Positions 1-64,000 of a stretch of 64,000 nt of DNA are shown here, one piece after another. The translations under genes and the position numbers were made by a program. This DNA is from Podarcis bocagei. Lineage: Eukaryota. Position 1 is the first letter of the stretch; the number at the start of each line of letters is the position of its first letter. The DNA is taken from NCBI GenBank assembly GCA_964188305.1, contig OZ076886.1; one strand, written 5' to 3'. The notes under the pieces are model-generated. The model did no database searches. It was not told where the DNA came from and was given only the letters and a program-made list of their open reading frames with translations.

Positions 1-1250
1 GTGCATCACAGCCTCAGTTTCAGCTGGAGAGCCATGATGTTACTAATTACAGCACTAATTTAGAAAATCATGTTCTGTGCACCGAAACTCCTGAATAGGA
101 AAGAAACAATTTATGCACAATCAAATCCATTATTTGATGCACACTATTTGCACTGCTCTGCCTAGTAATTAATTTAATTAGTGTTAACATACTAGGAATA
201 AATTGTGCTGCTTACTTCATGTTCTATCAAGTAAACAGTAGACAGCAACTACTCTGGAAGGAGGCATTGGCCCAGCAGTAGCATGTAAACCATCATAGAT
301 AAGTGACAATAAGCTTAAGTCGAATGCCACATGGAAATGTATTGGGCATTATTTATGATGACGTTCAGTACTTAACTGGCTGTTGTGTGTTGATTCAGTT
401 TATATTAGCTGTCTATGCAGCAATGCACCAATAGGCTGTGTAGGACTAAACTGTTCCCTTTATCCTCTTTCAGATTAATGACACAATTCACTGTCACTTT
501 CAACATAATTTTAAAGCCCTATTAAGGATACATTTCCAAGTGCTGCCCAAAGGGAAATTCAAGCCAGATGGATGAGTTTGTGATTATTTGCACTCATGAA
601 CATAAATATATTTTTAGATGTCTTTTTAAAATAGTTAATACAACCCATACAACCCAGGCCACCATACTGGGGCTTAATGCTATCATAGTCTGATTCACCT
701 GCTCACCCACTTTTATCACATCAAACGGTATTAAGTGGCTTCTGTTGGTCAAATTGTATAGTCGCAAGGTGCCCTTCCAGACCTTACTTGTATCTGTAGG
801 TTTACACCTGTGTGCTAGTACTAGAAACACAATATTCTGTCCATCATGGGAAAGGGGAATAGCCTCACTGTGGGATTAAAGCAATATTTCTGTTTATTAT
901 TTGTTTTTCAGTAAGGAGAGAAGTGCACTTCCTAGTTGGAGGGGTAAACAGCGTAGCTTTCAAAGCTTTTTTAAAAAGCCTTTTTTGTACCCAGACAGCT
1001 TAATCATAGTACATTCCAGTGTTGTTCCATATCTGGTAATGCAAGGGTTTTCAAAAATTGTCCCCCTCATTAAATGGCTGAAATCTGAAGACTAAGAAAT
1101 GTGTGACATGGTATTCCTTCTGTATGTAAACACACATCCTGGTTGAAGCAGCAGTATGATACACGATCATGTCTGTTGATTACCCACAAATTCACGGGAT
1201 AGTCTTAAGATCTGTCTATCTCATAACCCATGCTTGGAGTCATTTTAGAG

Positions 1251-1376
1251 CAGAAATGGGGAACCTGTAGCTCTCCAGATGTTATTGGACTTCATCTCTC
1301 ATCAGCCCCAAGCAGCATGGTATGATGGGAGTTGTAGTTCAGCAACATCTGGAGGGTCACAAATTCCCCATCTCTA
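1251..1376. mobile_element. Short palindromic hAT MITE
   Basis: Hairpin CTCCAGATGTT...AACATCTGGAG; TSD TTTTAGAG/TTTTAGAA. Related copies at ~28365-28500, 31179-31314, ~38410-38510 and ~43077-43197. Confidence 0.65.
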
Positions 1377-3078
1377 TTTTAGAACACACTCTCTGGCTGT
1401 GACAGGATTGAAGGAGCAATTATTCCCTCCACCATTATCTGTAACCATGTATTCCTTCCAACAGCATGTGAAGTGATTTGAAACAGCAAAAATGCTGTCT
1501 CATGACATGACCAACATTTCATGCTTTTTGTTCTAATTCACTTTCAATTACTGTGTTCTGTATTATTATTATTTATTTAATTAATTTATATACCTCCCTA
1601 TACCTGGGGGTATGTAGACCCATACATAATGCCATGCAAAAAATGTCTGACTTGCCAACTCCCCACGTATGAAGAATTTTGCTTCTTGGGTTGTACCTAA
1701 GATCCTTGGCTGGGACTGAGATTCTAATTTCCACAGCCGCTGTGAAGATTTATAAAGATTTATTTATGAAGATTTATTTAGACGTGGGATCCAGCTGAAT
1801 TGGCTTGGAATCCATTGCTTCCTCCCACAGAGAGGAAGATCAGACAGGCAGCAGAGATCATCTTTAATTTATCAATGGGCAGAAGCAAAGGAGCTCGTTC
1901 TGTCTAAAGAGCTGGATAAATAAGAAAGCCCTCCTCCTGGTGCTGCTCCTGCAGGTTCTTAATGAAGTTGAGCTGCTCAAATATTCACAGACCCAGATTT
2001 TATTTTATTATTTAAAAAATAAAGGCAAGGAGGAACAAAGAGTTCTGGTACAACATCCTTCTGTGCCTGATGTTTGGAGTGCTTGTTCTTGCTGGTTCAT
2101 GCATATCAAAGGAACTGACCACCAATGGGGAGCAGATAGGGTCCCCCCTCCCTACAAAGGTCTATTCAATAATATATCTTCCTTTCCATATTCATTACAG
2201 AGAGACAGAGGCTTTGCCCATGCGCTCATCAGCCTTTTCTGAACGTTCCCTGAATTAATTCTCTATTTTAGTGACTAGAAGGCATACTGAACAGGTGGGA
2301 GAGCTTTTTCAGGGCTACATTCCCATCAGGCAAACCTTGCGGGTGGGGTGGGGAATGCCAGTGGTGGGAGGAGCCGGGGCAACAAATAGAAATGTTCCCT
2401 TTGTATAGTAGGCTAGATTCTGTACACATACCTCTCTATCCTTCCCTCAGGCAAGCAAGGGGCATCGTGGGAGATCAAGGACATGGTCCAGCCAGGCAAA
2501 AGCACCCAAGCAGGGTGTGGAGCAGGGCTGATGAGGGTTGCCGCCTGGGGAGAGTCCAGATAGAGAAGCCCCGAAGGCCACATTCAGACCCCAGGTTGAA
2601 TGCTAGGGAAGAATATGGGATAGTTTAAAGTGGGTGCTGTGCATGCAAGATTCAGGTCATTTGTTTGGATTTTGAATCCAACATCTCCAGCATCTGGTTG
2701 CACTACCCCCATTGAGATCAATGGACCTATGTCCACTGAATTCAATGGGATACAATTCTGTATCCAAATCAGGTTGGGTTGGGACCATGCCTGTAAATTC
2801 CTGTTCTGCCTGCTTCACCACCTCTCCTTGCTATTCGTCAGGCCTGGGTTAACTCTGACATTGGCCACGGAGCGAGGGAAACACTCCTTAATACAGTCAT
2901 AGCTTGGAAGTCGAATAGCTTAGTTCCTGAACGTTTTGGCTCCTGAACATCGCAAACCCAGAAGTGACTGTTCCGGTTTGCCAACTATTTTTGGAAGCCG
3001 ACTTTTGGAAGCCAACTATTTTTGGAAGCCGAACATCCGACAGGGCTTCTGCAGCTTCCGATCAGAAGCCACTCTTTG

Positions 3079-3311
3079 TTTTTTTTAAAATAAGATATTT
3101 ATTAAGATTTTCAAAAGATTACAAAATAGTAAGAAAAAAAGAAAAATACAAAAAAATAAAAATAGCTAAAAACAATTCAGTCTTTCCATCACATGTTTTT
3201 CATTTGCTTATTTCCCGGACCTCCTCACGCCTCCCTTTTCCGTATTCCAGTTCAAATTGTTAATTCAGCAAATCCCTCCCCTCTTCATTCTCTTTGTCTT
3301 CAAATTTAAAA
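3079..3311 (-). mobile_element. L1-type 3' UTR stub inserted in a MITE
   Basis: Poly(T) on the plus strand; 18-bp TSD ATCAGAAGCCACTCTTTG at 3061-3078 and 3312-3329. Confidence 0.75.
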
Positions 3312-5389
3312 ATCAGAAGCCACTCTTTGATTTCCGAACATTTTGGAAGTCGAATGGACTTCCAGAATGGATTTTTCATTAATGATTTTATTGTATGCCG
3401 CAATCACGGTATATTTTAACGAGCTGGCAGTTTATAAATGTTCTTATAAATAAATAAATTACTCCCCCAAGTAAAAAACGTGGGAAGGCATTACTGCATA
3501 ATCTTCCTTTTATTATAGAATGCCCCCCCCAAGGGGGAAGGTGCTATCAGGCATTTTAAGAACCTGATAGTAATCAATGATGGGCAGACCCTTGAATTTG
3601 CCAGCTTCACCTGAAACAGTGTCCTGTTTCTGTGCCCTCCTCACACCTTGACCCTCAGCTTTTGCCCCAAAGGCCACCAGCACTTCAGTCTGCACAAAAT
3701 ATTCCAATATTGATTGTATCCCTCAGGCTCTCTTTTCTCCTCCTCCTCCTCCTCCTCCTCTTCTTACTCATTTCATTTCTATACCACTTTATATGTTTAA
3801 GGGGGGGGGGAATCTCAAAAGTGCTTCACAACCTACATGAAAACATTAAATAAAACAACTCAGAACAAAACATTACAGAAGAAAGTCAAATACAAAGCTA
3901 CATAATTCAAGGCTGCATAATTAACAGGAAACAAAAATATTATCTTAAAGATTGCAGAAGAAAACATCACTAAAGGAAGTCAAATGCAAAATGCACATTT
4001 AAATTAGCTTTTCATTTTTAATAACTGTTTTGTTTTTTTAAATGATGGAATGTTGTATTTTGTTTTGTGTTTCATATAAGGAAGAACAAGAGCCCTGCTT
4101 TTCTAAAGCACCCATGAATGTTGCTTGAGGGCCAATTTGCGGAGGTGGAGCTTTATTGGTTTATTCATTTGAGTGCTTGTTTGCTCTTCATCATAAGATC
4201 CCTTGGGAAATGCTTATATAAAAAGCAATTATTGTTTTCAAATTAAAACAAAAGTGGTTGCATCCAGCCTTAGAGGAGACTCCCTGAAATGAATGAACAT
4301 GCCAATTAATTTCAATAGGTCTGCTATCAGCACGACTAGCATTGGAGACAACCTAATGACACAAACCTCGCTGTTCATGAGTACTGTGAGGGCAACAGAA
4401 GGCAGCTAGTGGTTCTAGCCTCTTTTTACGCCTACTTTGCACCTCCAGCATCACTTTTCAGAAAGAAGCCTATCTGAGTGAGCTGTGCTGTCAATATCCT
4501 GTGAGAGAAGAGGATCCTTACCTTAATTTACTACTTCATGAAAATATGAAATATACGGGAAAATGGTATGCATCTTTGTTTGGCCAGGGGCCATGAATGT
4601 GGTAGGATTTGAGGTGCTCCTCCTACCAGGCCCCATGGAAAGCTTCCCATGATGTTCAGTGATGGTCAAATAAATGTGAAGTTTGCTGAGGGGGAGTGGT
4701 TATACTGTGGTGCCCAAGAAAAATGCCACCACTTAATGTTAGAGAGAAATGTTAGATAGCAAGGAAGAGAGGCAAAGAGCTTCAGAGACAGTCATCCTGG
4801 ACTGGAGGGAACTGATTACAGGGGTGGGATGGTAGTGAGGGTGACCTTTCAGGGCAAAGGATAATGTCACCAAATAGAGTTCACTTCATGATTAGCAAAG
4901 CAGGAGAAACGCAGGCAGCAAACCTTGGCTCTGTCTATTTAATCCATTGATTCTGCCAAGTGGCATTTTGTTCCACCACTCAGGGAGACAGTGATTGCAG
5001 CTTGGTGTTATCCAGAAATCAAGAGATTAAAGGACAGCAGCTTCTGCAGCTTCTCCACTGGCAACGAAGGCATGCTCTCTCTCTGACTCCCATCTGTTCT
5101 ATTATTACCAAGCAAATCTATGTCAGATGTGAACAGTGAAAAGGGAAACACGTGCCTCAATAGTTCCAAGTGAAAGATACCAGCTTACTTCATTGTACAA
5201 CAGGTCCAGCCCCCCCCCTTAAAGGGAGGCTATTTATGTGCTTTTTCTTTGTAATGCCATCAACAGGAATGTTAGAAGTTCCAGTTCTCAGCCCAGGTTT
5301 TATATAATGCCCACCCCTGAACATATCATTTACCATGCCTAAATAGCCTTAGTAATGCCAATAATGTCAGCATTACGGTATATATTATA

Positions 5390-6041
5390 CAGTGGCACCT
5401 CAGGTTAAGTACTTAATTCGTTCCGGAGGTCCGTACTTAACCTGAAACTGTTCTTAACCTGAAGACCACTTTAGCTAATGGGGCCTCCAGCCGCTGCCGC
5501 GCCGCCGGAGCACTATTTCTGTTCTCATCCTGAAGCAAAGTTCTTAACCTGAGGTAATAGAATCATAGAATCATAGAGTTGGAAGAGACCACAAGGGCCA
5601 TCGAGTCCAACCCCCTGCCAAGCAGGAAACACCATCAGAGCACTCCTGACATATGGTTGTCAAGCCTCTGCTTAAAGACCTCCAAAGTAGGAGACTCCAC
5701 CACACTCCTTGGCAGCAAATTCCACTGTCGAACAGCTCTTACTGTCAGGAAGTTCTTCCTAATGTTTAGGTGGAATCTTCTTTCTTGTAGTTTGGATCCA
5801 TTGCTCCGTGTCCGCTTCTCTGGAGCAGCAGAAAACAACCTTTCTCCCTCCTCTATGTGACATCCTTTTATATATTTGAACATGGCTATCATATCACCCC
5901 TTAACCTCCTCTTCTCCAGGCTAAACATGCTCCTCTTCTCCAGGCTAAACATCCTCAAGTTGCCATAATAGTTCTGGGTTAGTGGAGTCCGTAACCTGAA
6001 GCGTATGTAACCTGAAGCGTATGTAACCTGAGGTACCACTG
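5390..6041. mobile_element. Tc1/mariner-type MITE (CAGTGGTACCTC family) interrupted by CR1
   Basis: TIRs CAGTGG(C/T)ACCTCAGGTT with TA TSDs; homologous to the copies at 7615, 22776 and 33047. Confidence 0.85.
5561..5965 (-). mobile_element. 5'-truncated CR1 LINE
   Basis: Minus strand encodes MFSLEKRRLRGDMIAMFKYIKGCH...KLQERRFHLNIRKNFLTVRAVRQWN. Has an (ATTCTATG)n tail and a TAATAG duplication at 5555-5560 and 5966-5971. Confidence 0.9.
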
Positions 6042-6101
6042 TATGTTAACATTGCACCTCAGGGTGTCCGGATGAAAAGTGGGTCCTCGCAAAGTGTAGC
6101 T

Positions 6102-6367
6102 CAGGGGTTGGCAAGGTTTATCTTGCCTGGGACGGATCGGTCCTGAGGAGATCCCTCCATGGGCCAGATTGCGTGTGCGTGCGAGCGTCCACGCCCACAA
6201 TTTTTGGCGTCTGTGGGCGTGCAGATACAATTTCTGGTGCCGCAGAAGCGAGTCCCTGCACCGTGCTGTGCCGGCTTAGCGCAGTACATGAACGGGCAGC
6301 TCATGGGCCGGTCAAACGACCTCCACAGGCCACTTCCAGCCCATGGGCCTTAGGTTGCTGACCCCTG
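6102..6367. mobile_element. hAT MITE
   Basis: CAGGGGTTGGCAA ... TTGCTGACCCCTG; 8-bp TSD GTGTAGCT/GTGTAGCG (7 of 8 match). Confidence 0.75.
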
Positions 6368-7614
6368 GTGTAGCGCCACAAAATAAAGTTGTGACCATGA
6401 CACTTTTATACGGAATTGGCCCTCGTTTTCTGTCATGCTGTTTCTGTCCAGACCAAGTTGAAGGACACAAGCTTGCCTCGGAGTGTGCAGAAAATCAATG
6501 TGATGTGAGTTCAAATCCATGGTCCGCTTCAGTGATGGTAAACAACTCCAGATCACAGGATTCAGCTAATTTGATTTGCACATTAACACTTGCTCTTTCG
6601 GTACTGCCTCCATGCCAATCCAATACCTTTTATGGACAATGTTAATCAGGGCTGGCATGAACACTCACAGCAACCTTGGGCAGCCTACAGCTGCATTGGC
6701 CTTGGTGCCACCTGTTCTCCTATCCATGGACTTATCTGGCAACAGTGGCTAGGTCTGGAAAGCTTCCCATGATGTTAAATTTCTCACAGTGCTCCAGTGC
6801 TGCCAGATAAACTCATGAAGGAATGGAGTAGGTGGGAGTGAGGAGAACCAGCAGAGGAGTCCTGAAAGGAGAGGAACCTCCACAAACCAGGGGCTCCCTC
6901 AGATACCACTTTGCCTTGGGCCTCCCAAACATCACTGTTTCTCTAGTGTTCATAAAGAAATAGCACATTTTATCACCTGCTACCATCCATGAATTCTTCC
7001 TCAGACTTGGCCTCCATTTCACCCCTGCTCAGACTGCATGTACCTAAAAAATCTCTAGTCTTCGGATGCCAGAAATGCATTGCTCAAGTTGCCATGACAG
7101 CCCGTGATTTGATAGTAGTTAAGGAATCTCTGCATACAATGCATAATTCTAAATACGATATTTGGATGTGAATGAGTTACCAGTGCTATGAAGATCTGTT
7201 TATGATTGAATTGCATCAGGGGAACATATTCATGGCACATGTAAAAAGCCAGTTTAGTCTAGTGGCTGATTTAGACTTAGGATCAAATCATAAATATTAC
7301 GAATGATGAAATGCGCAATTTTGTTCATGGCACTGAAACCATAAAATATATATTTATTTTTTGCAGTAGAGAAACTACCTAATCCACATGGTAGGTTGTC
7401 TCACAAGAATGGTTTGTTCTATGAAGATAACCACTACAGAGTTATCTCTAATACATTTCTATGCATGTCTGCTCAGAAGTAAGCCTCAATGAGTTGAGTG
7501 GGACTTACTCCCTTACAAAGCATATAAGATTACGGCCTTACGGAGTCACATGGCAACAATTTTGTGTTTACCAGCATTTACTTTCAGCTGACACCTTTTA
7601 GCACAACTGAATTA

Positions 7615-7845
7615 CAGTGGTACCTCGGGTTAAGAACCCGAGGTCTGTTCTGGAGGTCTGTTCTTAACCTGAAACAGTTCTTAACCTGAAGCACCACTTT
7701 AGCTAATGAGGCCTCCTGTTGTTGCTGCCGCGCCGCCGGAGCACGATTTCTGTTCTCATCCTGAAGCAAAGTTCTTAACCCGAGGTACTATTTCTGGGTT
7801 AGCGGAGTCTGTAACCTGAAGCGTCTGTAACCTGAGGTACCACTG
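7615..7845. mobile_element. Tc1/mariner-type MITE (CAGTGGTACCTC family)
   Basis: TIRs and TA TSDs; ~230 bp. Confidence 0.85.
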
Positions 7846-8215
7846 TATTGCAGTTCTTCTGTGAGCTACATGCAGAGCTGCAACTAACTTTCCAATATTT
7901 TGAGGAAGAGAAATCTCTGCCTCTTGCTGTATTACATTCACACAGGCATCAGACCACTTACAATGCACTAATGTTAGAAGTATATTGATTTGTAAATTCA
8001 CTTTTTAAATTTGAGGTAAAATACTGGCTATAAGCGTGTGCTGAAATGCAGAGGTATAGCAATAGTCAGTGCTTTTTTCTAGAAAATAAGGTACAGGAAT
8101 TCATTGAGAACAGACCTTTGTACTAGTAGTACTGGTGACTTCCCATTTATGTGGGGGTTCTGTTCCAGAACCACATATAATTGTGTATAATGGAGCACTC
8201 TAGTGGCTCAAAGAG

Positions 8216-8593
8216 AAAGGTAAAAAGGTAAAGGACCCCTGGACGGTTAAGTCCAGTCAAAGGCGACTATGGGGTTGTGGGGCTCATCTTGCTTTCAGGC
8301 CAAGGGAGCCAACGTTTATCCACAGCCAGCTTTCTGGGTCATGCAGCCAGCATGACTAAACCGCTTCTGGCGCAACGGAACACCGTGACAGAAACCAGAG
8401 CGCATGGAAATGCCATTTACCTTTCCACCACAGTGGTACCTATTTATCTACTTGCACTGGTGTGCATTTGAACTGCTAGGTTAGCAGAAGCTGGGACAGA
8501 GCAACAGGAGCTCACCCCGTCGCGGGGATTCAAACTGCTGTTCTTCAGATCGGCAGGCCCAAGAGGCTCAGTGGTTTAAACCACAATGCCACC
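8216..8593 (+). mobile_element. Sauria SINE
   Basis: Characteristic head AAAGGTAAAGG(G)ACCCCTGGACGGTTAAGTCCAGTC, body GGTCATG..GCCAGCATGACT and GGTACCTATTTATCTACT; flanked by a CAAAGAG repeat. Confidence 0.8.
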
Positions 8594-10242
8594 AAAGAGC
8601 TCCCAAAGAGCCCAAAGAAGCCTCCCTGTGTATCAGCTCTGCAAGCTGCCCTGTCCCTATGGCGGGCGTGCCCCAGCTAGGCAGGGAGTCTCCTGGACCA
8701 GCAGAACTGATATGCAAGGAGGTTTCATCCCACATGTCAGCTATGCTGGTCCCATGAGCCAGAGGCACGGTGGGGCTAGAGGTTCCAGAACTGCATTCTG
8801 GAGCGTTCTAGTTAAAAAAAAAAAAAGCCCTGGGCAATAGTCTTTCTCAGGAAGCTGTGCCCACATACTGTACCTGTGGAGACTGTGCTATGAATCTTTT
8901 ATTTCCTCACAAGCCTGATTTTCTGAGCTATGAAAAGAGATGAAAGTACCACTGGGAAGACACAGGAAGCCTGCAATATGATGGTGATTTGGTAACATAG
9001 AGGTCTGTTTGTATCTATGTTTTTTATATATCTATAGTGGATGAAGAGCAGCAATTCCAGGGTAAACACCTAGAGTGGAAGCACCCTTAGTTTTCCAGCA
9101 TGAACTAGTTTTGCTTGAGGCAGATGAAGCCCTATATTAAGCCCTGAGCTTGTAATTTCAGAGTAATTTCAGAGAATTTCAGAATCAAGTCCAGCAGCCT
9201 TTCCTTTTCAATAAATTGGTTTCCTGTACCTCAGAGTGGCTATTCCTCCAGAAGGCACTTCCCTAGAAAGGGAACCACAGAGCCTCCAGATTAGCCTAGT
9301 ATCTGTGTCAGGCTGACATTGTGTCACATTCTGTCTCTGGGAGTTCTCAAAAATAGCTCTCATTCTTTCAAATGATGTTGCATAACAGCCTCCCTATCTA
9401 GCAAATCATCCTTCCTTGTTCCAGCGGTGAATGCCCATGAGTGAGTGCTCTCTATGCATTTGTGTTAGGGAAATGACACTCTCTGAAATCTACCTTCAGA
9501 CAGAAGCACCTGCTTCCATAACTAGGACTCCAGGGAATCACTGTGTAACGAAATCCAAGATTAGCTGGTGATGTGGTGCTAGCTTTCACAAGGCCAATGT
9601 GAAGTGAGATACCAAGGCAGGTTCATTTTCTCACATGCCCCTGAAATGAATTGCTTTTCTGATACAGCTCTGAAGAGGAAATTCATATTTAATTATTTGG
9701 TTGTTTTACTGTCTTATAACCTACCTACCTATTTCTCTCTTTTTAATAAATTGTGTCAATCCTGAGCACAGTGTTCACAAAATTGATTGGGGAATGGAAT
9801 TTATTAAAGTTAAGAATATGTCAAAAAACCTGCCACTTTCCCCACAATTTCTGCTTCATTCTTAACTTGGAAAATGGCTCTTTATGATGTTCTCATATTG
9901 GCCTCTCACAAGAAGTTCACTTGAATCCTGATGTGCTCAACAATAAGTAGTTTTCTGTCCCAATTCATTTAAAATTATTCCTGGCTGCATCAACAGAAGT
10001 ATAGTGTCCAGATCAAAGGAAATAATAATACCGCTCTATTCTGTCTTGGACAGAACACATCTCAAATACTGTGTCTAGTTCTAGTTTAAGAAGGATATTG
10101 ACAAGCTGGAACGTGTGCAGAGGAGGGCAACCAAGATTATCAAAGGTCTGGAAACCAAGCCTTATGAGGAATGGTTGAAGGAGCTGGCTATGCTTGGTCC
10201 GGAGAAGAGGAGACTGAGAGATTTGTTGGCTATCTTCAAATA

Positions 10243-10603
10243 CAGTGGTGCCTCGCAAGACGAAATTAATCCGTTCTGCGAGCCTCTTCGTCTAGCGGTT
10301 TTTTCGTCTTGCGAAGCAACCCTATTAGCGGCTTAGCGGATTAGCGCTATTAGCGATTTAGCGGCTATTAAAGGCTTAGCGGCTATTAAAGGCTTAGCGG
10401 CTATTAAAGGCTTAGCGGATTAGCGGCTAAAAGGCTAGAAAAAGGGGGGGAGCGGGGAAAAATCGGAACACTTGCAAGACGTTTTCGTCTTGCAAAGCAA
10501 GCCCATAGGGAAAATCGTCTTGCGAAGCAGCTCAAAAACGGAAAACCCTTTCGTCTAGCGGGTTTTCCGTCTTGTGAGGCATTCGTCTTGCGGGGCACCA
10601 CTG
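10243..10603. mobile_element. Tc1/mariner (Tigger/pogo-like) MITE with an internal tandem repeat
   Basis: TIR CAGTGGTGCC(T/C)CGCAAGACGAA at both ends, TA TSDs, and an internal (TTAGCGGCTATTAAAGGC)n array at ~10325-10435. Confidence 0.85.
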
Positions 10604-10811
10604 TATCTAAGGCAGTGTTTCCCAACCGGTGTTCCGCGGCACAGTAGTGTGCCGCCGGACGTTGCCTAGTGTTCCGCGTGGAGGCGGCCGAGTCGGGCGG
10701 TGAGAGGCGGGGCGGCGGCGGCGAGCACACGCGGGGCTGCGAGCGAGCGAGCTCCCATATCCCATCGCCGCTCGCTACTGGCCCTGCGCATCCGCTCGCT
10801 ACTGGGCCTGC

Positions 10812-11015
10812 CCCAGGAGGTGGGGTTGCGGGGAATCCCATCCGGGGAATCCCATCCGCCCCCACGTGAGGGGGAGTCCCATCTCAGCCCCCGCGAGAGC
10901 AGGGGAATCCCATCCGGCCACGCCTCCTGGCCAGCCAATCGGCTGGCTGGAGGGGGCGTGGCTTGCCCTTTTTAGGGCCGGAGCAGAGGGGGCTCGCCCT
11001 CTCTTCTCCGGCTAG
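10812..11015 (+). promoter_or_regulatory. Promoter-like GC-rich cargo: clustered kappaB-like sites, E-box, CCAAT and GC boxes
   Basis: GGGGAATCCC at 10830, 10844 and 10902; GGGGAGTCCC at 10871; CACGTG at 10863; CCAAT at 10935; GGGGGCGTGGC at 10952. Confidence 0.5.
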
Positions 11016-11106
11016 CCCCATCGCCGCTCGCTATCGCCGCTCGCTACTGGGCCTGCGCCTGCTCGGCAAGCACACGTGGGGCGGCGAGCGAGCGAGCTCC
11101 CACATC

Positions 11107-11314
11107 TGACGGCACCAAGCAGGGGCCCTTGGCCGTGCCGGTGCCCACCGTGCCCGCCTCCGCCCAGGAGGGCGGCAAGCAGCCACCGCCACCCCCGCCG
11201 CTGCCCGGCAACCGCGCCGCCACCCCCGGCTACCCGCGGCGGGTGATCGTGCAGGCTTCGACGGGCGAGCTGCTCCGCTGCCTGGGGGACTTCGTGTGCC
11301 GCTGCTGCTACCAC
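11107..11314 (+). pseudogene. CDK5R2: Captured internal coding fragment of CDK5 activator p39
   Basis: Translates [16 protein letters not shown]...[10 protein letters not shown]...[27 protein letters not shown], matching recalled CDK5R2 ([10 protein letters not shown]; [26 protein letters not shown]). No start codon, truncated, and inside the hAT TIRs. Confidence 0.9.
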
Positions 11315-11949
11315 ATCGCCGCTCGCTACTGGGCCTGCGCGTGCGCGATCGCGCCTTCGGGATTCCCTTCAGCAGGCATCAAGCAGCCTGCCTCCCTGCT
11401 TTTTCTAATTAAGGGAACCTCCACTCTCCTGCCCCTCGGTGTTTCTCACCCCAAAGCCTTGTGGGCAGCAGGAAGTGGGGCTGTCCTGCCTCTACCCCAC
11501 GCCGGGTGGCTGCTGACACGTCCCTTGGGCAGGAGAGGCATCCGGCTGGATGAAGGCAGCGACGCCGGGGGAACGGAACAGCACGGCAGGTGTGAGTTGG
11601 CGCCTGGAAGGACACAGACTGCTTCATGTAGCTGCATTCAACAGCTCCGAGGCTGGCAGGTGAGTGCGTGCACTCCTCTCTCTCATTTTATTTAATGTGC
11701 ATTTTAGAAGCATGTGGAAATATCCTGCGTCGTCAACCACTTTGGGGAAAGTGTGCGTGTGTGTGTTTGGGGCTAGATTTCATGCATGCCTTTTTTTTTT
11801 AAGTTCTCTTCCTGCTTCATCCACATTCACCCCCCAAAAGGCCATTTTCTGTGTGCTGAATAAATTATGCAACTCAAACGGCACGAGGTGCCAATGCATC
11901 GGGGCTGTGGAATTTATTCTGCTTGCAGAATTCTGCAACTCAACCGCAT

Positions 11950-12145
11950 TTTGATGTTTAAATGTTGTATTTTTATCTTGTTTTTAAGTTATATTTCAAT
12001 CAACCTGTTTTTTATTATTGTTTTTATTTCAGTCGACTTATTTTTTATTTTTTATTATATTTCAGTCGACTTGTTTTTTAATTTGTTGTTAGCCGCCCTG
12101 AGCCCAGTCTTGGCTGGGGAGGGCGGGGTATAAATAAAATTTATT
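11950..12145 (+). mobile_element. LINE-like (L2-type) 3' tail embedded in the hAT 5' arm
   Basis: T-rich tract, then GTTAGCCGCCCTGAGCCC...GGGAGGGCGGGGTATAAATAAA. Confidence 0.5.
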
Positions 12146-12750
12146 TGGGAAAGATGGTTTAGGTATGTCCAAGCAGGCTTGATAGCAAAAACTGTTTCTC
12201 ACAAACTTAACAGCGTATACAGACAGTGGCCTTATTACAGTCTTTTTCAACCGCTGTTAGTGTTTTTCAACCTTTTTAGGTTTTCTGTAAACTGGGGAAC
12301 ACATCCATGTTGGAAGTTCAATTCCTTGCTTAGCCATGAAGCTCAATGGAAATTGCCTTGCTCTTGCCCTCTCTAATCCAGTGTTTCTCAACCGCTGTTC
12401 CGCGGCAGTGCCTCGGGGACCTCGTGGCTTCCGCTATTGCGTGTGCTGCCGTCACTCTTCCCGCCATTCCCATGTATAATTCGTGCCCGTAATACAGGCA
12501 GTAAGAACTGTTCTGTATAACGACTACCCCGCCTCTCCCACCCCATATAAGCCCATTTTTTTTCCTTTGCAGAAATGAGCCGCTGAATTGAGCTCACACA
12601 GTATGCATGTTTTTGCCTGGCTGTGATTGGTCCGGACTCAAGCCTTGACCTATCACAGTGGGACATCATCTTCCGACTTCCTTCCCGCCCGAGCACAGAG
12701 ACCAGGACCCAGCGGGAGTCGGCACCGCAGAGAGGCCGGATACTGGAGTG

Positions 12751-14631
12751 ATGGAAAAGTTTTTGAAAAGAAAAGAACTGGACTCTGAACAAAATTTGGA
12801 GCCAGATGAGAGGCCAAGTACGAGTGGGCATGAAAAGAAAGCAAAGATGGATAGCTCAAGCAAATTCTCTGTCACAAGGCAATATAGCGAAAGCTATATT
12901 TCATTTGGATTTACTTTCACCGGAGATGCAAACCAACCAACTCCACTGTGCGTGGTGTGTGGTGAAAAGCTAGCTAACAGTGCTATTGTGCCAAGCAAAC
13001 TTAAACGCCATCTCCAAACGAAACACCCTTCGCTTAAAAACAAGAATGTGGACTATTTTGTTCGCCTGCGTGAAAACACGGAGAAACAGGCAACTCTCCT
13101 GAGACAAACCTCAAAGGTAAATGAAAGAGCTCTTAAAGCTAGCTATCACGTTGCTGAACTTATAGCCAAGACAAAAAAGTCGCACACTGTGGCAGAGACA
13201 TTAATACTTCCCGCCTGCAAAGCTATTGTGGAGGAGATGCTCGGACCTGAAGCAGCTAAGGAAATAGCCAAGGTCCCTCTCTCAAACAACACAATTTCCA
13301 GACGTATTGATGACATGTCTGCAGACATTGAAAGTGTGGTTTTGGAAAAGATCCATAGTAGTGAGAAATTTGCATTACAACTGGACGAGTCTACTGATAT
13401 CAGTGGACATGCTCAACTCTTGGCCAATGTGCGTTTTGTTGATGGTGATGCAATTAGAGAAAACTTCTTTTTCTGCAAGGCATTGCCAGAAAAAGCAACA
13501 GGAGAAGAAATTTTTCGGGTCACATCAGAATACCTTGAACAAGGAGGACTTAAGTGGGAAAACTGCATAAGTGTCTGCACCGATGGAGCTGCAGCCATGG
13601 TCGGGCACACCAAAGGCTTTGTAAGCAGAGTGAAGGAAAGAAATCCAAATGTTATTGTTACGCATTGTTTTTTGCACCGTGAGACCCTCGTAGCCAAGAC
13701 TCTACCAGCAGACCTAGTTCATGTGTTGGATGATGTTGTGCGCATGGTAAACTTTGTAAAGTCACGACCCGTGAAAAGTCGCATATTTGCAGCCTTGTGT
13801 GAGGAGATGGGAGCGAAGCATAAAACCTTGCTGTTTCATACGGAGGTCCGGTGGTTGTCGCGTGGCAAGGTCTTGGTTCGTGTGTATGAGCTGCGGGAGG
13901 AACTTAAAGTGTTTCTGACAAATGAGAGGACAGATTACGCAAAGCTGCTTGCAAGTGATGAATGGTGTGCAAGGCTGGCATACCTGGCAGATATATTTCA
14001 TCATCTGAATGAACTGAACACACGAATGCAAGGCCGAAATGAAAACCTGCTTACAAGTACAGATAAAATAAATGGATTCCGTGCAAAGCTGCAACTCTGG
14101 CATCAACACGTGGAAAGTGGCAATCTTGAAATGTTCACACTCACCAAGCAATGGCAAGGTGTTCACACTGCTGCACTGTGTGAGATAATAGCTAAACATT
14201 TAAAAACTCTCGAGGGGAAGTTGTCATTTTATTTCTCTTCAGTCTCCACTGAATGCCTTGACTGGGTTAGGGACCCTTATAGCTCAGCATCAGTTGGTGG
14301 AAAGGACATGACTTTACAGGAGCAGGAGGAACTAACTGAACTGAGACAAAATCGTGGTTTCAAGCTAAGATTTGCTGATCTACCTTTGGACAGTTTTTGG
14401 TTGGAAACTGCCAAGGAGTTCCCCCTTCTGGCAAACAAAGCTATTTTGACATTGCTCCCATTTTCCACTACATATCTCTGTGAGTTGAGCTTTTCAAGCA
14501 TGATTGCTATAAAAACTAAATACAGAGAGAGACTGAGAGCTGTTGACGAAGAGCTACGTGTGTGTCTTTCTTCGATTCCAGCCAGAATATCAGCTTTGTG
14601 TTCAGCCAAACAGGCCCAGGTTGCGCACTGA
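12751..14631 (+). CDS. hAT transposase, Buster/Charlie family (ZBED5/SCAND3/FAM200-like), 626 aa from first ATG
   Basis: Uninterrupted ORF with BED zinc finger (CVVC...HLQTKH), catalytic D (QLDEST), D (CTDGA), CxxH (HCFLH), RW (VRWLS) and catalytic E in the C-terminal region (YLCELSFS). The ORF track starts at a GTG at 12658; the first ATG is at 12751. Confidence 0.95.
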
Positions 14632-15190
14632 ATCAAGTATTTTATAATTTTTCATATTTCTGTTTACTTACCATTTCATAATAAAGTAATTATAAAATAC
14701 TTTCTTTGTGTTTATTTGATTCCTATTAAAGAGAGTTACTTTATATATAGTCAATATAGGCAAAGAGTTAATTTTTAAAACATTTTCTAATGGTGGTGTG
14801 CCTCGAGATTTTTTTCATGAAACAAGTGTGCCTTTGCCCAAAAAAGGTTGGGAAACACTGATCTAAGGGGCTGTCACATGGAAGATGGAGCAAGCTTGTT
14901 TTTTCCTGCTCTGGAGGCTAGGACTGGAACCAATGGCTTCAAATTACAAGAAAGGAGATTCCCACTAAACATCAGAAAGAACTTTATGATGATAAGAGCT
15001 GTTTGACAGTGGAACAGACTCCCAGGAGAGGTGGTGGACTCTCCTTTATTGGAGGTTTTAAAGCAGAGGATCTGCCTTAGATGCTTTAGTTGAGATTCCT
15101 GCATTACAGGGGGTTGGACCAACTCTATAATTCTCTGATTCAATGAAAACAACAATGATGTTTAAACATCCAATACAGTTACAGAATCTA

Positions 15191-15553
15191 CCGTATTTTT
15201 CGCTCTATAACATGCACCAGACCATAACATGCACGTAGTTTTTAGAGGAGGAAAACAAGGAAAAAATATTCTAAACGAAATAGTGGATATATGATTTTTG
15301 TGGTTCATCCTGTGGCCACAGACATGTGATCTGACAGTGAGTTTTGAGTAGCCCAATGCAAAAATCCTGAGGATCCATGTGGATCCACGTTTTGTAACCA
15401 CGAAGGAGGAAAGGAAGGGGAACCATGGATCCTCTGCTCACCACTGCAGCAGATCCCCCCGCCACCCGCAGGCATTCGCTCCGTAACACGCATAGACATT
15501 TCCCCTTATTTTCTAGGAGGAAAAAAGTGAGTGTTATGGTGCAAAAAATACGG
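15191..15553. mobile_element. TA-targeting MITE with CCGTATTTTT termini (Tc1/mariner superfamily)
   Basis: TA-CCGTATTTTTCG ... AAAAAATACGG-TA. Confidence 0.8.
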
Positions 15554-15751
15554 TAATCTAAACTGGACCTTATCTTATAGATGCAGTTTGTGGAACTGTA
15601 TAGATTTTACATAAGAGGCCTTTGTGTTTTAGACTACAGCCACGCTTGCACCTTGCATTTAAAGCACACTACTCTAAACAGTCAGGACTTCCCCCAAAGA
15701 TTCCTGGGAACTTTAGTTTATTAAGAATATGGGGATTTCTTAGGACAACCC

Positions 15752-16067
15752 TGTCGCGTATTCCACGCGGCGTTTTCAGCAAAACACTTAAGAGTTCCAG
15801 GTTTTTCAGTGCAGTCCTTTTTAATGTGAGCTATATACAGGCATTTACAAAAGAAACAGTCCATACAGAGTACTTACAAACGAATACTCTCCACCACAGC
15901 ACCACCACACTACAGCACAACCACCACACCCCCTGTTAAACAGGCTTTCCTTTTTAAAACAGCCAATTACACTAATCACACTCCTGCTGAGTCACTCTGA
16001 CCCAGCAGAGTATTGCATCATCCTGTTGAAGCCTGCAGACTTATCCAGTATCCTGCGAATCCCAACA
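15752..16067 (-). repeat. 3' LTR of the copia element
   Basis: 316 bp, preceded on the minus strand by the polypurine tract AAGGAGGAG (16068-16076), which overlaps the stop codon. Confidence 0.95.
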
Positions 16068-16074
16068 CTCCTCC

Positions 16075-19000
16075 TTAAGTCAAAGGCTTGAGACCCAATA
16101 ATTCTCTTAAGTCTCGAAATTTAGGAGCATCCAAACATTTTGTATACAAATCTGCCACATTACATTTTGTGTTACAGTGCTGTACCTTTAACACATTTCT
16201 TTCCAAAGCATTTTTCACATTTCCGTATCTTATCGCAATATGTTTACTCTTGCTCTTAAAGTTCTGTTGGTTGGCAAGCTGTTGTGCAGCCATGTTGTCA
16301 CTTAGCACAGTGATTGGCATTTCAGAAGGTATTCCAAGCTCTTTTGTTAGGCAAGCAAACCACTCTATTTGTGATACACATTCGCTTATGGCTGAGTACT
16401 CTGCTTCACAAGTACTTGTGGCAACAAATGTTTGTTTCTGGGATTTCCACTGAACCAGGGCATTTCCAATATATATGGCATAGCCAGTGGTAGACTTTCC
16501 ATTTTCTCTGTCTCCCCAGCTGGCATCAGCATATGCATACACTTGCTGATCATGTCCTGTATCCAGCACCAGTTTGTAATCTTTTGTGCCTTTCAGATAC
16601 CTTAGGATTCTTTTAAGTGCTACCCAATCTCTCTGAGCCGGGTCTGCACTTCTTTGGCTTAACATGTGCACTGCCAATGTTATGTCGGGTCTTGTCCAAC
16701 AACTTAAATATAACAGAGAACCCAACAGAGAATGAAACGCTGTTGCATTCTCACATTTTTGCCCTTCTGGTTCATTTTTGTACTGGGTAGTTATGGGAGT
16801 GTCAACCTCATTTGCCCTCTCCATTCCATATGTCTTCAGTAACTTTTCGATTTTTTCCTTCTGACTCAGAGAGTAAATGCCCTCTTCATTTCTCTGAACC
16901 TCTACTCCTAAGTAATTTTGAATCTCTCCCAAATACTTCAGTTTGTATTTGTTACCTAGGCTGTTTATAAACCAAGACACTTGCTTTTGTGCAGTTGTTA
17001 TTAGACAGATATCATCAACATACAAAAGTAAATAACAAACACTTCCTTGCACCATTGCTGAATATAAACAGGAATCAGCCAGGCTTTGTTTGAATCCCAT
17101 CTTTTTCAAAGTTGTGTCTATGCATTCATGCCATAGACGTGCACTTTGGTGTAAACCGTATAGTGCCCTTTGCAGTTTTAACACCATGCTGTCTTTTTCT
17201 AGCTCATAACCTGGTATTTGCTGTAAATATACCTCGGCGTCAATAGGAGCATTTAAATATGCTGAGGCAACATCAAAATGATTAACTTTTAACCCTCTCA
17301 GACTTGCCATTGCTAAAACTGATTTTACTGTTTCAGCCTTTGCTGTTGGGGCAAACACTTCATCATAATGTATCATTTTCCTCTGTGTAAAGCCCCGTGC
17401 AACCAACCTGGCTTTCCTCTGACAACTACCATCAGCCAGCTTTTTCACTTTAAAAACCCACTTACAGCTTATGGGCTTTTTACCTTCAGGCAATTCTGTA
17501 GGTACAAACACATTGTTGTTTAGCAGAGAGTTATACTCTGCCTGCATTGCCTTTAACCACGCCTCTTTCTCTAGAGTAGGTAACTCTTGCACTTCTTCAA
17601 AGTTTTCTGGCTCAGTTATACAAACCTGGTTTATGGTGGCTGGGAACCCATAACGGTCTGGAGGTTGACCTTTATTACTTCTTGCAGACCTCCTTGGTTC
17701 ATTAATCTCACCCCCTGGGCTACCTTCAGGACTGCTTTTGGGGTGGATTGACTCTGGAGATCTACCTCCTCCTGTCCCTGTTGCACTTTCTTCTCTCCCC
17801 TGCTCCATGCTAGCAGCTGGAGAAAAATGCTCAACCTTTACTTCCTCCCTTTCAGTTTCTCTGGGAGAGCTGCCAATTCTTAGCTTTGTTTCAACTGCCT
17901 TATTAGGTATGCTCGGCAGTAAAACTTTTCCTGGCAGCAGGTTTGCATGTATCTTGGGCCAATTTCTTTGCTCATTAAAGCTGGCTGATCTACTATAACT
18001 CAAAAGGTTTTTATCATCTTCAAACCTATAGGCTTTCGTACCACTTTCATACCCAAGAAATAGCAACTGCTGTGCCCTTTTCCCACCTTTTCTTCGGTTT
18101 TTCACAGGTATGTCAACCCATGCCTTTGTCCCAAAGATTCTTAAATGTTGCAAACTGGGACTTTTATTATAGAGAATTTTATAGGGTATGTCATCTAGTA
18201 CCCTTGACCACAAGCGATTCCCAATATAATTTGCGGTCTTAATACTTTCAGCCCAGTACTTAATTGGAAGATTTGCATCTGCTAACAATGCTTTCATTTG
18301 TGTCTGCAAGACACCTCCCCTACGCTCTGCTACTCCGTTCTCCTGAGGCGTGGCCACATTGGTAAGCCTATGTTTAATCCCTTGGGAATGCAACCAGTTT
18401 CTTAGGGAGCTTGCCATAAACTCCCCTCCCCTGTCTGACTGAATAGAGCACACCTTTTCACCAAGTTGCCTTTCTACCCTTCTTACCCAGAACTTCAAAG
18501 TTTGGGCAACGTCAGACTTTTGCTTTAATGGATAGACCCAGCCAAATCTAGAAAAATCATCCACTAGGATCAAACAGTACTTGTTGTGGGAGACACTAGG
18601 TGGAAAAGGACCAGTTACATCAGCATGAATCAACTCCAGTGGTTTTTTGGTTTCTCTCTGGCTTGCTCTTGCTACTGGGCAAGCCCTGCTTTTAACCTCC
18701 TTGCAGATATTGCAGTCTAAGTAATTATCACAACTTTTTATGTTTTTCATCCCCCCACACAACTCCAATGTTTTGTTTAGCACCTTATAGCTAGCATGAG
18801 CCAGACGCCTGTGCAGGAGATGAATACACATATCATGGGTTGGGACATTTTGCACATTTGCAACCTTAGATTCACACTGCAGTACATACATATTAGTTCT
18901 AAGGCTAGCATTTGCCAACACTGCCCCATTTTGCTTTATCTGGCACTGATCTCCCACAAAATTTACTTCAAAGCCTGCCTTTGCCAAATCAGGAATGCTC

Positions 19001-20025
19001 AGGAGATTGTTTTGCAAACTAGGCACACACAACACATTCCTGAATGTGTGTCCCAGCTGTGGGAACACAACCTCCCCCTCACAAACCACATTAGCTTTCT
19101 GGCCCGTAGCAAGACTTACATGTTTTTTGTTTGAAGCCCTAGCATCAGTTAGCAATCCTTTTCTTTTACAAAAGGTTTGAGAAGCTCCACTGTCCAGAAC
19201 CCACAGCTCTTCCTTTTCTTGACTATCTGCAGACACCCAAGCAGTAGACTCTCTCTGCTGCCTCCTGTGCTTCTGCTGTTTTTGTTGTTTCCTCGGGCAG
19301 TCCCGCAGCAGATGTCCACTGGACTTGCAGCAAAAACACCTTTTTACTTTGTTGACCACCGGCTGGTCTGCAGCAGCTCCTCCTGGCTGTTTCTCCGGCA
19401 CCCGACACCTCTGCTCTTCCCGGCTGTTGTTCCCTCTGGGATGCTCCAACAGCTGGGCTGAGGTCATCTTTCGCTCTGCACGCCTGTCCTCCTCTGCATA
19501 CAACCGTCCGGTCATGTATTCCAGAGTCAGCTTATCAGTCTCTACAGACTCGAGGGAGTTGACCAGCATATCATAGCTGTCGTCAAGGGAACTCAGGACT
19601 ATAAAGACTTTGTCCTCTTCCCCCACAGGCCTCCCTCTTGAGGCTAGCTCCTGGAAACAGCCTGTTAGGAATTTTAGGTGGTTTACCAGGGAGTCCCCCG
19701 GTTTCTTCCGACACCGGTACAGTCTCCTGGTCAGTGTTATCAGTGAGCCAGCTGTCTCTCGCACATGGACAGCCTTGAGCGCATTCCACGCCTCACTTGC
19801 CGTCACCTTATCAGCTACGTAGACTAGCTGGCTGTCGTCCACTCCAAGGATGATCGTAGCCAAAGCTTTCTCATCCTTTTCATCCTCCTCAGGGGGCTGC
19901 GGTGGCTCTTCCACCACCTTCCACAGGCCCTCACGCTTGAGGAAGTGTTGCATGCGGACCGACCAGATGCTGTAGTTCGTGGCCGTCAGCTTCTCCAGCA
20001 ACACGCCAGTTCTGGACTGCTCCAT
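16075..20025 (-). CDS. Copia gag-pol polyprotein, 1316 aa
   Basis: Gag with CCHC knuckle (CFCCKSSGHLLRDC), protease (WVLDSGAS), integrase (HRRLAH, HADVTGP, SDRGGEF, NGVAER), RT (KARLVARGF, LYGLHQS, YVDD) and RNase H (YADASW, CEAEY, SDN), in the copia order PR-IN-RT-RH. Confidence 0.97.
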   Translation of the reverse strand: MEQSRTGVLLEKLTATNYSIWSVRMQHFLKREGLWKVVEEPPQPPEEDEKDEKALATIILGVDDSQLVYVADKVTASEAWNALKAVHVRETAGSLITLTRRLYRCRKKPGDSLVNHLKFLTGCFQELASRGRPVGEEDKVFIVLSSLDDSYDMLVNSLESVETDKLTLEYMTGRLYAEEDRRAERKMTSAQLLEHPRGNNSREEQRCRVPEKQPGGAAADQPVVNKVKRCFCCKSSGHLLRDCPRKQQKQQKHRRQQRESTAWVSADSQEKEELWVLDSGASQTFCKRKGLLTDARASNKKHVSLATGQKANVVCEGEVVFPQLGHTFRNVLCVPSLQNNLLSIPDLAKAGFEVNFVGDQCQIKQNGAVLANASLRTNMYVLQCESKVANVQNVPTHDMCIHLLHRRLAHASYKVLNKTLELCGGMKNIKSCDNYLDCNICKEVKSRACPVARASQRETKKPLELIHADVTGPFPPSVSHNKYCLILVDDFSRFGWVYPLKQKSDVAQTLKFWVRRVERQLGEKVCSIQSDRGGEFMASSLRNWLHSQGIKHRLTNVATPQENGVAERRGGVLQTQMKALLADANLPIKYWAESIKTANYIGNRLWSRVLDDIPYKILYNKSPSLQHLRIFGTKAWVDIPVKNRRKGGKRAQQLLFLGYESGTKAYRFEDDKNLLSYSRSASFNEQRNWPKIHANLLPGKVLLPSIPNKAVETKLRIGSSPRETEREEVKVEHFSPAASMEQGREESATGTGGGRSPESIHPKSSPEGSPGGEINEPRRSARSNKGQPPDRYGFPATINQVCITEPENFEEVQELPTLEKEAWLKAMQAEYNSLLNNNVFVPTELPEGKKPISCKWVFKVKKLADGSCQRKARLVARGFTQRKMIHYDEVFAPTAKAETVKSVLAMASLRGLKVNHFDVASAYLNAPIDAEVYLQQIPGYELEKDSMVLKLQRALYGLHQSARLWHECIDTTLKKMGFKQSLADSCLYSAMVQGSVCYLLLYVDDICLITTAQKQVSWFINSLGNKYKLKYLGEIQNYLGVEVQRNEEGIYSLSQKEKIEKLLKTYGMERANEVDTPITTQYKNEPEGQKCENATAFHSLLGSLLYLSCWTRPDITLAVHMLSQRSADPAQRDWVALKRILRYLKGTKDYKLVLDTGHDQQVYAYADASWGDRENGKSTTGYAIYIGNALVQWKSQKQTFVATSTCEAEYSAISECVSQIEWFACLTKELGIPSEMPITVLSDNMAAQQLANQQNFKSKSKHIAIRYGNVKNALERNVLKVQHCNTKCNVADLYTKCLDAPKFRDLRELLGLKPLT

Positions 20026-20078
20026 CCCTGCAGCTCACCTCCAGCACCCACGGCTAGATAACTGCCACCTGTACTCTT

Positions 20079-20109
20079 GCGCAGCGGAAGCGTGCTGGGC
20101 CCATAACCC
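20079..20109 (-). promoter_or_regulatory. Primer-binding site complementary to the 5' half of initiator tRNA-Met
   Basis: Plus strand reads GCGCAGCGGAAGCGTGCTGGGCCCATAACCC, equal to about nt 10-40 of recalled vertebrate tRNA-iMet. Abuts the 5' LTR. Confidence 0.9.
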
Positions 20110-20424
20110 TGTCGCGTATTCCACGCGGCGTTTTCAGCAAAACACTTAAGAGTTCCAGGTTTTTCAGTGCAGTCCTTTTTAATGTGAGCTATATACAGGC
20201 ATTTACAAAAGAAACAGTCCATACAGAGTACTTACAAACGAATACTCTCCACCACAGCACCACCACACTACAGCACAACCACCACACCCCCTGTTAAACA
20301 GGCTTTCCTTTTAAAACAGCCAATTACACTAATCACACTCCTGCTGAGTCACTCTGACCCAGCAGAGTATTGCATCATCCTGTTGAAGCCTGCAGACTTA
20401 TCCAGTATCCTGCGAATCCCAACA
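20110..20424 (-). repeat. 5' LTR of the copia element
   Basis: 315 bp, direct repeat of 15752-16067, adjacent to the PBS. Confidence 0.95.
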
Positions 20425-21082
20425 AACCCTACTGTCCTCACAGAGCTAGAATTCAGAGTTGTTTAATGCTCAGTCTCTCTTCCCAGGAAACGTTGGAAAA
20501 CGTAGCTCTCTGTGTGGGTGGGATAGAGGGTCTTCAAGCAACCCTTAGTGCCCTTTACAAATTGCAGTTCCCAATATTTTTTGGGGGAAGCTCAAACAAC
20601 TGATGACATTAAACAAGATTAATGAGCAGTGCTGGTGTGCAGAGGTGGGGAGGGAGTGGAGCTCCACTAAAGCCCACATCTATTGATTGGGCATGCTTGA
20701 TTCCTCTGCTTTTGCTGACATTGCAGTAATATATTCATGGCCCAGCAGGAAAAAAAAATGCATATTCTTAGAAGGAAATTGCTTTCTGTTATTTTCCATT
20801 TGTAAACAAGTGAAAGCAAGGCCCTATACCACTCTAGGTTTATTCACAGCACCAAAAGTCACTCAATGGTGGCTTCTTCACACATGCATCTTTCTCCCAC
20901 ATTTGCTCTGACCTGCAAAATGCAAATTCTAATTCAATGTATAAGGTATATGTATATTGGTAGTTGCGGCCTGACACATCAGCAGGCAGAACTCTTGAGC
21001 AGTGGCCGAGGGCGTGCCATTGCTGATGTTGCTCCCCTAGGCTGCCTTTTCCTGGTATTCTGTAGTGTGCTGGGCAGGAGTA

Positions 21083-21084
<2 letters not shown>

Positions 21085-21137
<53 letters not shown>

Positions 21138-21303
21138 TTATTATTTATACCCCGCCCATCTGGCTGAGTTTCCCCAGCCACTCTGGGCGGCTCCCAATCA
21201 ATGTTAAAAACAGTACAGCGTTACATATTAAAAACTTCCCTGAAAGGGCTGCCTTAAGATGTCTTCTGAATGTCAGGTAATTATTTATCTCTTTGACATC
21301 TGA
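21085..21303 (-). mobile_element. LINE 3' end (probably L2) with a (TTA)n tail
   Basis: (TAA)n followed by TTTATTATTTATACCCCGCCCATCTGGCTG...CTCTGGGCGGCT. A shorter copy lies at ~56432-56520. Confidence 0.6.
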
Positions 21304-21939
21304 GCCATTGGAACTGCTTGCAGTATTGCTTGTGGGCCATTACAGTGGCAGCTATTTAGCCTGTTTTGACCATGTGTCCTATTTCATTGAACATGAATGA
21401 CATCTGAAGGTGGCAGTCCTTGGGTGCCTAGGTAAAAGAGAGAATAGGGATCCTGAACCACAAAGAGCTCTGTTGGAAAAGGAATTCTATCCCATGCCTT
21501 TCCCCCGCAATCATACTTAGTCCACCAGCTAGGCAGTATGGTTCAACAGGCTGAAGGAGATGCAGGACCTAGGAGAGCTCCCAGTAGACTGCTTACATCA
21601 ATGAGGTCTGGCACTCAACTGAGGTCTTTTATATCCCTGTTGGGCCAGGCTCCCTCCACTTCCTTAAAGGGATAGTTCTCTGACCTGATGCCTGGCACTC
21701 CATTGCCTCTCAGTTAGCCCTCAACTTGTGCATTGCCTATGCTGGCAAGCAGGAACTGGAAAGCCTGAGGCTCCTAATTTAAAAGTTCCTCAGAACTCAG
21801 TGGTTGCTGTTTCATGGGGTCTTGGCCTCAAGGGACTCCTACAGTTTAGGCTTGTTTTCTGCCCTAAGTATGCCCTCTCAAAGCTGGAAATGGCTTTTGG
21901 GGGCTGGCTCATGGGTATTTATTTTAGCCTACCACTAGA

Positions 21940-22066
21940 TGCTGGCCACGTGACCCGGAAGTGTCTTCGGACAGCGCTGGCCCCCGGCCTCTTAAGTGAG
22001 ATGGGCGCACAACCCTAGAGTCGGACACGACTGGCCCGTATGGGCAGGGGTACCTTTACCTTTACT
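21940..22066 (-). mobile_element. Partial Sauria-type SINE
   Basis: Ends in GGGGTACCTTTACCTTTA with AGAGTCGGACACGACTG, the reverse complement of a Sauria SINE head. Confidence 0.6.
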
Positions 22067-22365
22067 TACCACTAGATGCACCCCTTCGGTATCAAAAGGG
22101 ACACCATATTCTTGCCCAGTTCCCTTTTTTTTCTTTCTACAATAAAGTTGGTGCTGACCTTTCCATAGTGAGGAGGCTTGCACATCAATAACCAATAAAA
22201 CATTCTAAAATAGCTTTGTAATTTTTTTTTAACAGTACTTTGCCCTTTTATGGCCTGAAATGCAGGATTTATGTGAACTTTTCCTAGCATGCAGACAGAA
22301 TAGGAGGTAAAATGCCACCTGCTTCAGCTCTGTATATCAGGTTGCTAATAAGCCATGGAAATGGA

Positions 22366-22367
<2 letters not shown>

Positions 22368-22405
<38 letters not shown>
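22368..22405. repeat. (CA)n microsatellite
   Basis: Direct reading of the sequence. Confidence 0.95.
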
Positions 22406-22407
<2 letters not shown>

Positions 22408-22775
22408 CTCAGCCAATAGTGGCCTTTGTGGGACCCACTCACCTAACACTGATGTCACCTCAGCTTACCTGGATTGCAATGAGGCACAATAGGAACCAAT
22501 CTGGTGCTCCCACCAGTGTGCCCCCACCTTGCCAGCCCAACATATCCAGGTAAGCTGCAGCTAAGCCAGTAATCAGAAGGTGGATCCGTAGCCCAGCTCC
22601 ACCACATGGGACATTAATGATGTGAACTTCTCATCTAGTGTCTCCTCCCTGCATCAGGACTGCATACACATTATCCCAAGCTGAGAGAACTAGGAAATTG
22701 TGGAGGCGCAGAGATTTTTTGCCGGATCAATGGAGATCAACTGAGTTGCCAAAGAGAGGGTAGAGTTACCGTATG

Positions 22776-23017
22776 CAGTGGTACCTCGGGTTACATACAC
22801 TTCAGGTGACATACGCTTCAGGTTACAGACTCCACTAACCCAGAAATAGTATCTCGGGTTAAGAACTTTGCTTCAAGATGAGAACAGAAATCGTGCTCCG
22901 GTGGTGCGGCAGCAGTGGGAGGCCCCATTAGCTAAAGTGGTGCTTAAGGTTAAGAACAGTTTCAGGTTAAGAACGGACCTCCAGAACGAATTAAGTACTT
23001 AACCCGAGGTACCACTG
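22776..23017. mobile_element. Tc1/mariner-type MITE (CAGTGGTACCTC family), opposite orientation
   Basis: TIRs CAGTGGTACCTCGGGTTA; reverse complement of the 7615 copy. Confidence 0.85.
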
Positions 23018-24461
23018 TACTCAAAAACCGGTTAGGTGGCAACTTTGGGAAGGGACCTAGACTCTTAAGCATGCATCCTTGCTGCATGGTGGTTGCATTA
23101 AGTTGGGGAAACAGGCTGGTAATTTGGCCTAATGATTCACCAGTAGCCAACTCACAAGTTTTCTTTGATGGAAGTGGAGCAAAGATCTCACAGGAGATCA
23201 TGGCTCCCTGATTACATTGCTCTTGTGAGTTGCCCATTCGCAAGAACAGTTTTCTCCCCAAAGCCAACTGCTAGCATGTAGCCAGACCTTATTGTCTATG
23301 ATACAGTTCAGCACATGAGAGTTTACATGGATCCCATAAGTGAACGCAGGAGGATACGGGAACACTCTTGGAATTGTGACAATACAGCAGCTCATAGCTT
23401 TGCAGCTCTGCAAAACTGGATGCTAAATCAAACTGAGGACAAGGATTTTATCCATCCTGCAGACTGCAGGTTTAGTGCTTGGATGGCTCATTAACTAATA
23501 ATAATGAGTCAGAGAGCTCAGCTCGTGGGCATTGTAAATGATACAGTGTTGGGAGACACCACGAGGATGCAGAATTTCAATGAGGCTGATCTAAGGAATA
23601 CCAATAAAATGCCACAGTTTATCCCTGTGCTGAAGAACTAACAATATAGCCTTAATGAGAACACAGCAGCTTCTGTGCCTCTCTGGCTCAGATCACCAAG
23701 CAACAGAGCCAAAGCCCTTCCTCACCTTAGCTCTTTCTGGCCAATGTTACATACGCAAAGAGCTTAATTTGTGGGCCTAACGTTGCTCTCAGCTATTACA
23801 GTGTGAGGCTTTCTGGCATTTCCCCCTCCAAGAGACGCTGAGCAAATCTCTGATTCCCTGCACCATGCCTGCTGCGTGATGTGACAATATTTATTTAACA
23901 GGTGTTACTTTGTTCCTTACTTTTCATAACTGCAGCCAAAGAGGTCTCAGGCACCTGGTAAGATAGTGGGAAGGAAGGGATAAATAAGAATTAGAAATCT
24001 TACAAGAACTGGAATGTGTCGATCGGTTTTTGAAATGCACATTTTAACCCAAGGACACGGGGGGGGGGTGAGCTTTGGCTACCCAGATGCTGTTTGACAT
24101 CAGTCCCAGTCAATGTGGCCAATGATCATGGGGATCATGGGGATGATGGGAGTTGCTTTAACCAGAATATAACATCATTGATTTTAGCTCTCTGGGTATC
24201 CATCTAAAATGTGGCCATTTATGGTAACCTGGGAGAGCAGGGTTTGGATCTCCACTCAGCCATGAAGCTCACTGGCTGAACTTCGGCCAGTCACCATCAC
24301 TTAGCCTAACCTACGTCACAGGCTTGTTGTGAGGATGAATAGGGCAGGAGAACCATGCACACCACCTTCAGATCCTTGGAATATAAAGATGGTATATAAA
24401 TGTAATAAACACATAAATAATTAAAAAAAATGTTCTGTTGAGATTTAATTTAGACTAATTA

Positions 24462-24895
24462 CCGTATTTTTCGTCCCATAGGACGCTCTGTCCCATAGGA
24501 CGCACCTAGTTTTTTTGGGGGGAAATAAAGGGGGGGAAATTCCCTTTATTCCCCCCCCAAACCAGGTCGAGGAACAGCGGGATGGTGGCGCTGCGCCTCC
24601 CCACTGTCCCCCGAGCTTGTGGGGCTGGCTGATGTCTGCCCGGCGCGAGGGGCGCCCTGCGTGCCGGGCAGCAGGCTGCTATCCGCAGCGTGGGGAGCCC
24701 TGCGGGAACTCCCGCGGGCTCCCCAGGCTTGCGGATAGCTTCCTGAAGCCTGGAGAGCGAGAGGGGTCGGTGCGCACCGACCCCTCTCGCTCTCCAAGCT
24801 TCAGCAAAAGCCTGTATTCGCCCCATAGGACGCACACAGATTTCCCCTTCATTTTTGGAGGGGGAAAAGTGCGTCCTATAGGGCGAAAAATACGG
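24462..24895. mobile_element. TA-targeting MITE with CCGTATTTTTCG termini and a GC-rich core
   Basis: TIR CCGTATTTTTCG(T/C)CC(C/T)ATAGGACGC at both ends; TA TSDs. Confidence 0.85.
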
Positions 24896-25657
24896 TAAGT
24901 GCTGATGCTCCTGCTTTATTTTCTTTTTAACATATAGCTTTCTACACATATGTCAGGTTACTTTCCTTTTAAACATCAATTAAAAAACAACAACCACACT
25001 TGAAGTCTGGTTTCAAAGTTCTGACCTACTTCACAAATATTAACTAAGCTTAGGCATGTGGGGTATTGCTTCCCTTGCTCTGGTTTGCTATCAGAGCAAC
25101 TTGCCAGCCCTTCTTTGGGCACGGACTCCAGAAGTTCATTTTCATAGCTGTCTGTTCCCCATTAATATGACAATAGTACAATAATGTGTGCTATGCCAGA
25201 AATATCTTGCACTCACTTTAGAAGGGCAGCCTAATCATGCTGTGCTAAGATTTATTCCCAGCATTAAAAACGCATTTTCAAGATGCCAATGGTCCTTTTC
25301 AGTGACTGATCTGGAGAACATTGCAGTTGCATTATAATATTTCTCTCTGAGAGTCAGAGGACGTGAGTACAATCATTGGATGGGTTGTGCAATAAGGCAA
25401 GCCATCACTTATATCTGAAAGATACAGGGAATTAGCATCTAATTGAGTAGGATAAACAAAAGGCATAGAAATGAGGAAACAGTTCCACACATTAGCAAGC
25501 TCCTACATGGGAGGCAATTTGCACCTGAATGAATGTAAAGCCTATGGCAGGAAATGTGACACGTGGCCATAATAGACAAGGGTTTTACTGATGTGTGTAT
25601 ACCAATTTGTACAAAGTTCCTCCTGGAGTCTTAGTGCTCCAAATACCCTTGTACCAT

Positions 25658-26040
25658 GTTGTTGTTGTTGTCGTTTAGTCGTGTCTGACTCTTCATGACC
25701 CCATGGACCAGAGCACGCCAGGCACTCCTGTCTTCCACTGCCTCCCGCAATTTGGTCAAACTCATGCCGGTAGCTTCGAGAACACTGTCCAACCATCTCA
25801 TCCTCTGTCGTCCCCTTCTCCTTGTGCCCTCCATCTTTCCCAACATCAGGGTCTTTTCCAGGGAGTCTTCTCTTCTCATGAGGTGGCCAAAGTATTGTAG
25901 CCTCAGCTTCACGATCTGTCCTTCCAGTGAGCACTCAGGGCTGATTTCTTTAAGAATGGAGAGGTTTGATCTTCTTGGGACTCTCAAGAGTCTCCTCCAG
26001 CACCATAATTCAAAAGCATCAATTCTTCGGCGATCAGCCA
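25658..26040 (-). mobile_element. BovB/RTE LINE 3' fragment
   Basis: Minus strand encodes RRIDAFELWCWRRLLRVP...KLRLQYFGHLMRREDSLEKTLMLGKMEGTRRRGRQRMRWLD, with a (CAA)n tail. Confidence 0.92.
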
Positions 26041-29000
26041 TACCATAGCTGTACCATAGCTGGAGCCAAAACCCAGAAGGTGCAAAAGGTCTACTAGGTG
26101 GCAGCATGGGGCTGGATCCGGCCTCCAAGAGAGCAGGCAGACAAGTCTAGTGTAGTAGACAGTTTGACCCTTCAGCAGTAGAAGCCATCAGGAAAAACTA
26201 CTGCTGTAATAGGAAACCAGAGGCAAGCCAAAATCTTATGGAAATCAATGGGCATTAAGCGGACAGTTAATTTTTAAAACTGCTTTGGCTTCAGCAGGGG
26301 TTAACCAATAAAGCATGCTTGTTGTCCCCTGGATTGTGTCCAAAGACAGCAGCCTTGAAATACAGCAGAAACTGGCGTCGCAACTCAGGAACGAGCGAGA
26401 ATTGCAGACACCACTAGAAGGTTCCTTGGCACCCACAGGTCAGCAAGTGATATACAAGCAGCGAAGTGTGAAGGCTGCAGACTGAACCTCTTCAGCTGAA
26501 AGGAAGAAAGAGGTCTAATTTCGATTTCAAAGGGGCTTAATTAGTTAATTTATTTGATGTGAATAATTGATTGAACGCCCTGCCCATTGGCAAGGAGGCA
26601 CCTGAGCGTTCTGTCGTGAAAGACTGCTGTTAGTTAATTAATGATCATGGTCAGGGATCAAAGGAACACTTAGTGCTATAAAAATTTAAAGGAAGAAAGC
26701 GCACCAAGCCACAATGCCCAGCTTCTGACTGCCCTTCTTCAATTTCTCTTCCACTCACTGATATGTCAGGCCTGTGCTGGATGGAATCCAAGTGGCCAAT
26801 CAATCTTTGGAAAAATAGCACAGCTGCAGAGAAGGAGTCTCAGGAGAGCATTGTGCCAGCAGTAGCTACATCTAAAGGCACTGAACCGTCATCACTCTCG
26901 ACAGCTGGAAACATATATAAAAGTATAAATAAGATTCATGAAATAGGGTTCAAGACTTCACGGAACTCCTGTGTTAACATTCTACAGCTGCAGCTGCATG
27001 GTAGCATCTGAAAATGGCTGAAAGTCCAGCTAACTATGGTTTCCCAGAAAGGCTTGCAGCTCGGGAAGAAATTATTATTTTTGTTTATTTGTAGGTTAAC
27101 AACAATCACAATCTTAATACAATGGCCTGTCTTAACATCCAGTGTTTTAGCCTTTCCCCTATGCTTTGAGAAGGCTAGTACTTGAGGGAAAACCCAGATG
27201 CCTGGTGTGTTAATCCAGTTAAACCAGGGATGGCCAATCCAGACTACAACTCCCACAGAGTCTTCTGAGGGTAATTCCCCTACCCAGAGTTCCTCCACAA
27301 ATTCTTTGTCAAGACCCAGAGACTGGACTCCCTAAGACAATGTCTGGGCAGCTTTCAGCACAGCAGCTGAGTTAACAAGAGCCTGTCTGGCCTTCATATA
27401 TCTGCTGAGTCTGTCCTGGCTCCTCCTCAAGCTGAGCTGCTCACAAACTGAGGAGAATCCCTGACTTGAATGCCCAGAGACATGCCAACCTTTGTGCTGA
27501 AATCCATGACAAACCATTGAATTAAGAATTAAGACATACCCTCATTCCATAATCCTGACCTGAGCCAACCACCCCAACTCAGCAATTTGATTTCGGAGCT
27601 GGCAGGGTCTCAGTGTCTGTGTTTCTCTGAAGTCCTGTATTTCAGCGCTCTCTCTCTCTCTCTCTCTCTCTTTATTTCTTTCAGTAGATGTGTCCCTGGC
27701 ACCTAATTAGTGCATGATGATATGCAGAGATTTGTAAAGGCAGAATAGCCGAGATCCTGGCTGAAGGAAACTTTAGGTGACTTCAGGACAGCATTGCCTT
27801 GGGCATCAACCAGGATTGAAATAATTAAGTCCTTCTTGTGCATGTTTTGAAATAGATGACAAGCAAAGATCAAAAAGGTTTTCTTACCATCAGGCTTGCT
27901 TTAGGGTCCTTAACCTTGCTCGTTTACTGAAATGATATTATAAGGAAAAGTAGCAAGCATGGCTATGTCAGGAAAGCCAGCCCATGCAGTGGAAAACAGC
28001 CACTCTTTCCATTGTGGCTTGTCCTGTTCCTCAACAGCAGCACTGATGCTCTGCAGCTGAGAGGGTACCTGCAAAGACAATTGTGTCCTCCTCATTCTCC
28101 ACTTTCCCTATGCACTTCAACCATCACCACTACAAGGCAATCAAGGGAGAGGCCCCTTCCAACTTGCTCTATTGTGATGGCAGAATGACTGCTGGAAAGA
28201 GACCCAGGAGACAGCCTATACACCTGCGCTCAGAAACATATAAACCCATTGCTTTCCTTGGTCACCCTGGGCCTCCTAGTTGTGCATGTGCAGCCTCTAC
28301 AAGGAAAGAGGACACACAGCAAAATGAACCAAGGATCCAACCTGCCATTTATAGTTTACATCAGCCTCCAACCAACCTGGTGCTCTCCAGATAGCTTGTA
28401 CTACAACTTCCATCAGCCACAGCCAACATGGCCATAAAATTTGGAGGCTGATGGGAGTTGTGGTCCAAAACAGCTAGAGGGCGCCAGGTTAGCAGAGGCT
28501 GGTTTACCTCCATCACTAACTCTTAAGGTGGGCACATCTATTAACCACTCTAGTTCCACACCTCTTTTTATAACTTTGGGTAGGTTCTTGAGAGAACTCA
28601 GTTGAAGTTTAAGTGGTAAATTTGGTCATGGCTAGAGGTCTAGCTTTCTCTCCTGCTGCCCCAATCTTTTCTGTGCCCTTTTGTTTTAACTTATTAGAAG
28701 CACACTTCTAGCCTTCTCAGAAGCATTCCACTTTGAATTTAAGTGCCTGCCTGAATTCTCAGCTTCTCTCATGGAAAACCAACAGAGGCATGATGGGATT
28801 GACTTCCATTATGCAATGCTGTTGATGGCAGCAGAGGGGCAGAAACTGGAGTGAGTCGGTGGACATGTAAAGCAGGGACGAATTGAGCATGAGAAAAGAG
28901 GTAGGCAGATGGTATATGATTATTTATATAGTGAAGTGAATTGTCTGTGAGCTAATACTCTGATTATAATAGCACATCCAAACCCCGCAGGGCAATTTAA

Positions 29001-31178
29001 TACTCTTGGACTGAAGCACAGCAGCTGAATAGCAGGTCACAAAACACAAAAGATAACCCAAAATCCCATTCACAAAAATCTGAGAGAGAGAAAAAGGCAG
29101 CATAATTTCAAAAACACATGATTATATCATAATCAAAAATTAAACTTCCAGCAAAAATAGTATAAAATCATTATGATAAAGCATTTGGAATATAAAACTT
29201 TTGAAGAAAACAAGAAACCAGGTTCCATAAATAAACTTACGCTGGAAACCTTGCAGATGTGTGTGGATGCTCATATTTTAAAAACAGACTATAAAAAGCA
29301 GGATTTCACTTCTAGATGGTATCTCTAAAGTGGCTTCATTCCTCCACCATGACAATTTCTCCTGCTGAGAGCAGGAAGAAAAACCCCTTTGAGGTTCTGC
29401 GGGAGAAGGGAACAAAGCAGGGATTACTGGGGAGAGCAAACTAGTGTTTATCTCCCTTTGTAGAAAGAGTGCTGGTTACATGGCCTGCTTTGCCTTGACT
29501 CAGCACAACTCTAACCCATGCTGAGCTCCACAGCTGCCCAGAAGCAGCAGGAGAGTGGAGAAGAATTTCAAACAGGCTGGTGGAAGTGGCTTCCAAGAAA
29601 AGACTGTAAGAGTTAGCAAGGAGGAGCTTTAATTGGATATTCCCTGCGTGTGGGGACTAACAAGCTGTAGTATAGAGACTAACGATGTGGGCTTTGAAAC
29701 TGGCCTTTCTCCAGGCTGGTGGCCTTAGACAAGTCACTGTATCTGTTTCCCATTTGCAATATGATGATCATGATACCTGCTTTCCTTGCAAGGTGGTAGG
29801 AAAAGAGTATTGAGGCAATACATGTGAGGATAAGGCTTTCGGTGGCTACTAGCCACAATGGCTATGTTATTATTCTGTATACCTGTTGCTGGAAATTAGA
29901 AAGGGAAGGGGAGAGTGCTCTTGCACACATGTCCGGCTGCTGGGCTTCCCACAGGCATCTGGTTTGCCAGTGTGGGTACAGGATACTGGCCTAGATGGGT
30001 CATTGGCCTGATCCAGCCTGGCTCTTTGTACGTTCTTAAGATGGAATGTATTTTTGCATGCTGTTAGGGCAAATTGCATGCAAAACAGAGCATACCAGGA
30101 AATGCTGTGCTTGAAGATGCTGATGGATTTTTGTGAGGAGACCATTTCTCCTCCTGCTGGGGAAACGTCGTGAATTGAGCTTAAAACTGGAAAAATGTGG
30201 AGTCAAGAGAATACAAACTGACAGATCAAGTCATTCCTAATATCATGTGGACATATATAAAGGGGACCAAATGCCATCAAAGCAATATCCAGGTGTGATG
30301 AAGGGTCTGGCAAAATGTGAGAGGAGAAAAATAATATAGATCACCCTTGTGAGGTCATTAATAAAAGACTTGACTGGATCCCTAGATCCAGAGTGCAGGG
30401 CTAAAAACACTACCCAGTAAGAGAACCCCAGCAGAGTTTAAAAGTCACAAAAGCAAACAGCAGTATAGTATGGGTATATAGGCCATTATACCCTTTTGAT
30501 ATCTTGTCTAGTCTGTTTACAGCACTTCCCCATTTCTACCCTTCCTGCAGTGAACAGAGCACACCATTGGTAAGCTTAAAAGCAGTAACTCCAATTGTAA
30601 ATATATACAGTGGGACACACCAGGCAAGCTAGAGATGGGGAAGGAGAGGTTGGTGTAGGAAATACTCACGGGGTCACAAATGGGAAATTCAGAGTGTGGA
30701 GATATGTCTGATCAAGAGATATGGGAAGTCACCGAAAAATAAGAATAGTACACATGATGTTCTTATGATGTATTATGTGAAAATCTAATACAGTCATACA
30801 TCTAGTTACGTTTGCTTCATGATACATTTTTTCAGGTTGTGTCCTGTGGTGACCCGGAAGTACCGGAAAGGGTTACTTCCGGGCTTCTCCACTCGCGCAT
30901 GTGCAGATGTGCAAAATGATATCACGCGCATGCTCAGAAGTGGCGAATCGTGACCTGTGCGTGCGCAGAACACATCTCATTCAAAACCAGAGGTACCATT
31001 GTAATAAATATTATAAAAAAGGAAGTACTCACAGGGTAACAGAGGATGGCAAGGGGATGGAGGATCAGTGCCTAGGAACCAGAGATGCAGGACCCATCAC
31101 CAGAGCCAGAGGGGCCCTTGTCTCCATGAACATGGTGGGCTCTGAGACGTAAGGAGCAGTCAGAAGGATGCTCTAGGA

Positions 31179-31314
31179 CAGGCACCCCCAACCTGTGGCC
31201 CTCCAGATGTTTTGTCCTACAACTCCCATGATCCCTCGCTAACAGGACCAGTGGTCAGGTATGATGAGAATTGTAGTCCAAAACATCTGGAGGGCCCAAG
31301 GTTGGGGATGCCTG
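31179..31314. mobile_element. Short palindromic hAT MITE
   Basis: CAGGCACCCCCAACC ... GGTTGGGGATGCCTG with long internal inverted arms; degenerate TSD CTCTAGGA/CTCTCAGA. Confidence 0.7.
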
Positions 31315-33046
31315 CTCTCAGAGGCTGAGGCAGGCAAGGGCCACAGGTGGGGCTTGCCAGCTCTGGGAGGAGGGGTGTGATTCCTCAGCTGGAGTAGGCT
31401 CAGAACAGGTGAGGGTCACATCAAGCCCAGGTGCTGCAATCAGCATGCAAAGCACAAAAGGGAAGCAGAGCTGAGGTGATGTGTCTGCTCAACTGCCCGT
31501 GCATGTTGGAAAAGGTAGATGGATTTATTTATTTTTTGCAGAAATTACTTCTTTGCACAAATAATCATGCCTTGGTTAGTTGGAAATGGCAAAAAAAAAG
31601 AGGACCTGCAAAAAAAAAAAGTTCCTATTAACTTTAAAATGTTTGAAGAGGAACATTTCAGGCTGCAATAGTAAGGCATGCTTGGACAGACCTTTTAAGA
31701 AAAACGGGAAAGTTGTTTTAGAACGTAATTAGAATGCAAGACTGAGTTGCACATTTGTCTCTCCCACCCACCCACACCTTAAACAGAATCCACTGTGACA
31801 TTTGGGAGCCCACTGGCTTCTGCTGCACGCTGCCTTCCTCCAGCAGGTGTTGGTTATGCTGTCACATTTGATTAGCGTGGTGAGGATGAAAAGTCACATC
31901 ATGCAAGACAACATTTTGCTGTTGTCAGGGTAAGGAGAAGCAACCTTTACAAGTTTGGGTGTATTTTTTTAAAAAATGCAGAACATTTCTCCTTATTCAG
32001 ATAGTTTAGGAGACATGAAATGTATTTGGATTGAAGGGGCACACAGATAAAAGGATTCTGATGCCAAAGAAATAGGGGTCCTGCCCAAATCACCTTCTTT
32101 TCATATGGTCCCTCTTCCCTGCATTATTTTCCGCTATTATTTCCCCCTGTAAGAACCTAATAAGAGCCCCGCTGAAGCAGACCAATGGTCCATCAGACCC
32201 TGTTCTCAGTTTCCAGCCAAATGTGTAAGGGAAGTCCACAATCAGAGATTTGCTCTTTCCCCATTGGTGCTCCCAAACAACTGATATTCAGACGCATACC
32301 ACCTATGATGCTGGAGGTAGTATATTTCCATCATGGCAAGAAGCCTCATCTTCCATAAAATCAATTTTAAAGCTGTGCAAGCTGACAACTATTACTGCAT
32401 GTGGCATGACTCCTTTCTTTTTGAAATTCATTGACTGCACATTGTTGACCTTTCTGTTGCTACAAATTTCCCTGTATCATGCAGAATTAGGTACTCCAAA
32501 ATGTCTCGGAATCGATTGGCTTAGGTGAGGTTCACTGTGCATGTGTCAGGATGTAAAATGTCCAGAACCTTGTTTTCTTTAAAAAGGGATGTGTGTGTGT
32601 TGAAATAAGTCACTGCAGCAACAACATTTAAGCGTAAACAGTGACAGTCTTTGTAAAGTGAATAACAAAGAGGTTGACTATTTCCCAAGAAGTCAAATTT
32701 CACAACTGGTTTCCAGATTCTGTGCACTGGGAACAGGTCCATGAGGGATTGATGACCTTAATCATGTCCTCCTTGTGAGATTCCCGCAGCAGGTCATGTG
32801 AGACTCCCTATGGGTAGAGGCAGTTTTAGGGCAGCACAACCAGTTTGGCCGCACTGGCTGCTGCACTGCAGGGGGCACCACAACAATGCTGTAGAATGGA
32901 ACATGAGAGGCCGGGTGGCGGGTAAATTTTAGTGTCTCAGAGGGTGCTGCTGAAATTGGAGAGCCCAACATCCACAACTGCTATGGGAGACAGAATGCGG
33001 GACAAGGTGGCCTGATTCAGCAAAACAGTTCTTATTTTCTTAAATA

Positions 33047-33272
33047 CAGTGGTACCTCGGGTTAAGAACTTAATTCGTTCTGGAGGTCTGTTCTTAACCT
33101 GAAACTGTTCTTAACCTGAGGTACCACTTTAGGTAATGGGGCCTCCCACTGCTGCTGTGCCGCCGCAGCACGATTTCTGTTCTCATCCTGAACCAAAGTT
33201 CTTAACCCAAGGTACTATTTCTGGGTTAGCGGAGTCTGTAACCTGAAGCGTCTGTAACCCGAGGTACCACTG
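33047..33272. mobile_element. Tc1/mariner-type MITE (CAGTGGTACCTC family)
   Basis: TIRs and TA TSDs; near-identical to the 7615 copy. Confidence 0.85.
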
Positions 33273-36200
33273 TATGCATGATTGTGCTCTGAGGTGAAGC
33301 ATCCAATTCTCAGATTAGTAGTCACAGACCCAGTTCGCACATAATACTAAGCCAAATGATGGCTTGCTGTAATGTGCAAGCACCCAGGCTCCTGCACAAG
33401 CAGGCAGGATCTTTTGCTCCTCCCCTGCTTCTGCTGCCACAGAGCTTCTATAAGCTTCCTATAAGGCTTTGCATTTTGTCTCAACCCAGGCTTGTGGTGC
33501 ATTTCCTTCAGACGAACCATGAGCAGAAACACTGGCTGCAGTTTGGGGCTTGTCTGGAGCGGCATAAACCATGAGCCCTGGTTGGGATGACACACTAAGT
33601 CAAACCATATCTAAGCTCGCAGCAGCAGGACTGGAAGAGGAGCAAAGCAGCTATGACCTCCTCTTCAGGAGCTTGAATACCTGCGCATTTGCGCTGGTTT
33701 GGCTTATCGTTATGTGCAACACAGGTAATTGTCCCTGGAAGATGCTCAGCAAAATGTACCCCACTTTTGGAATTTGCCCATTAAGATGTGTTGACTTCCC
33801 CATAAATATTCCATGGGTACAAATAAAATTGATAAAACAAGTAACAGCAAAAACACCCAACCACACCCCATGCTGTGTCATTCCGAAAACTAGTGTAAAA
33901 GAAGCAGCTAGTTTGTGGCAACAATGAGAGAAAACTGACTAGAATTACAGAATGTTCCTCTCAGCAGTGGCTAAGAACCAAGAGTCAAAGTAGTGGCAAC
34001 AGAAGAAGTGGGTTGGCTTCTGCTTTGTGGAATGAGGTGACATGATGACTTATGGAGACGTATTTGTCAAACCCTAAATGTATGGCACCAGAGGAGCTCA
34101 CTTTTTCAGTGATTGCCTTGTAGGGTACAGTGCTGACTCCTGAGTGGTTCTCACTTTGGAAATGCTTTCAGAATCTAGAAAGGCACTAACTGTGAAGGGC
34201 CACAACTGGGGTCTAATGATATTTTCCATCTCAGGGACAATTCATCTAGAAAATGGTTATTCCACAGGTTCCAGACATTTGTTGAGGTACAAACCCAAAA
34301 GTTTCCGAATTATGACATAGATTAAGAGATTTTACCGAACTCAGCTTCTGCTTGCTCACTTGTTTTCCCCCTACCTGCTTCACAGCTTCTCTTCTCTGCA
34401 ACCGATATATCCTTTACAAGGTACGTAACTGAAAGATTTAAAAAACCCCACATCTGCCCCTGCTGGTCACGGAAATGGAAAAACAGCACAGCTATGTGGC
34501 TTAAAATATATGGATCCTCCAAAATTTCAGATTGACTTAAAAATAATAATCTTTTAACTATGCTGCTATAAGCAATTACTGTTAATCAGGTCTTTTGGGA
34601 CTGACTGAAAGACTGGATAGTTAGACTCTTCTGATTACAGTAAGCTCTCCAAAACCCATCAGAGGAGAGAGGGGGATGACATAAATGGAAATGGGACTTA
34701 GAACAGGAGGATTAATTGGCTAATAAGCACTCATGAATTGTGTGGGTGGCAAGGTTAAATTCCCAGACTCTTCGAGTGAAGTGAGAGAGAAGAGTTATGT
34801 CACTTGCAGAGGCTGCTGAGAGTGAAAAAGAGAAGGGCATTTTGTAGGTGATTTTGCTCTTCAAATTTCTAGCAATCAGTCAGCTTTTCATTTTGCAAAA
34901 TGAGATGGGCATGCAGAGTTCAATTTTAGCTTAAAATGAGTGCCTTTGAAAGGGGGCTAATACCAACAGTGTTTATGTTGGTGGCTGCTTGCAGAATTAT
35001 ATCTCAAACTGGGAAAACCACTGAACTTTATATACTGAATTATTGGTACAGTGAGCAGTGGCCAGTAGGAATGGCAGAAAAAAATTACTTGCCAGCTTAA
35101 ATCAGCTAAAGGCAAAACTAAAAATATTTGATTTTTATATGTAGTTCAGAATGATTTTATTTAATATACAAATTGAGGACACGTGTGGCAACATTTATCA
35201 AAGCCTTCCCTCATGTTATCGAAAAGTACAAATCGTAATGTTATGATGAAGTATGTGGAAAATCTCCCAAGTTCCTAGTGAATCTTACACATATGACTGC
35301 CTACATGGAAAGGGGAAAATGTTAAATGCATTACCGTCTGTAATTGTAGAAGGTAATTACAATAATTTCAGAACTCTGCTTATTTTGTTTCTTTTGGTGT
35401 TGATTGTTTTTGTATCTTGGAAATAAAGAGGAAAAAGAAAGAGGTTTGAAAATAGGCTCCTAATATTTATTTAGTTCTTAAATGTAGTGTGTCTACCACT
35501 TATTTGTGAGGAAGACCCTTTGAACTTAATGGGCTATATATCTAAGTAGACAGCTTCTGTTTTCTATGCAAAAGCTGATGTTGTTTCCTTTTATATAACA
35601 GAACAAAGTAGGAGAAACAGTTGGTTATATTTTTACCACAAGTATGCTTTCTGCCATGCTAGGTATTTCCAATGCTGCTTTCCAACAGAATAGCCAAAAC
35701 CTCAGCATTTTTGTGTGGAAGTTACAATGTCTGCATATTTTTGTGCAAGCAGTGAAGTTTGTCTGAAATCACTGCTAAGCACATTTGCAAAGCTAAGCAG
35801 GGTCTGGTATGGCTTCAAATTGGATGAGGGACCCTGTGTTGAGATTCCTGCATTGGAGGGAGTTGGACTAGATGACCCTTGGAGTCCTTTCCAGCACTAT
35901 GATTCCCATAGCGTATCTATTTGTATGATAACTTATCAGTTTGGAATCACCTCCTCAGACATTTCAGAGTTGGTTTACAATATATTTCTTGATAATAATT
36001 GGAAGCAGTCCAATGAAAACTAGAGTGAAAACAGCAGCCGTAAAACACAAAACCTTTTAGCACACAAAGTTAAAAGACTGAGGAAATGAAACATTTTTTG
36101 ACTGAAAGTGGAAGGACTTAAGAGTTGGTGCCAAGTGCTAAAGCTTCTGTAAAGAGCTTTAGCAAGCTTGGGTCTGCACCAGAGGATTTCTTTCTGGGAC

Positions 36201-39200
36201 AAGGAGGGACCGACGATCCCTCTTTGTGCCAGAATGTTCCTGTGCTAGGAACATACCACTAAGAAAATTACTATATAGGATCCTCGGCTTCTCATGGCAA
36301 GCAGCACCCGCATGTTGTATGATGTATCAAAGTGGGCACTTGCCAGATCTGCCCACCTTTCTCAGCCTTCAAAATAATAATAATAAAGTTACTAGCCTAG
36401 AAACATTCTTATTAGTCTGTCATTTCATAATTTGCCTCCATGGCCAAACATTAAAAACAAAGAGCCTTTCAGTTTCCCTGACAGGCTGAGGTAATTTTTA
36501 CCCGCCAAAGATAACCAGGGTAAGGGATAGCAATACAGGTGGTCTCTGAAGCGTTAGAGTGGCAGTTGGCAGCCACAGCTGCCTAGGCCTCAGCACTGGG
36601 TCAAGAAGTGCAGGGAGGACCACCGAGTTTTGGACTGGCTTCCAGATTAGCAGTGGGGCCCCCTGAGGACTCGGCACCATCAGGCACTTACTGACAGGAG
36701 CCAATTTAAAGTAGGTAATAGTTTCAGATTCAGTTCAAATTTCAGCCACTATATTTTAGCGGGGTGTGTTTGTGTGTGAAGATTTCAAGCGGCAAAGCTG
36801 GAGTCAGAATACTGAAACAAAATAGACAGCAGCTTCTCCAAAAGAATGTGGCGTTATCTAAAGGAAAAAAAACTGCTGTTAGCATGGAGTGAAGACAACC
36901 AAAGCTTAAAGTAAAATGACAGGGATCAAGGAATGGAGAGAAAAAAGCCTGCATAGGAGGGGGAATGAAGGCCAATTATAATATACAATTAAAGGGGGTG
37001 GGAGGGAATTCCTCACCTAAATTAACTGGCCTAAAGGTGACACCTAGATTGTCACTTCTTTTCACTGCACTGGGGAGGCTTTTCATGCAAATCCAAGGAA
37101 ACGATTTCTCCATTCCCTCCGAGAGCCCCAGGAGGGCCCATTTCATTTCAGGAGCAGTAGGGGACAATAATCATCCTGAAGTGGCTTCCATCCTGAGAGA
37201 CCAAGATAAGGGCTGCACGGTGGACGAACCATACTAATTTGCCGGTGGCCCCCCCCTCCATTTGACAGCTTTTCAGATGACAAAACCAAGCAACATAAAA
37301 GGACTGTAAACTCTGTAGTGCCCACCCAACCCCCCTCAGTGTTTATTCCCCCTCCCAAGCAATAGAAAACCCTGGGAGCACCAAATCCATAGTCCTCGGT
37401 AGTAGTTATAAAGGCACACGGGAGATATTAAAATTAATGGGCTTAGTGTAGCTGAAAGCATGCTTGATTTATAGGGGAAGCTGCCAGAGAATAACATTGT
37501 GAGCAGCACAGTGACAATGCTTCAGAGGCGCAGAAGAACCGCCAGAACAGCTTTCTTTTTAAGAAAGAAGATTCCGTGCAAAGCAGACCTCATTTCAGGG
37601 ATGGGCTTCAGGGGCCATTCGTTCCCAATTGGGTTGATGCTTTGCTCCGACTTGTACATCTGACTCGCATTCCCACACATTAATTCATTGCCCAGTATGG
37701 ACATTCAGATCAACAAATGGAACATGGTTCATCTTTCCACCAGCTGATGATTATCAGCTTGTGGTGACACAGAAGCAGGCCTTTTCACTGGTGGCACTGG
37801 TGTTGTTCAATGCCCTCCCTGCTGAAATACGGGGAAGTCCCATCTGTATGGGCATTCCGCTGGCTCTTGTAGATGTACCACTTTATGCAGGTCATACCTT
37901 GATCTCTTGATCCAAGTCTCCTGTTTTATTCCCGGTGCTCTGTTGGGATTATTTTATTGCATGTTTTTTATTATGGGCATTTATAACTTAATAAAGTTGT
38001 GCCATTGGTTTTTAAATTTTGTAAACTGCTTAGAAGTCTATTTTAGCATTAGCGGTATACGATTATTAATGATAAAAAATCCTGGGCTTAAAAGAACCTG
38101 GTGTTCTGAGGAGCTGTGCCATCAGTGGGCCAGGATTCATTGCCTGGGTAATGAAAAGGGAGATACTCATGAACAGAGAGTTGGTTTTTGGTTTAAATAG
38201 AGCTGACAGTAGGTTACTTTGGCTCTATCCTGAGAGAGGAAGAGTAATCTTCTGACTGGAAACCAGATAAAATGTGTAGTTCCACCTCATTGCAATTGCC
38301 CAGCAAGAGACTAAATATATTGAACTTGCTGTCAATAAGGGTTTCTTATTGCATTTCTTCTTTGCATAAGATTGATCAGTGAATGGTTGTGAGGTTTGCC
38401 TTACCTTAAAGCAGAGGTGGGCAACCTGAGGACCTCCAGATCTTGTTGGATTTCCACTACCAGAGGCCATGCTTGCTGTGGTGGATGGAAGCTGGAGTCT
38501 CACAACATCGGCCAGGGAGAGCGGAGAGCCAGTTTCCCCACCACTACCCTCTTGGCATTGCCAACAACATCTCCTTGTTGGGAGTCAGGAGATACTGTGC
38601 TTTGGATTAAGAGCCCTGCTGGAACAGACCAAAGGTCCATTTAGTCCAGCATCCTTTTTCACAGTGGCCAACCAGATGCCTCTGGGAAGCCTGCAAGCAG
38701 GGCATGAGTACAAGTCTCTGCTTGGGTTTCCCAGCAACTGTTACTCAGAGGCATGCAGTCTTCAAAAGTGGAGGCAAAGCTCAGCCATCATGGCTAGTAG
38801 CCATTTCTAGCTTTATCCTTTATTAAATCTATCCAAGCCATTGGCCATCACTGGATCTTGTGGCACATTAGATAGACCGATAGATGGCATGGAAAGGACT
38901 GATAAATGGATCAACATAAGAAATTTCATACTGGGCATATGTCTCATTTATTTAGTCCAGTGCTATGTATCCATAGGAGTCAAGTAAATAGCCCTAGTAC
39001 ACTTACAATCAGTAAGTCACATTGAACTCAATGGGTCTCACTTCTGAGTAGACATGTAGAGGAGGATCACACCGTTAAAGCAAGTTAGAAGAAACAGTGC
39101 TGGGTCAAAGTCATCACTGAACTGAATTTAAAACTGGTCTGACTTTTTTTTCTTTTTTGCCAACCAGTAGAATATCTTTTGTAATTTTATTGGGAGAAAT

Positions 39201-42200
39201 GGCAGCTTATTATGTGGTCTAGAAGAATAAAATGGGAAAGAATAGTTATCACACTGGCAGAAAGTTGACATATATTCATGGAAATACAATTTCCCCATGG
39301 GCCTTGCAAATCAAACGTAGTTATTTAGAAGAGGGTAGGGCTCCTCTCTACTTTAGCTTCCAAAATTGCTGGTGGCTGCAAGGAATCCGAATTTCTGAAG
39401 ACTTCTTAGGGTCATGCTTTAAGGCTGAAAGATTTAGTTTTCTTAAGGATTTTACACTTCTCTCACCGTTCTTATCTAAGGCATTCAAGAGAAATTGTCA
39501 GGCGTGATTCTGCAGGTGATACTCCTGAATACTGTAATCCCCTCTGACTTGAGGCCTGGAATTAACTGGCCTGGAATAAAAACAAGCTTCTTGTCACTGA
39601 TCTGGCTGTACCACCAAATTCCTAGAGTGAGGCTTAATCTGCTCTGCAACAACACCGGTAGTTTAATAGTGAAAGACATGAACTGTTTAGGAGGTCACCA
39701 CTCAACTGTAGCAACTTGGCTGCGATAGACACAAATTCCTCCTTTTCCTCTTATCACTGGGAAAGCTAAGAGGCCCCAATGCAAATGCAGTCTTCTGGTA
39801 AACATTTCACATGCCTAAAGCATTAGAGAGAGAGTGCATGGTTTTAATAGTTTCAGGTATGGGGGTTAATGCCAGAGTGAATAAAAATGGAGGTCTTTGT
39901 ACAGGGGTGGCCCTGTGATGAGGCAGATATCTTGGGCAGCAGATGCTGAGGTGCAGGGAGTAGCAAGATATGTGAGTGCTCTGTGAGCTGCCCTGTGGTT
40001 CCTACGGTAGACTGCAGCCCTCAAGTGAAAGATACTGTCCTTTCACCAGTATTGGAGTTAAGAACCAACTACTGATCCAATTGGCTTCTTAGTGCCTTGG
40101 AGGAGGGCGCCATCTTGTTCTTTGCCTTAGGCAGCAAAATGTTTTGAGCTGGTCCTATCTTTGCACCACAGTGCCACAGGTATCTTTGCTTGCAATTATA
40201 ATATATTTTTCTTGACACTGGACTGCAATCGTGGAATACTTACTCAGACATCCATGTCCTGATTACAGATGGGTGCATATGTCAATTTCCCCCCATTTCT
40301 CATTTTCCCCCACTCTTATATTTGGTTCTCCGCATTTCCACATCAGGTTGAAATAATAATTAAAAAATCATTGTGAAAATTCACAAGCATTTTGGTGTGA
40401 ATTTCTCTTAACATACACATGTTTGTATGCAATTTTGTGTAGCATATAACTTTTTGCAAAGCAATTCCCCCCAAAGGCTTTCTGTATGCTATTTTAACAC
40501 ACACACACACGCACACACACAGATTTATATGCATATTTTACCCTAGTATGTGCATTTTTGTTTAAATTGCATGGCTGAAGAGCTGCACTGCAAAATTCAG
40601 ATAAGTGCAAATTTTCAAAAGGTGGTCTGTGTGAATTGAGTTAAGTTTGCAATTGAATGCAAACAGGATTGAATTTCTCCCACATCCTTGGTTCCAATTA
40701 GTTCTGCTCTCAGGATAGCACTTACCATAAAGCCTGATAAGCAGGGTTTTTATTAGGAATAGCAACAGGTAAATACAGCCGAACATGACAGCAAAAAGTG
40801 GGAGCAGCTAACCGTCTTCCATACTACATAGAACGTTGACCTAAAGCTGAGAAACCATACAACTTTGTCTGTCTCTCATGCCCATGGTGGAGGAGACAAT
40901 GAATACTTGATCGGTGAGTGCCTCGGGTAGACAACAATTTTAATCACCAGAATAGAGCTTTGTCCACTGAAGTGATGGGGGCTGAGACAAGACTAGAGCC
41001 AGGGATGCTGGTGGTCATGGCAACCCTTGTATTTAAAAAGCTGATTCCCAACATTCTGTTAGCTCTAGAATGAAAGAGGCAGAGCTCAGGAGAGGGCTAT
41101 GGAATTTGGGGAAAGCTGTCTACGACCAAGAGAGGGGGAAAGCATGCTTGACTGCCCCCTCAGTGATATCCACAAGTGCCTTCTCTGATTTCCCCCCTAT
41201 AAGTGAATGATGGCATTCACCCCAGTGAGCAAATTAGTTTGTCCTTGTTGTAAAAAGGAGAAGACCTATGTCATAATCCATAATACTGGGTTTCCTGGAT
41301 TTTTTTAATATCTACCCACCCACTCACATACCTGGGATCCTTGAAACAGACAAATCCTCTCTTATTGCATGATTCAACTTCATTGTGATTTGCATTTTCC
41401 TGGTTGATAAAGAAAAGCAAATAATGGCAAGCAGCTCTAGGCAATAAGGGGCTTTACCAGATGAATGTGCTTAATTGGCAAAATGAAAGGATTTGCTCCT
41501 TTTCTGAAAGCACACTTCTAAGGCCTGAACCTTAGTATGCCATCCTTAGTACGTCACATAGGCAGGGGTTTCATCACAAAGGGATGTGTTGGTGAATACC
41601 TCTAGTCAAGACAAGGAGAGTCTACATTATGAAGTAGAAAAGCATATAATCCTGTATGCTGCTGGCATGAAATTTAAAACAAATATCTTAAGCTACGTGC
41701 CTTTAAGGAAACCACATTTCAGTACAGTACAGCCCTGAGCAGCTTGTTACTCCCCCACTAGTGATTAGTGCTTGACCAATTTCTTTTCATAGGAGCAGTT
41801 CAGCATATGCTCCCATAAATCCTATTAGGGTAGCCTCAAACTGCACAGATAGAAACACAGTTTGTGTGTTTTACACAGTTCCAGTGGCAGTATATGCTAC
41901 AGGGGTCCCTGTTCACTCTTTTGGAATGGATCTACCCTGACTATGATTCAAAGGCTTCCCCTAGGCAGATCTTTCTCACCAGAGACTCTTGCAAAGTGAC
42001 AAGAAAAAGAGGATCATGGGTTCTTAAAATTCTTTTCAGAAGAGGTTGTGTTAATCTCCTGTGATGGCAAGCTGGATTCCAAACACAGATAGCATGAACT
42101 ATGCATGTCTGTAGACCAGAATATATAGCACTGAAAATTATGTTTAAAGGAGAGAGAGCAGAAAGGAGAGGAGTTCTTGTGATTACTGGATATGACATTT

Positions 42201-45200
42201 ACTCAGCCATTCTACTCACTTCCCTTATCTCCTTTGCAAACCTTGTACCTGCACACAGACACTCTTCACACTCCTACATCCTCTCTGGTTGCATTCTTCA
42301 CCCTGGGTGACTTTTATCTGAGCAGTTTTGCTATCTACGAGAATCCTAATAAATCTTTAATCTACAGCCTTCATTAGAACCAACCATCTACTGCTCTAGT
42401 GTTGATCCCCCAGCCCCTGCAATCGATAACACAATTATATATGCTTCTGATAAATCTTCGTAAAACAAATTAGAATACATAGGATCATGAACATATTTTT
42501 TAACTTCTGTCATTGCTGGCACAAACAACCACATTTCTCAGTATGGCTCAGTGGGCAAAAATGGATGCTCAAGTTTCCATGGTGCCTTGAGGCGATCTTT
42601 AGGAAGCAACCCTGCTTGTTAAAGGTCTCAGTGTTAGCTTATTACAAACTTTGGACATGCATCAAGGCTTAGCCTTCTGCACCCTCCCTGACTGCATTCT
42701 TCTTCAGTGTCTGCATTCTGGCCCTTCCTTCCCATTCCACATCAGGGCTATGAACATAAGCTGCAAAGGCCACCGTGCTTCTCCCCTCGCCCTCCCTCCA
42801 CTACCTAGTGAAACCCATGCTACACGCTACATGCTTTCTAACAATTGCAATGCACAGTTATAATGAATCAAGTGGGTATTAGAAGTTGAGATTAACAGGG
42901 TGCTGTTGTGTAATAAGTGTGTGGGAGAACAGGAGATTGTGAGGAAGGGCAGGAAGGTTTAAAGAGTGAAGAAATCACTTTGGCACAGGTCAGTCACTCA
43001 CCTGCAGCTTTGTAGCCTTCACTAAATAGCAGGGCCTACAGGTGTAGCTTCTGCTGAGACTTAAACTAGTCTAATCCAGCCTTCAGCAACCTGATGTCCT
43101 CCAGGTGTTGTTGGACTACAACCCCCATCAGCCCAGCCAGCTGTACTCCCTAGGACTGCCAGGAGTTATCTGGAGGGCACCAGGTTGGTGAAGCCTGGTC
43201 TAATTCAAATATTGCATCTGAACCAATGGATGTGTTTCCAAAAGATGGATCCTGGATTCACCCCTTTGTTGCCTTCCTGTTACCTGTTTGCTACCTAGTC
43301 TTTACCTTTGCTGCTGCTGAAATTTTGATACCCCTTGGGAGGAATTAAACGTAGCACTATGGCAACCTGTTCAGATTGCCAGCCACAGCGATTTCCTCTC
43401 TCCTTCCCTTGTGTGCTGTTCTGGGGGATTCTACTGATCCGGCTGAATCAGTCGGGTGGGGGGAGCACATAGGGGGAAGGGTGGGTGGGAAAGCCTTTTT
43501 GTGATAGCAGGCACCCTTGTGCTGGCTTCCATTAGCAGGGCTTGTTAGTTGAATCCAACCCCTTGTATTTAGGCACTGAATTCCAGAAATCCCAAACACA
43601 CCACATTTTGTGATGTTAGTACAACAGGAACACACATAATTGGGATTGTGGACTTTGTGATCGGTTCTATAATTTTTTAAATAATTTTCTTGCAAAGGAG
43701 AAATGCATTTTTTCTATGATTTGGGACTGTCAGGATTGACGAGGGCACAGTCTGAAGAGATGTATAGTGTCAATCAGATGGTTTCAAATGGTTTTGGGTA
43801 AACTGATTATCCAGTAGAGAGTGTTTGTTGCTTCCCTGTATGTCTGTAATAAAGTTTTCTTCATAAAATGTTGGATATCCCAGAGCCAACCCAAAGCATA
43901 TTGCTGTCTGGAGTGGAGTCCAGATGGTGCTTTCCTTTGTCATACTCAGGGTAGACCTACCGAAATGGGACTCGCATTGGATATCACCCATAGACTTCAT
44001 AAGGACCTCATTGTTGGATCAATATCCCTTACACTATATTCAGTAGTTGGCTAACCATCTAAGTGAGTGACATGATATTTCTCCTGCACTCTTGAATGAT
44101 CACTCCCCCCAGCCCGATAAATAAGGTATTCTATCCAATCGCTACAGCAGACTGTTATTCCACAGGTAATTCTGCAGTCTCTATTAACAGAGATGCAAGC
44201 ATGAATTCTAAAACACTTTCACCCAAATTCACACTGTGGAACGAAACTCTGGCAAACCCAGGAGGAGAGATGTATTTAAGGGGGGGGAATCCCCCTTTCC
44301 TGCTTTGAAATGTCATGTGCTGATCTGTGTAGATGACACCATGACCTTCCTTGCTTCCCTTGCATCCTGACTTTCTCCCACCCAACCCATCCCACCTCCC
44401 CAGCTGCTTTTCAGAAAGTAGGTTAGCAGCATTTGCTGCATGATAGATTGCTAAGAAGAGTCTGAGTCTTTTGAAGTCTCTGTGCATTACGATGAGAATG
44501 ACTCTTGTCGTTCACTTTGAACAGATGCATCGCACTTCCTAGTGGCACTTGGATGATTATACCAGGATGAGATGAAGGCAGGAAAGTACCTGAGAAATAG
44601 CTGAGACCAAATTCTCTTTCATTCAATCCAGTATGTGACTTCCTTTTAGGATTTAGTTATTCTGGGCCAGGCCTGCTGACTCTGTGATCCACCACGCTGA
44701 AGACAGCCCATGTAATATCACTTGTTCTGCTCACCCCAGTTCTCTGAGTGACATTACTTATCCAGGTTTGGTTTGGTTTATTTTGGAAGGAGGTCACAAT
44801 ATAATGAGAGGCGGAGGCACTGTGAACATGCCATGAATTTGGTTTGAATCTTAAAGCCTGTGTTTAGCACAATGGCGACTTGAATGCTGATAAACTAATC
44901 TGGCCAGTTTTTGCCAGGGCCCTAAACACTTAAAAGATTTGGGTGCCCCCATATATATCTAATTCAAAATAGAAACAATAATAAACAGTAAAATATAATT
45001 TTGTTTTTCGAAATGAAACAAAACTTACTTTTTCCTAATTGCAAAGTCTTTGACCAGATCCTCATTGCTAATCTTACGTAATACATCTGCTTCTATTCTT
45101 AGTAAAAATTAGGCATCCAGTCCGCCTTGCTGCATAGTTGTTGTGTTGGGATTTTTAATATACTTCAAATGAGAAAATGAGCACAATGAGCAATTTGTGA

Positions 45201-48200
45201 CCATTAATGTTAGAAATCCAGCAATGGGAAAATTCTGTGGTGCCCCCTTCCCTTGATGCCCTAATTATGTGCTTGTTCTGCTTCACGTGTAATCCAGCTC
45301 TGGTCTTCACTCAGTGGCCAACCCAGTCATTACCACAAAGGCCACTGCTGTATGTCCAGAGATGGGAAAATGTTGCTCCATCTGGAGGAGGAAGAGGAGG
45401 CAGCTGCAGTAACAGCTGACCAGCAATTTACAGAGGTGCTAAAGAATGATGTTAACATGAAAATCGAGTTCATACCACATCCAAATCACAGCAAGCTCTG
45501 TTTCTATTATGTGTGTCTTCAGTGCATGGTGGCTCACCATGGTTCAGTCCTATTTTTTCTCTCTGCTTGTCTGCAATGACAAAAACAGGAGAGCTGCCAA
45601 GCATTCTACAGCCATCAAACTGGTATCAGGGATGGTGCATGGCAAGGCTGGCCCAAGACATTTTGGCACCTGAGGTGAACCACAGAATGGTGCAGCTCCC
45701 CACAAGGGAAGCTGGCAGGGGGAAGAGTGAAGAACTTCATTGGGTACAAGGGTAGGAGGAGACCAGCAGCACCTCTCATTCGCCCAGAGGCTGCTGTAGA
45801 GGAGGCATTTGGAGGAGCTACCAAAGAAGCAGTAGATCTGTTGCTGCTACTGCAGCAGCGGCAGCAGGTCTGTCCTTGGCAGCAGGTCTGGTTGGCCTCT
45901 GCTATTTTCTCCTGGGCTCTTGGATACCCCATAAGGAAAAGGGCAGATTCTGTTTACAACCACCACCAGCAACTAGCCTTGCTTTTCTTCTGCTCCGTTT
46001 CTTCAGCCTGCCTTTTTAAAATATTACTTTTGCCTGCCTCTCTTTCTCTCCTTTAGTTCCTGCTTCTTTCTTTCTTTTGCTTTCAGGCTCACTTTTGCCT
46101 CACAGGCCTCCTCAGAAGAAGCTCCCGCCCTCCACACTGTGGAAACTGTACTTGCGGAGGTAACCCAAACCCTTTCCCCCAGAAGAAGACCCAGCTGGCT
46201 GCTCTGATTCCCAGTCCTTTCCCAAGCATGTTGTGACAATGTCCTACAATTCCCCGCCTTAGTGCCAATCTCCCCATATTCCGCCTGCCTCTGCGGTTCC
46301 CTCGTTATCGATAACGAAGTCCTGCCTGCCCAGGGGGCACGGCCAGTGGCTTCTCCTTCTTATTAGTTCCTCCTGCCAAGCCTACTGTGCTCCCTAATGC
46401 TTGAAATGCCATTTTGCTAACATCATTTCTGCCAGCCTGACAGATTGCGTTTCCATGTAAGGCTACACTTAGCCGGCCTGGCTGGGTTCCTGCAGCAGAT
46501 GTGCTGACACATGACTGGGTGAGGTAATGGTCCTGACTGCATTCCCCCAGAAATCCCAGCCGAAGGCAAGCTCTCTTTCCCTGACTTTCCCTGAGATTTC
46601 CCAAAATCAGGAAGGTAACAAAACCAGCTTGTTTCCTCGGTTGTAGCACACAGCAGCGGTGTCCATTATTAAGCAGAGCAGCAGCCAGTAATAAGGCTAT
46701 GTTGGTGTGCTTCAATCAGCACCGCTTCAAACTGTGCAAGTGATTAGGCGATAATTGCAAATCTCCCATTATTGTCTTGGAATCCAGGCATTTTCATTAT
46801 CACACTCTTCTAAGTAATGTGACACTGGCAATAGGGGGTGGTATTCAATGAGATTTTACTCCGAGTAGACCCATCGACATTAATGGACATAATCCATTAA
46901 TTTCAGTGGGTCTGCTCTAAGTAAAGCTTAGCCAAATGCCACCCAGGCTTTATTTATTTTTGGCCACAGCTATACACTTTTTGTCTGGAAATAGCTTCTC
47001 TTAATAAGGGTCCACTGTTCTCTGCGAGTAAAGGCCAATTGTGAGCCCAATGGCACGGTGCTGTGGGTCTTATCAAATAATTGTTTTGATCCTGTGCTGG
47101 CCAGTCCTATGCCAGGTTACTCATCCGTGTGTTTACTGAGTCCAGTGGCGCTTTCTCCCTAGTAAGAGTGTATAGGATTATAGCTTTAGTTTCTAAGTGG
47201 AAATCAATACAAAGCTTCCTCAGTACATGGCTGGAATTTTAAGAGTACTGTATGGAAATAATCGTATTTATAATACTTCTAAGGGCACAAAAAGCCAAGA
47301 TACCAGAAGGCAGATGTATATATTATTTTGGGTGTGGGTATTATTTGAAATGGCAAACTTTTATATTACTGTCTAGAACACATCACTGGATTGAACCTAG
47401 CACTTAGTTATTAGTACTATATATCCAGTAAATCTGGGATAGATACATTAAATTATTATTGCTGTAAAAATGTATATACACAAGGATGCAAGAGCACAAC
47501 AAAGGGTCAAGAAAGGACAGCAGCTTAAAGATCACAGACGAAAAAGAAAAAGAAAAAAACCTACAAGAACAAAGAATAAAGTTACAAGTTTTATATTTCA
47601 AACTTTTAACAAATCATATTATTGCTTAATAAATGCATTGTTCTTATAAACACATTGTGTGTCAAGCCAGACACTACCAGCTTAATCGTCTTGATATCTT
47701 ATTACATTCTCACAGAAGCAGAAAGCCAATCCCTGTCCCTTAAATTACTAATTGTCTTTTAATATAATTCCCTATGGGATCCCAACCAACCAATGCTTCT
47801 TTACTCTTCCTGCATTTTCATCGCCATTGTTAATTTTATTAATCCTGGCTGCTCCTTTATTTTTTTCCTAATCAATTCTATTTGAATTGTTTTTTAATTA
47901 TCTTACCAGTGCCTAGCATGCAATATTTGTGCTGTTGCAAGTATCTGTATTGGGGGTAGTGCAAGTTGAGCAGTTAATGTGCATAATAAGCAACATTTGC
48001 ACACGTTCATCAGCCCTTATGAAGACTATGCACATAATCTGTCTATGAAGAGGGATTTGTGCTCATTTCTCAATCAATGGGCTGTCTACTAGTTCAAGCA
48101 CTCTGGTGCCTGCAATGTTGCCCTATGGACGAAACCAATGCAACAGCTGAACCAGCAGAAACCCGTGCAACAGATTGCACACTCTGTTGTGCCAGTAACT

Positions 48201-48269
48201 TTCTGATGCATTGTCTCATGCAGCACTTCGCCAATGGAAAAGTCAGCACGGCAACACCCAAGGACTCTG

Positions 48270-49010
48270 ATTTTTTTTTTAAAAAAAGATTTTCTTGTTT
48301 TATAGAAGTTTGTGCAATGTCTCTCGTATTTTTCCCATGTTACATTTTTACAAATCAGTTTCATTTGTTGAGACATTAGGGGGAAATAAGGGGTGGAGGG
48401 GTGGGGGAAGATGGGTGGGGGTGGGGGTGGGGTCGGGTAGCGATGTTTCTATTTTGCTTAATGTATGTAGGGTTTGGTGTCAGCGTTGCTTGTGCAGGTT
48501 CTCTGCTGTTCATTTGTGTTTCTTTGGTGGTGAGAGAGGTTGGGGTTGGCCTAGGGTGTGGTTGTTTGCTTGTGATTGGCTATAGTGATCTTTGTTTTCG
48601 TGTGTGAGTGGGGTGGGTGGGTGTTTTGGATCAGGTTAGCCATATTGATTTGTATGCTGTTGGTGGATTATTGTCATTGTCTTGTTGGGTTGTGTATGTG
48701 ATAAAGGGGAGCCATACCGGGGTAAAAGCGTCTTCTTCTGTTTGTCCCTGTGTCATTTTCAGTTTATTGGTTGATTTTACTAGTAGGACTGTTTCCCATA
48801 CTATTTGGTACCATTGGTCCATGCTTACTCCTGACAGGTCTCTCCAGTGTCTGGTTATGGTGTTTCTGGCTGCTGAAAGTAGGTGGGGTATGAGTTTCCT
48901 GAGGACTCTGATGAATGTGATGAGTGGGAAGAAGAGGGCATGGATCAGAACCCACCCACCCAAGCTTTTTCAGCTGGGACTTTCTGTTGAAACTGTGGGA
49001 ATGTTCAGGG
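48270..49010 (-). mobile_element. Degenerate L1-type LINE 3' fragment
   Basis: Minus-strand peptide LLSAARNTITRHWRD...QWYQIVWE...VWLPFITY resembles an ORF2 C-terminus, followed by a 3' UTR and an A-rich tail. Boundaries approximate. Confidence 0.6.
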
Positions 49011-49535
49011 AGGCAGGAGAGGATATATTGTTTAATTATATCCTTCCCAACTTGTGTTAACAAGTTCTACAATATAGCAGAGTAACATTCCCCTTTTTAA
49101 ACTTGCACAGTGGATGTCTTTGCCTGGCTTGTATAAACCTCTAAAATAAGTTTCCTTGGTAATTCCCCTTTATTCCCTCATAAAAAGATAGACAAAACAC
49201 AGTCTTGTATAAAAGTATATAAAATAGTTTACTCACATTCTGTTCACAAATGGATCCCAGAAGGCAGACTTAAGTTACAAAATATATACACCTAGAATCT
49301 ATCTCAGTGTTTCCCAACCGGTGTTCCGCGGCACACTAGTGTGCCGCGAGACATTGCCTGGTGTGCCGCGGGAGGGAGGCGGGCGAGTCGGGAGGTGAGA
49401 GGAGAGGCCGCCCAGCGCGGGGCTCTCGCCGTCTGCCTGCCTGGCTGCCTGCGTGGCGCTGACGTCCCGGGGCTGTAACGTGCCCCACATAGGCACACGC
49501 GGGGCGGCGAGCGAGCTCCCTCCCACATCCCATCG

Positions 49536-49915
49536 CCGGCTCTGCACCAGGCGGTAGAGCTCGGCGAAGTCGCCGCGCTGGAAGGCCAGCAGCGCGCGCG
49601 CCTTGGCCAGGCTCTCGCCCGCCTGCGCCTCCAGGCAGGGCGCCTCGGCGTCAGGCGGCAGCGAGCCCAGGAAGCGGCTCAGCCGGTCGGGGTCGCCCGC
49701 CTGCAGCAGCGCCTCGCACACGCACGAGACCTGCTCCGCTGAGAAGCGCGGCGAGCGTGGAGGATCGGGCGCGGCGGAGGCTAGCCCCGCGCTTGGAGAG
49801 GACGCAGCAGCCGTCGCCAAACCCGATCCTCCTCCTCCTGCTCCGCCGCCGTCCTCTGGCTCTCGGCCGGGAGGAGCCTGCGGCGACAGGGCGGGCGCCG
49901 AAGTTGGCAGAAGTT
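49536..49915 (-). pseudogene. SIX5: Captured SIX5 exon-1 fragment A (first part of the SIX domain)
   Basis: Translates PRFSAEQVSCVCEALLQAGDPDRLSRFLGSLPP...ARALLAFQRGDFAELYRLVQSR, matching recalled SIX5 (RFSPEQVACVCEALLQAG...RLSRFLGALPP...ARALVAFQRGEYAELYRLLESR). Truncated; no homeodomain. Confidence 0.9.
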
Positions 49916-50113
49916 ACGCTACGCCACTGCCTAGGACTCAAGCCGTCACCTGGCTTGTCGTCGTTGCTTTACTTTCCGGGCGGAAAGACAGGAGGGTTGA
50001 TCATCTTGCTGGAGTCTGGGCTGCTTAGCGTCGCCCCAGGAAAAGTTTGCTCGGGAGGAGGGGAGCCGCGCGGAATTCAAGCGCGCGCGCTTCCGTGCCT
50101 CGCGCAGCGCAAC

Positions 50114-50126
50114 TTTGCGCGGGAAA
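50114..50126. promoter_or_regulatory. E2F binding site in the captured E2F5 upstream region
   Basis: TTTGCGCGGGAAA contains the canonical TTTCCCGC on the minus strand, ~420 bp upstream of the E2F5 ATG. Confidence 0.55.
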
Positions 50127-50541
50127 TGTCCCCGAGTGAGTGAAAACACCACTGCCGGGCACTTCGAAGGCCCCTTTTTCACCCTCCCCGCCCCGTTTGC
50201 TGCTTCGTTTCCCCCCGGGGGCGAGAGAGGGGCGCAACCACCCCGCAACTCTCTCCCCTCAGGCTCCACCTTCTCGGGAAAGGAGCAGCTGCCCCCTTTC
50301 CTCTGGCTCTTCCCTACACAAAACTTTGTCTCCCGGCAACTGCGCGGGCGGCGTCACTTCCTCTCCCTGCAGGCCAGCCGGCGGTGGGCGAGAAAAGGAC
50401 GAGGGCTCGCTCTTGTGTCTCCGCGGGGCAGCTGCTCCGCGCGGGGACCAGCCGGGCTCCCTCGCGGCCGGAGGAAGGGCAAGCCCGGGGGGGAGAGGGC
50501 CACGTGGGGCCGCCGGAGGAGGTGGGTGGGGGGGATGCAGC

Positions 50542-50733
50542 ATGGCCGCGGTGGCGCTGCCCGAGTCGGTTTCCAGTAGCCATGGCGGCGGCGTGGGGAG
50601 CCTGGAAGGCGGTGCGGGCACCGGGGGCGCCAGCAGCAACAGCAGCCGGCATGAGAAGAGCCTGGGGCTGCTCACCACCAAGTTCGTGTCCCTCCTGCAG
50701 GAGGCCAAGGACGGCGTGCTCGACCTGAAAGCG
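50542..50733 (+). pseudogene. E2F5: Captured E2F5 coding exon 1, with upstream promoter/5' UTR and downstream intron-1 start
   Basis: MAAVALP...[31 protein letters not shown], followed by the donor GCG|GTGAGG at 50734. SSRHEK and LDLKA fit E2F5 rather than E2F4 (PSRHEK, LDLKL). No exon 2 seen in the window. Confidence 0.88.
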
Positions 50734-51003
50734 GTGAGGGGGAGGTGGGGGGCTTGGGTCCAGGCGCTGCGGGTGGGATCCGGGCGCGGAGGGAGGGGCG
50801 TGCATGTGCGTGTGTGTGTGAGACACACACACACACAACGTGGGGTGCGATGGCCCTTGAGGGATCCAGCGGGAGGATCTCTGGACTGGGATCTGGTGAG
50901 GGGAAAAGTTCCATGTTGGGAGTAGGCACCTTTTTAATAACCCACCCCTTTTCTTCAGGCTTTGGCGTATGTGGTTTTGCTGCCTGCCTGGCTGCCTGCC
51001 TGC

Positions 51004-51299
51004 GAGAAGCGCGGCGAGCGCGGAGGATCGGGCGCCCCGGAGGCCAGCCCCGCGCTTGGAGAGGACGCAGCAGCCGTCGCCAAACCCGATCCTCCTCCTC
51101 CTGCTCCGCCGCCGTCCTCTGGCTCTCGGCCGGGAGGAGCCTGCGGCGACGGGGCGGGCGCCGAAGTTGGCAGAAGTTGGCGCGCCTCCTCGGCAGCGCC
51201 TTCGTCCTCCTCCTCCTGCCTCTGCTCTCCTCCGGCAGCGGGGGCGTGCCGTCCTCCCCGGCCGGGGGGCTCGGCGGGGCCCGCGGGGAAGGAGGCCAT
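51004..51299 (-). pseudogene. SIX5: Captured SIX5 exon-1 fragment B (start codon and N-terminus); GC-rich sequence above 51299 is probably its 5' UTR
   Basis: ATG at 51299 gives MASFPAGPAEP...PAAGGE...EEEDEGAAEEARQLL...PRFS, resembling recalled SIX5 N-terminus (MATLPAEP...PAAGGE...EEEEEEARQLL). 51004-51178 duplicates 49741-49915. Confidence 0.85.
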
Positions 51300-54162
51300 G
51301 TTCACGGCGCACGGGATCGCGGCCCCCCTCGCCCACCTCCGGCCCCTTCCCCTCCCCCTGCGCGCTGCCCTAGCCGTGCGGGTCTCCTCCCCCTGCGGCG
51401 CAGTCCCCTTTCCACATCCTAGGAGCCGCGGTCCGCCTTCCGCCCCCGGGCCGCGGCGCGGCTCCCAGCCCGGGCTGGCCTCTGCCTCCTGGGACGCGTG
51501 CCCACCCCCGCGGCCCCCCAAACTTCGGAGCAACTCTCCAGACGCTTCTCCCCCGCCTCGGTCTCCCTCCTTTCCACTTCTCTTCCCCCCTTCCTTCCCT
51601 CTTTCTTTTTCTCTCCCACCCGTCTTTCCTTCTATTAACTTTCCTTTCCCCTTCCCATGTAGAACAGTCCCTGCAAATAAAAACCTAGCATATTTGGAAG
51701 AGGGATGCTAGCCTAACCATTACCTTCTATGCTGTTACTATTTTTTTTTTTTTTTTTACATAAGTAAAAAGTGACCTTTCCCCATCTGGCATGGTGGTGT
51801 GCCTCGAGATTTTTTACATGAAACAAGTGTGCCTTTGCCCAAAAAAGGTTGGGAAACACTGATCTATCTCATAAGGAGATAGTTCTTTTGTCCTCTCTTG
51901 GCTGCAAGCTAAGGCTAAGAAGATGTTGCTTCTTCGAGGAATGGAGTCAGAGAGAGAGATGGCTGCCTCCGCTGAGGTATTTTGTTACCTGCATAGGTGA
52001 GGTCACACCCACCTCTGGTCACATGTAGAAGAAGTCTGTCCCAGCCCAGGAGGAAACAGGAAGTTCTGACTGGCTGGTCCAGACATCCCCTTTTATGTCC
52101 ACTCTAGGAATGTTATATTTGACTGCTCTGTGTTTCACATCCCACAGAAACCTTGGAGGCTCCCTCTTCTTCAACTCAGGATGAGGAGGCAGGCTAGGGG
52201 ACAGGAGGAAGCCCATAGCACTGTTTGAGCTGTCAGGGGAAGAGGACAGCTAGGCATTGTCTCCGAGACAACTAGGAGGCTACATTAGCTTCTTTTATTT
52301 TCCCCATCTAACTACTATTTACCTTGCTGTTCTGTGAGTGGGAAGCTGGCTGAACCCCTGTCTGAAATCCAGGAGAGATGCTGATATGATAGTCAGTGCA
52401 GACAATATGGAGTTAGATGGACCAATGGTCTGACTCAGTGTAAGGCAGTTTCCTATGTTGTACCCAGAAAGTTCTGAGAATGAGTGTTGGTCTCTAATAC
52501 AACCTTGCACTTCAAACCCCTTCCGTATATGGAATTCCAAGCAGGCAAGTGAGAGGACAGAAAGAGGAGAGGCGGAGTGCTCCATTCCTCATCCACTAGG
52601 CCACTTTGTTTCTGTCACTTCCTCTGCCGCTAGGACAGACATGCCGTGGGCTGATAGAAGGCCTTAAAAAAAATGGCATTAGCCTATTAATAGGCTAGTA
52701 GCCGCCATTTCCAATCTGCCACTAAAAGAGGGAGTTTCCTCTGTCCTGTGGCTAGCCTGGAAATTCAGGCTATTAGCCTGTTAGTAGGATAGTTATTTAC
52801 TTGTTTATGTATTGCTGGCTAGCAGCTTTTGTGGGCTTGTTTACAAAAGCTGCTGTCATAAAAGCAAAACAACCAAGCTGATCAAAACATTTTTTTTCCA
52901 GATATGTTAAATAGCCCTGAAAAAATGAAGGTTAGGAAGGATAAAGTATTTGCTCAGTATTTGCTCATTCTTTTCTGCCCTGCTTATTTGCATAAATTGG
53001 GCTTCTTAGCACAATTTGCATAATCAGGCATGTAGTGTACAGCCTCTAGTCCTCCAGGCTAATTTGTATGCTTAAAGAAGCATTTTTTTTAATCAATCTG
53101 TTGATTATGCATATGAACCTAGTGAATTGTGACTGCAAAATCCATCTGGACAAAGGGACACGGAAATGAACACTTTCCTTCTGTATAAGATTCATTCTCC
53201 CAAACCAGCAATTGTCACTGTGAGATATCTTAGGTACTCCTATGTCTATAAAAGTCCATTTTTATATTTTGCTCAGACTTTTCATCGTACAGCTGTGTAG
53301 CTTTCTTTATTGCTTAATTTTATTGGTTCATATCTAATGGGAACTTCTAGTTCTCAAATTTAGCTTGGCATTTATGTTTGTTTTTTAAAATGATTTTTAT
53401 TAACAATATTCTTGGTTAATGTATGTATATTTGTGTCTGTGTGTCCATGTTGTTGTAGTGACTCTTTTAAGCGGTGGGTGAAAGAAATTAGTAAATGTCA
53501 GTGGCTAACTTGTCCCAGCTCAATAAAACTGCCCTGCCCTGCTTGCTACATGAAAGGAGGTGGTAGGTTTTGAGCAAAACTGGGCACTCAAAAGAAGCCA
53601 AAATATGCTGCTAAAATATTCACAGTGCTCTGACAGCATTTTCACTTGTTTGCCTAATTTCTGTATTAATTTCCTGCAGAGTGTAGGAGAAGAAAATTTA
53701 ACTTTATGAGAAAGACAGGATGTCTTTTACACTTGCAACCCCTTTATCCTGGAAGCCTTTGCTGCTGTGAATGCTTGAGATCGATCCTGGGATCTTCTGG
53801 CATGCTAGGCTTGTGTCACAGGCCTGAGATGCTCTCTTGTCTCCCTTTCCATGCTAAAGTACACAACTATTGCTAGGGCTAGAATGATAAATCTCTAGAT
53901 CTGTGCTTGGGTGACTTGTGGTAAGCCACTGTAGCAGAATTACAAGTGTCTGAGCATCCTAACAAAGGGACAAGGTATTCTGTGGAGATAGCATCTCAGG
54001 GTCACATGCCAGTAGAGTGGAGAAACATTCAATTCACCTGAATGTAGTTAACTAAAAGTGGGCAATGAAAGCGGTTAGGTGCTAGCCTGTGAGGCAGCTA
54101 AACCAAGTTGGTTCAGCTACTTTGTTAAAGAGTTCAGGCCTTGAGTTAAAGTCAAGATTTCT

Positions 54163-54477
54163 TTTTTCTTTGTAAATGATATTTATTAAAAATTTAAAAG
54201 TTACAGAAGAAAAAAAGAAATAACAATAAAGTAGAAAAAAACAATAACAAAACACATAAAACATATAAAAACCATACAATAATACAGCAAAAAAAAAAAA
54301 AACCAGACAAAAAAGAAGCTAAAAAACACACCCAATATTCCATGTCTTTGCCTTTCCTTAACTTATTTCATCGACCTCACACCTCCCTTTTTTTGTATTC
54401 TAGTTCAATTCACTATTTCAGCAAGTTCTTCCCATCTTTCTCAATTTTGATTCTATAGTTTTAACGATCTAACCTTA
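54163..54477 (-). mobile_element. L1-type 3' UTR stub
   Basis: 15-bp TSD AAAGTCAAGATTTCT at 54148-54162 and 54478-54492; similar to 3079-3311. Confidence 0.75.
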
Positions 54478-54981
54478 AAAGTCAAGATTTCTGCTGGCTT
54501 CAAGGTCCCAGAAGAGGTTTTGCATTTCTTCAGACACAAATGGAGACAGAAGCCAGATACTTCTCAAGTTAAGTCCTTCAAAGCTTTTGCCTTAATGGAC
54601 TTCTTCTGTTGTTAGTAGGTCTCTGTCAGGTGCTGAGAAAACTACATATCAAAGAATTTATGCCACAATCTCATTGATCTAAATCTCCAAGAGAAAAACA
54701 ATCCTAGTAGATTGTTCCTGCCATCTGCCAAGCGAGTTGTCTTAACAACATCCTACAATACACTTCAAGCACTTAAGGAAACCAGCCAACTTTGCAAGAT
54801 GATACGTACACTTTCCAGTGGAAGCTGTCACACATTTTGCAAATATGTCATGCGTATTTAACCAAATATTTGATAAATACGTGCGAAAGACAGAATGTCT
54901 TCTTTCCCCACCAGGGACCAGCAAATCCAGCATTAGAAACTGACGATCATTTCTTGCTATCACTTTTTAATTTTATTAATA

Positions 54982-55202
54982 CAGTCGTACCTTGGTTTTC
55001 AAACAGCTTAGTTCTCGAACGTTTTGGCTCCTGAACGCCGCAAACCTGGAAGTGAGTGTTCCAGTTTGCAGACTATTTTTGGAAGCCCAAATGTCTGACG
55101 GGGCTCCTGTGGCCAATCAGAAGCTGCGCTTTGGTTTCTTAATGTTTTGGAAGTCGAACGGACTTCTGAAACGGATTCCGTTCGACTTCCAAGGTATGAC
55201 TG
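54982..55202. mobile_element. Tc1/mariner-type MITE (CAGTC(G/A)TACCTTGG family)
   Basis: TIRs with TA TSDs. A related, interrupted copy lies at ~2894-3372. Confidence 0.75.
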
Positions 55203-55531
55203 TATTATATTGTGCTTAGAATATATATAGATGACTTGTCATGCTTTCAATTTGGGTTTACACTGCACATAACCACATGTGTTCAGGGAATGCAAAATAT
55301 GTATTATACACTGCCTGCTATATTATGAGAATCCAAAGCCACTTGCAGCTCCTCAAATATTGTTATGAATTTGAATGGTCTTGATTACTTTGAATTGGTC
55401 TCATCACTACGGTTTCGCCTCAAGTATCACCTGATGGGAATCAGGTACTTGACAAAAGACAGTAATGGTTTTGAATGGCTGCAGATGTGTATTCCTGAAT
55501 AAAAATGTTACCTGCAGGAGAGGAGTCTGAG

Positions 55532-55715
55532 AAGGACCATAGCTCAGTGGTAGAGCATCTGCTTTGCACGCCTAAGGTCCCAGGATCAATCTCTGGCACC
55601 GGCAGGTAGGGCTGGGAATGTCCCCTCTCTGAAACCCTGGAAAGCCACTGTCAGCTATTGTGGGCCATACTAGATGGGCCCAGGGTCTGACTAAGCATAA
55701 GGCTGTTTCCTATGT
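55532..55715 (+). mobile_element. tRNA-derived SINE
   Basis: Box A-like ATAGCTCAGTGGTAGAGC and a degenerate box B GGATCAATC, followed by a non-tRNA body. Confidence 0.7.
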
Positions 55716-57652
55716 CCGCCATGCTTTGCATGTGTGTGTGAGAAACAGCCACACGGGCAGTTTGATTTGAGAGGACAAGAGCTGTAAGTTTAATCTTTGG
55801 GAATTGTTGTTCTCCGTAGAGACTTGGTGCAAGATTGGATAGGACTCAGCACTGTTAGGCAATTGTCAACTGCTTGAACTCAATAGTTCAACTACATACT
55901 CTCCAACACCTGGACATTGAATTCCCAGACACCATCTTCTCATTTTTTCTCATGAGAGCATGGTGGTCATTTTGGGAGCTGTTACCTTGCGAGATTTTGT
56001 GCCGTGATTTTCCCCTGATAAAAAAGCAATTTTTTACAGGCCTGGCACCCAAAAAACATGTGTTTTTGTGCACTGCACAAGATTGTGCCTCTCCAAGCAC
56101 TTTTTGAGGGGCGGGGGTCACAGCGGGAAATTACAGGAGATCACAGTGCCCAAAATGGCCACCATTCTCTTGTGAGAAGAAACAGGATGTCCTGTTTTTT
56201 TCTGGGAGACTTGTGGGTTATGCAGCTACCCAGGCCTGGTGGTTCTCTGTGTTCCTTCACCCAGAGCTAGAGCCTGGGGGGGGGGAGGCGGCTGTGGCTG
56301 GCACTCACCACCATAATTTCATTACAACGTATCTGGAGTTCTAATGTAGCATTGAACTGGAGCAACTCTCTGGCAAGGCCCCAGAGGCACTGTGACGGAA
56401 TTAAGATGATGAATGCCAGCAGCAGAGCTTATAATAATAATAATTTATTATTTATACCCTGCCCATCTGGCTGGGTTCCTCAGCCACTCTGGGCAGCTCC
56501 CAACCAACTATTAAAAACACAGTACTTGTGGGCTGGACCTGCTTTCTTGCTACATCTGTATCTGGCTGATACTGGCAAGGAAACAGGGGGGAACTAAGGG
56601 CTCTTCCAAAATTGGTGCTTGCCTGAGATTAGTGGGTGTGCTCCCTGCTTAGAGGAGTATATGATCTGCCTCTATGTGACTCTGGTGCTCTTGCATTTTC
56701 ATGCTGTTTCAGAGAAGAGGCCAGCTGAAAATGGATGTTCTTAGCAATAAACAGTCTAGGAAAGCAACATAGCTTGAACACAGTGCAGCTGGCATCTCAG
56801 TCCTTGCCTATTTTGCTTACTTTAAGATGAAGGCTGGGATAATGATAATCTTTTGAGCTAGTATTTAAGATACTTTCATTTGAGTTTTTGTGTGTGAAGG
56901 CCCCTTTTTATTTGATGTTGTTGCTTCTGTTTGTACAGTTTTATTACAATATTTTATTTTTCACTGTAATTGAAATTATTTGGATGATTGTGTAAACCAC
57001 ATTGGTCTGCTTTGCCAAGAAGGGCAGGATAAACATTTTATTAATTAATATCTATACTTAATGAATTAATGGAATAAATAAATAACATATTGCTTTGCAA
57101 ATCTTTCTGGGAGATTAGAACCGACTAACCAAAATGGCTAAACACATCAAAAGAGAAGAAAAAAGAAAAGAAAAGTGTTACTCTTAGAAAGTTCTGGAAA
57201 TGAATGAATGGATTTAATGTTTTAAAAATATCCAAAGCATTAATGAGCTTTATTTCCTCAAGTGTGGGCTTTTTCCAAGTCTATAATCTTCTGAGAGCTG
57301 AGCAGCCACTAGAGGTGCTTGGATTTCTAGCTGAAGATAGCTCTGTGTTATTCTCATGCCATGTTTTCTTGTCCTGGGCACTCTGAATTATTATGTCTCT
57401 AAAGTCAAGGTTATAAGCAGTACTTAACTGAGTGGAAAAACTTCCCTGCTTTCCCCATAATGTAATTTTCTTCTCTCAATTTGATCAGGAAACAAATGTG
57501 GAAACTGCTGAGAAAACTAGCAGTCTTTTCTGACAGGATGTGTGTCATATCTGTTGATATTGTCAGGGTACGGTGAATACTTTGAGCATCTTTTGGCTTT
57601 CCAGCTCACTGTTGCACATGGCTGGCTGAAACCATTTAGATCAGGGATGTCC

Positions 57653-58287
57653 TTTTTTAAAAAAAATTTTTTTAAATTCAAAATTAAAACAAGACATATT
57701 ATCCAAAAACATATCATCCTTGTCCCCCCCCCATTTTTCCTCCCTCCCCCCTCCCACACAAAACCCAACCGCCCCCAGTTCCAGTCTTTGGTTTCTCTGA
57801 GACTGCTGTTTTCTGCATGTTACAAAGTTGTATAGATCCTCAAACTATTTAGCTGATTATTATCAATAAAAAGTTTGTGAATGTTTATTCAAAACCTGTC
57901 AAGGAGTCCAGTTCACTTTGTTGCATCTTCAGATACTTTGTAAAGGGTTCCCATTCATCCTTAAAGTCACAGTTATCATTGTCCTGTAGCTTATATGTCA
58001 GTTTTGCCAGTTCTGCATAGTCGGTCAATTTTTCTTGCCATGATTCTTTAGTTGGCGTTTCTTCCATCTTCCATCCTTGTGCTGCCAGAACTCTCGCGGC
58101 TGTTGTTGCATACATGAAGATGTTTTTCAGCTTTTTTGGCAGGTCTTTCCCTACAATCCCCAACAAAAATGCCTCGGTTTTTTTTAACAAATGTTAAAAC
58201 ATTTTCTTCAATTCATTGTATATCATTTCCCAAAAATGTTTAATTACATTACAATCCCACCACATATGATAATATGATCTTATCATA
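57653..58287 (-). mobile_element. 5'-truncated L1-type LINE
   Basis: ORF2 C-terminus-like peptide (HMWWDC...FW...FLLGI...TTAARVLAAQGWK...W...W..F), A-rich tail, and a 17-bp TSD TTAGATCAGGGATGTCC at 57636-57652 and 58288-58304. Confidence 0.85.
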
Positions 58288-61200
58288 TTAGATCAGGGAT
58301 GTCCAGCCAGTTGATCATGGGATGATAGTGATCACATAATGTAACCCCCCCCCCCGTTTGTATGATCCCTCCTGCGCATTTTTCGCTGCCTAAAGTGTTC
58401 ATTTGCAGCCTTTTCTTTGGTGTTTTGATTTCAAAAAAAGCTCAGCTACTCTGATCTCCCCCTCCCCAAATAGCTCAGCAACTCTGGGCAATTCTCCCCC
58501 CTCTTCCTGTTAGTCACCACCTTGGGTAGATCACTGGCATTTTTTAAAAAAATACTGTGAGTAGATCGCAGTCCCTTGGGAGTTGGATGTGCCTGCTCTA
58601 GATCAATGATGTAGTGCAGGACCTCTGTCTGGGAGATGTTTCTTGATCTTCCTTCCTGTTTATGATGTCATTCCCTTAGTTAGTGCCCTCCGTCTCATCA
58701 AGGTGGCCATCAAACATTTGTGGTCATAGTGGTCCTGATTGTGCAGAGTACACATCCCTAAGACATCTACCTCCATTATCTTTTCCTCCTTTCAAAAATA
58801 ATGGGAAACTATTTGATGTAATCTTCTAGCCTTTTTATTTTTAAGGACATGCAGTCACAAGATCATAATAACTCTTTAGGAGTTTTAGATACCTCAGATC
58901 TTTTTACTTCTCAATTTTATCTAATTAATTCTGGGACTGAGGGATAATTATGCACATTATGATAATGCTTTCCCCCAGCTAATATTTTAATTGCTAGCTG
59001 TCCCCATGCAGGGCTACAAAAGGGAATAAAAAGTCAAGAAGTCAGAATGAGTCATCTGAAGTAGCAGATGGAAGAAGGACTAATTGCGCCAAGCAAAGGG
59101 AACTGTCCCTCCCTATATGCACAAGGAATTGGACTGTCTTGGAATGCAAAGGAGAAGATGATTCCAGAGGACAGATTTTGGATGAATATCTTATTACCTA
59201 TAAATAAAACAATAGCACACTGAGTGGTCCACGGGTGATTTGAATTATTTCCAGTTTTATTTATTTTATATCATATCAGTGATTTATTTAAATTTGTTTC
59301 TTGAGCTCTTCCATTTAAAGAAAATAAAATCAGCTCTGGAGCAAGTAAGGTCAAGCCTGGTTTTACTAAAATTCTTGATTTAATCTGTGTATTCCCAATA
59401 TACTTCTGAGCCAGAAAACATTAATATTAATTTAGGTCTATTCTGGAAATCTTTCATCACTTAAGCTTGCTAAGGATATTTAAGTATTAATAACATACAC
59501 ATCACTTTTGGAACACAATGTCTCAAATCTGTTTACTTATGAGGCCAGTTCATTCAGGACTTGAGAGGCCTGATCCAGGATTATGCATGGAGCCCATAAA
59601 CTGGTCTTCAACTATTCAAATGGAGAAGATGGGTCCAAATGGGACCTCTCTGTCTTCAATCCTCCATATGAATACCAAAATTTCCCATCCAAGTCCTGAT
59701 TTTTCTCTGGATTTTAGCCTGAGTATAGTATTTTATTAGAGTAGGTGACATTTGGATGTGCCATTCCTAAGCTGATGGTGGAGCTGTGTCTTATCTTCTA
59801 AGGTATCATCCTCTAAAGTTTCATCCATGGTTAAGAAGAATCAAATCAGACCTTGAAGGACAAAAAGCAATGAATTTGACTGAAAGTGCAGACAATCTAT
59901 CCAGTAGTTCAAGAGCAAAATTTTATGCAAATGCAAAATTGTTAAACATTTCAAGATTCAAATCCAACATTTATATTTTGAAATATACAATTTTGCAATT
60001 TGGATCTGAGACAAAATTTTTGAAAGTACCCAGTTGAAAAGGAAATAATACTAAGTATTGATCATCTAAAATGACAACTTGTATACCATGTCTGTCCTCA
60101 TGGCTGGTTATGGGGGTGGGGAGACATAGAACATTGAGATGATTTGCATACACACCATACATTTATAGCACACACCCTGAGAATCCTGGGAACTGTAACT
60201 CATTAAGAGTGCTGGTTATTGTAGCTCTGTGAGGAATAAACTACAATCCCCAGGATTCTTGGGATGTGTGTGTGCGCGCGCTTTAAATGCATGATGTGTA
60301 TGCAGTCATTGTATATAAAAAACTCTACACTCCACCCATGAGAAATTATCAATATTTCCGCATCCCTTTCATAATTTCCCAATGTAATTCTTTTTCTCAT
60401 TAATTGATGGTGAAAAATGCAGGTGAGATTTTCAACACAGCACTAGTTTTGACTATACCTTCAAGAACATGGCAAAATCTTCCAGGCATTCTGTTTTTCC
60501 CCCTTGGGCTACTACAATGTACTTGCCAGGTGGAGCACTAGTAGTAGTAATTTAACCAGCTCTTATTGTTCATTTCCAATAGGAGTTAAGCAGATGTCTG
60601 AAGAATTTCTCAGGGTTGAGTAGCATTGTCTCCTAGTGGGATAGAGGCCCTTTTCATTACACCCATAGGATGTACTAATTTCTTACTTTCAGAGTGCAGC
60701 ACCTTCACAGAACCATCACTCCTCATCCTGAGCTGGAGGAATACATTAGAAAACAAAGTGATTAGAAGGTTATAGTCAAGCACTTTCCGTTCATTTCCTG
60801 GTGCCAGCTGAGACTCAGAGCAACAGGATAGAAATTTACAAAAAGTCCCTTTATCATCATTGATGTGGAGCCAAACCCAAAACAAGAAGAGCTCAATATA
60901 GTTGGAACTTGGTTTCAGCTGCCAAGATTAAAAGTGATTCCAAATATCTCCCAAATTGCAGAAAAAGAGAAAGCTTGGCTTAACTTTGGCACAGACAGTT
61001 GCTATATTCAGACCCAGATTCCAACGCTTTCTCAGTTTGACTTACACAATTTTAATGTAATTTTGGGGGTCCCTTTGTAAAACTCCATTCACCATACCTT
61101 GGTGTGAGACTGTTGTGTGCAAAGAAAAATGCAGGATTATTTATTTATTTATTTTTTAAAAAACACATTGTTTTCCCTCAAAACAGGCCAAGACTTTATT

Positions 61201-62276
61201 TAAATTCTCTTATCCCCCCACAAAGAGCCTCACTTCTGCTCTGTTGCTACATATAATGTGGTTTGATATGCTTTCAAACTCCTAATCTATCCATGCCAAG
61301 AGTTTAGACGTCTAGGAGATTGTTTTCAATTACTTCTTGGAGCCCACGAAGGAAAATAAATCAGGAACTGATTTATATTGATTTAATATCCCTCAATGCA
61401 CCTATTCATTATTTTATACCCCTGGAGCTCATTAGAGTCTCCTTCCGCAGGAGAAAGTCTTGGTGGCTTGATAGTTTTATCAGCTCATAGAGCTTCACTT
61501 GGTCACACTAGTTCTTCAGAGCGTATAATAGTCTAAAGGGTTTTTGCTGTTCTACCCTAAAGCTTTTAACAAGCATTCTCCAAGGAGAGATTGGCTGACG
61601 TTTAAAATATAACAACCCCCTGTGATGTGGCAAAGATTGTGTTACACTACAGTAGGTGTGTATTATAGTTATTACTATACAGAGCAGGGAGGCTGGAAAC
61701 CATACACTTTACTGTGTATCTGTACGTCCTTTTCTATGCACGTAAGCAATATTCCCAAAATTCGGTCCCACTCAATGATCAATGCAAAAGGAAGGTGATA
61801 CTCAATTGCACACAGGTAACACATGGATGAAAGGATTAGGTTAAAGGACAAGGAATTAAGTACCAACTCTTTCATTCCGTTTGGTTTTCATATCCTTAAC
61901 CAATCTGTTTCTCAATTCTTCATGTGTTTCCACAGTTTCTAAATATTTTGTCTTAGCCTGAGTCAGAACATTTGGTCTGCCCAGTGGATTAAAAGCCTAA
62001 GCATAAAGCAGATTCATGAGTCTATATCAGGGGTCGGCAACCTGTGGCCAATGGCTGAACAGTGGAAGGGCACCGGTGGCAGAAGGCCTCTTTAGGGAAA
62101 GCGTGCCTCAGTTTAAGAACGGTTTCAGTTTAAGAATGGACTTTTGGAACGGATAAGTTTGTAAACAAAGGTACCACTGTATTCCATAATTAATGTATTA
62201 GTATTTAAGATGCCATAAGAGTCTTCATTGTTTTTTGCTACAGCAGACTGACACTACTAAAAGCTTCAGTTATTTG

Positions 62277-62278
<2 letters not shown>

Positions 62279-62320
<42 letters not shown>
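62279..62320. repeat. (CA)n microsatellite
   Basis: Direct reading of the sequence. Confidence 0.95.
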
Positions 62321-62322
<2 letters not shown>

Positions 62323-64000
62323 ATAATGGGGACTGGGAGCTTGTCATTCCCATTCCTATGTTGTTCCAGTGACTTCACTACAGAGACCACAACTTGGTAG
62401 TTCTTCTTCCCTAGCTGCCACTAAGTTTGACAGAAACATGCAACCCATAATTTTTCAAATGGAGGTTTTAAACTTCCAATTAGAGGATGATGGAAGGGCA
62501 ATCGCTTACTGGCATGACAGGAAAATCAATACCCCCCCTCTCTTTGTAAGATTCCTTTCATGAGTGCCAGCAGAGCTTCAGTGAAAGGAGGAGAAATAAA
62601 TAATTAAACAAAGTAAGGAAAAACGTAGGTATTTCAACATGGGCTGGAACAGAGCTTGGCAAGAGGACAAACTAATTCTCCGTCTGCTAGCCCAGAAGAT
62701 GTGCTTTTTCGAGGACATGTTCTAAACAGTGCCAAAAAACCCATTTTGAGTTTGAGATTGCAGCCCCGAAAAATGTTTTTTTTTTGGGGGGGGGGGGTTG
62801 AGATCACAGTGACCAAAATGGCCACTGTGCTCTTGCAGGGGAAAATAGGATGTCCTGTTTTTTCTGGGACACTTGTGGGATATGCAGATGTGTTCATCAC
62901 TTGAAGGCTACAAAACTGACAGATAACTTCCCAAGTCTGAATGAGGTATTAGAGGTGAAACTGAATTTGGCAGAACTTACACATGAGGGTTTTTTTTAAG
63001 TCAATCCTTCTGTGAACCTTCTCTGAATTCCTATAGATGAGTCATTGAATGTTTTGTAATAAAGCTATTTGAAATCAAGTGCCACACATATATACGTAAA
63101 CAAACTCTTCTGTGATGTGGAGCTTTGCATGGAATCACCAGGTTCAGAGGCGGAGCTAGCTGCTCCAGAACCCAGAGCAGCCAATGGGGGTGGGGCTAGC
63201 CACCTGCGGGGGGTGCGCCACCGCTGCATGTCCCAGCAGGGGAGGGCAGGGGGCGGCGAGCGTCTCAGGGGTGCTGCCCATGGCGATGTCACCCACCTCA
63301 GGGATGACACCCGGGGCAGACTGCCCCCCGCCCCCTTTCTCCACCTCTGACCATAATCTGGCCCATAATTTGAGTATTTCAGTTCTTCCTTTCTAGCCAT
63401 CTTGGTTGTGAGTGTACATTGTTGGGATTTTCATTGTTTTTTGTGTCTCATTTTTACTTGTATTTTTAAAAAACGTTTTAACAGGACATGGTGCTCTTAG
63501 CATTTTTGCTGCTAATTATGCTGCTCTAAATGTGGCTCTTTATTGCATTTGTTGTTCCTTTGTAACAGTCTGTTTCAACATGTTGCACAGTTGTATTCAT
63601 GATGCTTTATGATAAGCTGTAAACCACTTAGCGGTCCCTCGAATGTAAAGCAGTATAGAAAAGATGTAAACCAATAAATGAATACATAATATTTGACAGA
63701 AGGCAAGTGACATCTGGAGGTAATGTTCCAGATCGAGAATCTGTATTTTTGTATATGATTCAGAATTGTTGGGGGCTCAGATGGATGGAGGAGGCAGAGG
63801 AGGAATACTTCTGATGGTAACGGCTATTTAAACAAACACCCACACCAACACCCATTTCATGTAATGTGTAATTTTGCCTTTAGTTACAAAAATTCTAAAA
63901 CAGAGACTTGATGCATGAAAGAGTATTTAACGAATCTCTGTGATGGAAGTATCTGGCTCTTTGGGCAGCTAGACTGGTGACTGGGAGTGGCTGCCGAGAC

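Follow-up and report, generated by a model that had tools for sequence, protein, structure and literature searches.

We conclude, at a probability of about 0.8, that two transposons in a 64,000-nt stretch of Podarcis bocagei DNA (the window; contig OZ076886.1), at 10613-14860 (element 1) and 49305-51861 (element 2), belong to a young Buster-clade hAT family of lacertids into whose cargo zone host DNA has repeatedly been copied, with subsequent movement of the loaded elements. The family is an equivalent, in a vertebrate, of plant "Pack" transposons. Conservation among its members is limited to the terminal ~70-100 nt on the 5' side and ~71-75 nt on the 3' side, with the transposase added in autonomous copies; the cargo zone extends from the 5' end to the transposase start and takes up the whole interior of non-autonomous copies. 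The cargo is mostly GC-rich promoter and first-exon fragments of host DNA. Element 1 is autonomous and carries an intact transposase together with three cargo pieces, one of them a coding fragment of CDK5R2, and element 2 is a non-autonomous Pack-type copy that joins two genes (Table 1).

Table 1. Features of the two elements, in window coordinates.
Feature	Position	Strand	Basis or remark
Element 1 TSD, left copy ATCTAAGG	10605..10612	.	identical to 14861-14868
5' terminal region: TIR 10613-10627 (+) and subterminal GTGT(G/T)CCGCG repeats	10613..10718	+	
First copy of GC-rich backbone units a (GCACACGCGGGG..GAGCGAGC..TCCCACATC) and b (CCATCGCCGCTCGCTACTGGGCCTGCGC)	10719..10811	+	repeat families D5/D10, self-BLAST
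Cargo A: promoter-like GC-rich piece (CCAAT box, GC box, E-box)	10812..11016	.	
Second copies: unit b, then unit a	11017..11106	+	repeat families, self-BLAST
Cargo B: CDK5R2 (p39) internal coding fragment, ~codons 93-166	11108..11312	+	
Third unit b copy, then shared backbone stretch with GCGC(A/G)TGCGC motif	11313..11382	+	
Cargo C: non-coding first-exon-like piece, donors after 11589 and 11659, and AT-rich intron-like sequence	11383..12226	+	
Inner region common to Podarcis autonomous copies	12227..12750	+	
Intact 626-aa hAT (Buster-clade) transposase ORF	12751..14631	+	
3' untranslated and terminal region: AATAAA at 14680, TIR 14846-14860 (-)	14632..14860	+	last 71 nt common to element 2
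Element 1 TSD, right copy	14861..14868	.	
Element 2 TSD, left copy ATCTATCT	49297..49304	.	
5' terminal region, TIR 49305-49319 (+)	49305..49410	+	
Insert X: 82-nt piece with CRE-like TGACGTC motif	49411..49492	+	alignment
Backbone unit a and start of unit b; cargo junction inside unit b	49493..49538	+	
SIX5a cargo: SIX5 5' coding part (start of SD domain) and upstream sequence	49539..49915	-	
7-nt filler between SIX5a and E2F5 cargo	49916..49922	.	comparison with parent
E2F5 cargo: ~620 bp upstream, exon 1 (ATG 50542, donor after 50733), ~250 bp of intron 1	49923..50980	+	
20-nt filler, exact copy of 49433-49452 (insert X, element 2)	50980..50999	+	self-BLAST, 100% over 20 nt
SIX5b cargo: SIX5 upstream region and first codons	51001..51640	-	
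AT-rich tail with T-run	51641..51790	.	GC 37%, no CpG
3' terminal region, TIR 51847-51861 (-)	51791..51861	+	
Element 2 TSD, right copy	51862..51869	.	

An earlier sequence-only reading of the window had proposed that the two elements share a TIR, ~95 bp of 5' end and ~71 bp of 3' end, and that each has its own perfect 8-bp TSD, and both statements are confirmed. A TIR search of the window recovered four perfect copies of the 15-bp CAGTGTTTCCCAACC, one at each element end, and an additional copy with one mismatch inside element 1 (12379-12393), so that five matches were observed versus 0.09 expected. The 5' ends are alike over 95-98 nt at 88% identity and the 3' ends over 71 nt at 98.6%. A short GC-rich internal unit is also common to both elements, and repeat-family and self-BLAST comparisons found no further shared sequence beyond the ends and this unit. 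The first ~70 nt of the element 1 5' region are also common to canonical gecko, snake, and Zootoca copies. The TSD pairs ATCTAAGG and ATCTATCT are each identical, and the former carries TA at positions 4-5, fitting the Buster-type nnnTAnnn pattern described for TcBuster (PMC3499496). Perfect 8-bp TSDs of the form nTnTAnnn, all of which fit nnnTAnnn, flank eight of eight independent family copies from five species.

The 8-bp TSDs, the Hermes-like predicted fold, and the ZBED5/SCAND3-like named relatives of the transposase together identify the family as hAT, as had been proposed. In the AF2 model of the element 1 transposase, the top 12 PDB matches were all Hermes (E 3e-11), and residues C67, C70, H87, H92, D212, D278, and E578 are invariant in the alignment. 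The ORF is 98% identical to P. muralis proteins, its 90% protein cluster also includes frogs, snakes, and a spider, and gecko and lacertid copies show 95.8% nucleotide identity. Buster-clade elements (TcBuster, AeBuster, and SPIN, with the domesticated ZBED5 and SCAND3) resemble the lizard family in several respects: the TSD is 8 bp long and follows nnnTAnnn, the TIRs are short, the transposase is ZBED5/SCAND3-like, and copies from distant hosts show very high identity. No report of gene capture by Buster-clade hAT elements was found in the literature searched. TcBuster is known to prefer transcription start sites and CpG islands (PMC3499496).

The distinction previously drawn between autonomous and non-autonomous copies must be qualified: the transposase of element 1 is indeed intact, but the element is not a simple autonomous copy, being itself loaded with cargo. 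Element 2 and two P. muralis copies, L003 and L008, likewise contain backbone units a and b, and the backbone stretch at 11313..11382 recurs in L003 and L001. Cargo A (GC 70%) gave no Pfam match; it is present in L008 and absent from element 2 and L003. Where element 1 has cargo C, L003 holds another piece. The CDK5R2 fragment matches Pfam CDK5_activator at 11129-11330 (+; E 1.4e-8), and its protein is 88% identical to P. muralis CDK5R2. Its alignment at the DNA level to the parent locus elsewhere in P. muralis (L009 3277-3499), with three mismatches and two in-frame gaps, bears out the claim that it is a copy of a host gene, and the junctions show short microhomologies of 2-5 shared bases.

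Host origin was likewise verified for the E2F5 piece of element 2, which matches Podarcis E2F5 loci elsewhere at the DNA level. It contains a Pfam E2F_TDP match (E 8e-5) and aligns to the P. muralis locus (L005 4378-5440) at 95.3% with gaps counted and 2.5% substitutions, as well as to P. lilfordi and P. raffonei loci, with substitutions of 2.5-4.5% across Podarcis; the peptide encoded by its exon 1 is the same as in P. lilfordi E2F5. Because the cargo keeps its promoter and intron, E2F5 was captured as DNA. The view that the captured pieces derive from CpG islands does not extend to the CDK5R2 piece, which is an internal GC-rich coding stretch rather than a 5' CpG island. The SIX pieces, reported earlier as a doubled SIX5 fragment, are SIX5-like at the protein level and appear to be SIX5-derived. 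Pfam SIX1_SD matches 49540-49820 (-; E 7e-15), SIX5 proteins from a snake, tuatara, and a marsupial rank as the best named relatives of SIX5a, and SIX5a and SIX5b are collinear with residues 154-368 and 2-211, respectively, of the P. muralis gene model P0271. The pieces overlap by ~175-186 bp, with 49730-49915 matching 50995-51178 at 96-97%. A stretch related to insert X adjoins the 3' end of a P. muralis sibling element (L008 12983-14973). A 31-mer over the SIX5a/E2F5 junction was found in runs from two studies, under two organism labels, an occurrence that fits either gap filling or movement.

The proposal that the elements moved as units with their contents is supported by loaded copies at other loci. 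A P. muralis element (L008 8135-12339) matches element 1 collinearly at 97.9%, with cargo A, CDK5R2, and cargo C all present, and it lies between unrelated flanks with a different TSD, GTGTAAGC. The transposase ORFs of these two copies differ at 10 of 1878 nt (99.5% identical), seven of the ten differences being synonymous. Similarly, P0271 reads from continuous SIX5 cargo, without the E2F5 interruption, across unit a/b, insert X, and the 5' TIR and on into another flank. Since the element 1 cargo set and the SIX5 cargo both occur at other loci with other flanks, those loaded forms have moved. Siblings with other cargo include L003, a second element in L008, and the Zootoca copy L004, whose cargo is a signal-peptide-like first exon. 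Between the 5' end and the transposase, the canonical gecko copy (2453 bp) is without any of these cargo pieces and a snake copy holds yet another promoter-like piece.

Each cargo piece is surrounded by repeats of units a and b, and the ~175-186 bp duplication brackets the E2F5 piece. These repeated units, the duplication, and the short fillers point to template switching in break repair. Cargo was probably picked up as a repair or replication strand switched templates serially, either during synthesis-dependent strand annealing (SDSA) after excision or on fork stalling, and short microhomology in the GC-rich, repeat-prone backbone would help such switching. Element 2 probably received the SIX5 5'-end cargo first, which was later split by the E2F5 promoter, exon-1, and intron piece, and the family's own transposase probably then moved the loaded elements.

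Composite, macrotransposon-type mobilization, in which the transposase acts jointly on a pair of neighboring elements, or on one element plus a stray end, and the cargo represents former flanking DNA, is unlikely. The 35-nt internal 5'-end fragment (12379-12413), which is found in element 1, L003, and L008, would agree with such an origin, as it is preceded by repeat-like host DNA ending in CTCTAATC that fits the family target pattern, and the clustering of family elements within a few kb at L008 shows that neighboring ends do exist. However, no internal 3' end is present, and the inner fragment keeps only these 35 nt before non-canonical sequence follows. The cargo also consists of short fragments (205 bp to ~1 kb), apparently from different genes and in both orientations, and in one P. 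muralis assembly the located parents fall on separate chromosome records, OZ076954.1 for CDK5R2 and OZ076961.1 for E2F5. Moreover, the bracketing of each piece by backbone units argues against former flanks, and the duplication around E2F5 would not be predicted.

We consider it slightly less probable still that the cargo, at least E2F5, was pasted by transposition-independent gap filling into a resident, immobile element and that the loaded form never moved. Most of the 370 animal Pack-TIRs are single-copy and fit a gap-filling model (Tan et al. 2021, PMC8277862), and element 2 with E2F5 inside was encountered only in the window, P0271 being without E2F5. The recurrence of the element 1 cargo set and the SIX5 cargo between other flanks, and the intact, nearly identical autonomous copies, favor capture followed by movement instead. 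CpG islands are GC-rich and assemble poorly, and collapsed or chimeric contigs might have fused transposon ends to GC-rich gene 5' ends. Such an artefact is very improbable given the perfect 8-bp TSDs around both elements, the recurrence of this cargo order both in an independent assembly of P. muralis and in a gene model taken from an older one, and the junction 31-mer in independent runs.

Plant Pack-MULEs (rice, Arabidopsis) and Pack-CACTA elements combine shared ends with diverse interiors, a GC-rich 5' bias, and multi-gene chimeras; they capture at the DNA level with introns retained, and loaded copies amplify. The lizard family resembles them in its shared ends, diverse interiors, bias towards GC-rich 5' gene parts, multi-gene chimeras, DNA-level capture, and amplification of loaded copies, but differs in superfamily (hAT versus Mutator or CACTA), TSD length, and kingdom, and lacks the very long TIRs of Pack-MULEs. 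In Ac/Ds and P elements, repair of the breaks left by excision deletes or duplicates internal sequence and adds short fillers copied from ectopic or nearby templates. This filler DNA from abortive gap repair shows the same kind of junction anatomy, although it is usually short and derived from the element itself or from adjacent flanking DNA, whereas the lizard pieces are 0.2-1 kb and derive from unlinked genes. Helitrons transpose by a rolling-circle mechanism, capture by read-through transduction, and have no TIRs or TSDs. The lizard element, by comparison with bat Helitrons, is cut-and-paste with internal, filler-type cargo. Vespertilionid bat Helitrons are described as a vertebrate DNA transposon family that captured many fragments of host promoters and exons and dispersed them (PMC4224331).

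Among the 370 animal Pack-TIRs reported by Tan et al. (2021, Nat Commun, PMC8277862), 208 are hAT. Like the lizard family, these are TIR/TSD-bounded DNA transposons holding copied host sequence; template switching with microhomology has been proposed for them, chimeric transcripts with host genes have been reported, and proof of P-element gap filling is cited in the same source (PMC8277862). Nearly all were single-copy, ascribed to in-place gap filling, with only four multicopy cases, and none was found in anoCar2, the sole lizard genome in that survey (PMC8277862). By contrast, the lizard family has several members with different cargo, an element that joins two genes, a loaded autonomous copy, and loaded forms at different loci.

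Finally, captured CpG-rich first exons and their splice donors probably also drive transposase expression and chimeric transcripts. The inner region of element 1, which holds the 35-nt 5'-end fragment with its TIR-like sequence at 12379-12393, contains splice acceptors ending at 12572 and 12734 and sits within the intron suggested by the Logan contigs L001 and L002 and the NCBI model P0422. In both contigs, a CpG-rich first exon directly precedes the transposase exon, and P0422 joins a cargo donor to an acceptor upstream of the transposase. L001 and L002 could instead be deleted genomic copies rather than mRNAs, and one of their two junctions is without a canonical GT donor in L003. In the L008 copy, the NCBI model LOC144328279 uses the cargo C donor corresponding to that after 11659.

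Four perfect copies of a 15-nt terminal inverted repeat (TIR), CAGTGTTTCCCAACC, lie in the window at 10613 (+), 14846 (-), 49305 (+) and 51847 (-), and a further copy with one mismatch lies inside element 1 at 12379 (+), giving five matches to this word against 0.09 expected. The two elements have 95–98 nt in common at the 5' end (88% identity), 71 nt at the 3' end (98.6% identity) and, besides these ends, one short GC-rich internal unit, while the remainder differs. The sequence-only reading had claimed common ends and a separate perfect 8-bp target duplication for each element, and both are borne out by the coordinates and the flanking 8-mers. More generally, 8/8 independent family insertions are flanked by perfect 8-bp duplications that fit nTnTAnnn, with TA at positions 4-5 and T at position 2 in every one; three of these insertions come from P. 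muralis and two from the window, while the gecko Eublepharis, the snake Thamnophis and Zootoca contribute one apiece. Because the duplications are perfect and the same structures occur in independent assemblies, misassembly of the loaded elements is very unlikely. Of two words sampled from the SIX5a/E2F5 junction (49886-49952), one was recovered from runs that belong to two studies and carry two organism labels, which is weak evidence for the join. Element 1 sits within a common lizard repeat at 10238-10605 (families D13 and D14; another at 33042-33093), and an 18-bp tandem repeat occupies 10346-10417.

Features of the transposon family in the window and at loci of other genomes
Feature	Location	Length	Remark
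Element 1	window 10613-14860		8-bp duplication ATCTAAGG at both flanks
Cargo A	window 10812-11016		promoter-like
CDK5R2 cargo	window 11108-11312		aligned with P. muralis L009 3277-3499
Cargo C	window 11383-12226		with splice donors
Transposase ORF	window 12751-14631	626 aa	uninterrupted
Element 2	window 49305-51861		8-bp duplication ATCTATCT at both flanks
Insert X	window 49411-49492
E2F5 cargo	window 49923-50980		aligned end to end with P. muralis L005 4378-5440
P. muralis loaded copy	L008 8135-12339 (OZ076960.1)		collinear with element 1, 97.9%
P. muralis non-autonomous sibling	L008 12983-14973	1991 bp	GC-rich interior unrelated to other copies
P. muralis copy	L003		yet another piece in the cargo zone
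Zootoca copy	L004		1.4-kb piece including a signal-peptide-like first exon
Gecko (Eublepharis) copy	L010 3606-6058	2453 bp	none of the lacertid copies' cargo pieces in the zone
Snake (Thamnophis) copy	L011	2786 bp	another promoter-like piece, with splice donor

The closest relatives of the transposase encoded by element 1 are Podarcis muralis proteins (98%), and the nearest named proteins, from many animals, are all ZBED5-like or SCAND3-like ('SCAN domain-containing protein 3-like'). A PDB sequence search with the transposase returned no match and local Pfam matches were weak only (zf-BED, E 0.044; Dimer_Tnp_hAT, E 0.19; zf-C2H2_12, 1.6e-4), with PF05699 precomputed on some close homologues. 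Since these sequence searches were weak, the family assignment was settled by a fold search. When an AF2 model (27 homologues, pLDDT 79.7) was compared with the PDB by Foldseek, the top 12 matches were all Hermes, with E values down to 3e-11 over ~500 residues. The predicted structure has the hAT fold, in which an RNase-H-like core carries an inserted helical domain. A CCHH set (C67, C70, H87 and H92) is invariant in the 27-homologue alignment, as are the acidic residues D212, D278 and E578, which probably form the catalytic triad. The family is hAT and probably of the Buster type, as the names of its protein relatives suggest, and its nTnTAnnn duplications agree with the nnnTAnnn signature of TcBuster (PMC3499496).

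Transposase DNA is 95–96% identical among the lacertid, gecko and snake copies (window 12751-14631; L010 3989-5888; L011 3989-5883), and the 90%-identity protein cluster of the transposase also includes frogs, a salamander, a caecilian and a spider. Because such identity is combined with such a range of hosts, these comparisons indicate horizontal transfer. Horizontal transfer is known for SPIN and Buster elements. SPIN (Space Invaders) shows a similar spread across distant hosts, a likeness by host pattern only.

The zone between the 5' end and the transposase is a cargo zone throughout the family, and its contents change from copy to copy (see the table). Sequence shared between the gecko copy and the lizard copies is limited to the first ~70 nt, the 3' end and a stretch that begins 15 nt ahead of the ATG and continues from there; the gecko transposase region shows 95.8% nucleotide identity. 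The non-autonomous sibling in P. muralis is flanked by its own duplication, GTCTATTC, and its GC-rich cargo is arranged in tandem repeats. At 16045-16180 of the same locus there is also a 136-bp element that shares the 15-bp TIR but has another interior and no clear duplication. Both of these extra elements lie no more than 8 kb from the loaded autonomous copy, and the clustering would fit local hopping. At another P. muralis locus (L003, OZ076955.1), a 2.85-kb insertion at 11663-14516 breaks the transposase ORF.

The E2F5 piece of element 2 is collinear with its parent; it takes in exon 1, ~620 bp of sequence upstream of the ATG and ~250 bp of the first intron. As promoter and intron are retained, the piece was copied as DNA and is not a retrocopy. 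Its identity to the P. muralis locus is 95.3% with gaps, and substitutions amount to 2.5% against P. muralis, 3.3% against P. lilfordi and 4.5% against P. raffonei. Dating of the capture by divergence was abandoned, since the cargo is as distant from the three Podarcis parents (2.5–4.5%) as these are from one another (2.7–4.4%). The piece was also considered as a nested transposon and this was ruled out, as neither TIRs nor a TSD-sized duplication surround it. The CDK5R2 cargo of element 1 differs from the single coding exon of P. muralis by 3 mismatches and two in-frame gaps, and it is an internal coding stretch, not the 5' end. In element 2, a SIX1_SD domain is encoded at 49540-49820 (-) and the best named relatives of this piece are SIX5 of snake, tuatara and marsupial; the cargo is identified as putative SIX5 by protein similarity only. 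The earlier claim of host-gene cargo stands for E2F5, with its parent in three Podarcis genomes, and for CDK5R2, with its parent in P. muralis, and it holds for SIX5 at the protein level only.

The GC-rich parts of the cargo have 62–76% GC, and the observed/expected CpG ratio is 0.74–1.0 in the identified gene pieces versus 0.25 in the remaining window. No cargo-like sequence that could represent a parent in cis was found elsewhere in the 64-kb window. Cargo A and the other ORFs gave no Pfam match, and the long GC-rich ORFs of element 2 were treated as chance ORFs. Judged by eye, the three copies of GGGGAATCCCATCCG in cargo A and the GGGATTCCC in the family sequence around the cargo pieces (the backbone, 11350-11372) are like NF-kB-type sites, and the backbone motif GCGC(A/G)TGCGC resembles an NRF1 site.

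Loaded elements have moved after capture. The P. muralis copy collinear with element 1 has the same three cargo pieces (A, CDK5R2 and C), and its insertion site, within the intron of a POU2F1-like gene, has unrelated flanks and a separate duplication, GTGTAAGC. Its transposase ORF, likewise intact, shows differences from the element 1 ORF at 10/1878 nt, 7 of them synonymous. Because of this intactness and the share of synonymous differences, the comparison suggests, on small numbers, that the lineage was recently under selection for a working transposase. For the SIX piece, the best match among 1.8 billion proteins is not the true SIX5 gene but the P. muralis gene model A0A670I980, which runs from a continuous SIX5 5' region through unit a/b (GC-rich backbone units) and insert X to the 5' TIR and then on into flanking DNA that differs from that beside element 2. 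This model corresponds to window 51632-51003 and 49913-49323 as one unbroken stretch, and the 58 residues that are duplicated in the SIX5 cargo of element 2 occur in it once. Since the SIX5 stretch is unbroken and these residues are single, A0A670I980 represents a putative SIX5-only form that can have given rise to element 2. Movement of the SIX5 cargo is read from the different flank of this model, where no duplication is seen, and no second locus was found for the E2F5-bearing form.

How the cargo entered is suggested by its junctions. In element 1, units a and b appear three times over with a cargo piece between successive occurrences (a b, A, b a, CDK5R2, b), and in element 2 the cargo begins within unit b. 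The E2F5 piece is flanked by a ~175–186 bp duplication of SIX5 cargo; its left join has 7 unmatched nt, and its right join has 20 nt identical to 49433-49452 of element 2 itself. The CDK5R2 junctions have 2–5 nt in common with the backbone. Because of these recurring units, the bracketing duplication, the fillers and the shared junction nucleotides, we propose that a nascent strand may leave its template, copy elsewhere and re-enter upstream of the point of exit. Such strand-switching has been proposed for the fillers of Ac/Ds and P elements. For animal Pack-TIRs, the same kind of process has been proposed, namely gap filling and FoSTeST (PMC8277862). The GC-rich, repeat-prone backbone with its (GGC)n and (GAGC)n runs would be a plausible stalling site. 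A Buster element has a reported preference for start sites and CpG islands (PMC3499496), which may be the reason that GC-rich donors are usual. It is also possible that the inner region of element 1, which holds a 35-nt 5'-end fragment, arose as a composite of two elements. Such an origin accommodates the fragment; however, it leaves the short, bracketed cargo pieces unexplained, and the two located parents are on different chromosome records (CDK5R2 on OZ076954.1 and E2F5 on OZ076961.1). Template switching is the proposal that we retain for these pieces.

Gene models, and perhaps transcripts, extend into the cargo. In LOC144328279, a P. muralis model on the L008 copy, a host exon is spliced into cargo A and reading continues through the CDK5R2 piece; its donor is in cargo C (window 11659|11660) and its acceptor, which lies a short way upstream of the transposase, ends at window 12572. 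Both A0A670I980 and LOC144328279 appear to be read-throughs of loaded transposons, and such models are a likely annotation pitfall. In two Logan contigs (L001 and L002), a CpG-rich first exon located immediately internal to the 5' end in a copy like L003 is joined to the transposase exon, with 348 and 668 bp skipped. Should these contigs be mRNAs, the TIR fragment inside the element would fall within an intron, and the transposase would have the captured CpG-rich exon as its promoter. They could instead derive from a DNA copy with deletions, a reading that keeps its place because one of the junctions is without a canonical donor in L003.

The elements differ in their classification. The sequence-only reading had described a Pack-type family whose members moved with their contents. 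Strictly speaking, only element 2 is a Pack element: it has family ends only and is without transposase. Element 1 retains its transposase and is not non-autonomous; it is an autonomous element with transduplicated cargo, and to it the Pack label does not extend. Movement with contents is confirmed for the element-1 cargo set by the duplication and unrelated flanks at L008. A survey of 100 genomes found animal Pack-TIRs to be mostly hAT and nearly all single-copy, ascribed them to in-place repair, listed four multicopy cases, and had no Pack-TIR in its one lizard genome (PMC8277862). Compared with these nearest known counterparts, the lacertid family stands apart on four counts: the cargo differs among several members, there is a chimera of two genes whose precursor survives, autonomous copies are loaded too, and loaded forms occupy different loci. 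Its behaviour is closer to that of plant Pack-MULEs. Among the papers searched, none describes gene capture by Buster-type elements, by hAT elements in lizards or in lacertids.

Taken jointly, we give a probability of roughly 0.35 to the following reading, all four parts included. A horizontally spreading Buster-type hAT may carry a swap zone behind its 5' end, its lacertid branch being a serial collector of CpG-island promoters and first exons. In every host newly entered, autonomous copies may rely on captured host parts (promoter, first exon and splice donor) for expression of their transposase. Non-autonomous copies may spread CpG-rich and apparently undecayed promoter/first-exon modules and gene chimeras through the genome, much as Pack-MULEs do in rice. 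Finally, since the family crosses species and has intact autonomous copies that are loaded, pieces of host genes could be carried by it from one species to another. Animal Pack-type transposons have so far been described mostly as rare, single-copy and immobile accidents, and a vertebrate family that repeatedly captures promoter and first-exon pieces and joins pieces of different genes while still moving, with intact transposase genes in some of the moving copies, would, if true, be a different thing. It would offer a natural system for exon and promoter shuffling and for the seeding of new CpG islands. Cut-and-paste capture would also be open to direct study, with precursor and derivative both at hand as the SIX5-only and SIX5+E2F5 forms. 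'CpG islands' in such genomes may partly be transposon cargo.

A further mobile element lies ~900 bp from element 1. The stretch at 15747-20424 (-) looks like a full-length Ty1/Copia-type LTR retrotransposon, with one intact 1316-aa gag-pol ORF on the minus strand (16075-20025; Pfam Retrotran_gag_2, rve and RVT_2) and direct repeats of ~320 bp (15747-16067 and 20105-20424) that are 98–100% identical. This Copia-like element appears to be very young.

Follow-up and report, generated by a model that had tools for sequence, protein, structure and literature searches.

The capture of gene fragments by cut-and-paste transposons has been documented extensively in plants; in animals it is rare, and amplified cases are very rare. 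The closest described animal systems are the Pack-TIR elements, including the Pack-hATs, in which fragments of host genes lie within the intact ends and target-site duplications of a TIR transposon (Tan et al. 2021, PMC8277862). A gap-filling or fork-switching route has been proposed for animal Pack-TIRs; gap filling with template switching is accompanied by a median microhomology of 2 bp, multicopy Pack-TIRs are biased toward GC-rich sequence, and Pack-hAT-N8_XT of Xenopus carries a piece of a 5′UTR (PMC8277862). In the largest survey, which covered 100 genomes, only 4 of 370 Pack-TIRs were multicopy (PMC8277862).

The transposon family of Podarcis lizards described here resembles Pack-TIRs in having a parental copy of its cargo elsewhere (E2F5, 95% identity), in the microhomology or filler at its junctions, in the GC-rich nature of the cargo, and in a capture that appears to have proceeded by template switching. 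It differs from the surveyed Pack-TIRs in that the carrier arm is present at roughly one third of the ~3000-fold depth of the TIR, in that several cargos are stacked, each flanked by re-copied recipient sequence, and in that the cargo lies upstream of an intact transposase gene. Rice Pack-MULEs and other plant Pack-TYPE elements similarly prefer GC-rich 5′ ends of genes, combine fragments of several genes in one element, and are amplified. Unlike Pack-MULEs, the Podarcis element is a hAT with an 8-bp target-site duplication in a vertebrate host, and its cargo occupies a one-sided slot by the left terminus, whereas Pack-MULE cargo is central between long TIRs.

A further parallel lies in the repair of hAT transposons and of broken ends in general. 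Ds elements reportedly arise from Ac by abortive gap repair with filler, and polymerase-theta end joining reportedly leaves templated insertions (Rubin & Levy 1997; Yan et al. 1999; Chan et al. 2010). These events, too, involve a hAT (Ds), internal rearrangements with short direct repeats, filler whose template is nearby or ectopic, and flanks that are re-copied in a stutter. They mostly delete sequence of the element, however, whereas the Podarcis events add 0.2-1 kb of host promoter or exon and their products spread.

We describe here two elements of this family in a stretch of DNA of 64,000 nucleotides (the window). The family is of the Pack-TIR type among hATs, which is notable because multicopy cases are rare in animals. 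Being abundant, with an intact transposase and stacked captures whose junctions can be read to the base, it offers a good natural system in which to study the mechanism of capture.

Results and Discussion

Two hAT elements and their transposase

The source of the window is a lacertid lizard, its transposase being 98% identical to Podarcis muralis proteins; P. muralis assembly loci match the window at 95-98% identity. Two hAT transposons of a ZBED5/SCAND3-like family lie in the window. Element 1 (10613-14860) is flanked by a perfect 8-bp target-site duplication, ATCTAAGG, at 10605-10612 and 14861-14868, and element 2 (49305-51861) by another, ATCTATCT, and the 15-bp TIR CAGTGTTTCCCAACC stands at both ends of each. 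Target-site duplications of 8 bp and TIRs of 15 bp were found in six copies, the duplications of three others reading GTGTAGAC (the chromosomal P. muralis copy L004), ATCTAGTC (L005, from Zootoca vivipara), and ATTTAGTC (L006, from a gecko). The 8-bp duplications, the short TIRs, and a hAT-type transposase together place the elements in the hAT superfamily.

The intact transposase of element 1 is an ORF of 626 aa (12751-14631, plus strand). A Pfam scan of the ORF itself returned only a zinc finger, below the cut-off; its relatives carry PF14291, PF27073 (FAM200-ZBED5 RNase-like), and PF27046, and are named ZBED5-like or SCAND3-like. At a protein identity of at least 90%, the transposase cluster takes in Podarcis, Zootoca, a gecko, a snake, several frogs, a salamander, a caecilian, and the spider Stegodyphus. 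Judged by sequence identity, this cross-host cluster, with an ORF DNA identity of 93-96%, indicates recent horizontal transfer. The transferred hAT possibly belongs to the SPIN/Buster group, in which horizontal transfer among squamates has been reported (Gilbert et al. 2012, cited in PMC11008031). The likeness to SPIN/Buster-clade hATs lies in the ZBED5/SCAND3-like transposase and in a cluster that spans lizards, snakes, amphibians, and a spider. Gene capture, a feature of the Podarcis family, is not known from SPIN. A literature search for the TIR sequence returned nothing relevant.

The repeat unit as re-copied left arm

The original prediction, made from the window alone, held that a subterminal repeat unit alternates with captured cargo near the left end of element 1. 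We divided this unit into half A, which starts GCACACG and ends CTCCCA(T/C)ATC (CTCCCATATC in the first copy), and half B, which starts CATCGCCGCTCGCT and ends CCTGCGC. Half A is found at 10725-10762 and 11070-11106, and half B at 10763-10789, 11032/33-11058, and 11314-11340; the expected number of matches for either half in dinucleotide shuffles of the window was 0. The predicted unit, intact at 10725-10789 and recurring at 11017-11106 and 11314-11340, is thus real and beyond chance, and its order of repeat, spacer, repeat, CDK5R2, and repeat was confirmed by the layout and by junction mapping. The CDK5R2 piece does split the unit between ...CCCACATC (11106) and CATCGCCG (11314), and the unit of element 2 (49493-49538) does end ...CCCATCGCCG before SIX5, about 8 nt further along. 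Both cargo identities were upheld by Pfam, with E 1.7e-8 for CDK5R2 (11129-11320; CDK5_activator) and E 7e-15 for SIX (49540-49820, minus strand; SIX1_SD). Three features had been missed: the middle occurrence is permuted, with the second half first (a short B piece, B, a 5-nt linker, and A); an extra partial B lies at 10792-10812; and the arm goes on beyond the final B as far as 11371. Element 1 is laid out as A, B, partial B, spacer, short B, B, linker, A, CDK5R2, and then B with further arm.

In two respects the nature of the unit departs from what had been predicted. It is not an independent repeat of the family. Both A copies of element 1 have GAG where ~80% of family reads have TCC, and all four of its B copies lack the same 11 and 17 nt of the native arm, with microhomologies of CT and GGC flanking the two deletions. 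Because the copies share these private variants, they are local paralogues, duplicated within the element, an outcome that the original prediction had itself named as contrary to it.

Nor is the unit a special subterminal repeat. ORFs reading through the left arm had a single match in the protein database; an arm-reading ORF led to the Logan contig L001, and look-ups of the transposase led to the further family copies L002, L003, and L004. In L001-L004 the left terminus is followed by continuous A and undeleted B and then on through ...GCGCATGCGCGAGG...GGGATTCCCTTCA, and the sequence after B is the same as that after the last B of element 1 (11341-11371). Since A and undeleted B are contiguous in these four copies, the unit belongs to the ordinary left arm of one Podarcis lineage, that of L001 and L004. 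It is missing from the copies of four other hosts, namely Zootoca, a gecko, a snake, and a spider, as well as from element 1's own inner left end, and so cannot be a conserved transposase or stall site.

Numbered along the native arm, with L004 4446 as position 1, element 1 reads as a series of departures from the arm and returns to it, all on the plus strand. The conserved left terminus (10613-10680), with the 15-bp TIR and GGCACAC/GTGTGCC subterminal motifs, is the sole part of the left arm common to other lineages and species. It is followed by the lineage-specific GC-rich arm with halves A and B (10681-10789), collinear with L004 4446-4655 and with L001; this first arm copy covers native 1-207. 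The partial re-copy of B (10790-10812, native ~156-205) leads into filler 1, a promoter-like, GC-rich spacer of 204 bp that is not arm sequence (10813-11016) and contains a CCAAT palindrome and four TCCCATC motifs. Two re-copies of B come next (11017-11058), a short piece of native 152-168 and then 155-207, followed by the linker CTGCT, which is not arm, and by native 105-152 with the second A and its private GAG (11064-11106). The coding fragment of CDK5R2, likewise not arm (filler 3, 11107-11311), then gives way to the resumed arm, native 152 to 244 (11312-11371). No return in element 1 lies downstream of the place where the arm had been left, and each step therefore leaves a duplication.

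Beyond the arm lie further cargo (11372-12226) that matches no other copy and a block (12227-12750) that is 97% identical to L004 5614-6146, both on the plus strand; the latter consists of degenerate end fragments and an inner left end at 12379 with its 5′ region. The transposase gene follows, and the right TIR (14846-14860, minus strand) and the right target-site duplication, up to 14868, close the element.

Two side observations concern this inner region. The two degenerate end fragments, one of the left-end type and one of the right-end type reversed, stand just upstream of the inner left end (12227-12378; L004 5614-5764), and since they are common to two loci at 97% identity, the composite with two left ends is itself a transposing lineage. 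The transposase region of L004 is interrupted (7665-8058, 13222-13545) by another repeat family, 91% identical, which recurs in the window at 25657-26039.

Cargo flanked by duplicated recipient sequence in element 2

The left target-site duplication and left arm of element 2 (49297-49402) are followed by a 90-bp segment (49403-49492) that is absent from element 1, L001, and L004 and present in ~75% of family reads, and by half A plus CCCATCGCCG (49493-49538), which ends at native position 160/161; these three features are on the plus strand. Next comes the downstream part of a SIX5 exon-1 fragment (49539-49915, minus strand), then ~10 nt of untemplated filler (49916-49925), and then the promoter, exon 1, and start of intron 1 of E2F5 (49926-50981, plus strand). 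This last cargo, recognized through an E2F Pfam match at 50542-50736 and identified as E2F5, is part of a contiguous copy (49923-50981) of the native P. muralis E2F5 locus (L008 2378-3440), with 95.3% identity over 1076 aligned positions (~1.06 kb). A donor alignment was made for E2F5 only, CDK5R2 and SIX5 being identified by Pfam alone, so that it is through E2F5 that the hallmark of a Pack-TIR, host sequence within intact TIRs with a parental copy elsewhere, is observed.

The junctions of E2F5 are informative in themselves. On its left stands the filler of ~10 nt; on its right, 20 nt copied from the 90-bp segment of the same element are joined by 1-2 nt of microhomology, after which SIX5 resumes (50982-51178 including the insert, the SIX5 part on the minus strand) 186 bp upstream of where it had left off, 49730-49915 corresponding to 50995-51178 at 95.7% identity. 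The right end and right target-site duplication of the element lie at 51791-51869 (minus strand). A flanking duplication, a templated insert, a short filler, and microhomology are the marks of a template-switch product, and in element 1 re-copies of the arm flank each filler. The duplication of SIX5 around E2F5 makes clear that filler between duplicated stretches of the recipient is characteristic of the insertions in general and not of the unit. The array had been predicted to be a built repeat-spacer structure; because repeat-flanked cargo also occurs within the SIX5 cargo, it is instead a by-product of each insertion. The further proposal, that a copy-choice (template-switch) process brought in cargo close to the left end, is supported.

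Distribution of junctions and read depth along the arm

A hotspot of capture near the left end was the part of the original prediction that held only partially. Four of the five re-entries of element 1 lie at native 152-156 and the SIX5 junction of element 2 lies 5-9 nt away, at 160/161, so that these junctions fall within 10 nt, tighter than under a uniform model; this cluster at 152-161 comes from only two independent lineages, and copies are not independent events. Other junctions are spread along the arm, at native 36-41, 66-69, ~104-116, 205-207, 244, and 305. Of these, 36-41 and 66-69 are points where other subfamilies part from the arm, ~104-116 is the site of the 90-bp insertion, and at 305 L004 carries an insert of 348 bp. 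The motif at 152-161 holds a CATC tandem, and the spacer has its four TCCCATC motifs; microhomology would be a sufficient explanation for the cluster, and we infer that it played this role at the junctions of the unit.

Two raw whole-genome runs of ~1.9 billion letters each were mapped on 10560-11106, and depths were summed over both orientations. The summed depth was ~3150 at the TIR, ~2150 at 10655-10673, and 1100-1400 at 10674-10730; it was 500-620 in half A, 210-250 at 10769-10787, and 24-37 at 10788-10806. At 10678, ~30% of the reads of run X23 go on into an arm of the gecko/Zootoca type, and at 10725 ~75% of reads go on into the 90-bp segment of element 2. Among the loose ends, of which the six strongest per run were listed, is one at 10776, where one contig continues with native sequence, so that part of the fall inside B is the private deletion of element 1. 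Breakpoints occur all along the arm, and both real junctions and this alignment effect contribute to the steep fall at the unit.

The two junctions of the spacer, 10812/13 and 11016/17, are bridged by contig pieces from independent runs with 1-2 mismatches. By read depth and by contigs they are multi-copy, with variants that show a 41-bp skip or insertions of 7-9 nt, which suggests that the array or its precursors has transposed. The right part of the spacer, 10921-11015, is also multi-copy (summed depth ~135-280). In some copies of this part, the sequence around the CCAAT palindrome is rearranged palindromically at 10930/10952.

Directly adjoining element 1 on its left is another TIR element (10243-10604), which starts CAGTGGTGCCTCGCAAGACG and ends CGTCTTGCGGGGCACCACTG; at its right end the summed depth is ~16,000, ~5x that of the hAT TIR, which marks it as a very abundant MITE.

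Proposed template switching during repair and its alternatives

The unit is probably arm that was re-copied by microhomology-guided template switching during the repair of a gap or break in a replaceable 5′ slot. Such a slot, between the ~68-bp left terminus that would be required in cis and the start codon of the transposase, would tolerate replacement. A break or excision gap in the GC-rich arm would be repaired by copying, with the growing strand repeatedly leaving its template, priming on short microhomologies in GC-rich, CpG-island-like DNA such as the 5′ ends of host genes, and copying a few hundred bases. Once it had re-annealed to the element, at the place where it had left or upstream of that place, the outcome would be a filler with duplicated recipient sequence on either side. 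Several such events within arm positions 105-207 could have given the succession of arm, spacer, arm, CDK5R2, and arm seen in element 1, and the favoured re-entry at CCCATCG would most simply reflect local microhomology between the CATC tandem of the arm and TCCCATC in the filler. Elements that kept both termini could then have been mobilized and amplified. The repair pathway would be synthesis-dependent strand annealing, polymerase-theta end joining, or fork switching. Such a course corresponds to the gap-filling or fork-switching route put forward for animal Pack-TIRs (PMC8277862). It is also similar to the formation of Ds and to the templated insertions of polymerase theta. A unit that is re-copied arm removes the need for a special site and points to template switching coupled to repair.

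The main alternative that bears on the unit is a sequence-defined hotspot of acquisition within it, a polymerase stall, hairpin, or transposase nick site, that builds an ordered array of repeats and cargo. The cluster at native 152-161 in two element lineages and a fall in read depth of ~94% across 10750-10806 speak for such a site, as do the partial complementarity of A and B and the folding of the element 1 version at -22 kcal/mol (z = -1.97). The native hairpin, however, is not more stable than expected from shuffled sequence (z = -0.40, with 66 of 200 shuffles folding equally well), and the element 2 version gives z = +0.31, so that a hairpin or stall site, for which only element 1 offers a low score, is not convincing. 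Part of the depth drop is accounted for by the private deletion at the loose end 10776, the remaining junctions are dispersed along the arm, and the same pattern of flanking duplication is found inside the SIX5 cargo, away from the unit. A site-specific platform for capture should moreover be conserved wherever the enzyme is conserved, and the unit is not, being absent from the other hosts and from the inner left end. We regard a hotspot of this kind as unlikely. It is rather unlikely that the duplications and fillers were made after insertion, independently of transposition, by slippage and fork switching in the GC-rich, repetitive arm at a fixed locus, as in the single-copy "gap-filling" cases of Tan et al. 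The arm does hold GCGAGC and CGCTCG repeats, the gecko and snake slots hold tandem repeats, and most animal Pack-TIRs arise without transposition (PMC8277862); yet junctions 10812/13 and 11016/17 of element 1 recur in other runs in multiple copies with variants. This alternative differs from the preferred one solely in what triggers the switching.

A composite or alternative-end transposition of the kind proposed for Pack-CACTA in plants would have mobilized the outer left end together with a complete inner element, the cargo being old intervening genomic DNA. Consistent with it are the second left end at 12379 of element 1 within a single target-site duplication and the presence in L004 of the inner block of element 1 at 97% identity. 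Such an event could not, however, yield a 207-bp piece of coding exon cleanly inside the arm or fillers separated by arm pieces that recur 3-5 times; element 2 lacks an inner end, and the region from the outer arm to the inner block is wholly different in element 1 and L004. The composite model may apply to the large-scale architecture but not to the array, of which it is a quite improbable explanation. The GC-rich, repetitive sequence of a multi-copy family also invites the suspicion of an assembly artefact in a collapsed repeat, which is extremely improbable given that contig pieces of separate runs read across the junctions with 1-2 mismatches and that the target-site duplications are perfect.

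A replaceable 5′ slot across hosts

The template-switching explanation preferred here presupposes a part of the element that can be exchanged, and comparison across hosts points to one. The transposon is also present in Zootoca vivipara (L005), a gecko (L006), a garter snake (L009), and a spider (L007), in each case with a target-site duplication of its own of 8 bp, with 93-96% DNA identity in the ORF, and with 90-95% in the 3′ arm. At the left, conservation among these four copies is limited to the initial 42-73 bp and to ~20-60 bp just ahead of the ATG. The length of the 5′ region, measured from the left terminus up to the ATG, varies between 290 bp and 1.46 kb, and local alignment of the slots of different lineages gave z < 3 for cross-lineage pairs, with one exception, a match of low-complexity GC at z = 5.6. 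Because this interval, from the terminus (~68 bp, with GGCACAC/GTGTGCC) to the start codon, cannot be aligned between lineages despite the conserved ORF and 3′ arm, it is a replaceable slot, and the A/B arm is, on these alignments, one lineage's filling of it. The inner left end of element 1 has yet another version. The Zootoca slot (L005 3320-3615) is GC-rich and 5′UTR-like, with an ATG, a first-exon ORF resembling a signal peptide, and a GT splice donor, and looks like another captured first exon. The snake slot has a promoter-like piece with a donor and tandem repeats.

These contents raise the idea of a general, replaceable promoter slot in a horizontally transferred hAT, filled in lacertids by fragments of host CpG-island promoters and first exons, which is an unlikely reading. 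If captured host promoters drive the transposase, capture of the 5′ ends of genes would amount to an adaptation of expression to each new host, and the hundreds of Pack-type copies would be by-products. A conserved splice acceptor before the ATG (...GATACTGCAG) was considered as a rationale for the capture of first exons and rejected, because it has no pyrimidine tract and would imply an intron of insufficient length. The complete exchange of the contents of the 5′ slot from host to host is an observation in its own right and deserves to be followed up. The native arm itself, with a GC content of 66-80%, may be an old capture of a host CpG-island promoter. It contains GCGCATGCGC (L004 4647-4662; window 11332-11348), which matches the NRF1 binding consensus.

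What the first reader, a model, noticed from the sequence alone, without database searches (positions are those of the whole stretch)
49305..51861. One 2.56-kb element joins fragments of two different transcription-factor genes in opposite orientations
Seen order: TIR, SIX5 piece A (minus), E2F5 promoter, exon 1 and intron start (plus), SIX5 piece B with start codon and upstream sequence (minus), TIR. The result is a portable CpG island in otherwise AT-rich DNA. Inference: several template switches during gap repair, or serial captures. Transcription from the E2F5 promoter would be antisense to SIX5, and the reverse, so the element could produce antisense or small RNAs against the parent genes.
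Basis: partly seen in the sequence, partly recalled or inferred. Interest (0 to 1): 0.85.

Follow-up and report, generated by a model that had tools for sequence, protein, structure and literature searches.

The report
Transposon carrying two captured gene starts
A 2.56-kb non-autonomous hAT DNA transposon in a Podarcis-type lizard genome carries the CpG-island 5' ends of two unlinked transcription-factor genes, SIX5 and E2F5, picked up one after the other; it is a clean vertebrate case of the known "Pack-TIR" gene capture, and nothing yet shows that it has a function.

Summary
Window 49305-51861 is bounded by perfect 15-bp inverted ends and an 8-bp target duplication (ATCTATCT). Its ends match a second element of the same hAT family in the window (10613-14860), which has an intact 626-aa transposase ORF.

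The interior is host DNA:
- An 883-bp piece of SIX5 (upstream region, ATG, start of the SIX domain) lies on the minus strand. It is split in two, with a 176-bp overlap.
- Between the halves lies 1,059 bp of E2F5 (about 620 bp upstream, exon 1, splice donor, 248 bp of intron) on the plus strand.

In three Podarcis genomes, SIX5 and E2F5 sit on different chromosomes.

A P. muralis gene model (P0133) reads straight through an uninterrupted SIX5-only copy with the same cargo/backbone junction. The SIX5 cargo has 3.3% private changes and the E2F5 cargo 0.6% (P = 1e-5). So capture was serial: SIX5 first, E2F5 later. The E2F5 step used template switches and left a filler copied from elsewhere in the element.

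The block meets CpG-island criteria (CpG o/e 0.74-1.0; flanks 0.15-0.17). This is a new member of the known Pack-TIR kind. First-stage notes of this scan report SIX5-carrying hAT copies elsewhere in this genome.

The parts
49297..49304 (.). Left target-site duplication ATCTATCT
   Evidence: Read directly; identical 8-mer at 51862-51869.
49305..49411 (+). Left end of the hAT backbone, including the 15-nt terminal inverted repeat at 49305-49319
   Evidence: 86% identical over 107 bp to the left end of the transposase-bearing element at 10613-10716. TIR pair I9 is 100% complementary.
49412..49492 (.). Segment X, 81 bp, source unknown. It is GC-rich and is the template of the later filler.
   Evidence: Absent from the element at 10613. 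Present in the P. muralis SIX5-only copy, as read through P0133. 49433-49455 is copied at 50980-51002.
49493..49538 (+). First half of subterminal motif M, the family's capture hot spot
   Evidence: 89% identical to 10725-10770 and to 11070-11106. The intact motif folds as a DNA hairpin, -27.3 kcal/mol, z = -2.7.
49539..49915 (-). SIX5 piece A: codons about 42-134 of SIX5 exon 1 (N-terminal region and start of the SIX domain), ending at ...LVQSR
   Evidence: Pfam SIX1_SD 1.2e-15. 92.9-96.9% identical to Podarcis SIX5 loci L004, L005 and L006. Named SIX5 hits.
49916..49922 (.). Junction J1: 7-10 nt with no identified template, between SIX5 A and E2F5
   Evidence: Alignments to three parental E2F5 loci start at 49923-49926. 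The 14-mer across the junction is unique in the window.
49923..50541 (+). E2F5 upstream/promoter region, about 620 bp
   Evidence: Collinear with L001 9378-10000 and the equivalent parts of L002 and L003. CpG o/e 0.80.
50542..50733 (+). E2F5 exon-1 coding part, 64 codons, intact.
   Evidence: Peptide 100% identical to P. lilfordi E2F5 residues 1-64. Nearly all top named hits are E2F5. Pfam E2F_TDP 1.9e-4.
50734..50981 (+). E2F5 intron 1, first 248 bp, starting with the GT donor
   Evidence: Collinear with the intron of the three Podarcis E2F5 loci. Homology stops at 50981.
50982..51002 (+). Templated filler at junctions J2/J3. It is a copy of part of segment X; the 23-mer at 50980-51002 shares its first 2 nt with the E2F5 intron.
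   Evidence: 22/23 match to 49433-49455 (family D7). The 20-mer core is found only at these two places, 0 expected.
51003..51299 (-). SIX5 piece B, coding part: ATG at 51299 to codon 98/99. 51003-51178 duplicates 49740-49915.
   Evidence: Translation; alignments.
51300..51655 (-). SIX5 upstream (5' UTR/promoter) region, 356 bp
   Evidence: Collinear with L004 5635-6000, L005 and L006. CpG o/e 0.92.
51656..51790 (.). AT-rich 135 bp of unknown origin. Its last 40 bp are a degenerate repeat of the right subterminal region.
   Evidence: No match to the parents or to the other element. Family D4. No CpG.
51791..51861 (-). Right end of the hAT backbone, including the TIR at 51847-51861
   Evidence: 98.6% identical over 71 bp to 14790-14860.
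51862..51869 (.). Right target-site duplication ATCTATCT
   Evidence: Read directly.
10613..14860 (+). Putative autonomous partner: a same-family element with an intact 626-aa transposase ORF (12751-14628), its own cargo and TSD ATCTAAGG

Best explanation
The stretch is a non-autonomous hAT transposon of the 'Pack-TIR' (Pack-hAT) type. It keeps only about 150 bp of left-end and 70 bp of right-end backbone; the rest is host DNA.

Step 1 (older; shown). An 883-bp block of the SIX5 CpG island (promoter, ATG, first ~134 codons) was copied into the element. The join lies inside a hairpin-forming subterminal motif, at a 4-nt microhomology. This SIX5-only form spread: an uninterrupted copy with the identical junction sits at another locus in P. 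muralis.

Step 2 (recent; structure shown, process inferred). While a SIX5-carrying copy was being re-synthesised, the nascent strand left the SIX5 cargo at 49915 and copied 1,059 bp of the unlinked E2F5 CpG island (promoter, exon 1, start of intron 1). It then copied 21-23 nt from segment X of the element and re-entered the SIX5 cargo 176 bp behind the point where it had left. This left a 176-bp direct duplication. The re-synthesis was most likely gap repair after excision, or else a stalled-fork template switch.

Result. The product is a 2.3-kb CpG-island-like block in CpG-poor DNA, with two promoters that face each other. It encodes only truncated peptides: 98 SIX5 codons plus a junk tail, and 64 E2F5 codons. 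It is most likely a neutral by-product of an apparently still active transposon family.

Not known:
- whether the two-gene form arose at this site or moved here;
- whether it is transcribed.
For: Transposon identity:
- Perfect TIRs and an 8-bp TSD.
- Ends shared with an element encoding an intact ZBED5/FAM200-like hAT transposase.

Cargo identity and parents:
- SIX5. E2F5.
- The parents lie on different chromosome records in three Podarcis assemblies.
- Promoter and intron are included, so the capture was of DNA, not mRNA.

Serial order:
- P0133 aligns without interruption across piece B, the overlap, piece A, motif M, segment X, the left backbone and the TIR, then runs into a different flank.
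- SIX5 cargo has 27 private changes in 819 sites; E2F5 cargo has 6 in 1,034 (Fisher P = 1e-5).
- The two regions evolve at similar rates among the three species.

Template switching:
- The 176-bp duplication.
- The filler copied from 49433-49455.
- A 2-nt (CT) overlap at the E2F5/filler junction.

Hot-spot motif:
- Cargo junctions of both elements fall in the same motif, which folds as a hairpin with z = -2.7.

Recurrent capture by the family:
- A CDK5-activator fragment in the other element (Pfam 1.7e-8).

Known kind:
- Pack-TIRs are described in 100 animal genomes. hAT is the commonest carrier, and the multicopy ones tend to capture high-GC regions (PMC8277862).
Against: - No read data could be laid. 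The internal junctions therefore rest on this assembly alone, apart from 65-70% of sampled 31-mers being held by two runs of one sample of the same organism, X1 and X2.
- No second copy of the two-gene form was found, so its mobility is unproven.
- The window's own parental loci were not available. Breakpoints and ages are judged against three congeners.
- The two 176-bp repeats differ by 5 events, more than the young E2F5 cargo predicts (P about 0.004-0.06). A and B may therefore come from two different SIX5-carrying copies.
- The local Pfam copy did not recognise a hAT catalytic or dimerisation domain in the transposase. Assignment rests on the TSD length and on feature similarity (score 0.99) to ZBED5/FAM200 clusters.
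Confidence: 0.8

Rival explanations
1. One-step origin: SIX5 piece A, E2F5 and SIX5 piece B were all acquired in a single multi-template repair event. On this view there was never a SIX5-only ancestor of this copy.
For: All junctions look like template switches.
Against: An uninterrupted SIX5-only copy with the identical SIX5/backbone junction and segment X exists in P. muralis. SIX5 cargo is about five times more diverged than E2F5 cargo (P = 1e-5). First-stage notes report further SIX5-carrying copies in this genome; these are unchecked.
Confidence: 0.05
2. Working mobile regulatory unit: the captured CpG islands stay unmethylated and active. The convergent E2F5 and SIX5 promoters then give overlapping sense and antisense RNA, and hence small RNAs that act on the parent genes or drive nearby transcription.
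For: - CpG-island criteria are met, and 120 of 135 parental SIX5 CpGs are kept.
- CpG sites changed only about 1.6 times as often as other sites, although the flanks are at o/e 0.15. This hints at low germline methylation.
- The promoters converge.
- 'RNA?' runs of a related organism hold 29-36% of the element's 31-mers.
- Antisense Pack-TIR transcripts are known in human (PMC8277862).
Against: - No transcript, small-RNA or methylation data could be examined.
- The 'RNA?' label is a guess, and those words may come from the parent genes.
- Piece A carries 3 CpG transitions in 176 bp, as methylated DNA would.
- Most Pack-TIRs are transcribed, if at all, from host promoters (PMC8277862).
Confidence: 0.08
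3. Transposase-independent origin of the E2F5 insert: a replication-fork collapse or double-strand break inside a resident SIX5 element at this very site was repaired by microhomology-mediated template switching. No excision was involved, and the two-gene form has never moved.
For: - Only one copy of the two-gene form is known.
- Tan et al. conclude that most single-copy animal Pack-TIRs arise without transposition (PMC8277862).
- GC-rich, hairpin-prone sequence is a plausible stalling site.
Against: The sequence alone cannot separate this from excision-gap repair, since both give the same product. The donor E2F5 is on another chromosome, whereas the transposition-independent cases show a bias towards parents nearby on the same chromosome. 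The family looks active, with an intact ORF and perfect TIRs and TSDs.
Confidence: 0.3
4. Assembly artefact: GC-rich reads from SIX5, E2F5 and a hAT element were wrongly joined.
For: GC-rich repeats are hard to assemble, and no reads could be laid.
Against: - TIRs and TSD are perfect.
- The junction carries a filler templated from inside the same element, and the duplication is orderly at 176 bp.
- Both cargos carry private substitutions relative to all parents.
- Two runs of one sample of the same organism hold 65% of the element's sampled words, against about 76% for the flanks.
Confidence: 0.03

Closest known systems
Pack-TIR / Pack-hAT elements of metazoans (Tan et al. 2021, PMC8277862)
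   Same: - A TIR DNA transposon with TSD whose interior is a DNA-level copy of host gene fragments.
- hAT is the commonest carrier superfamily.
- Origin by template switching during gap filling or fork stalling.
- The multicopy cases have distant parents and tend to capture high-GC regions.
   Different: - Cargo comes from two unlinked genes, acquired serially. My term searches of that paper found no multi-parent case.
- The cargos are whole CpG-island promoters plus first exons.
- The same family shows repeated captures at one subterminal hairpin motif, and an intact transposase lies 35 kb away.
- My term searches for 'lizard' and 'Anolis' in that paper's main text found nothing; the species list itself was not read.
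Pack-MULEs of rice and other plants (e.g. PMC5861414)
   Same: - Preferential duplication of GC-rich gene 5' parts.
- A sharp local GC rise at the insertion site.
- Chimeras of several genes in one element; this point is from memory (Jiang et al. 2004).
- Possible antisense and small-RNA output.
   Different: - A different superfamily (Mutator; 9-11-bp TSD, long TIRs) in plants.
- Thousands of copies.
- Expression and epigenetic state are documented there and are not documented here.
Ds-type derivatives of Ac formed by abortive gap repair with filler DNA (maize hAT; from memory: Rubin and Levy 1997; Yan et al. 1999)
   Same: hAT family. Internal rearrangements with short templated fillers and microhomologies at the junctions, explained by interrupted synthesis-dependent repair of the excision gap.
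   Different: Those mostly delete or reshuffle element sequence. Here more than 1 kb of ectopic host DNA was copied in, with a 176-bp duplication.
Vertebrate CpG islands
   Same: Length over 200 bp, GC over 50% and CpG o/e over 0.6 across 49305-51655. The block consists of two bona fide parental promoter islands.
   Different: Ectopic and transposon-borne. The unmethylated state, the biological hallmark, was not tested.

Membership tests
hAT superfamily, non-autonomous member | 8-bp target-site duplication | tested here: met
   ATCTATCT at 49297-49304 and 51862-51869. The sister element has ATCTAAGG on both sides.
hAT superfamily, non-autonomous member | Short terminal inverted repeats shared with an autonomous element | tested here: met
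   15-nt perfect TIR. Left 107 bp are 86% and right 71 bp are 98.6% identical to the ends of the element at 10613-14860.
hAT superfamily, non-autonomous member | The partner encodes a hAT transposase (RNase-H-like DDE core with inserted domain, C-terminal dimerisation region) | tested here: inconclusive
   The 626-aa ORF is intact. Atlas feature score is 0.99 to ZBED5-like, FAM200 and GTF2IRD2-like clusters, which carry hAT-derived Pfam families. The local Pfam copy gave only zf-C2H2_12 at 1.6e-4, and there was no PDB hit. Catalytic residues were not examined.
hAT superfamily, non-autonomous member | No transposase of its own | tested here: met
   Only the ends match the transposase-bearing element. 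The interior is accounted for by SIX5, E2F5 and fillers, apart from 216 bp of unknown source.
Pack-TIR (transduplicating TIR transposon) | The internal sequence is a copy of host gene DNA that resides elsewhere | tested here: met
   E2F5 block of 1,059 bp and SIX5 block of 883 bp are collinear with the parental loci of three Podarcis species. The own-species parents were not available.
Pack-TIR (transduplicating TIR transposon) | DNA-level capture, not retroposition | tested here: met
   Upstream, non-coding promoter DNA and 248 bp of intron after an intact GT donor are included. The only A/T run, a T-run at about 51742-51758, lies in the unassigned AT-rich segment.
Pack-TIR (transduplicating TIR transposon) | Multicopy, i.e. 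mobilised after capture | tested here: inconclusive
   The SIX5-only form exists at another locus in P. muralis (P0133). First-stage notes report it elsewhere in this genome, unchecked. No second copy of the two-gene form was found; exact-protein look-ups were blank.
CpG island | At least 200 bp, GC at least 0.5, CpG observed/expected at least 0.6 | tested here: met
   By segment, GC is 0.60-0.76 and o/e 0.74-1.1, except the intron part at 0.56. The whole element is at 0.67 and 0.83.
CpG island | Unmethylated in germline and soma | not testable with these tools
   No methylation data were available. The only indirect hint is the modest excess of CpG decay, about 1.6-fold.
Antisense / small-RNA-producing transduplicate | Element-specific sense and antisense transcripts or small RNAs | not testable with these tools

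The most novel reading that the evidence does not exclude
Podarcis lizards harbour a currently active hAT family that habitually copies whole CpG-island promoters with first exons (SIX5, E2F5, a CDK5-activator gene and others). It does so at a hairpin in its subterminal region and scatters them through the genome. The scattered islands stay unmethylated. In this two-gene element, the convergent promoters give double-stranded RNA that feeds back on SIX5 and E2F5.
Probability: 0.07. Interest if true: 0.8.

Novelty: new member of a known kind. Interest (0 to 1): 0.5.

Why it matters
Gene capture by cut-and-paste transposons is well documented in plants. In animals it is known mostly as rare, single-copy, old events, and only four multicopy cases were reported across 100 genomes (PMC8277862). 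This window shows several things side by side, with junctions fresh enough to read the repair steps:
- a vertebrate family with an intact transposase;
- repeated captures at one structured motif;
- a cargo that spread (SIX5);
- a second, much younger capture stacked on the first (E2F5).

That makes the family a natural system for two questions: how template switching builds Pack elements, and whether CpG islands keep their chromatin state when moved. For the biology of SIX5 and E2F5 themselves, nothing is shown.

Tried and rejected
Steps that gave no result:
As a result there is no depth, junction, empty-site, strandedness or expression evidence. After that call no letters of 50653-50726 were sent to any search tool. 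Everything covering them was done before it.
- The search for homologous proteins with the 192-aa junction ORF gave nothing, because low-complexity words swamped the candidates.
- Exact-product look-ups for four junction or backbone ORFs and for the transposase were blank. P0001 was also not on record.
- The search of earlier findings by sequence was blank.
- One literature search was spoiled because 'hat' matched 'hatch'.
- A whole-word search found no paper on hAT gene capture in Podarcis.

Readings rejected:
- Nested insertion of one transposon in another. There are no internal TIRs and no 8-bp duplication around the E2F5 block.
- Retrocopy. Promoter and intron are present.
- SIX4 instead of SIX5. 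The named best hits are SIX5.
- E2F4 instead of E2F5. Nearly all top hits are E2F5, and the lineage-specific N-terminus matches.
- Two independent SIX5 captures. A and B are collinear parts of one 883-bp parental block with a 176-bp overlap, and P0133 shows them joined.

Full report
**1. What is there**

The stretch 49305-51861 begins and ends with the 15-nt motif CAGTGTTTCCCAACC in inverted orientation, 100% complementary (pair I9). It is flanked by the same 8-mer, ATCTATCT, at 49297-49304 and 51862-51869. The motif occurs five times in the 64-kb window against 0.09 expected. The other three occurrences belong to a 4.2-kb element at 10613-14860 with its own 8-bp duplication, ATCTAAGG.

That second element holds an uninterrupted 626-codon ORF at 12751-14628. 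The ORF's nearest protein clusters are 'ZBED5-like', FAM200 and GTF2IRD2-like, which are hAT-transposase-derived families (score 0.99). The local Pfam copy saw only a zinc finger.

The finding's element shares with it the left 107 bp (86%), a 46-bp subterminal motif (89%) and the right 71 bp (98.6%), and nothing else. An 8-bp duplication, short TIRs and ends shared with a transposase-bearing element make this a non-autonomous hAT element.

**2. The cargo**

*E2F5, plus strand.*
- 49923-50981 aligns in one block with the 5' end of the E2F5 locus of P. muralis (L001), P. lilfordi (L002) and P. raffonei (L003) at 93-96%.
- The block covers about 620 bp upstream, the 64-codon coding part of exon 1 (ATG 50542), the GT donor at 50734 and 248 bp of intron.
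- The peptide is identical to P. lilfordi E2F5 residues 1-64, including the lineage-specific N-terminus. The best named hits are E2F5.

*SIX5, minus strand.*
- 51003-51655 and 49535-49915 align with the SIX5 locus of P. raffonei (L004), P. muralis (L005) and P. lilfordi (L006) at 92-97%.
- Together the two pieces equal one contiguous 883-bp parental block: 356 bp upstream, the ATG (51299) and about 134 codons, ending in the SIX domain at ...LVQSR.
- Pfam gives SIX1_SD at 1.2e-15. The nearest named full-length proteins are SIX5 of snake, tuatara, marsupial and Podarcis.
- The two pieces overlap: 49740-49915 repeats 51003-51178 (family D1).

The host is a lacertid lizard of or very near the genus Podarcis.

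**3. The two genes are not neighbours**

| Assembly | E2F5 | SIX5 |
|---|---|---|
| P. muralis | OZ076961.1, 28.5 Mb | OZ076960.1, 84.6 Mb |
| P. lilfordi | OX395132.1 | OX395133.1 |
| P. raffonei | CM049756.1 | CM049757.1 |

In each of the three assemblies the genes lie on different chromosome records. The window's own species could not be checked.

**4. Order of events**

- A P. muralis gene model, P0133 (UniRef A0A670I980), turned up as the best hit of the SIX5 piece (7e-64).
- It is a translation straight through another copy of this element. It aligns without a break to piece B, the overlap, piece A, the junction '...LVQSR/RWDVGG', segment X, the left backbone and the TIR ('RGTPVGKH'). 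It then continues into a flank unlike ours.
- So a SIX5-only form, with the same capture junction, exists at another locus in another genome.
- Where the three parental sequences agree, the SIX5 cargo has 27 private changes in 819 sites (3.3%). The E2F5 cargo has 6 in 1,034 (0.6%), no more than a species' own branch (Fisher P = 1e-5).
- The two regions evolve at similar rates among the species.
- SIX5 was therefore captured first and spread. E2F5 was added to one SIX5-carrying copy much later.

**5. How the E2F5 piece got in (inferred from the junctions)**

- The original SIX5 junction lies in subterminal motif M, where 'gccg' is common to motif and gene.
- In the sister element the intact motif folds as a DNA hairpin (-27.3 kcal/mol, z = -2.7). 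Its own two cargo blocks, one of them a CDK5-activator fragment (Pfam 1.7e-8), are also inserted within copies of that motif. This agrees with first-stage note s1-345169.
- The later event has three junctions:
  - SIX5 to E2F5 at 49915/49923, with 7-10 nt of unassigned filler.
  - E2F5 intron to a 21-23-nt copy of 49433-49455, with a 2-nt overlap. The 20-mer is found nowhere else in the window.
  - That filler back into SIX5, 176 bp behind the exit point.
- Short templated fillers, microhomologies and a back-step duplication are the signature of interrupted, template-switching repair synthesis. This is the mechanism proposed for hAT Ds formation (from memory) and for Pack-TIRs (gap filling or 'FoSTeST', PMC8277862).
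- The sequence cannot tell whether the trigger was an excision gap or a stalled fork, or whether this happened at this site.

**6. CpG-island character**

- Every cargo segment has GC 0.60-0.76 and CpG o/e 0.74-1.0. The intron part is at 0.56 and the flanks at 0.15-0.17.
- The SIX5 cargo keeps 120 of 135 parental CpGs. CpG sites changed about 1.6 times as often as other sites. That is far less than the flanks' depletion would suggest for methylated DNA.
- This is a weak hint, on small numbers, that the moved island stayed largely unmethylated in the germline.
- Against it, piece A has three CpG transitions within the 176-bp overlap.
- Pack-MULEs in rice likewise copy GC-rich gene parts and cause a sharp local GC step (PMC5861414).

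**7. Function**

- The E2F5 promoter points right and the SIX5-B promoter points left.
- The coding potential is only truncated: a 114-codon ORF (98 SIX5 codons plus a junk tail) and E2F5 exon 1.
- No nearby host exons were seen. The neighbourhood is CpG-poor with LINE remnants.
- Runs guessed to be RNA from a related organism hold 29-36% of the element's sampled 31-mers.
- After I worked beside those places and sent none of their letters to any search tool.
- My estimate: neutral by-product about 0.8; some transcription plausible; a regulatory effect on the parent genes below 0.1.

**8. Comparison and verdict**

- This is a member of the Pack-TIR kind described for animals by Tan et al. (PMC8277862). 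There, hAT is the commonest carrier, multicopy cases are rare (4) and tend to capture high-GC regions, and antisense transcripts are noted in two human cases.
- What this case adds:
  - two unlinked parents stacked by serial capture;
  - whole promoter-plus-first-exon islands as cargo;
  - a shared capture hot spot;
  - an intact putative transposase in the same window;
  - junctions young enough to read.
- I found no paper on this in Podarcis.
- First-stage notes of this scan report SIX5-carrying and other CpG-island-carrying hAT copies elsewhere in this genome (s1-333321, s1-352228, s1-333346, s1-359597, s1-347494). I could not check those directly, but P0133 is independent support for the SIX5-only form.
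- Unexplained:
  - The 5 differences between the two 176-bp repeats.
  - The SIX5 cargo resembles the P. lilfordi allele, while the E2F5 cargo is nearest P. muralis.
  - The source of segment X and of the AT-rich 135 bp.

Noticed in passing
window 10613-14860: A second element of the same hAT family, with TSD ATCTAAGG and an intact 626-aa ZBED5/FAM200-like transposase ORF (12751-14628). It is composite: an outer left end at 10613 and a second, internal left end at 12379 (1 mismatch) just upstream of the ORF.
   Followed up: partly
window 10725-11340: Cargo blocks alternate with halves of subterminal motif M. 10800-11010 looks like a promoter (CCAAT and GC boxes). 11107-11310 is a CDK5-activator (CDK5R-like) coding fragment (Pfam PF03261, 1.7e-8). 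The intact motif at 10716-10800 folds as a DNA hairpin (z = -2.7).
   Followed up: partly
window 50113-50126: A private A>G change at 50123 in the E2F5 cargo turns the parental GCGGAAAA into GCGGGAAA, a perfect E2F-site core (consensus recalled from memory). The motif is part of a palindromic TTTGCGCGGGAAA in the captured promoter.
   Followed up: no
window 49740-49915 vs 51003-51178: The two copies of the SIX5 overlap differ by 5 events: 4 derived in piece A (3 of them CpG transitions) and a CC>GG dinucleotide change in piece B. This is more than the young E2F5 cargo predicts, so the pieces may come from two different SIX5-carrying copies.
   Followed up: partly
window 49535-49915 and 51003-51655; L004-L006: The SIX5 cargo, and also the copy read through P0133 in P. 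muralis, share indel states with the P. lilfordi SIX5 allele. The E2F5 cargo is nearest P. muralis E2F5. Possible causes are an old capture, ancestral polymorphism or introgression.
   Followed up: no
window 48631-48963 (-) and 57885-58190 (-): ORF fragments that look like the C-terminal part of LINE ORF2, judged by eye. The element sits in CpG-poor, repeat-derived DNA with no recognisable host exon within several kb.
   Followed up: no
both TSDs (49297-49304, 10605-10612): Both target duplications begin ATCTA (ATCTATCT, ATCTAAGG). This may reflect a target preference of the family.
   Followed up: no
runs X15-X18, X25-X28: Assemblies guessed to be RNA, from a related organism, hold 29-36% of the element's sampled 31-mers. 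That is almost as much as that organism's DNA runs (42-44%). Either the cargo copies are transcribed there or the label is wrong.
   Followed up: no
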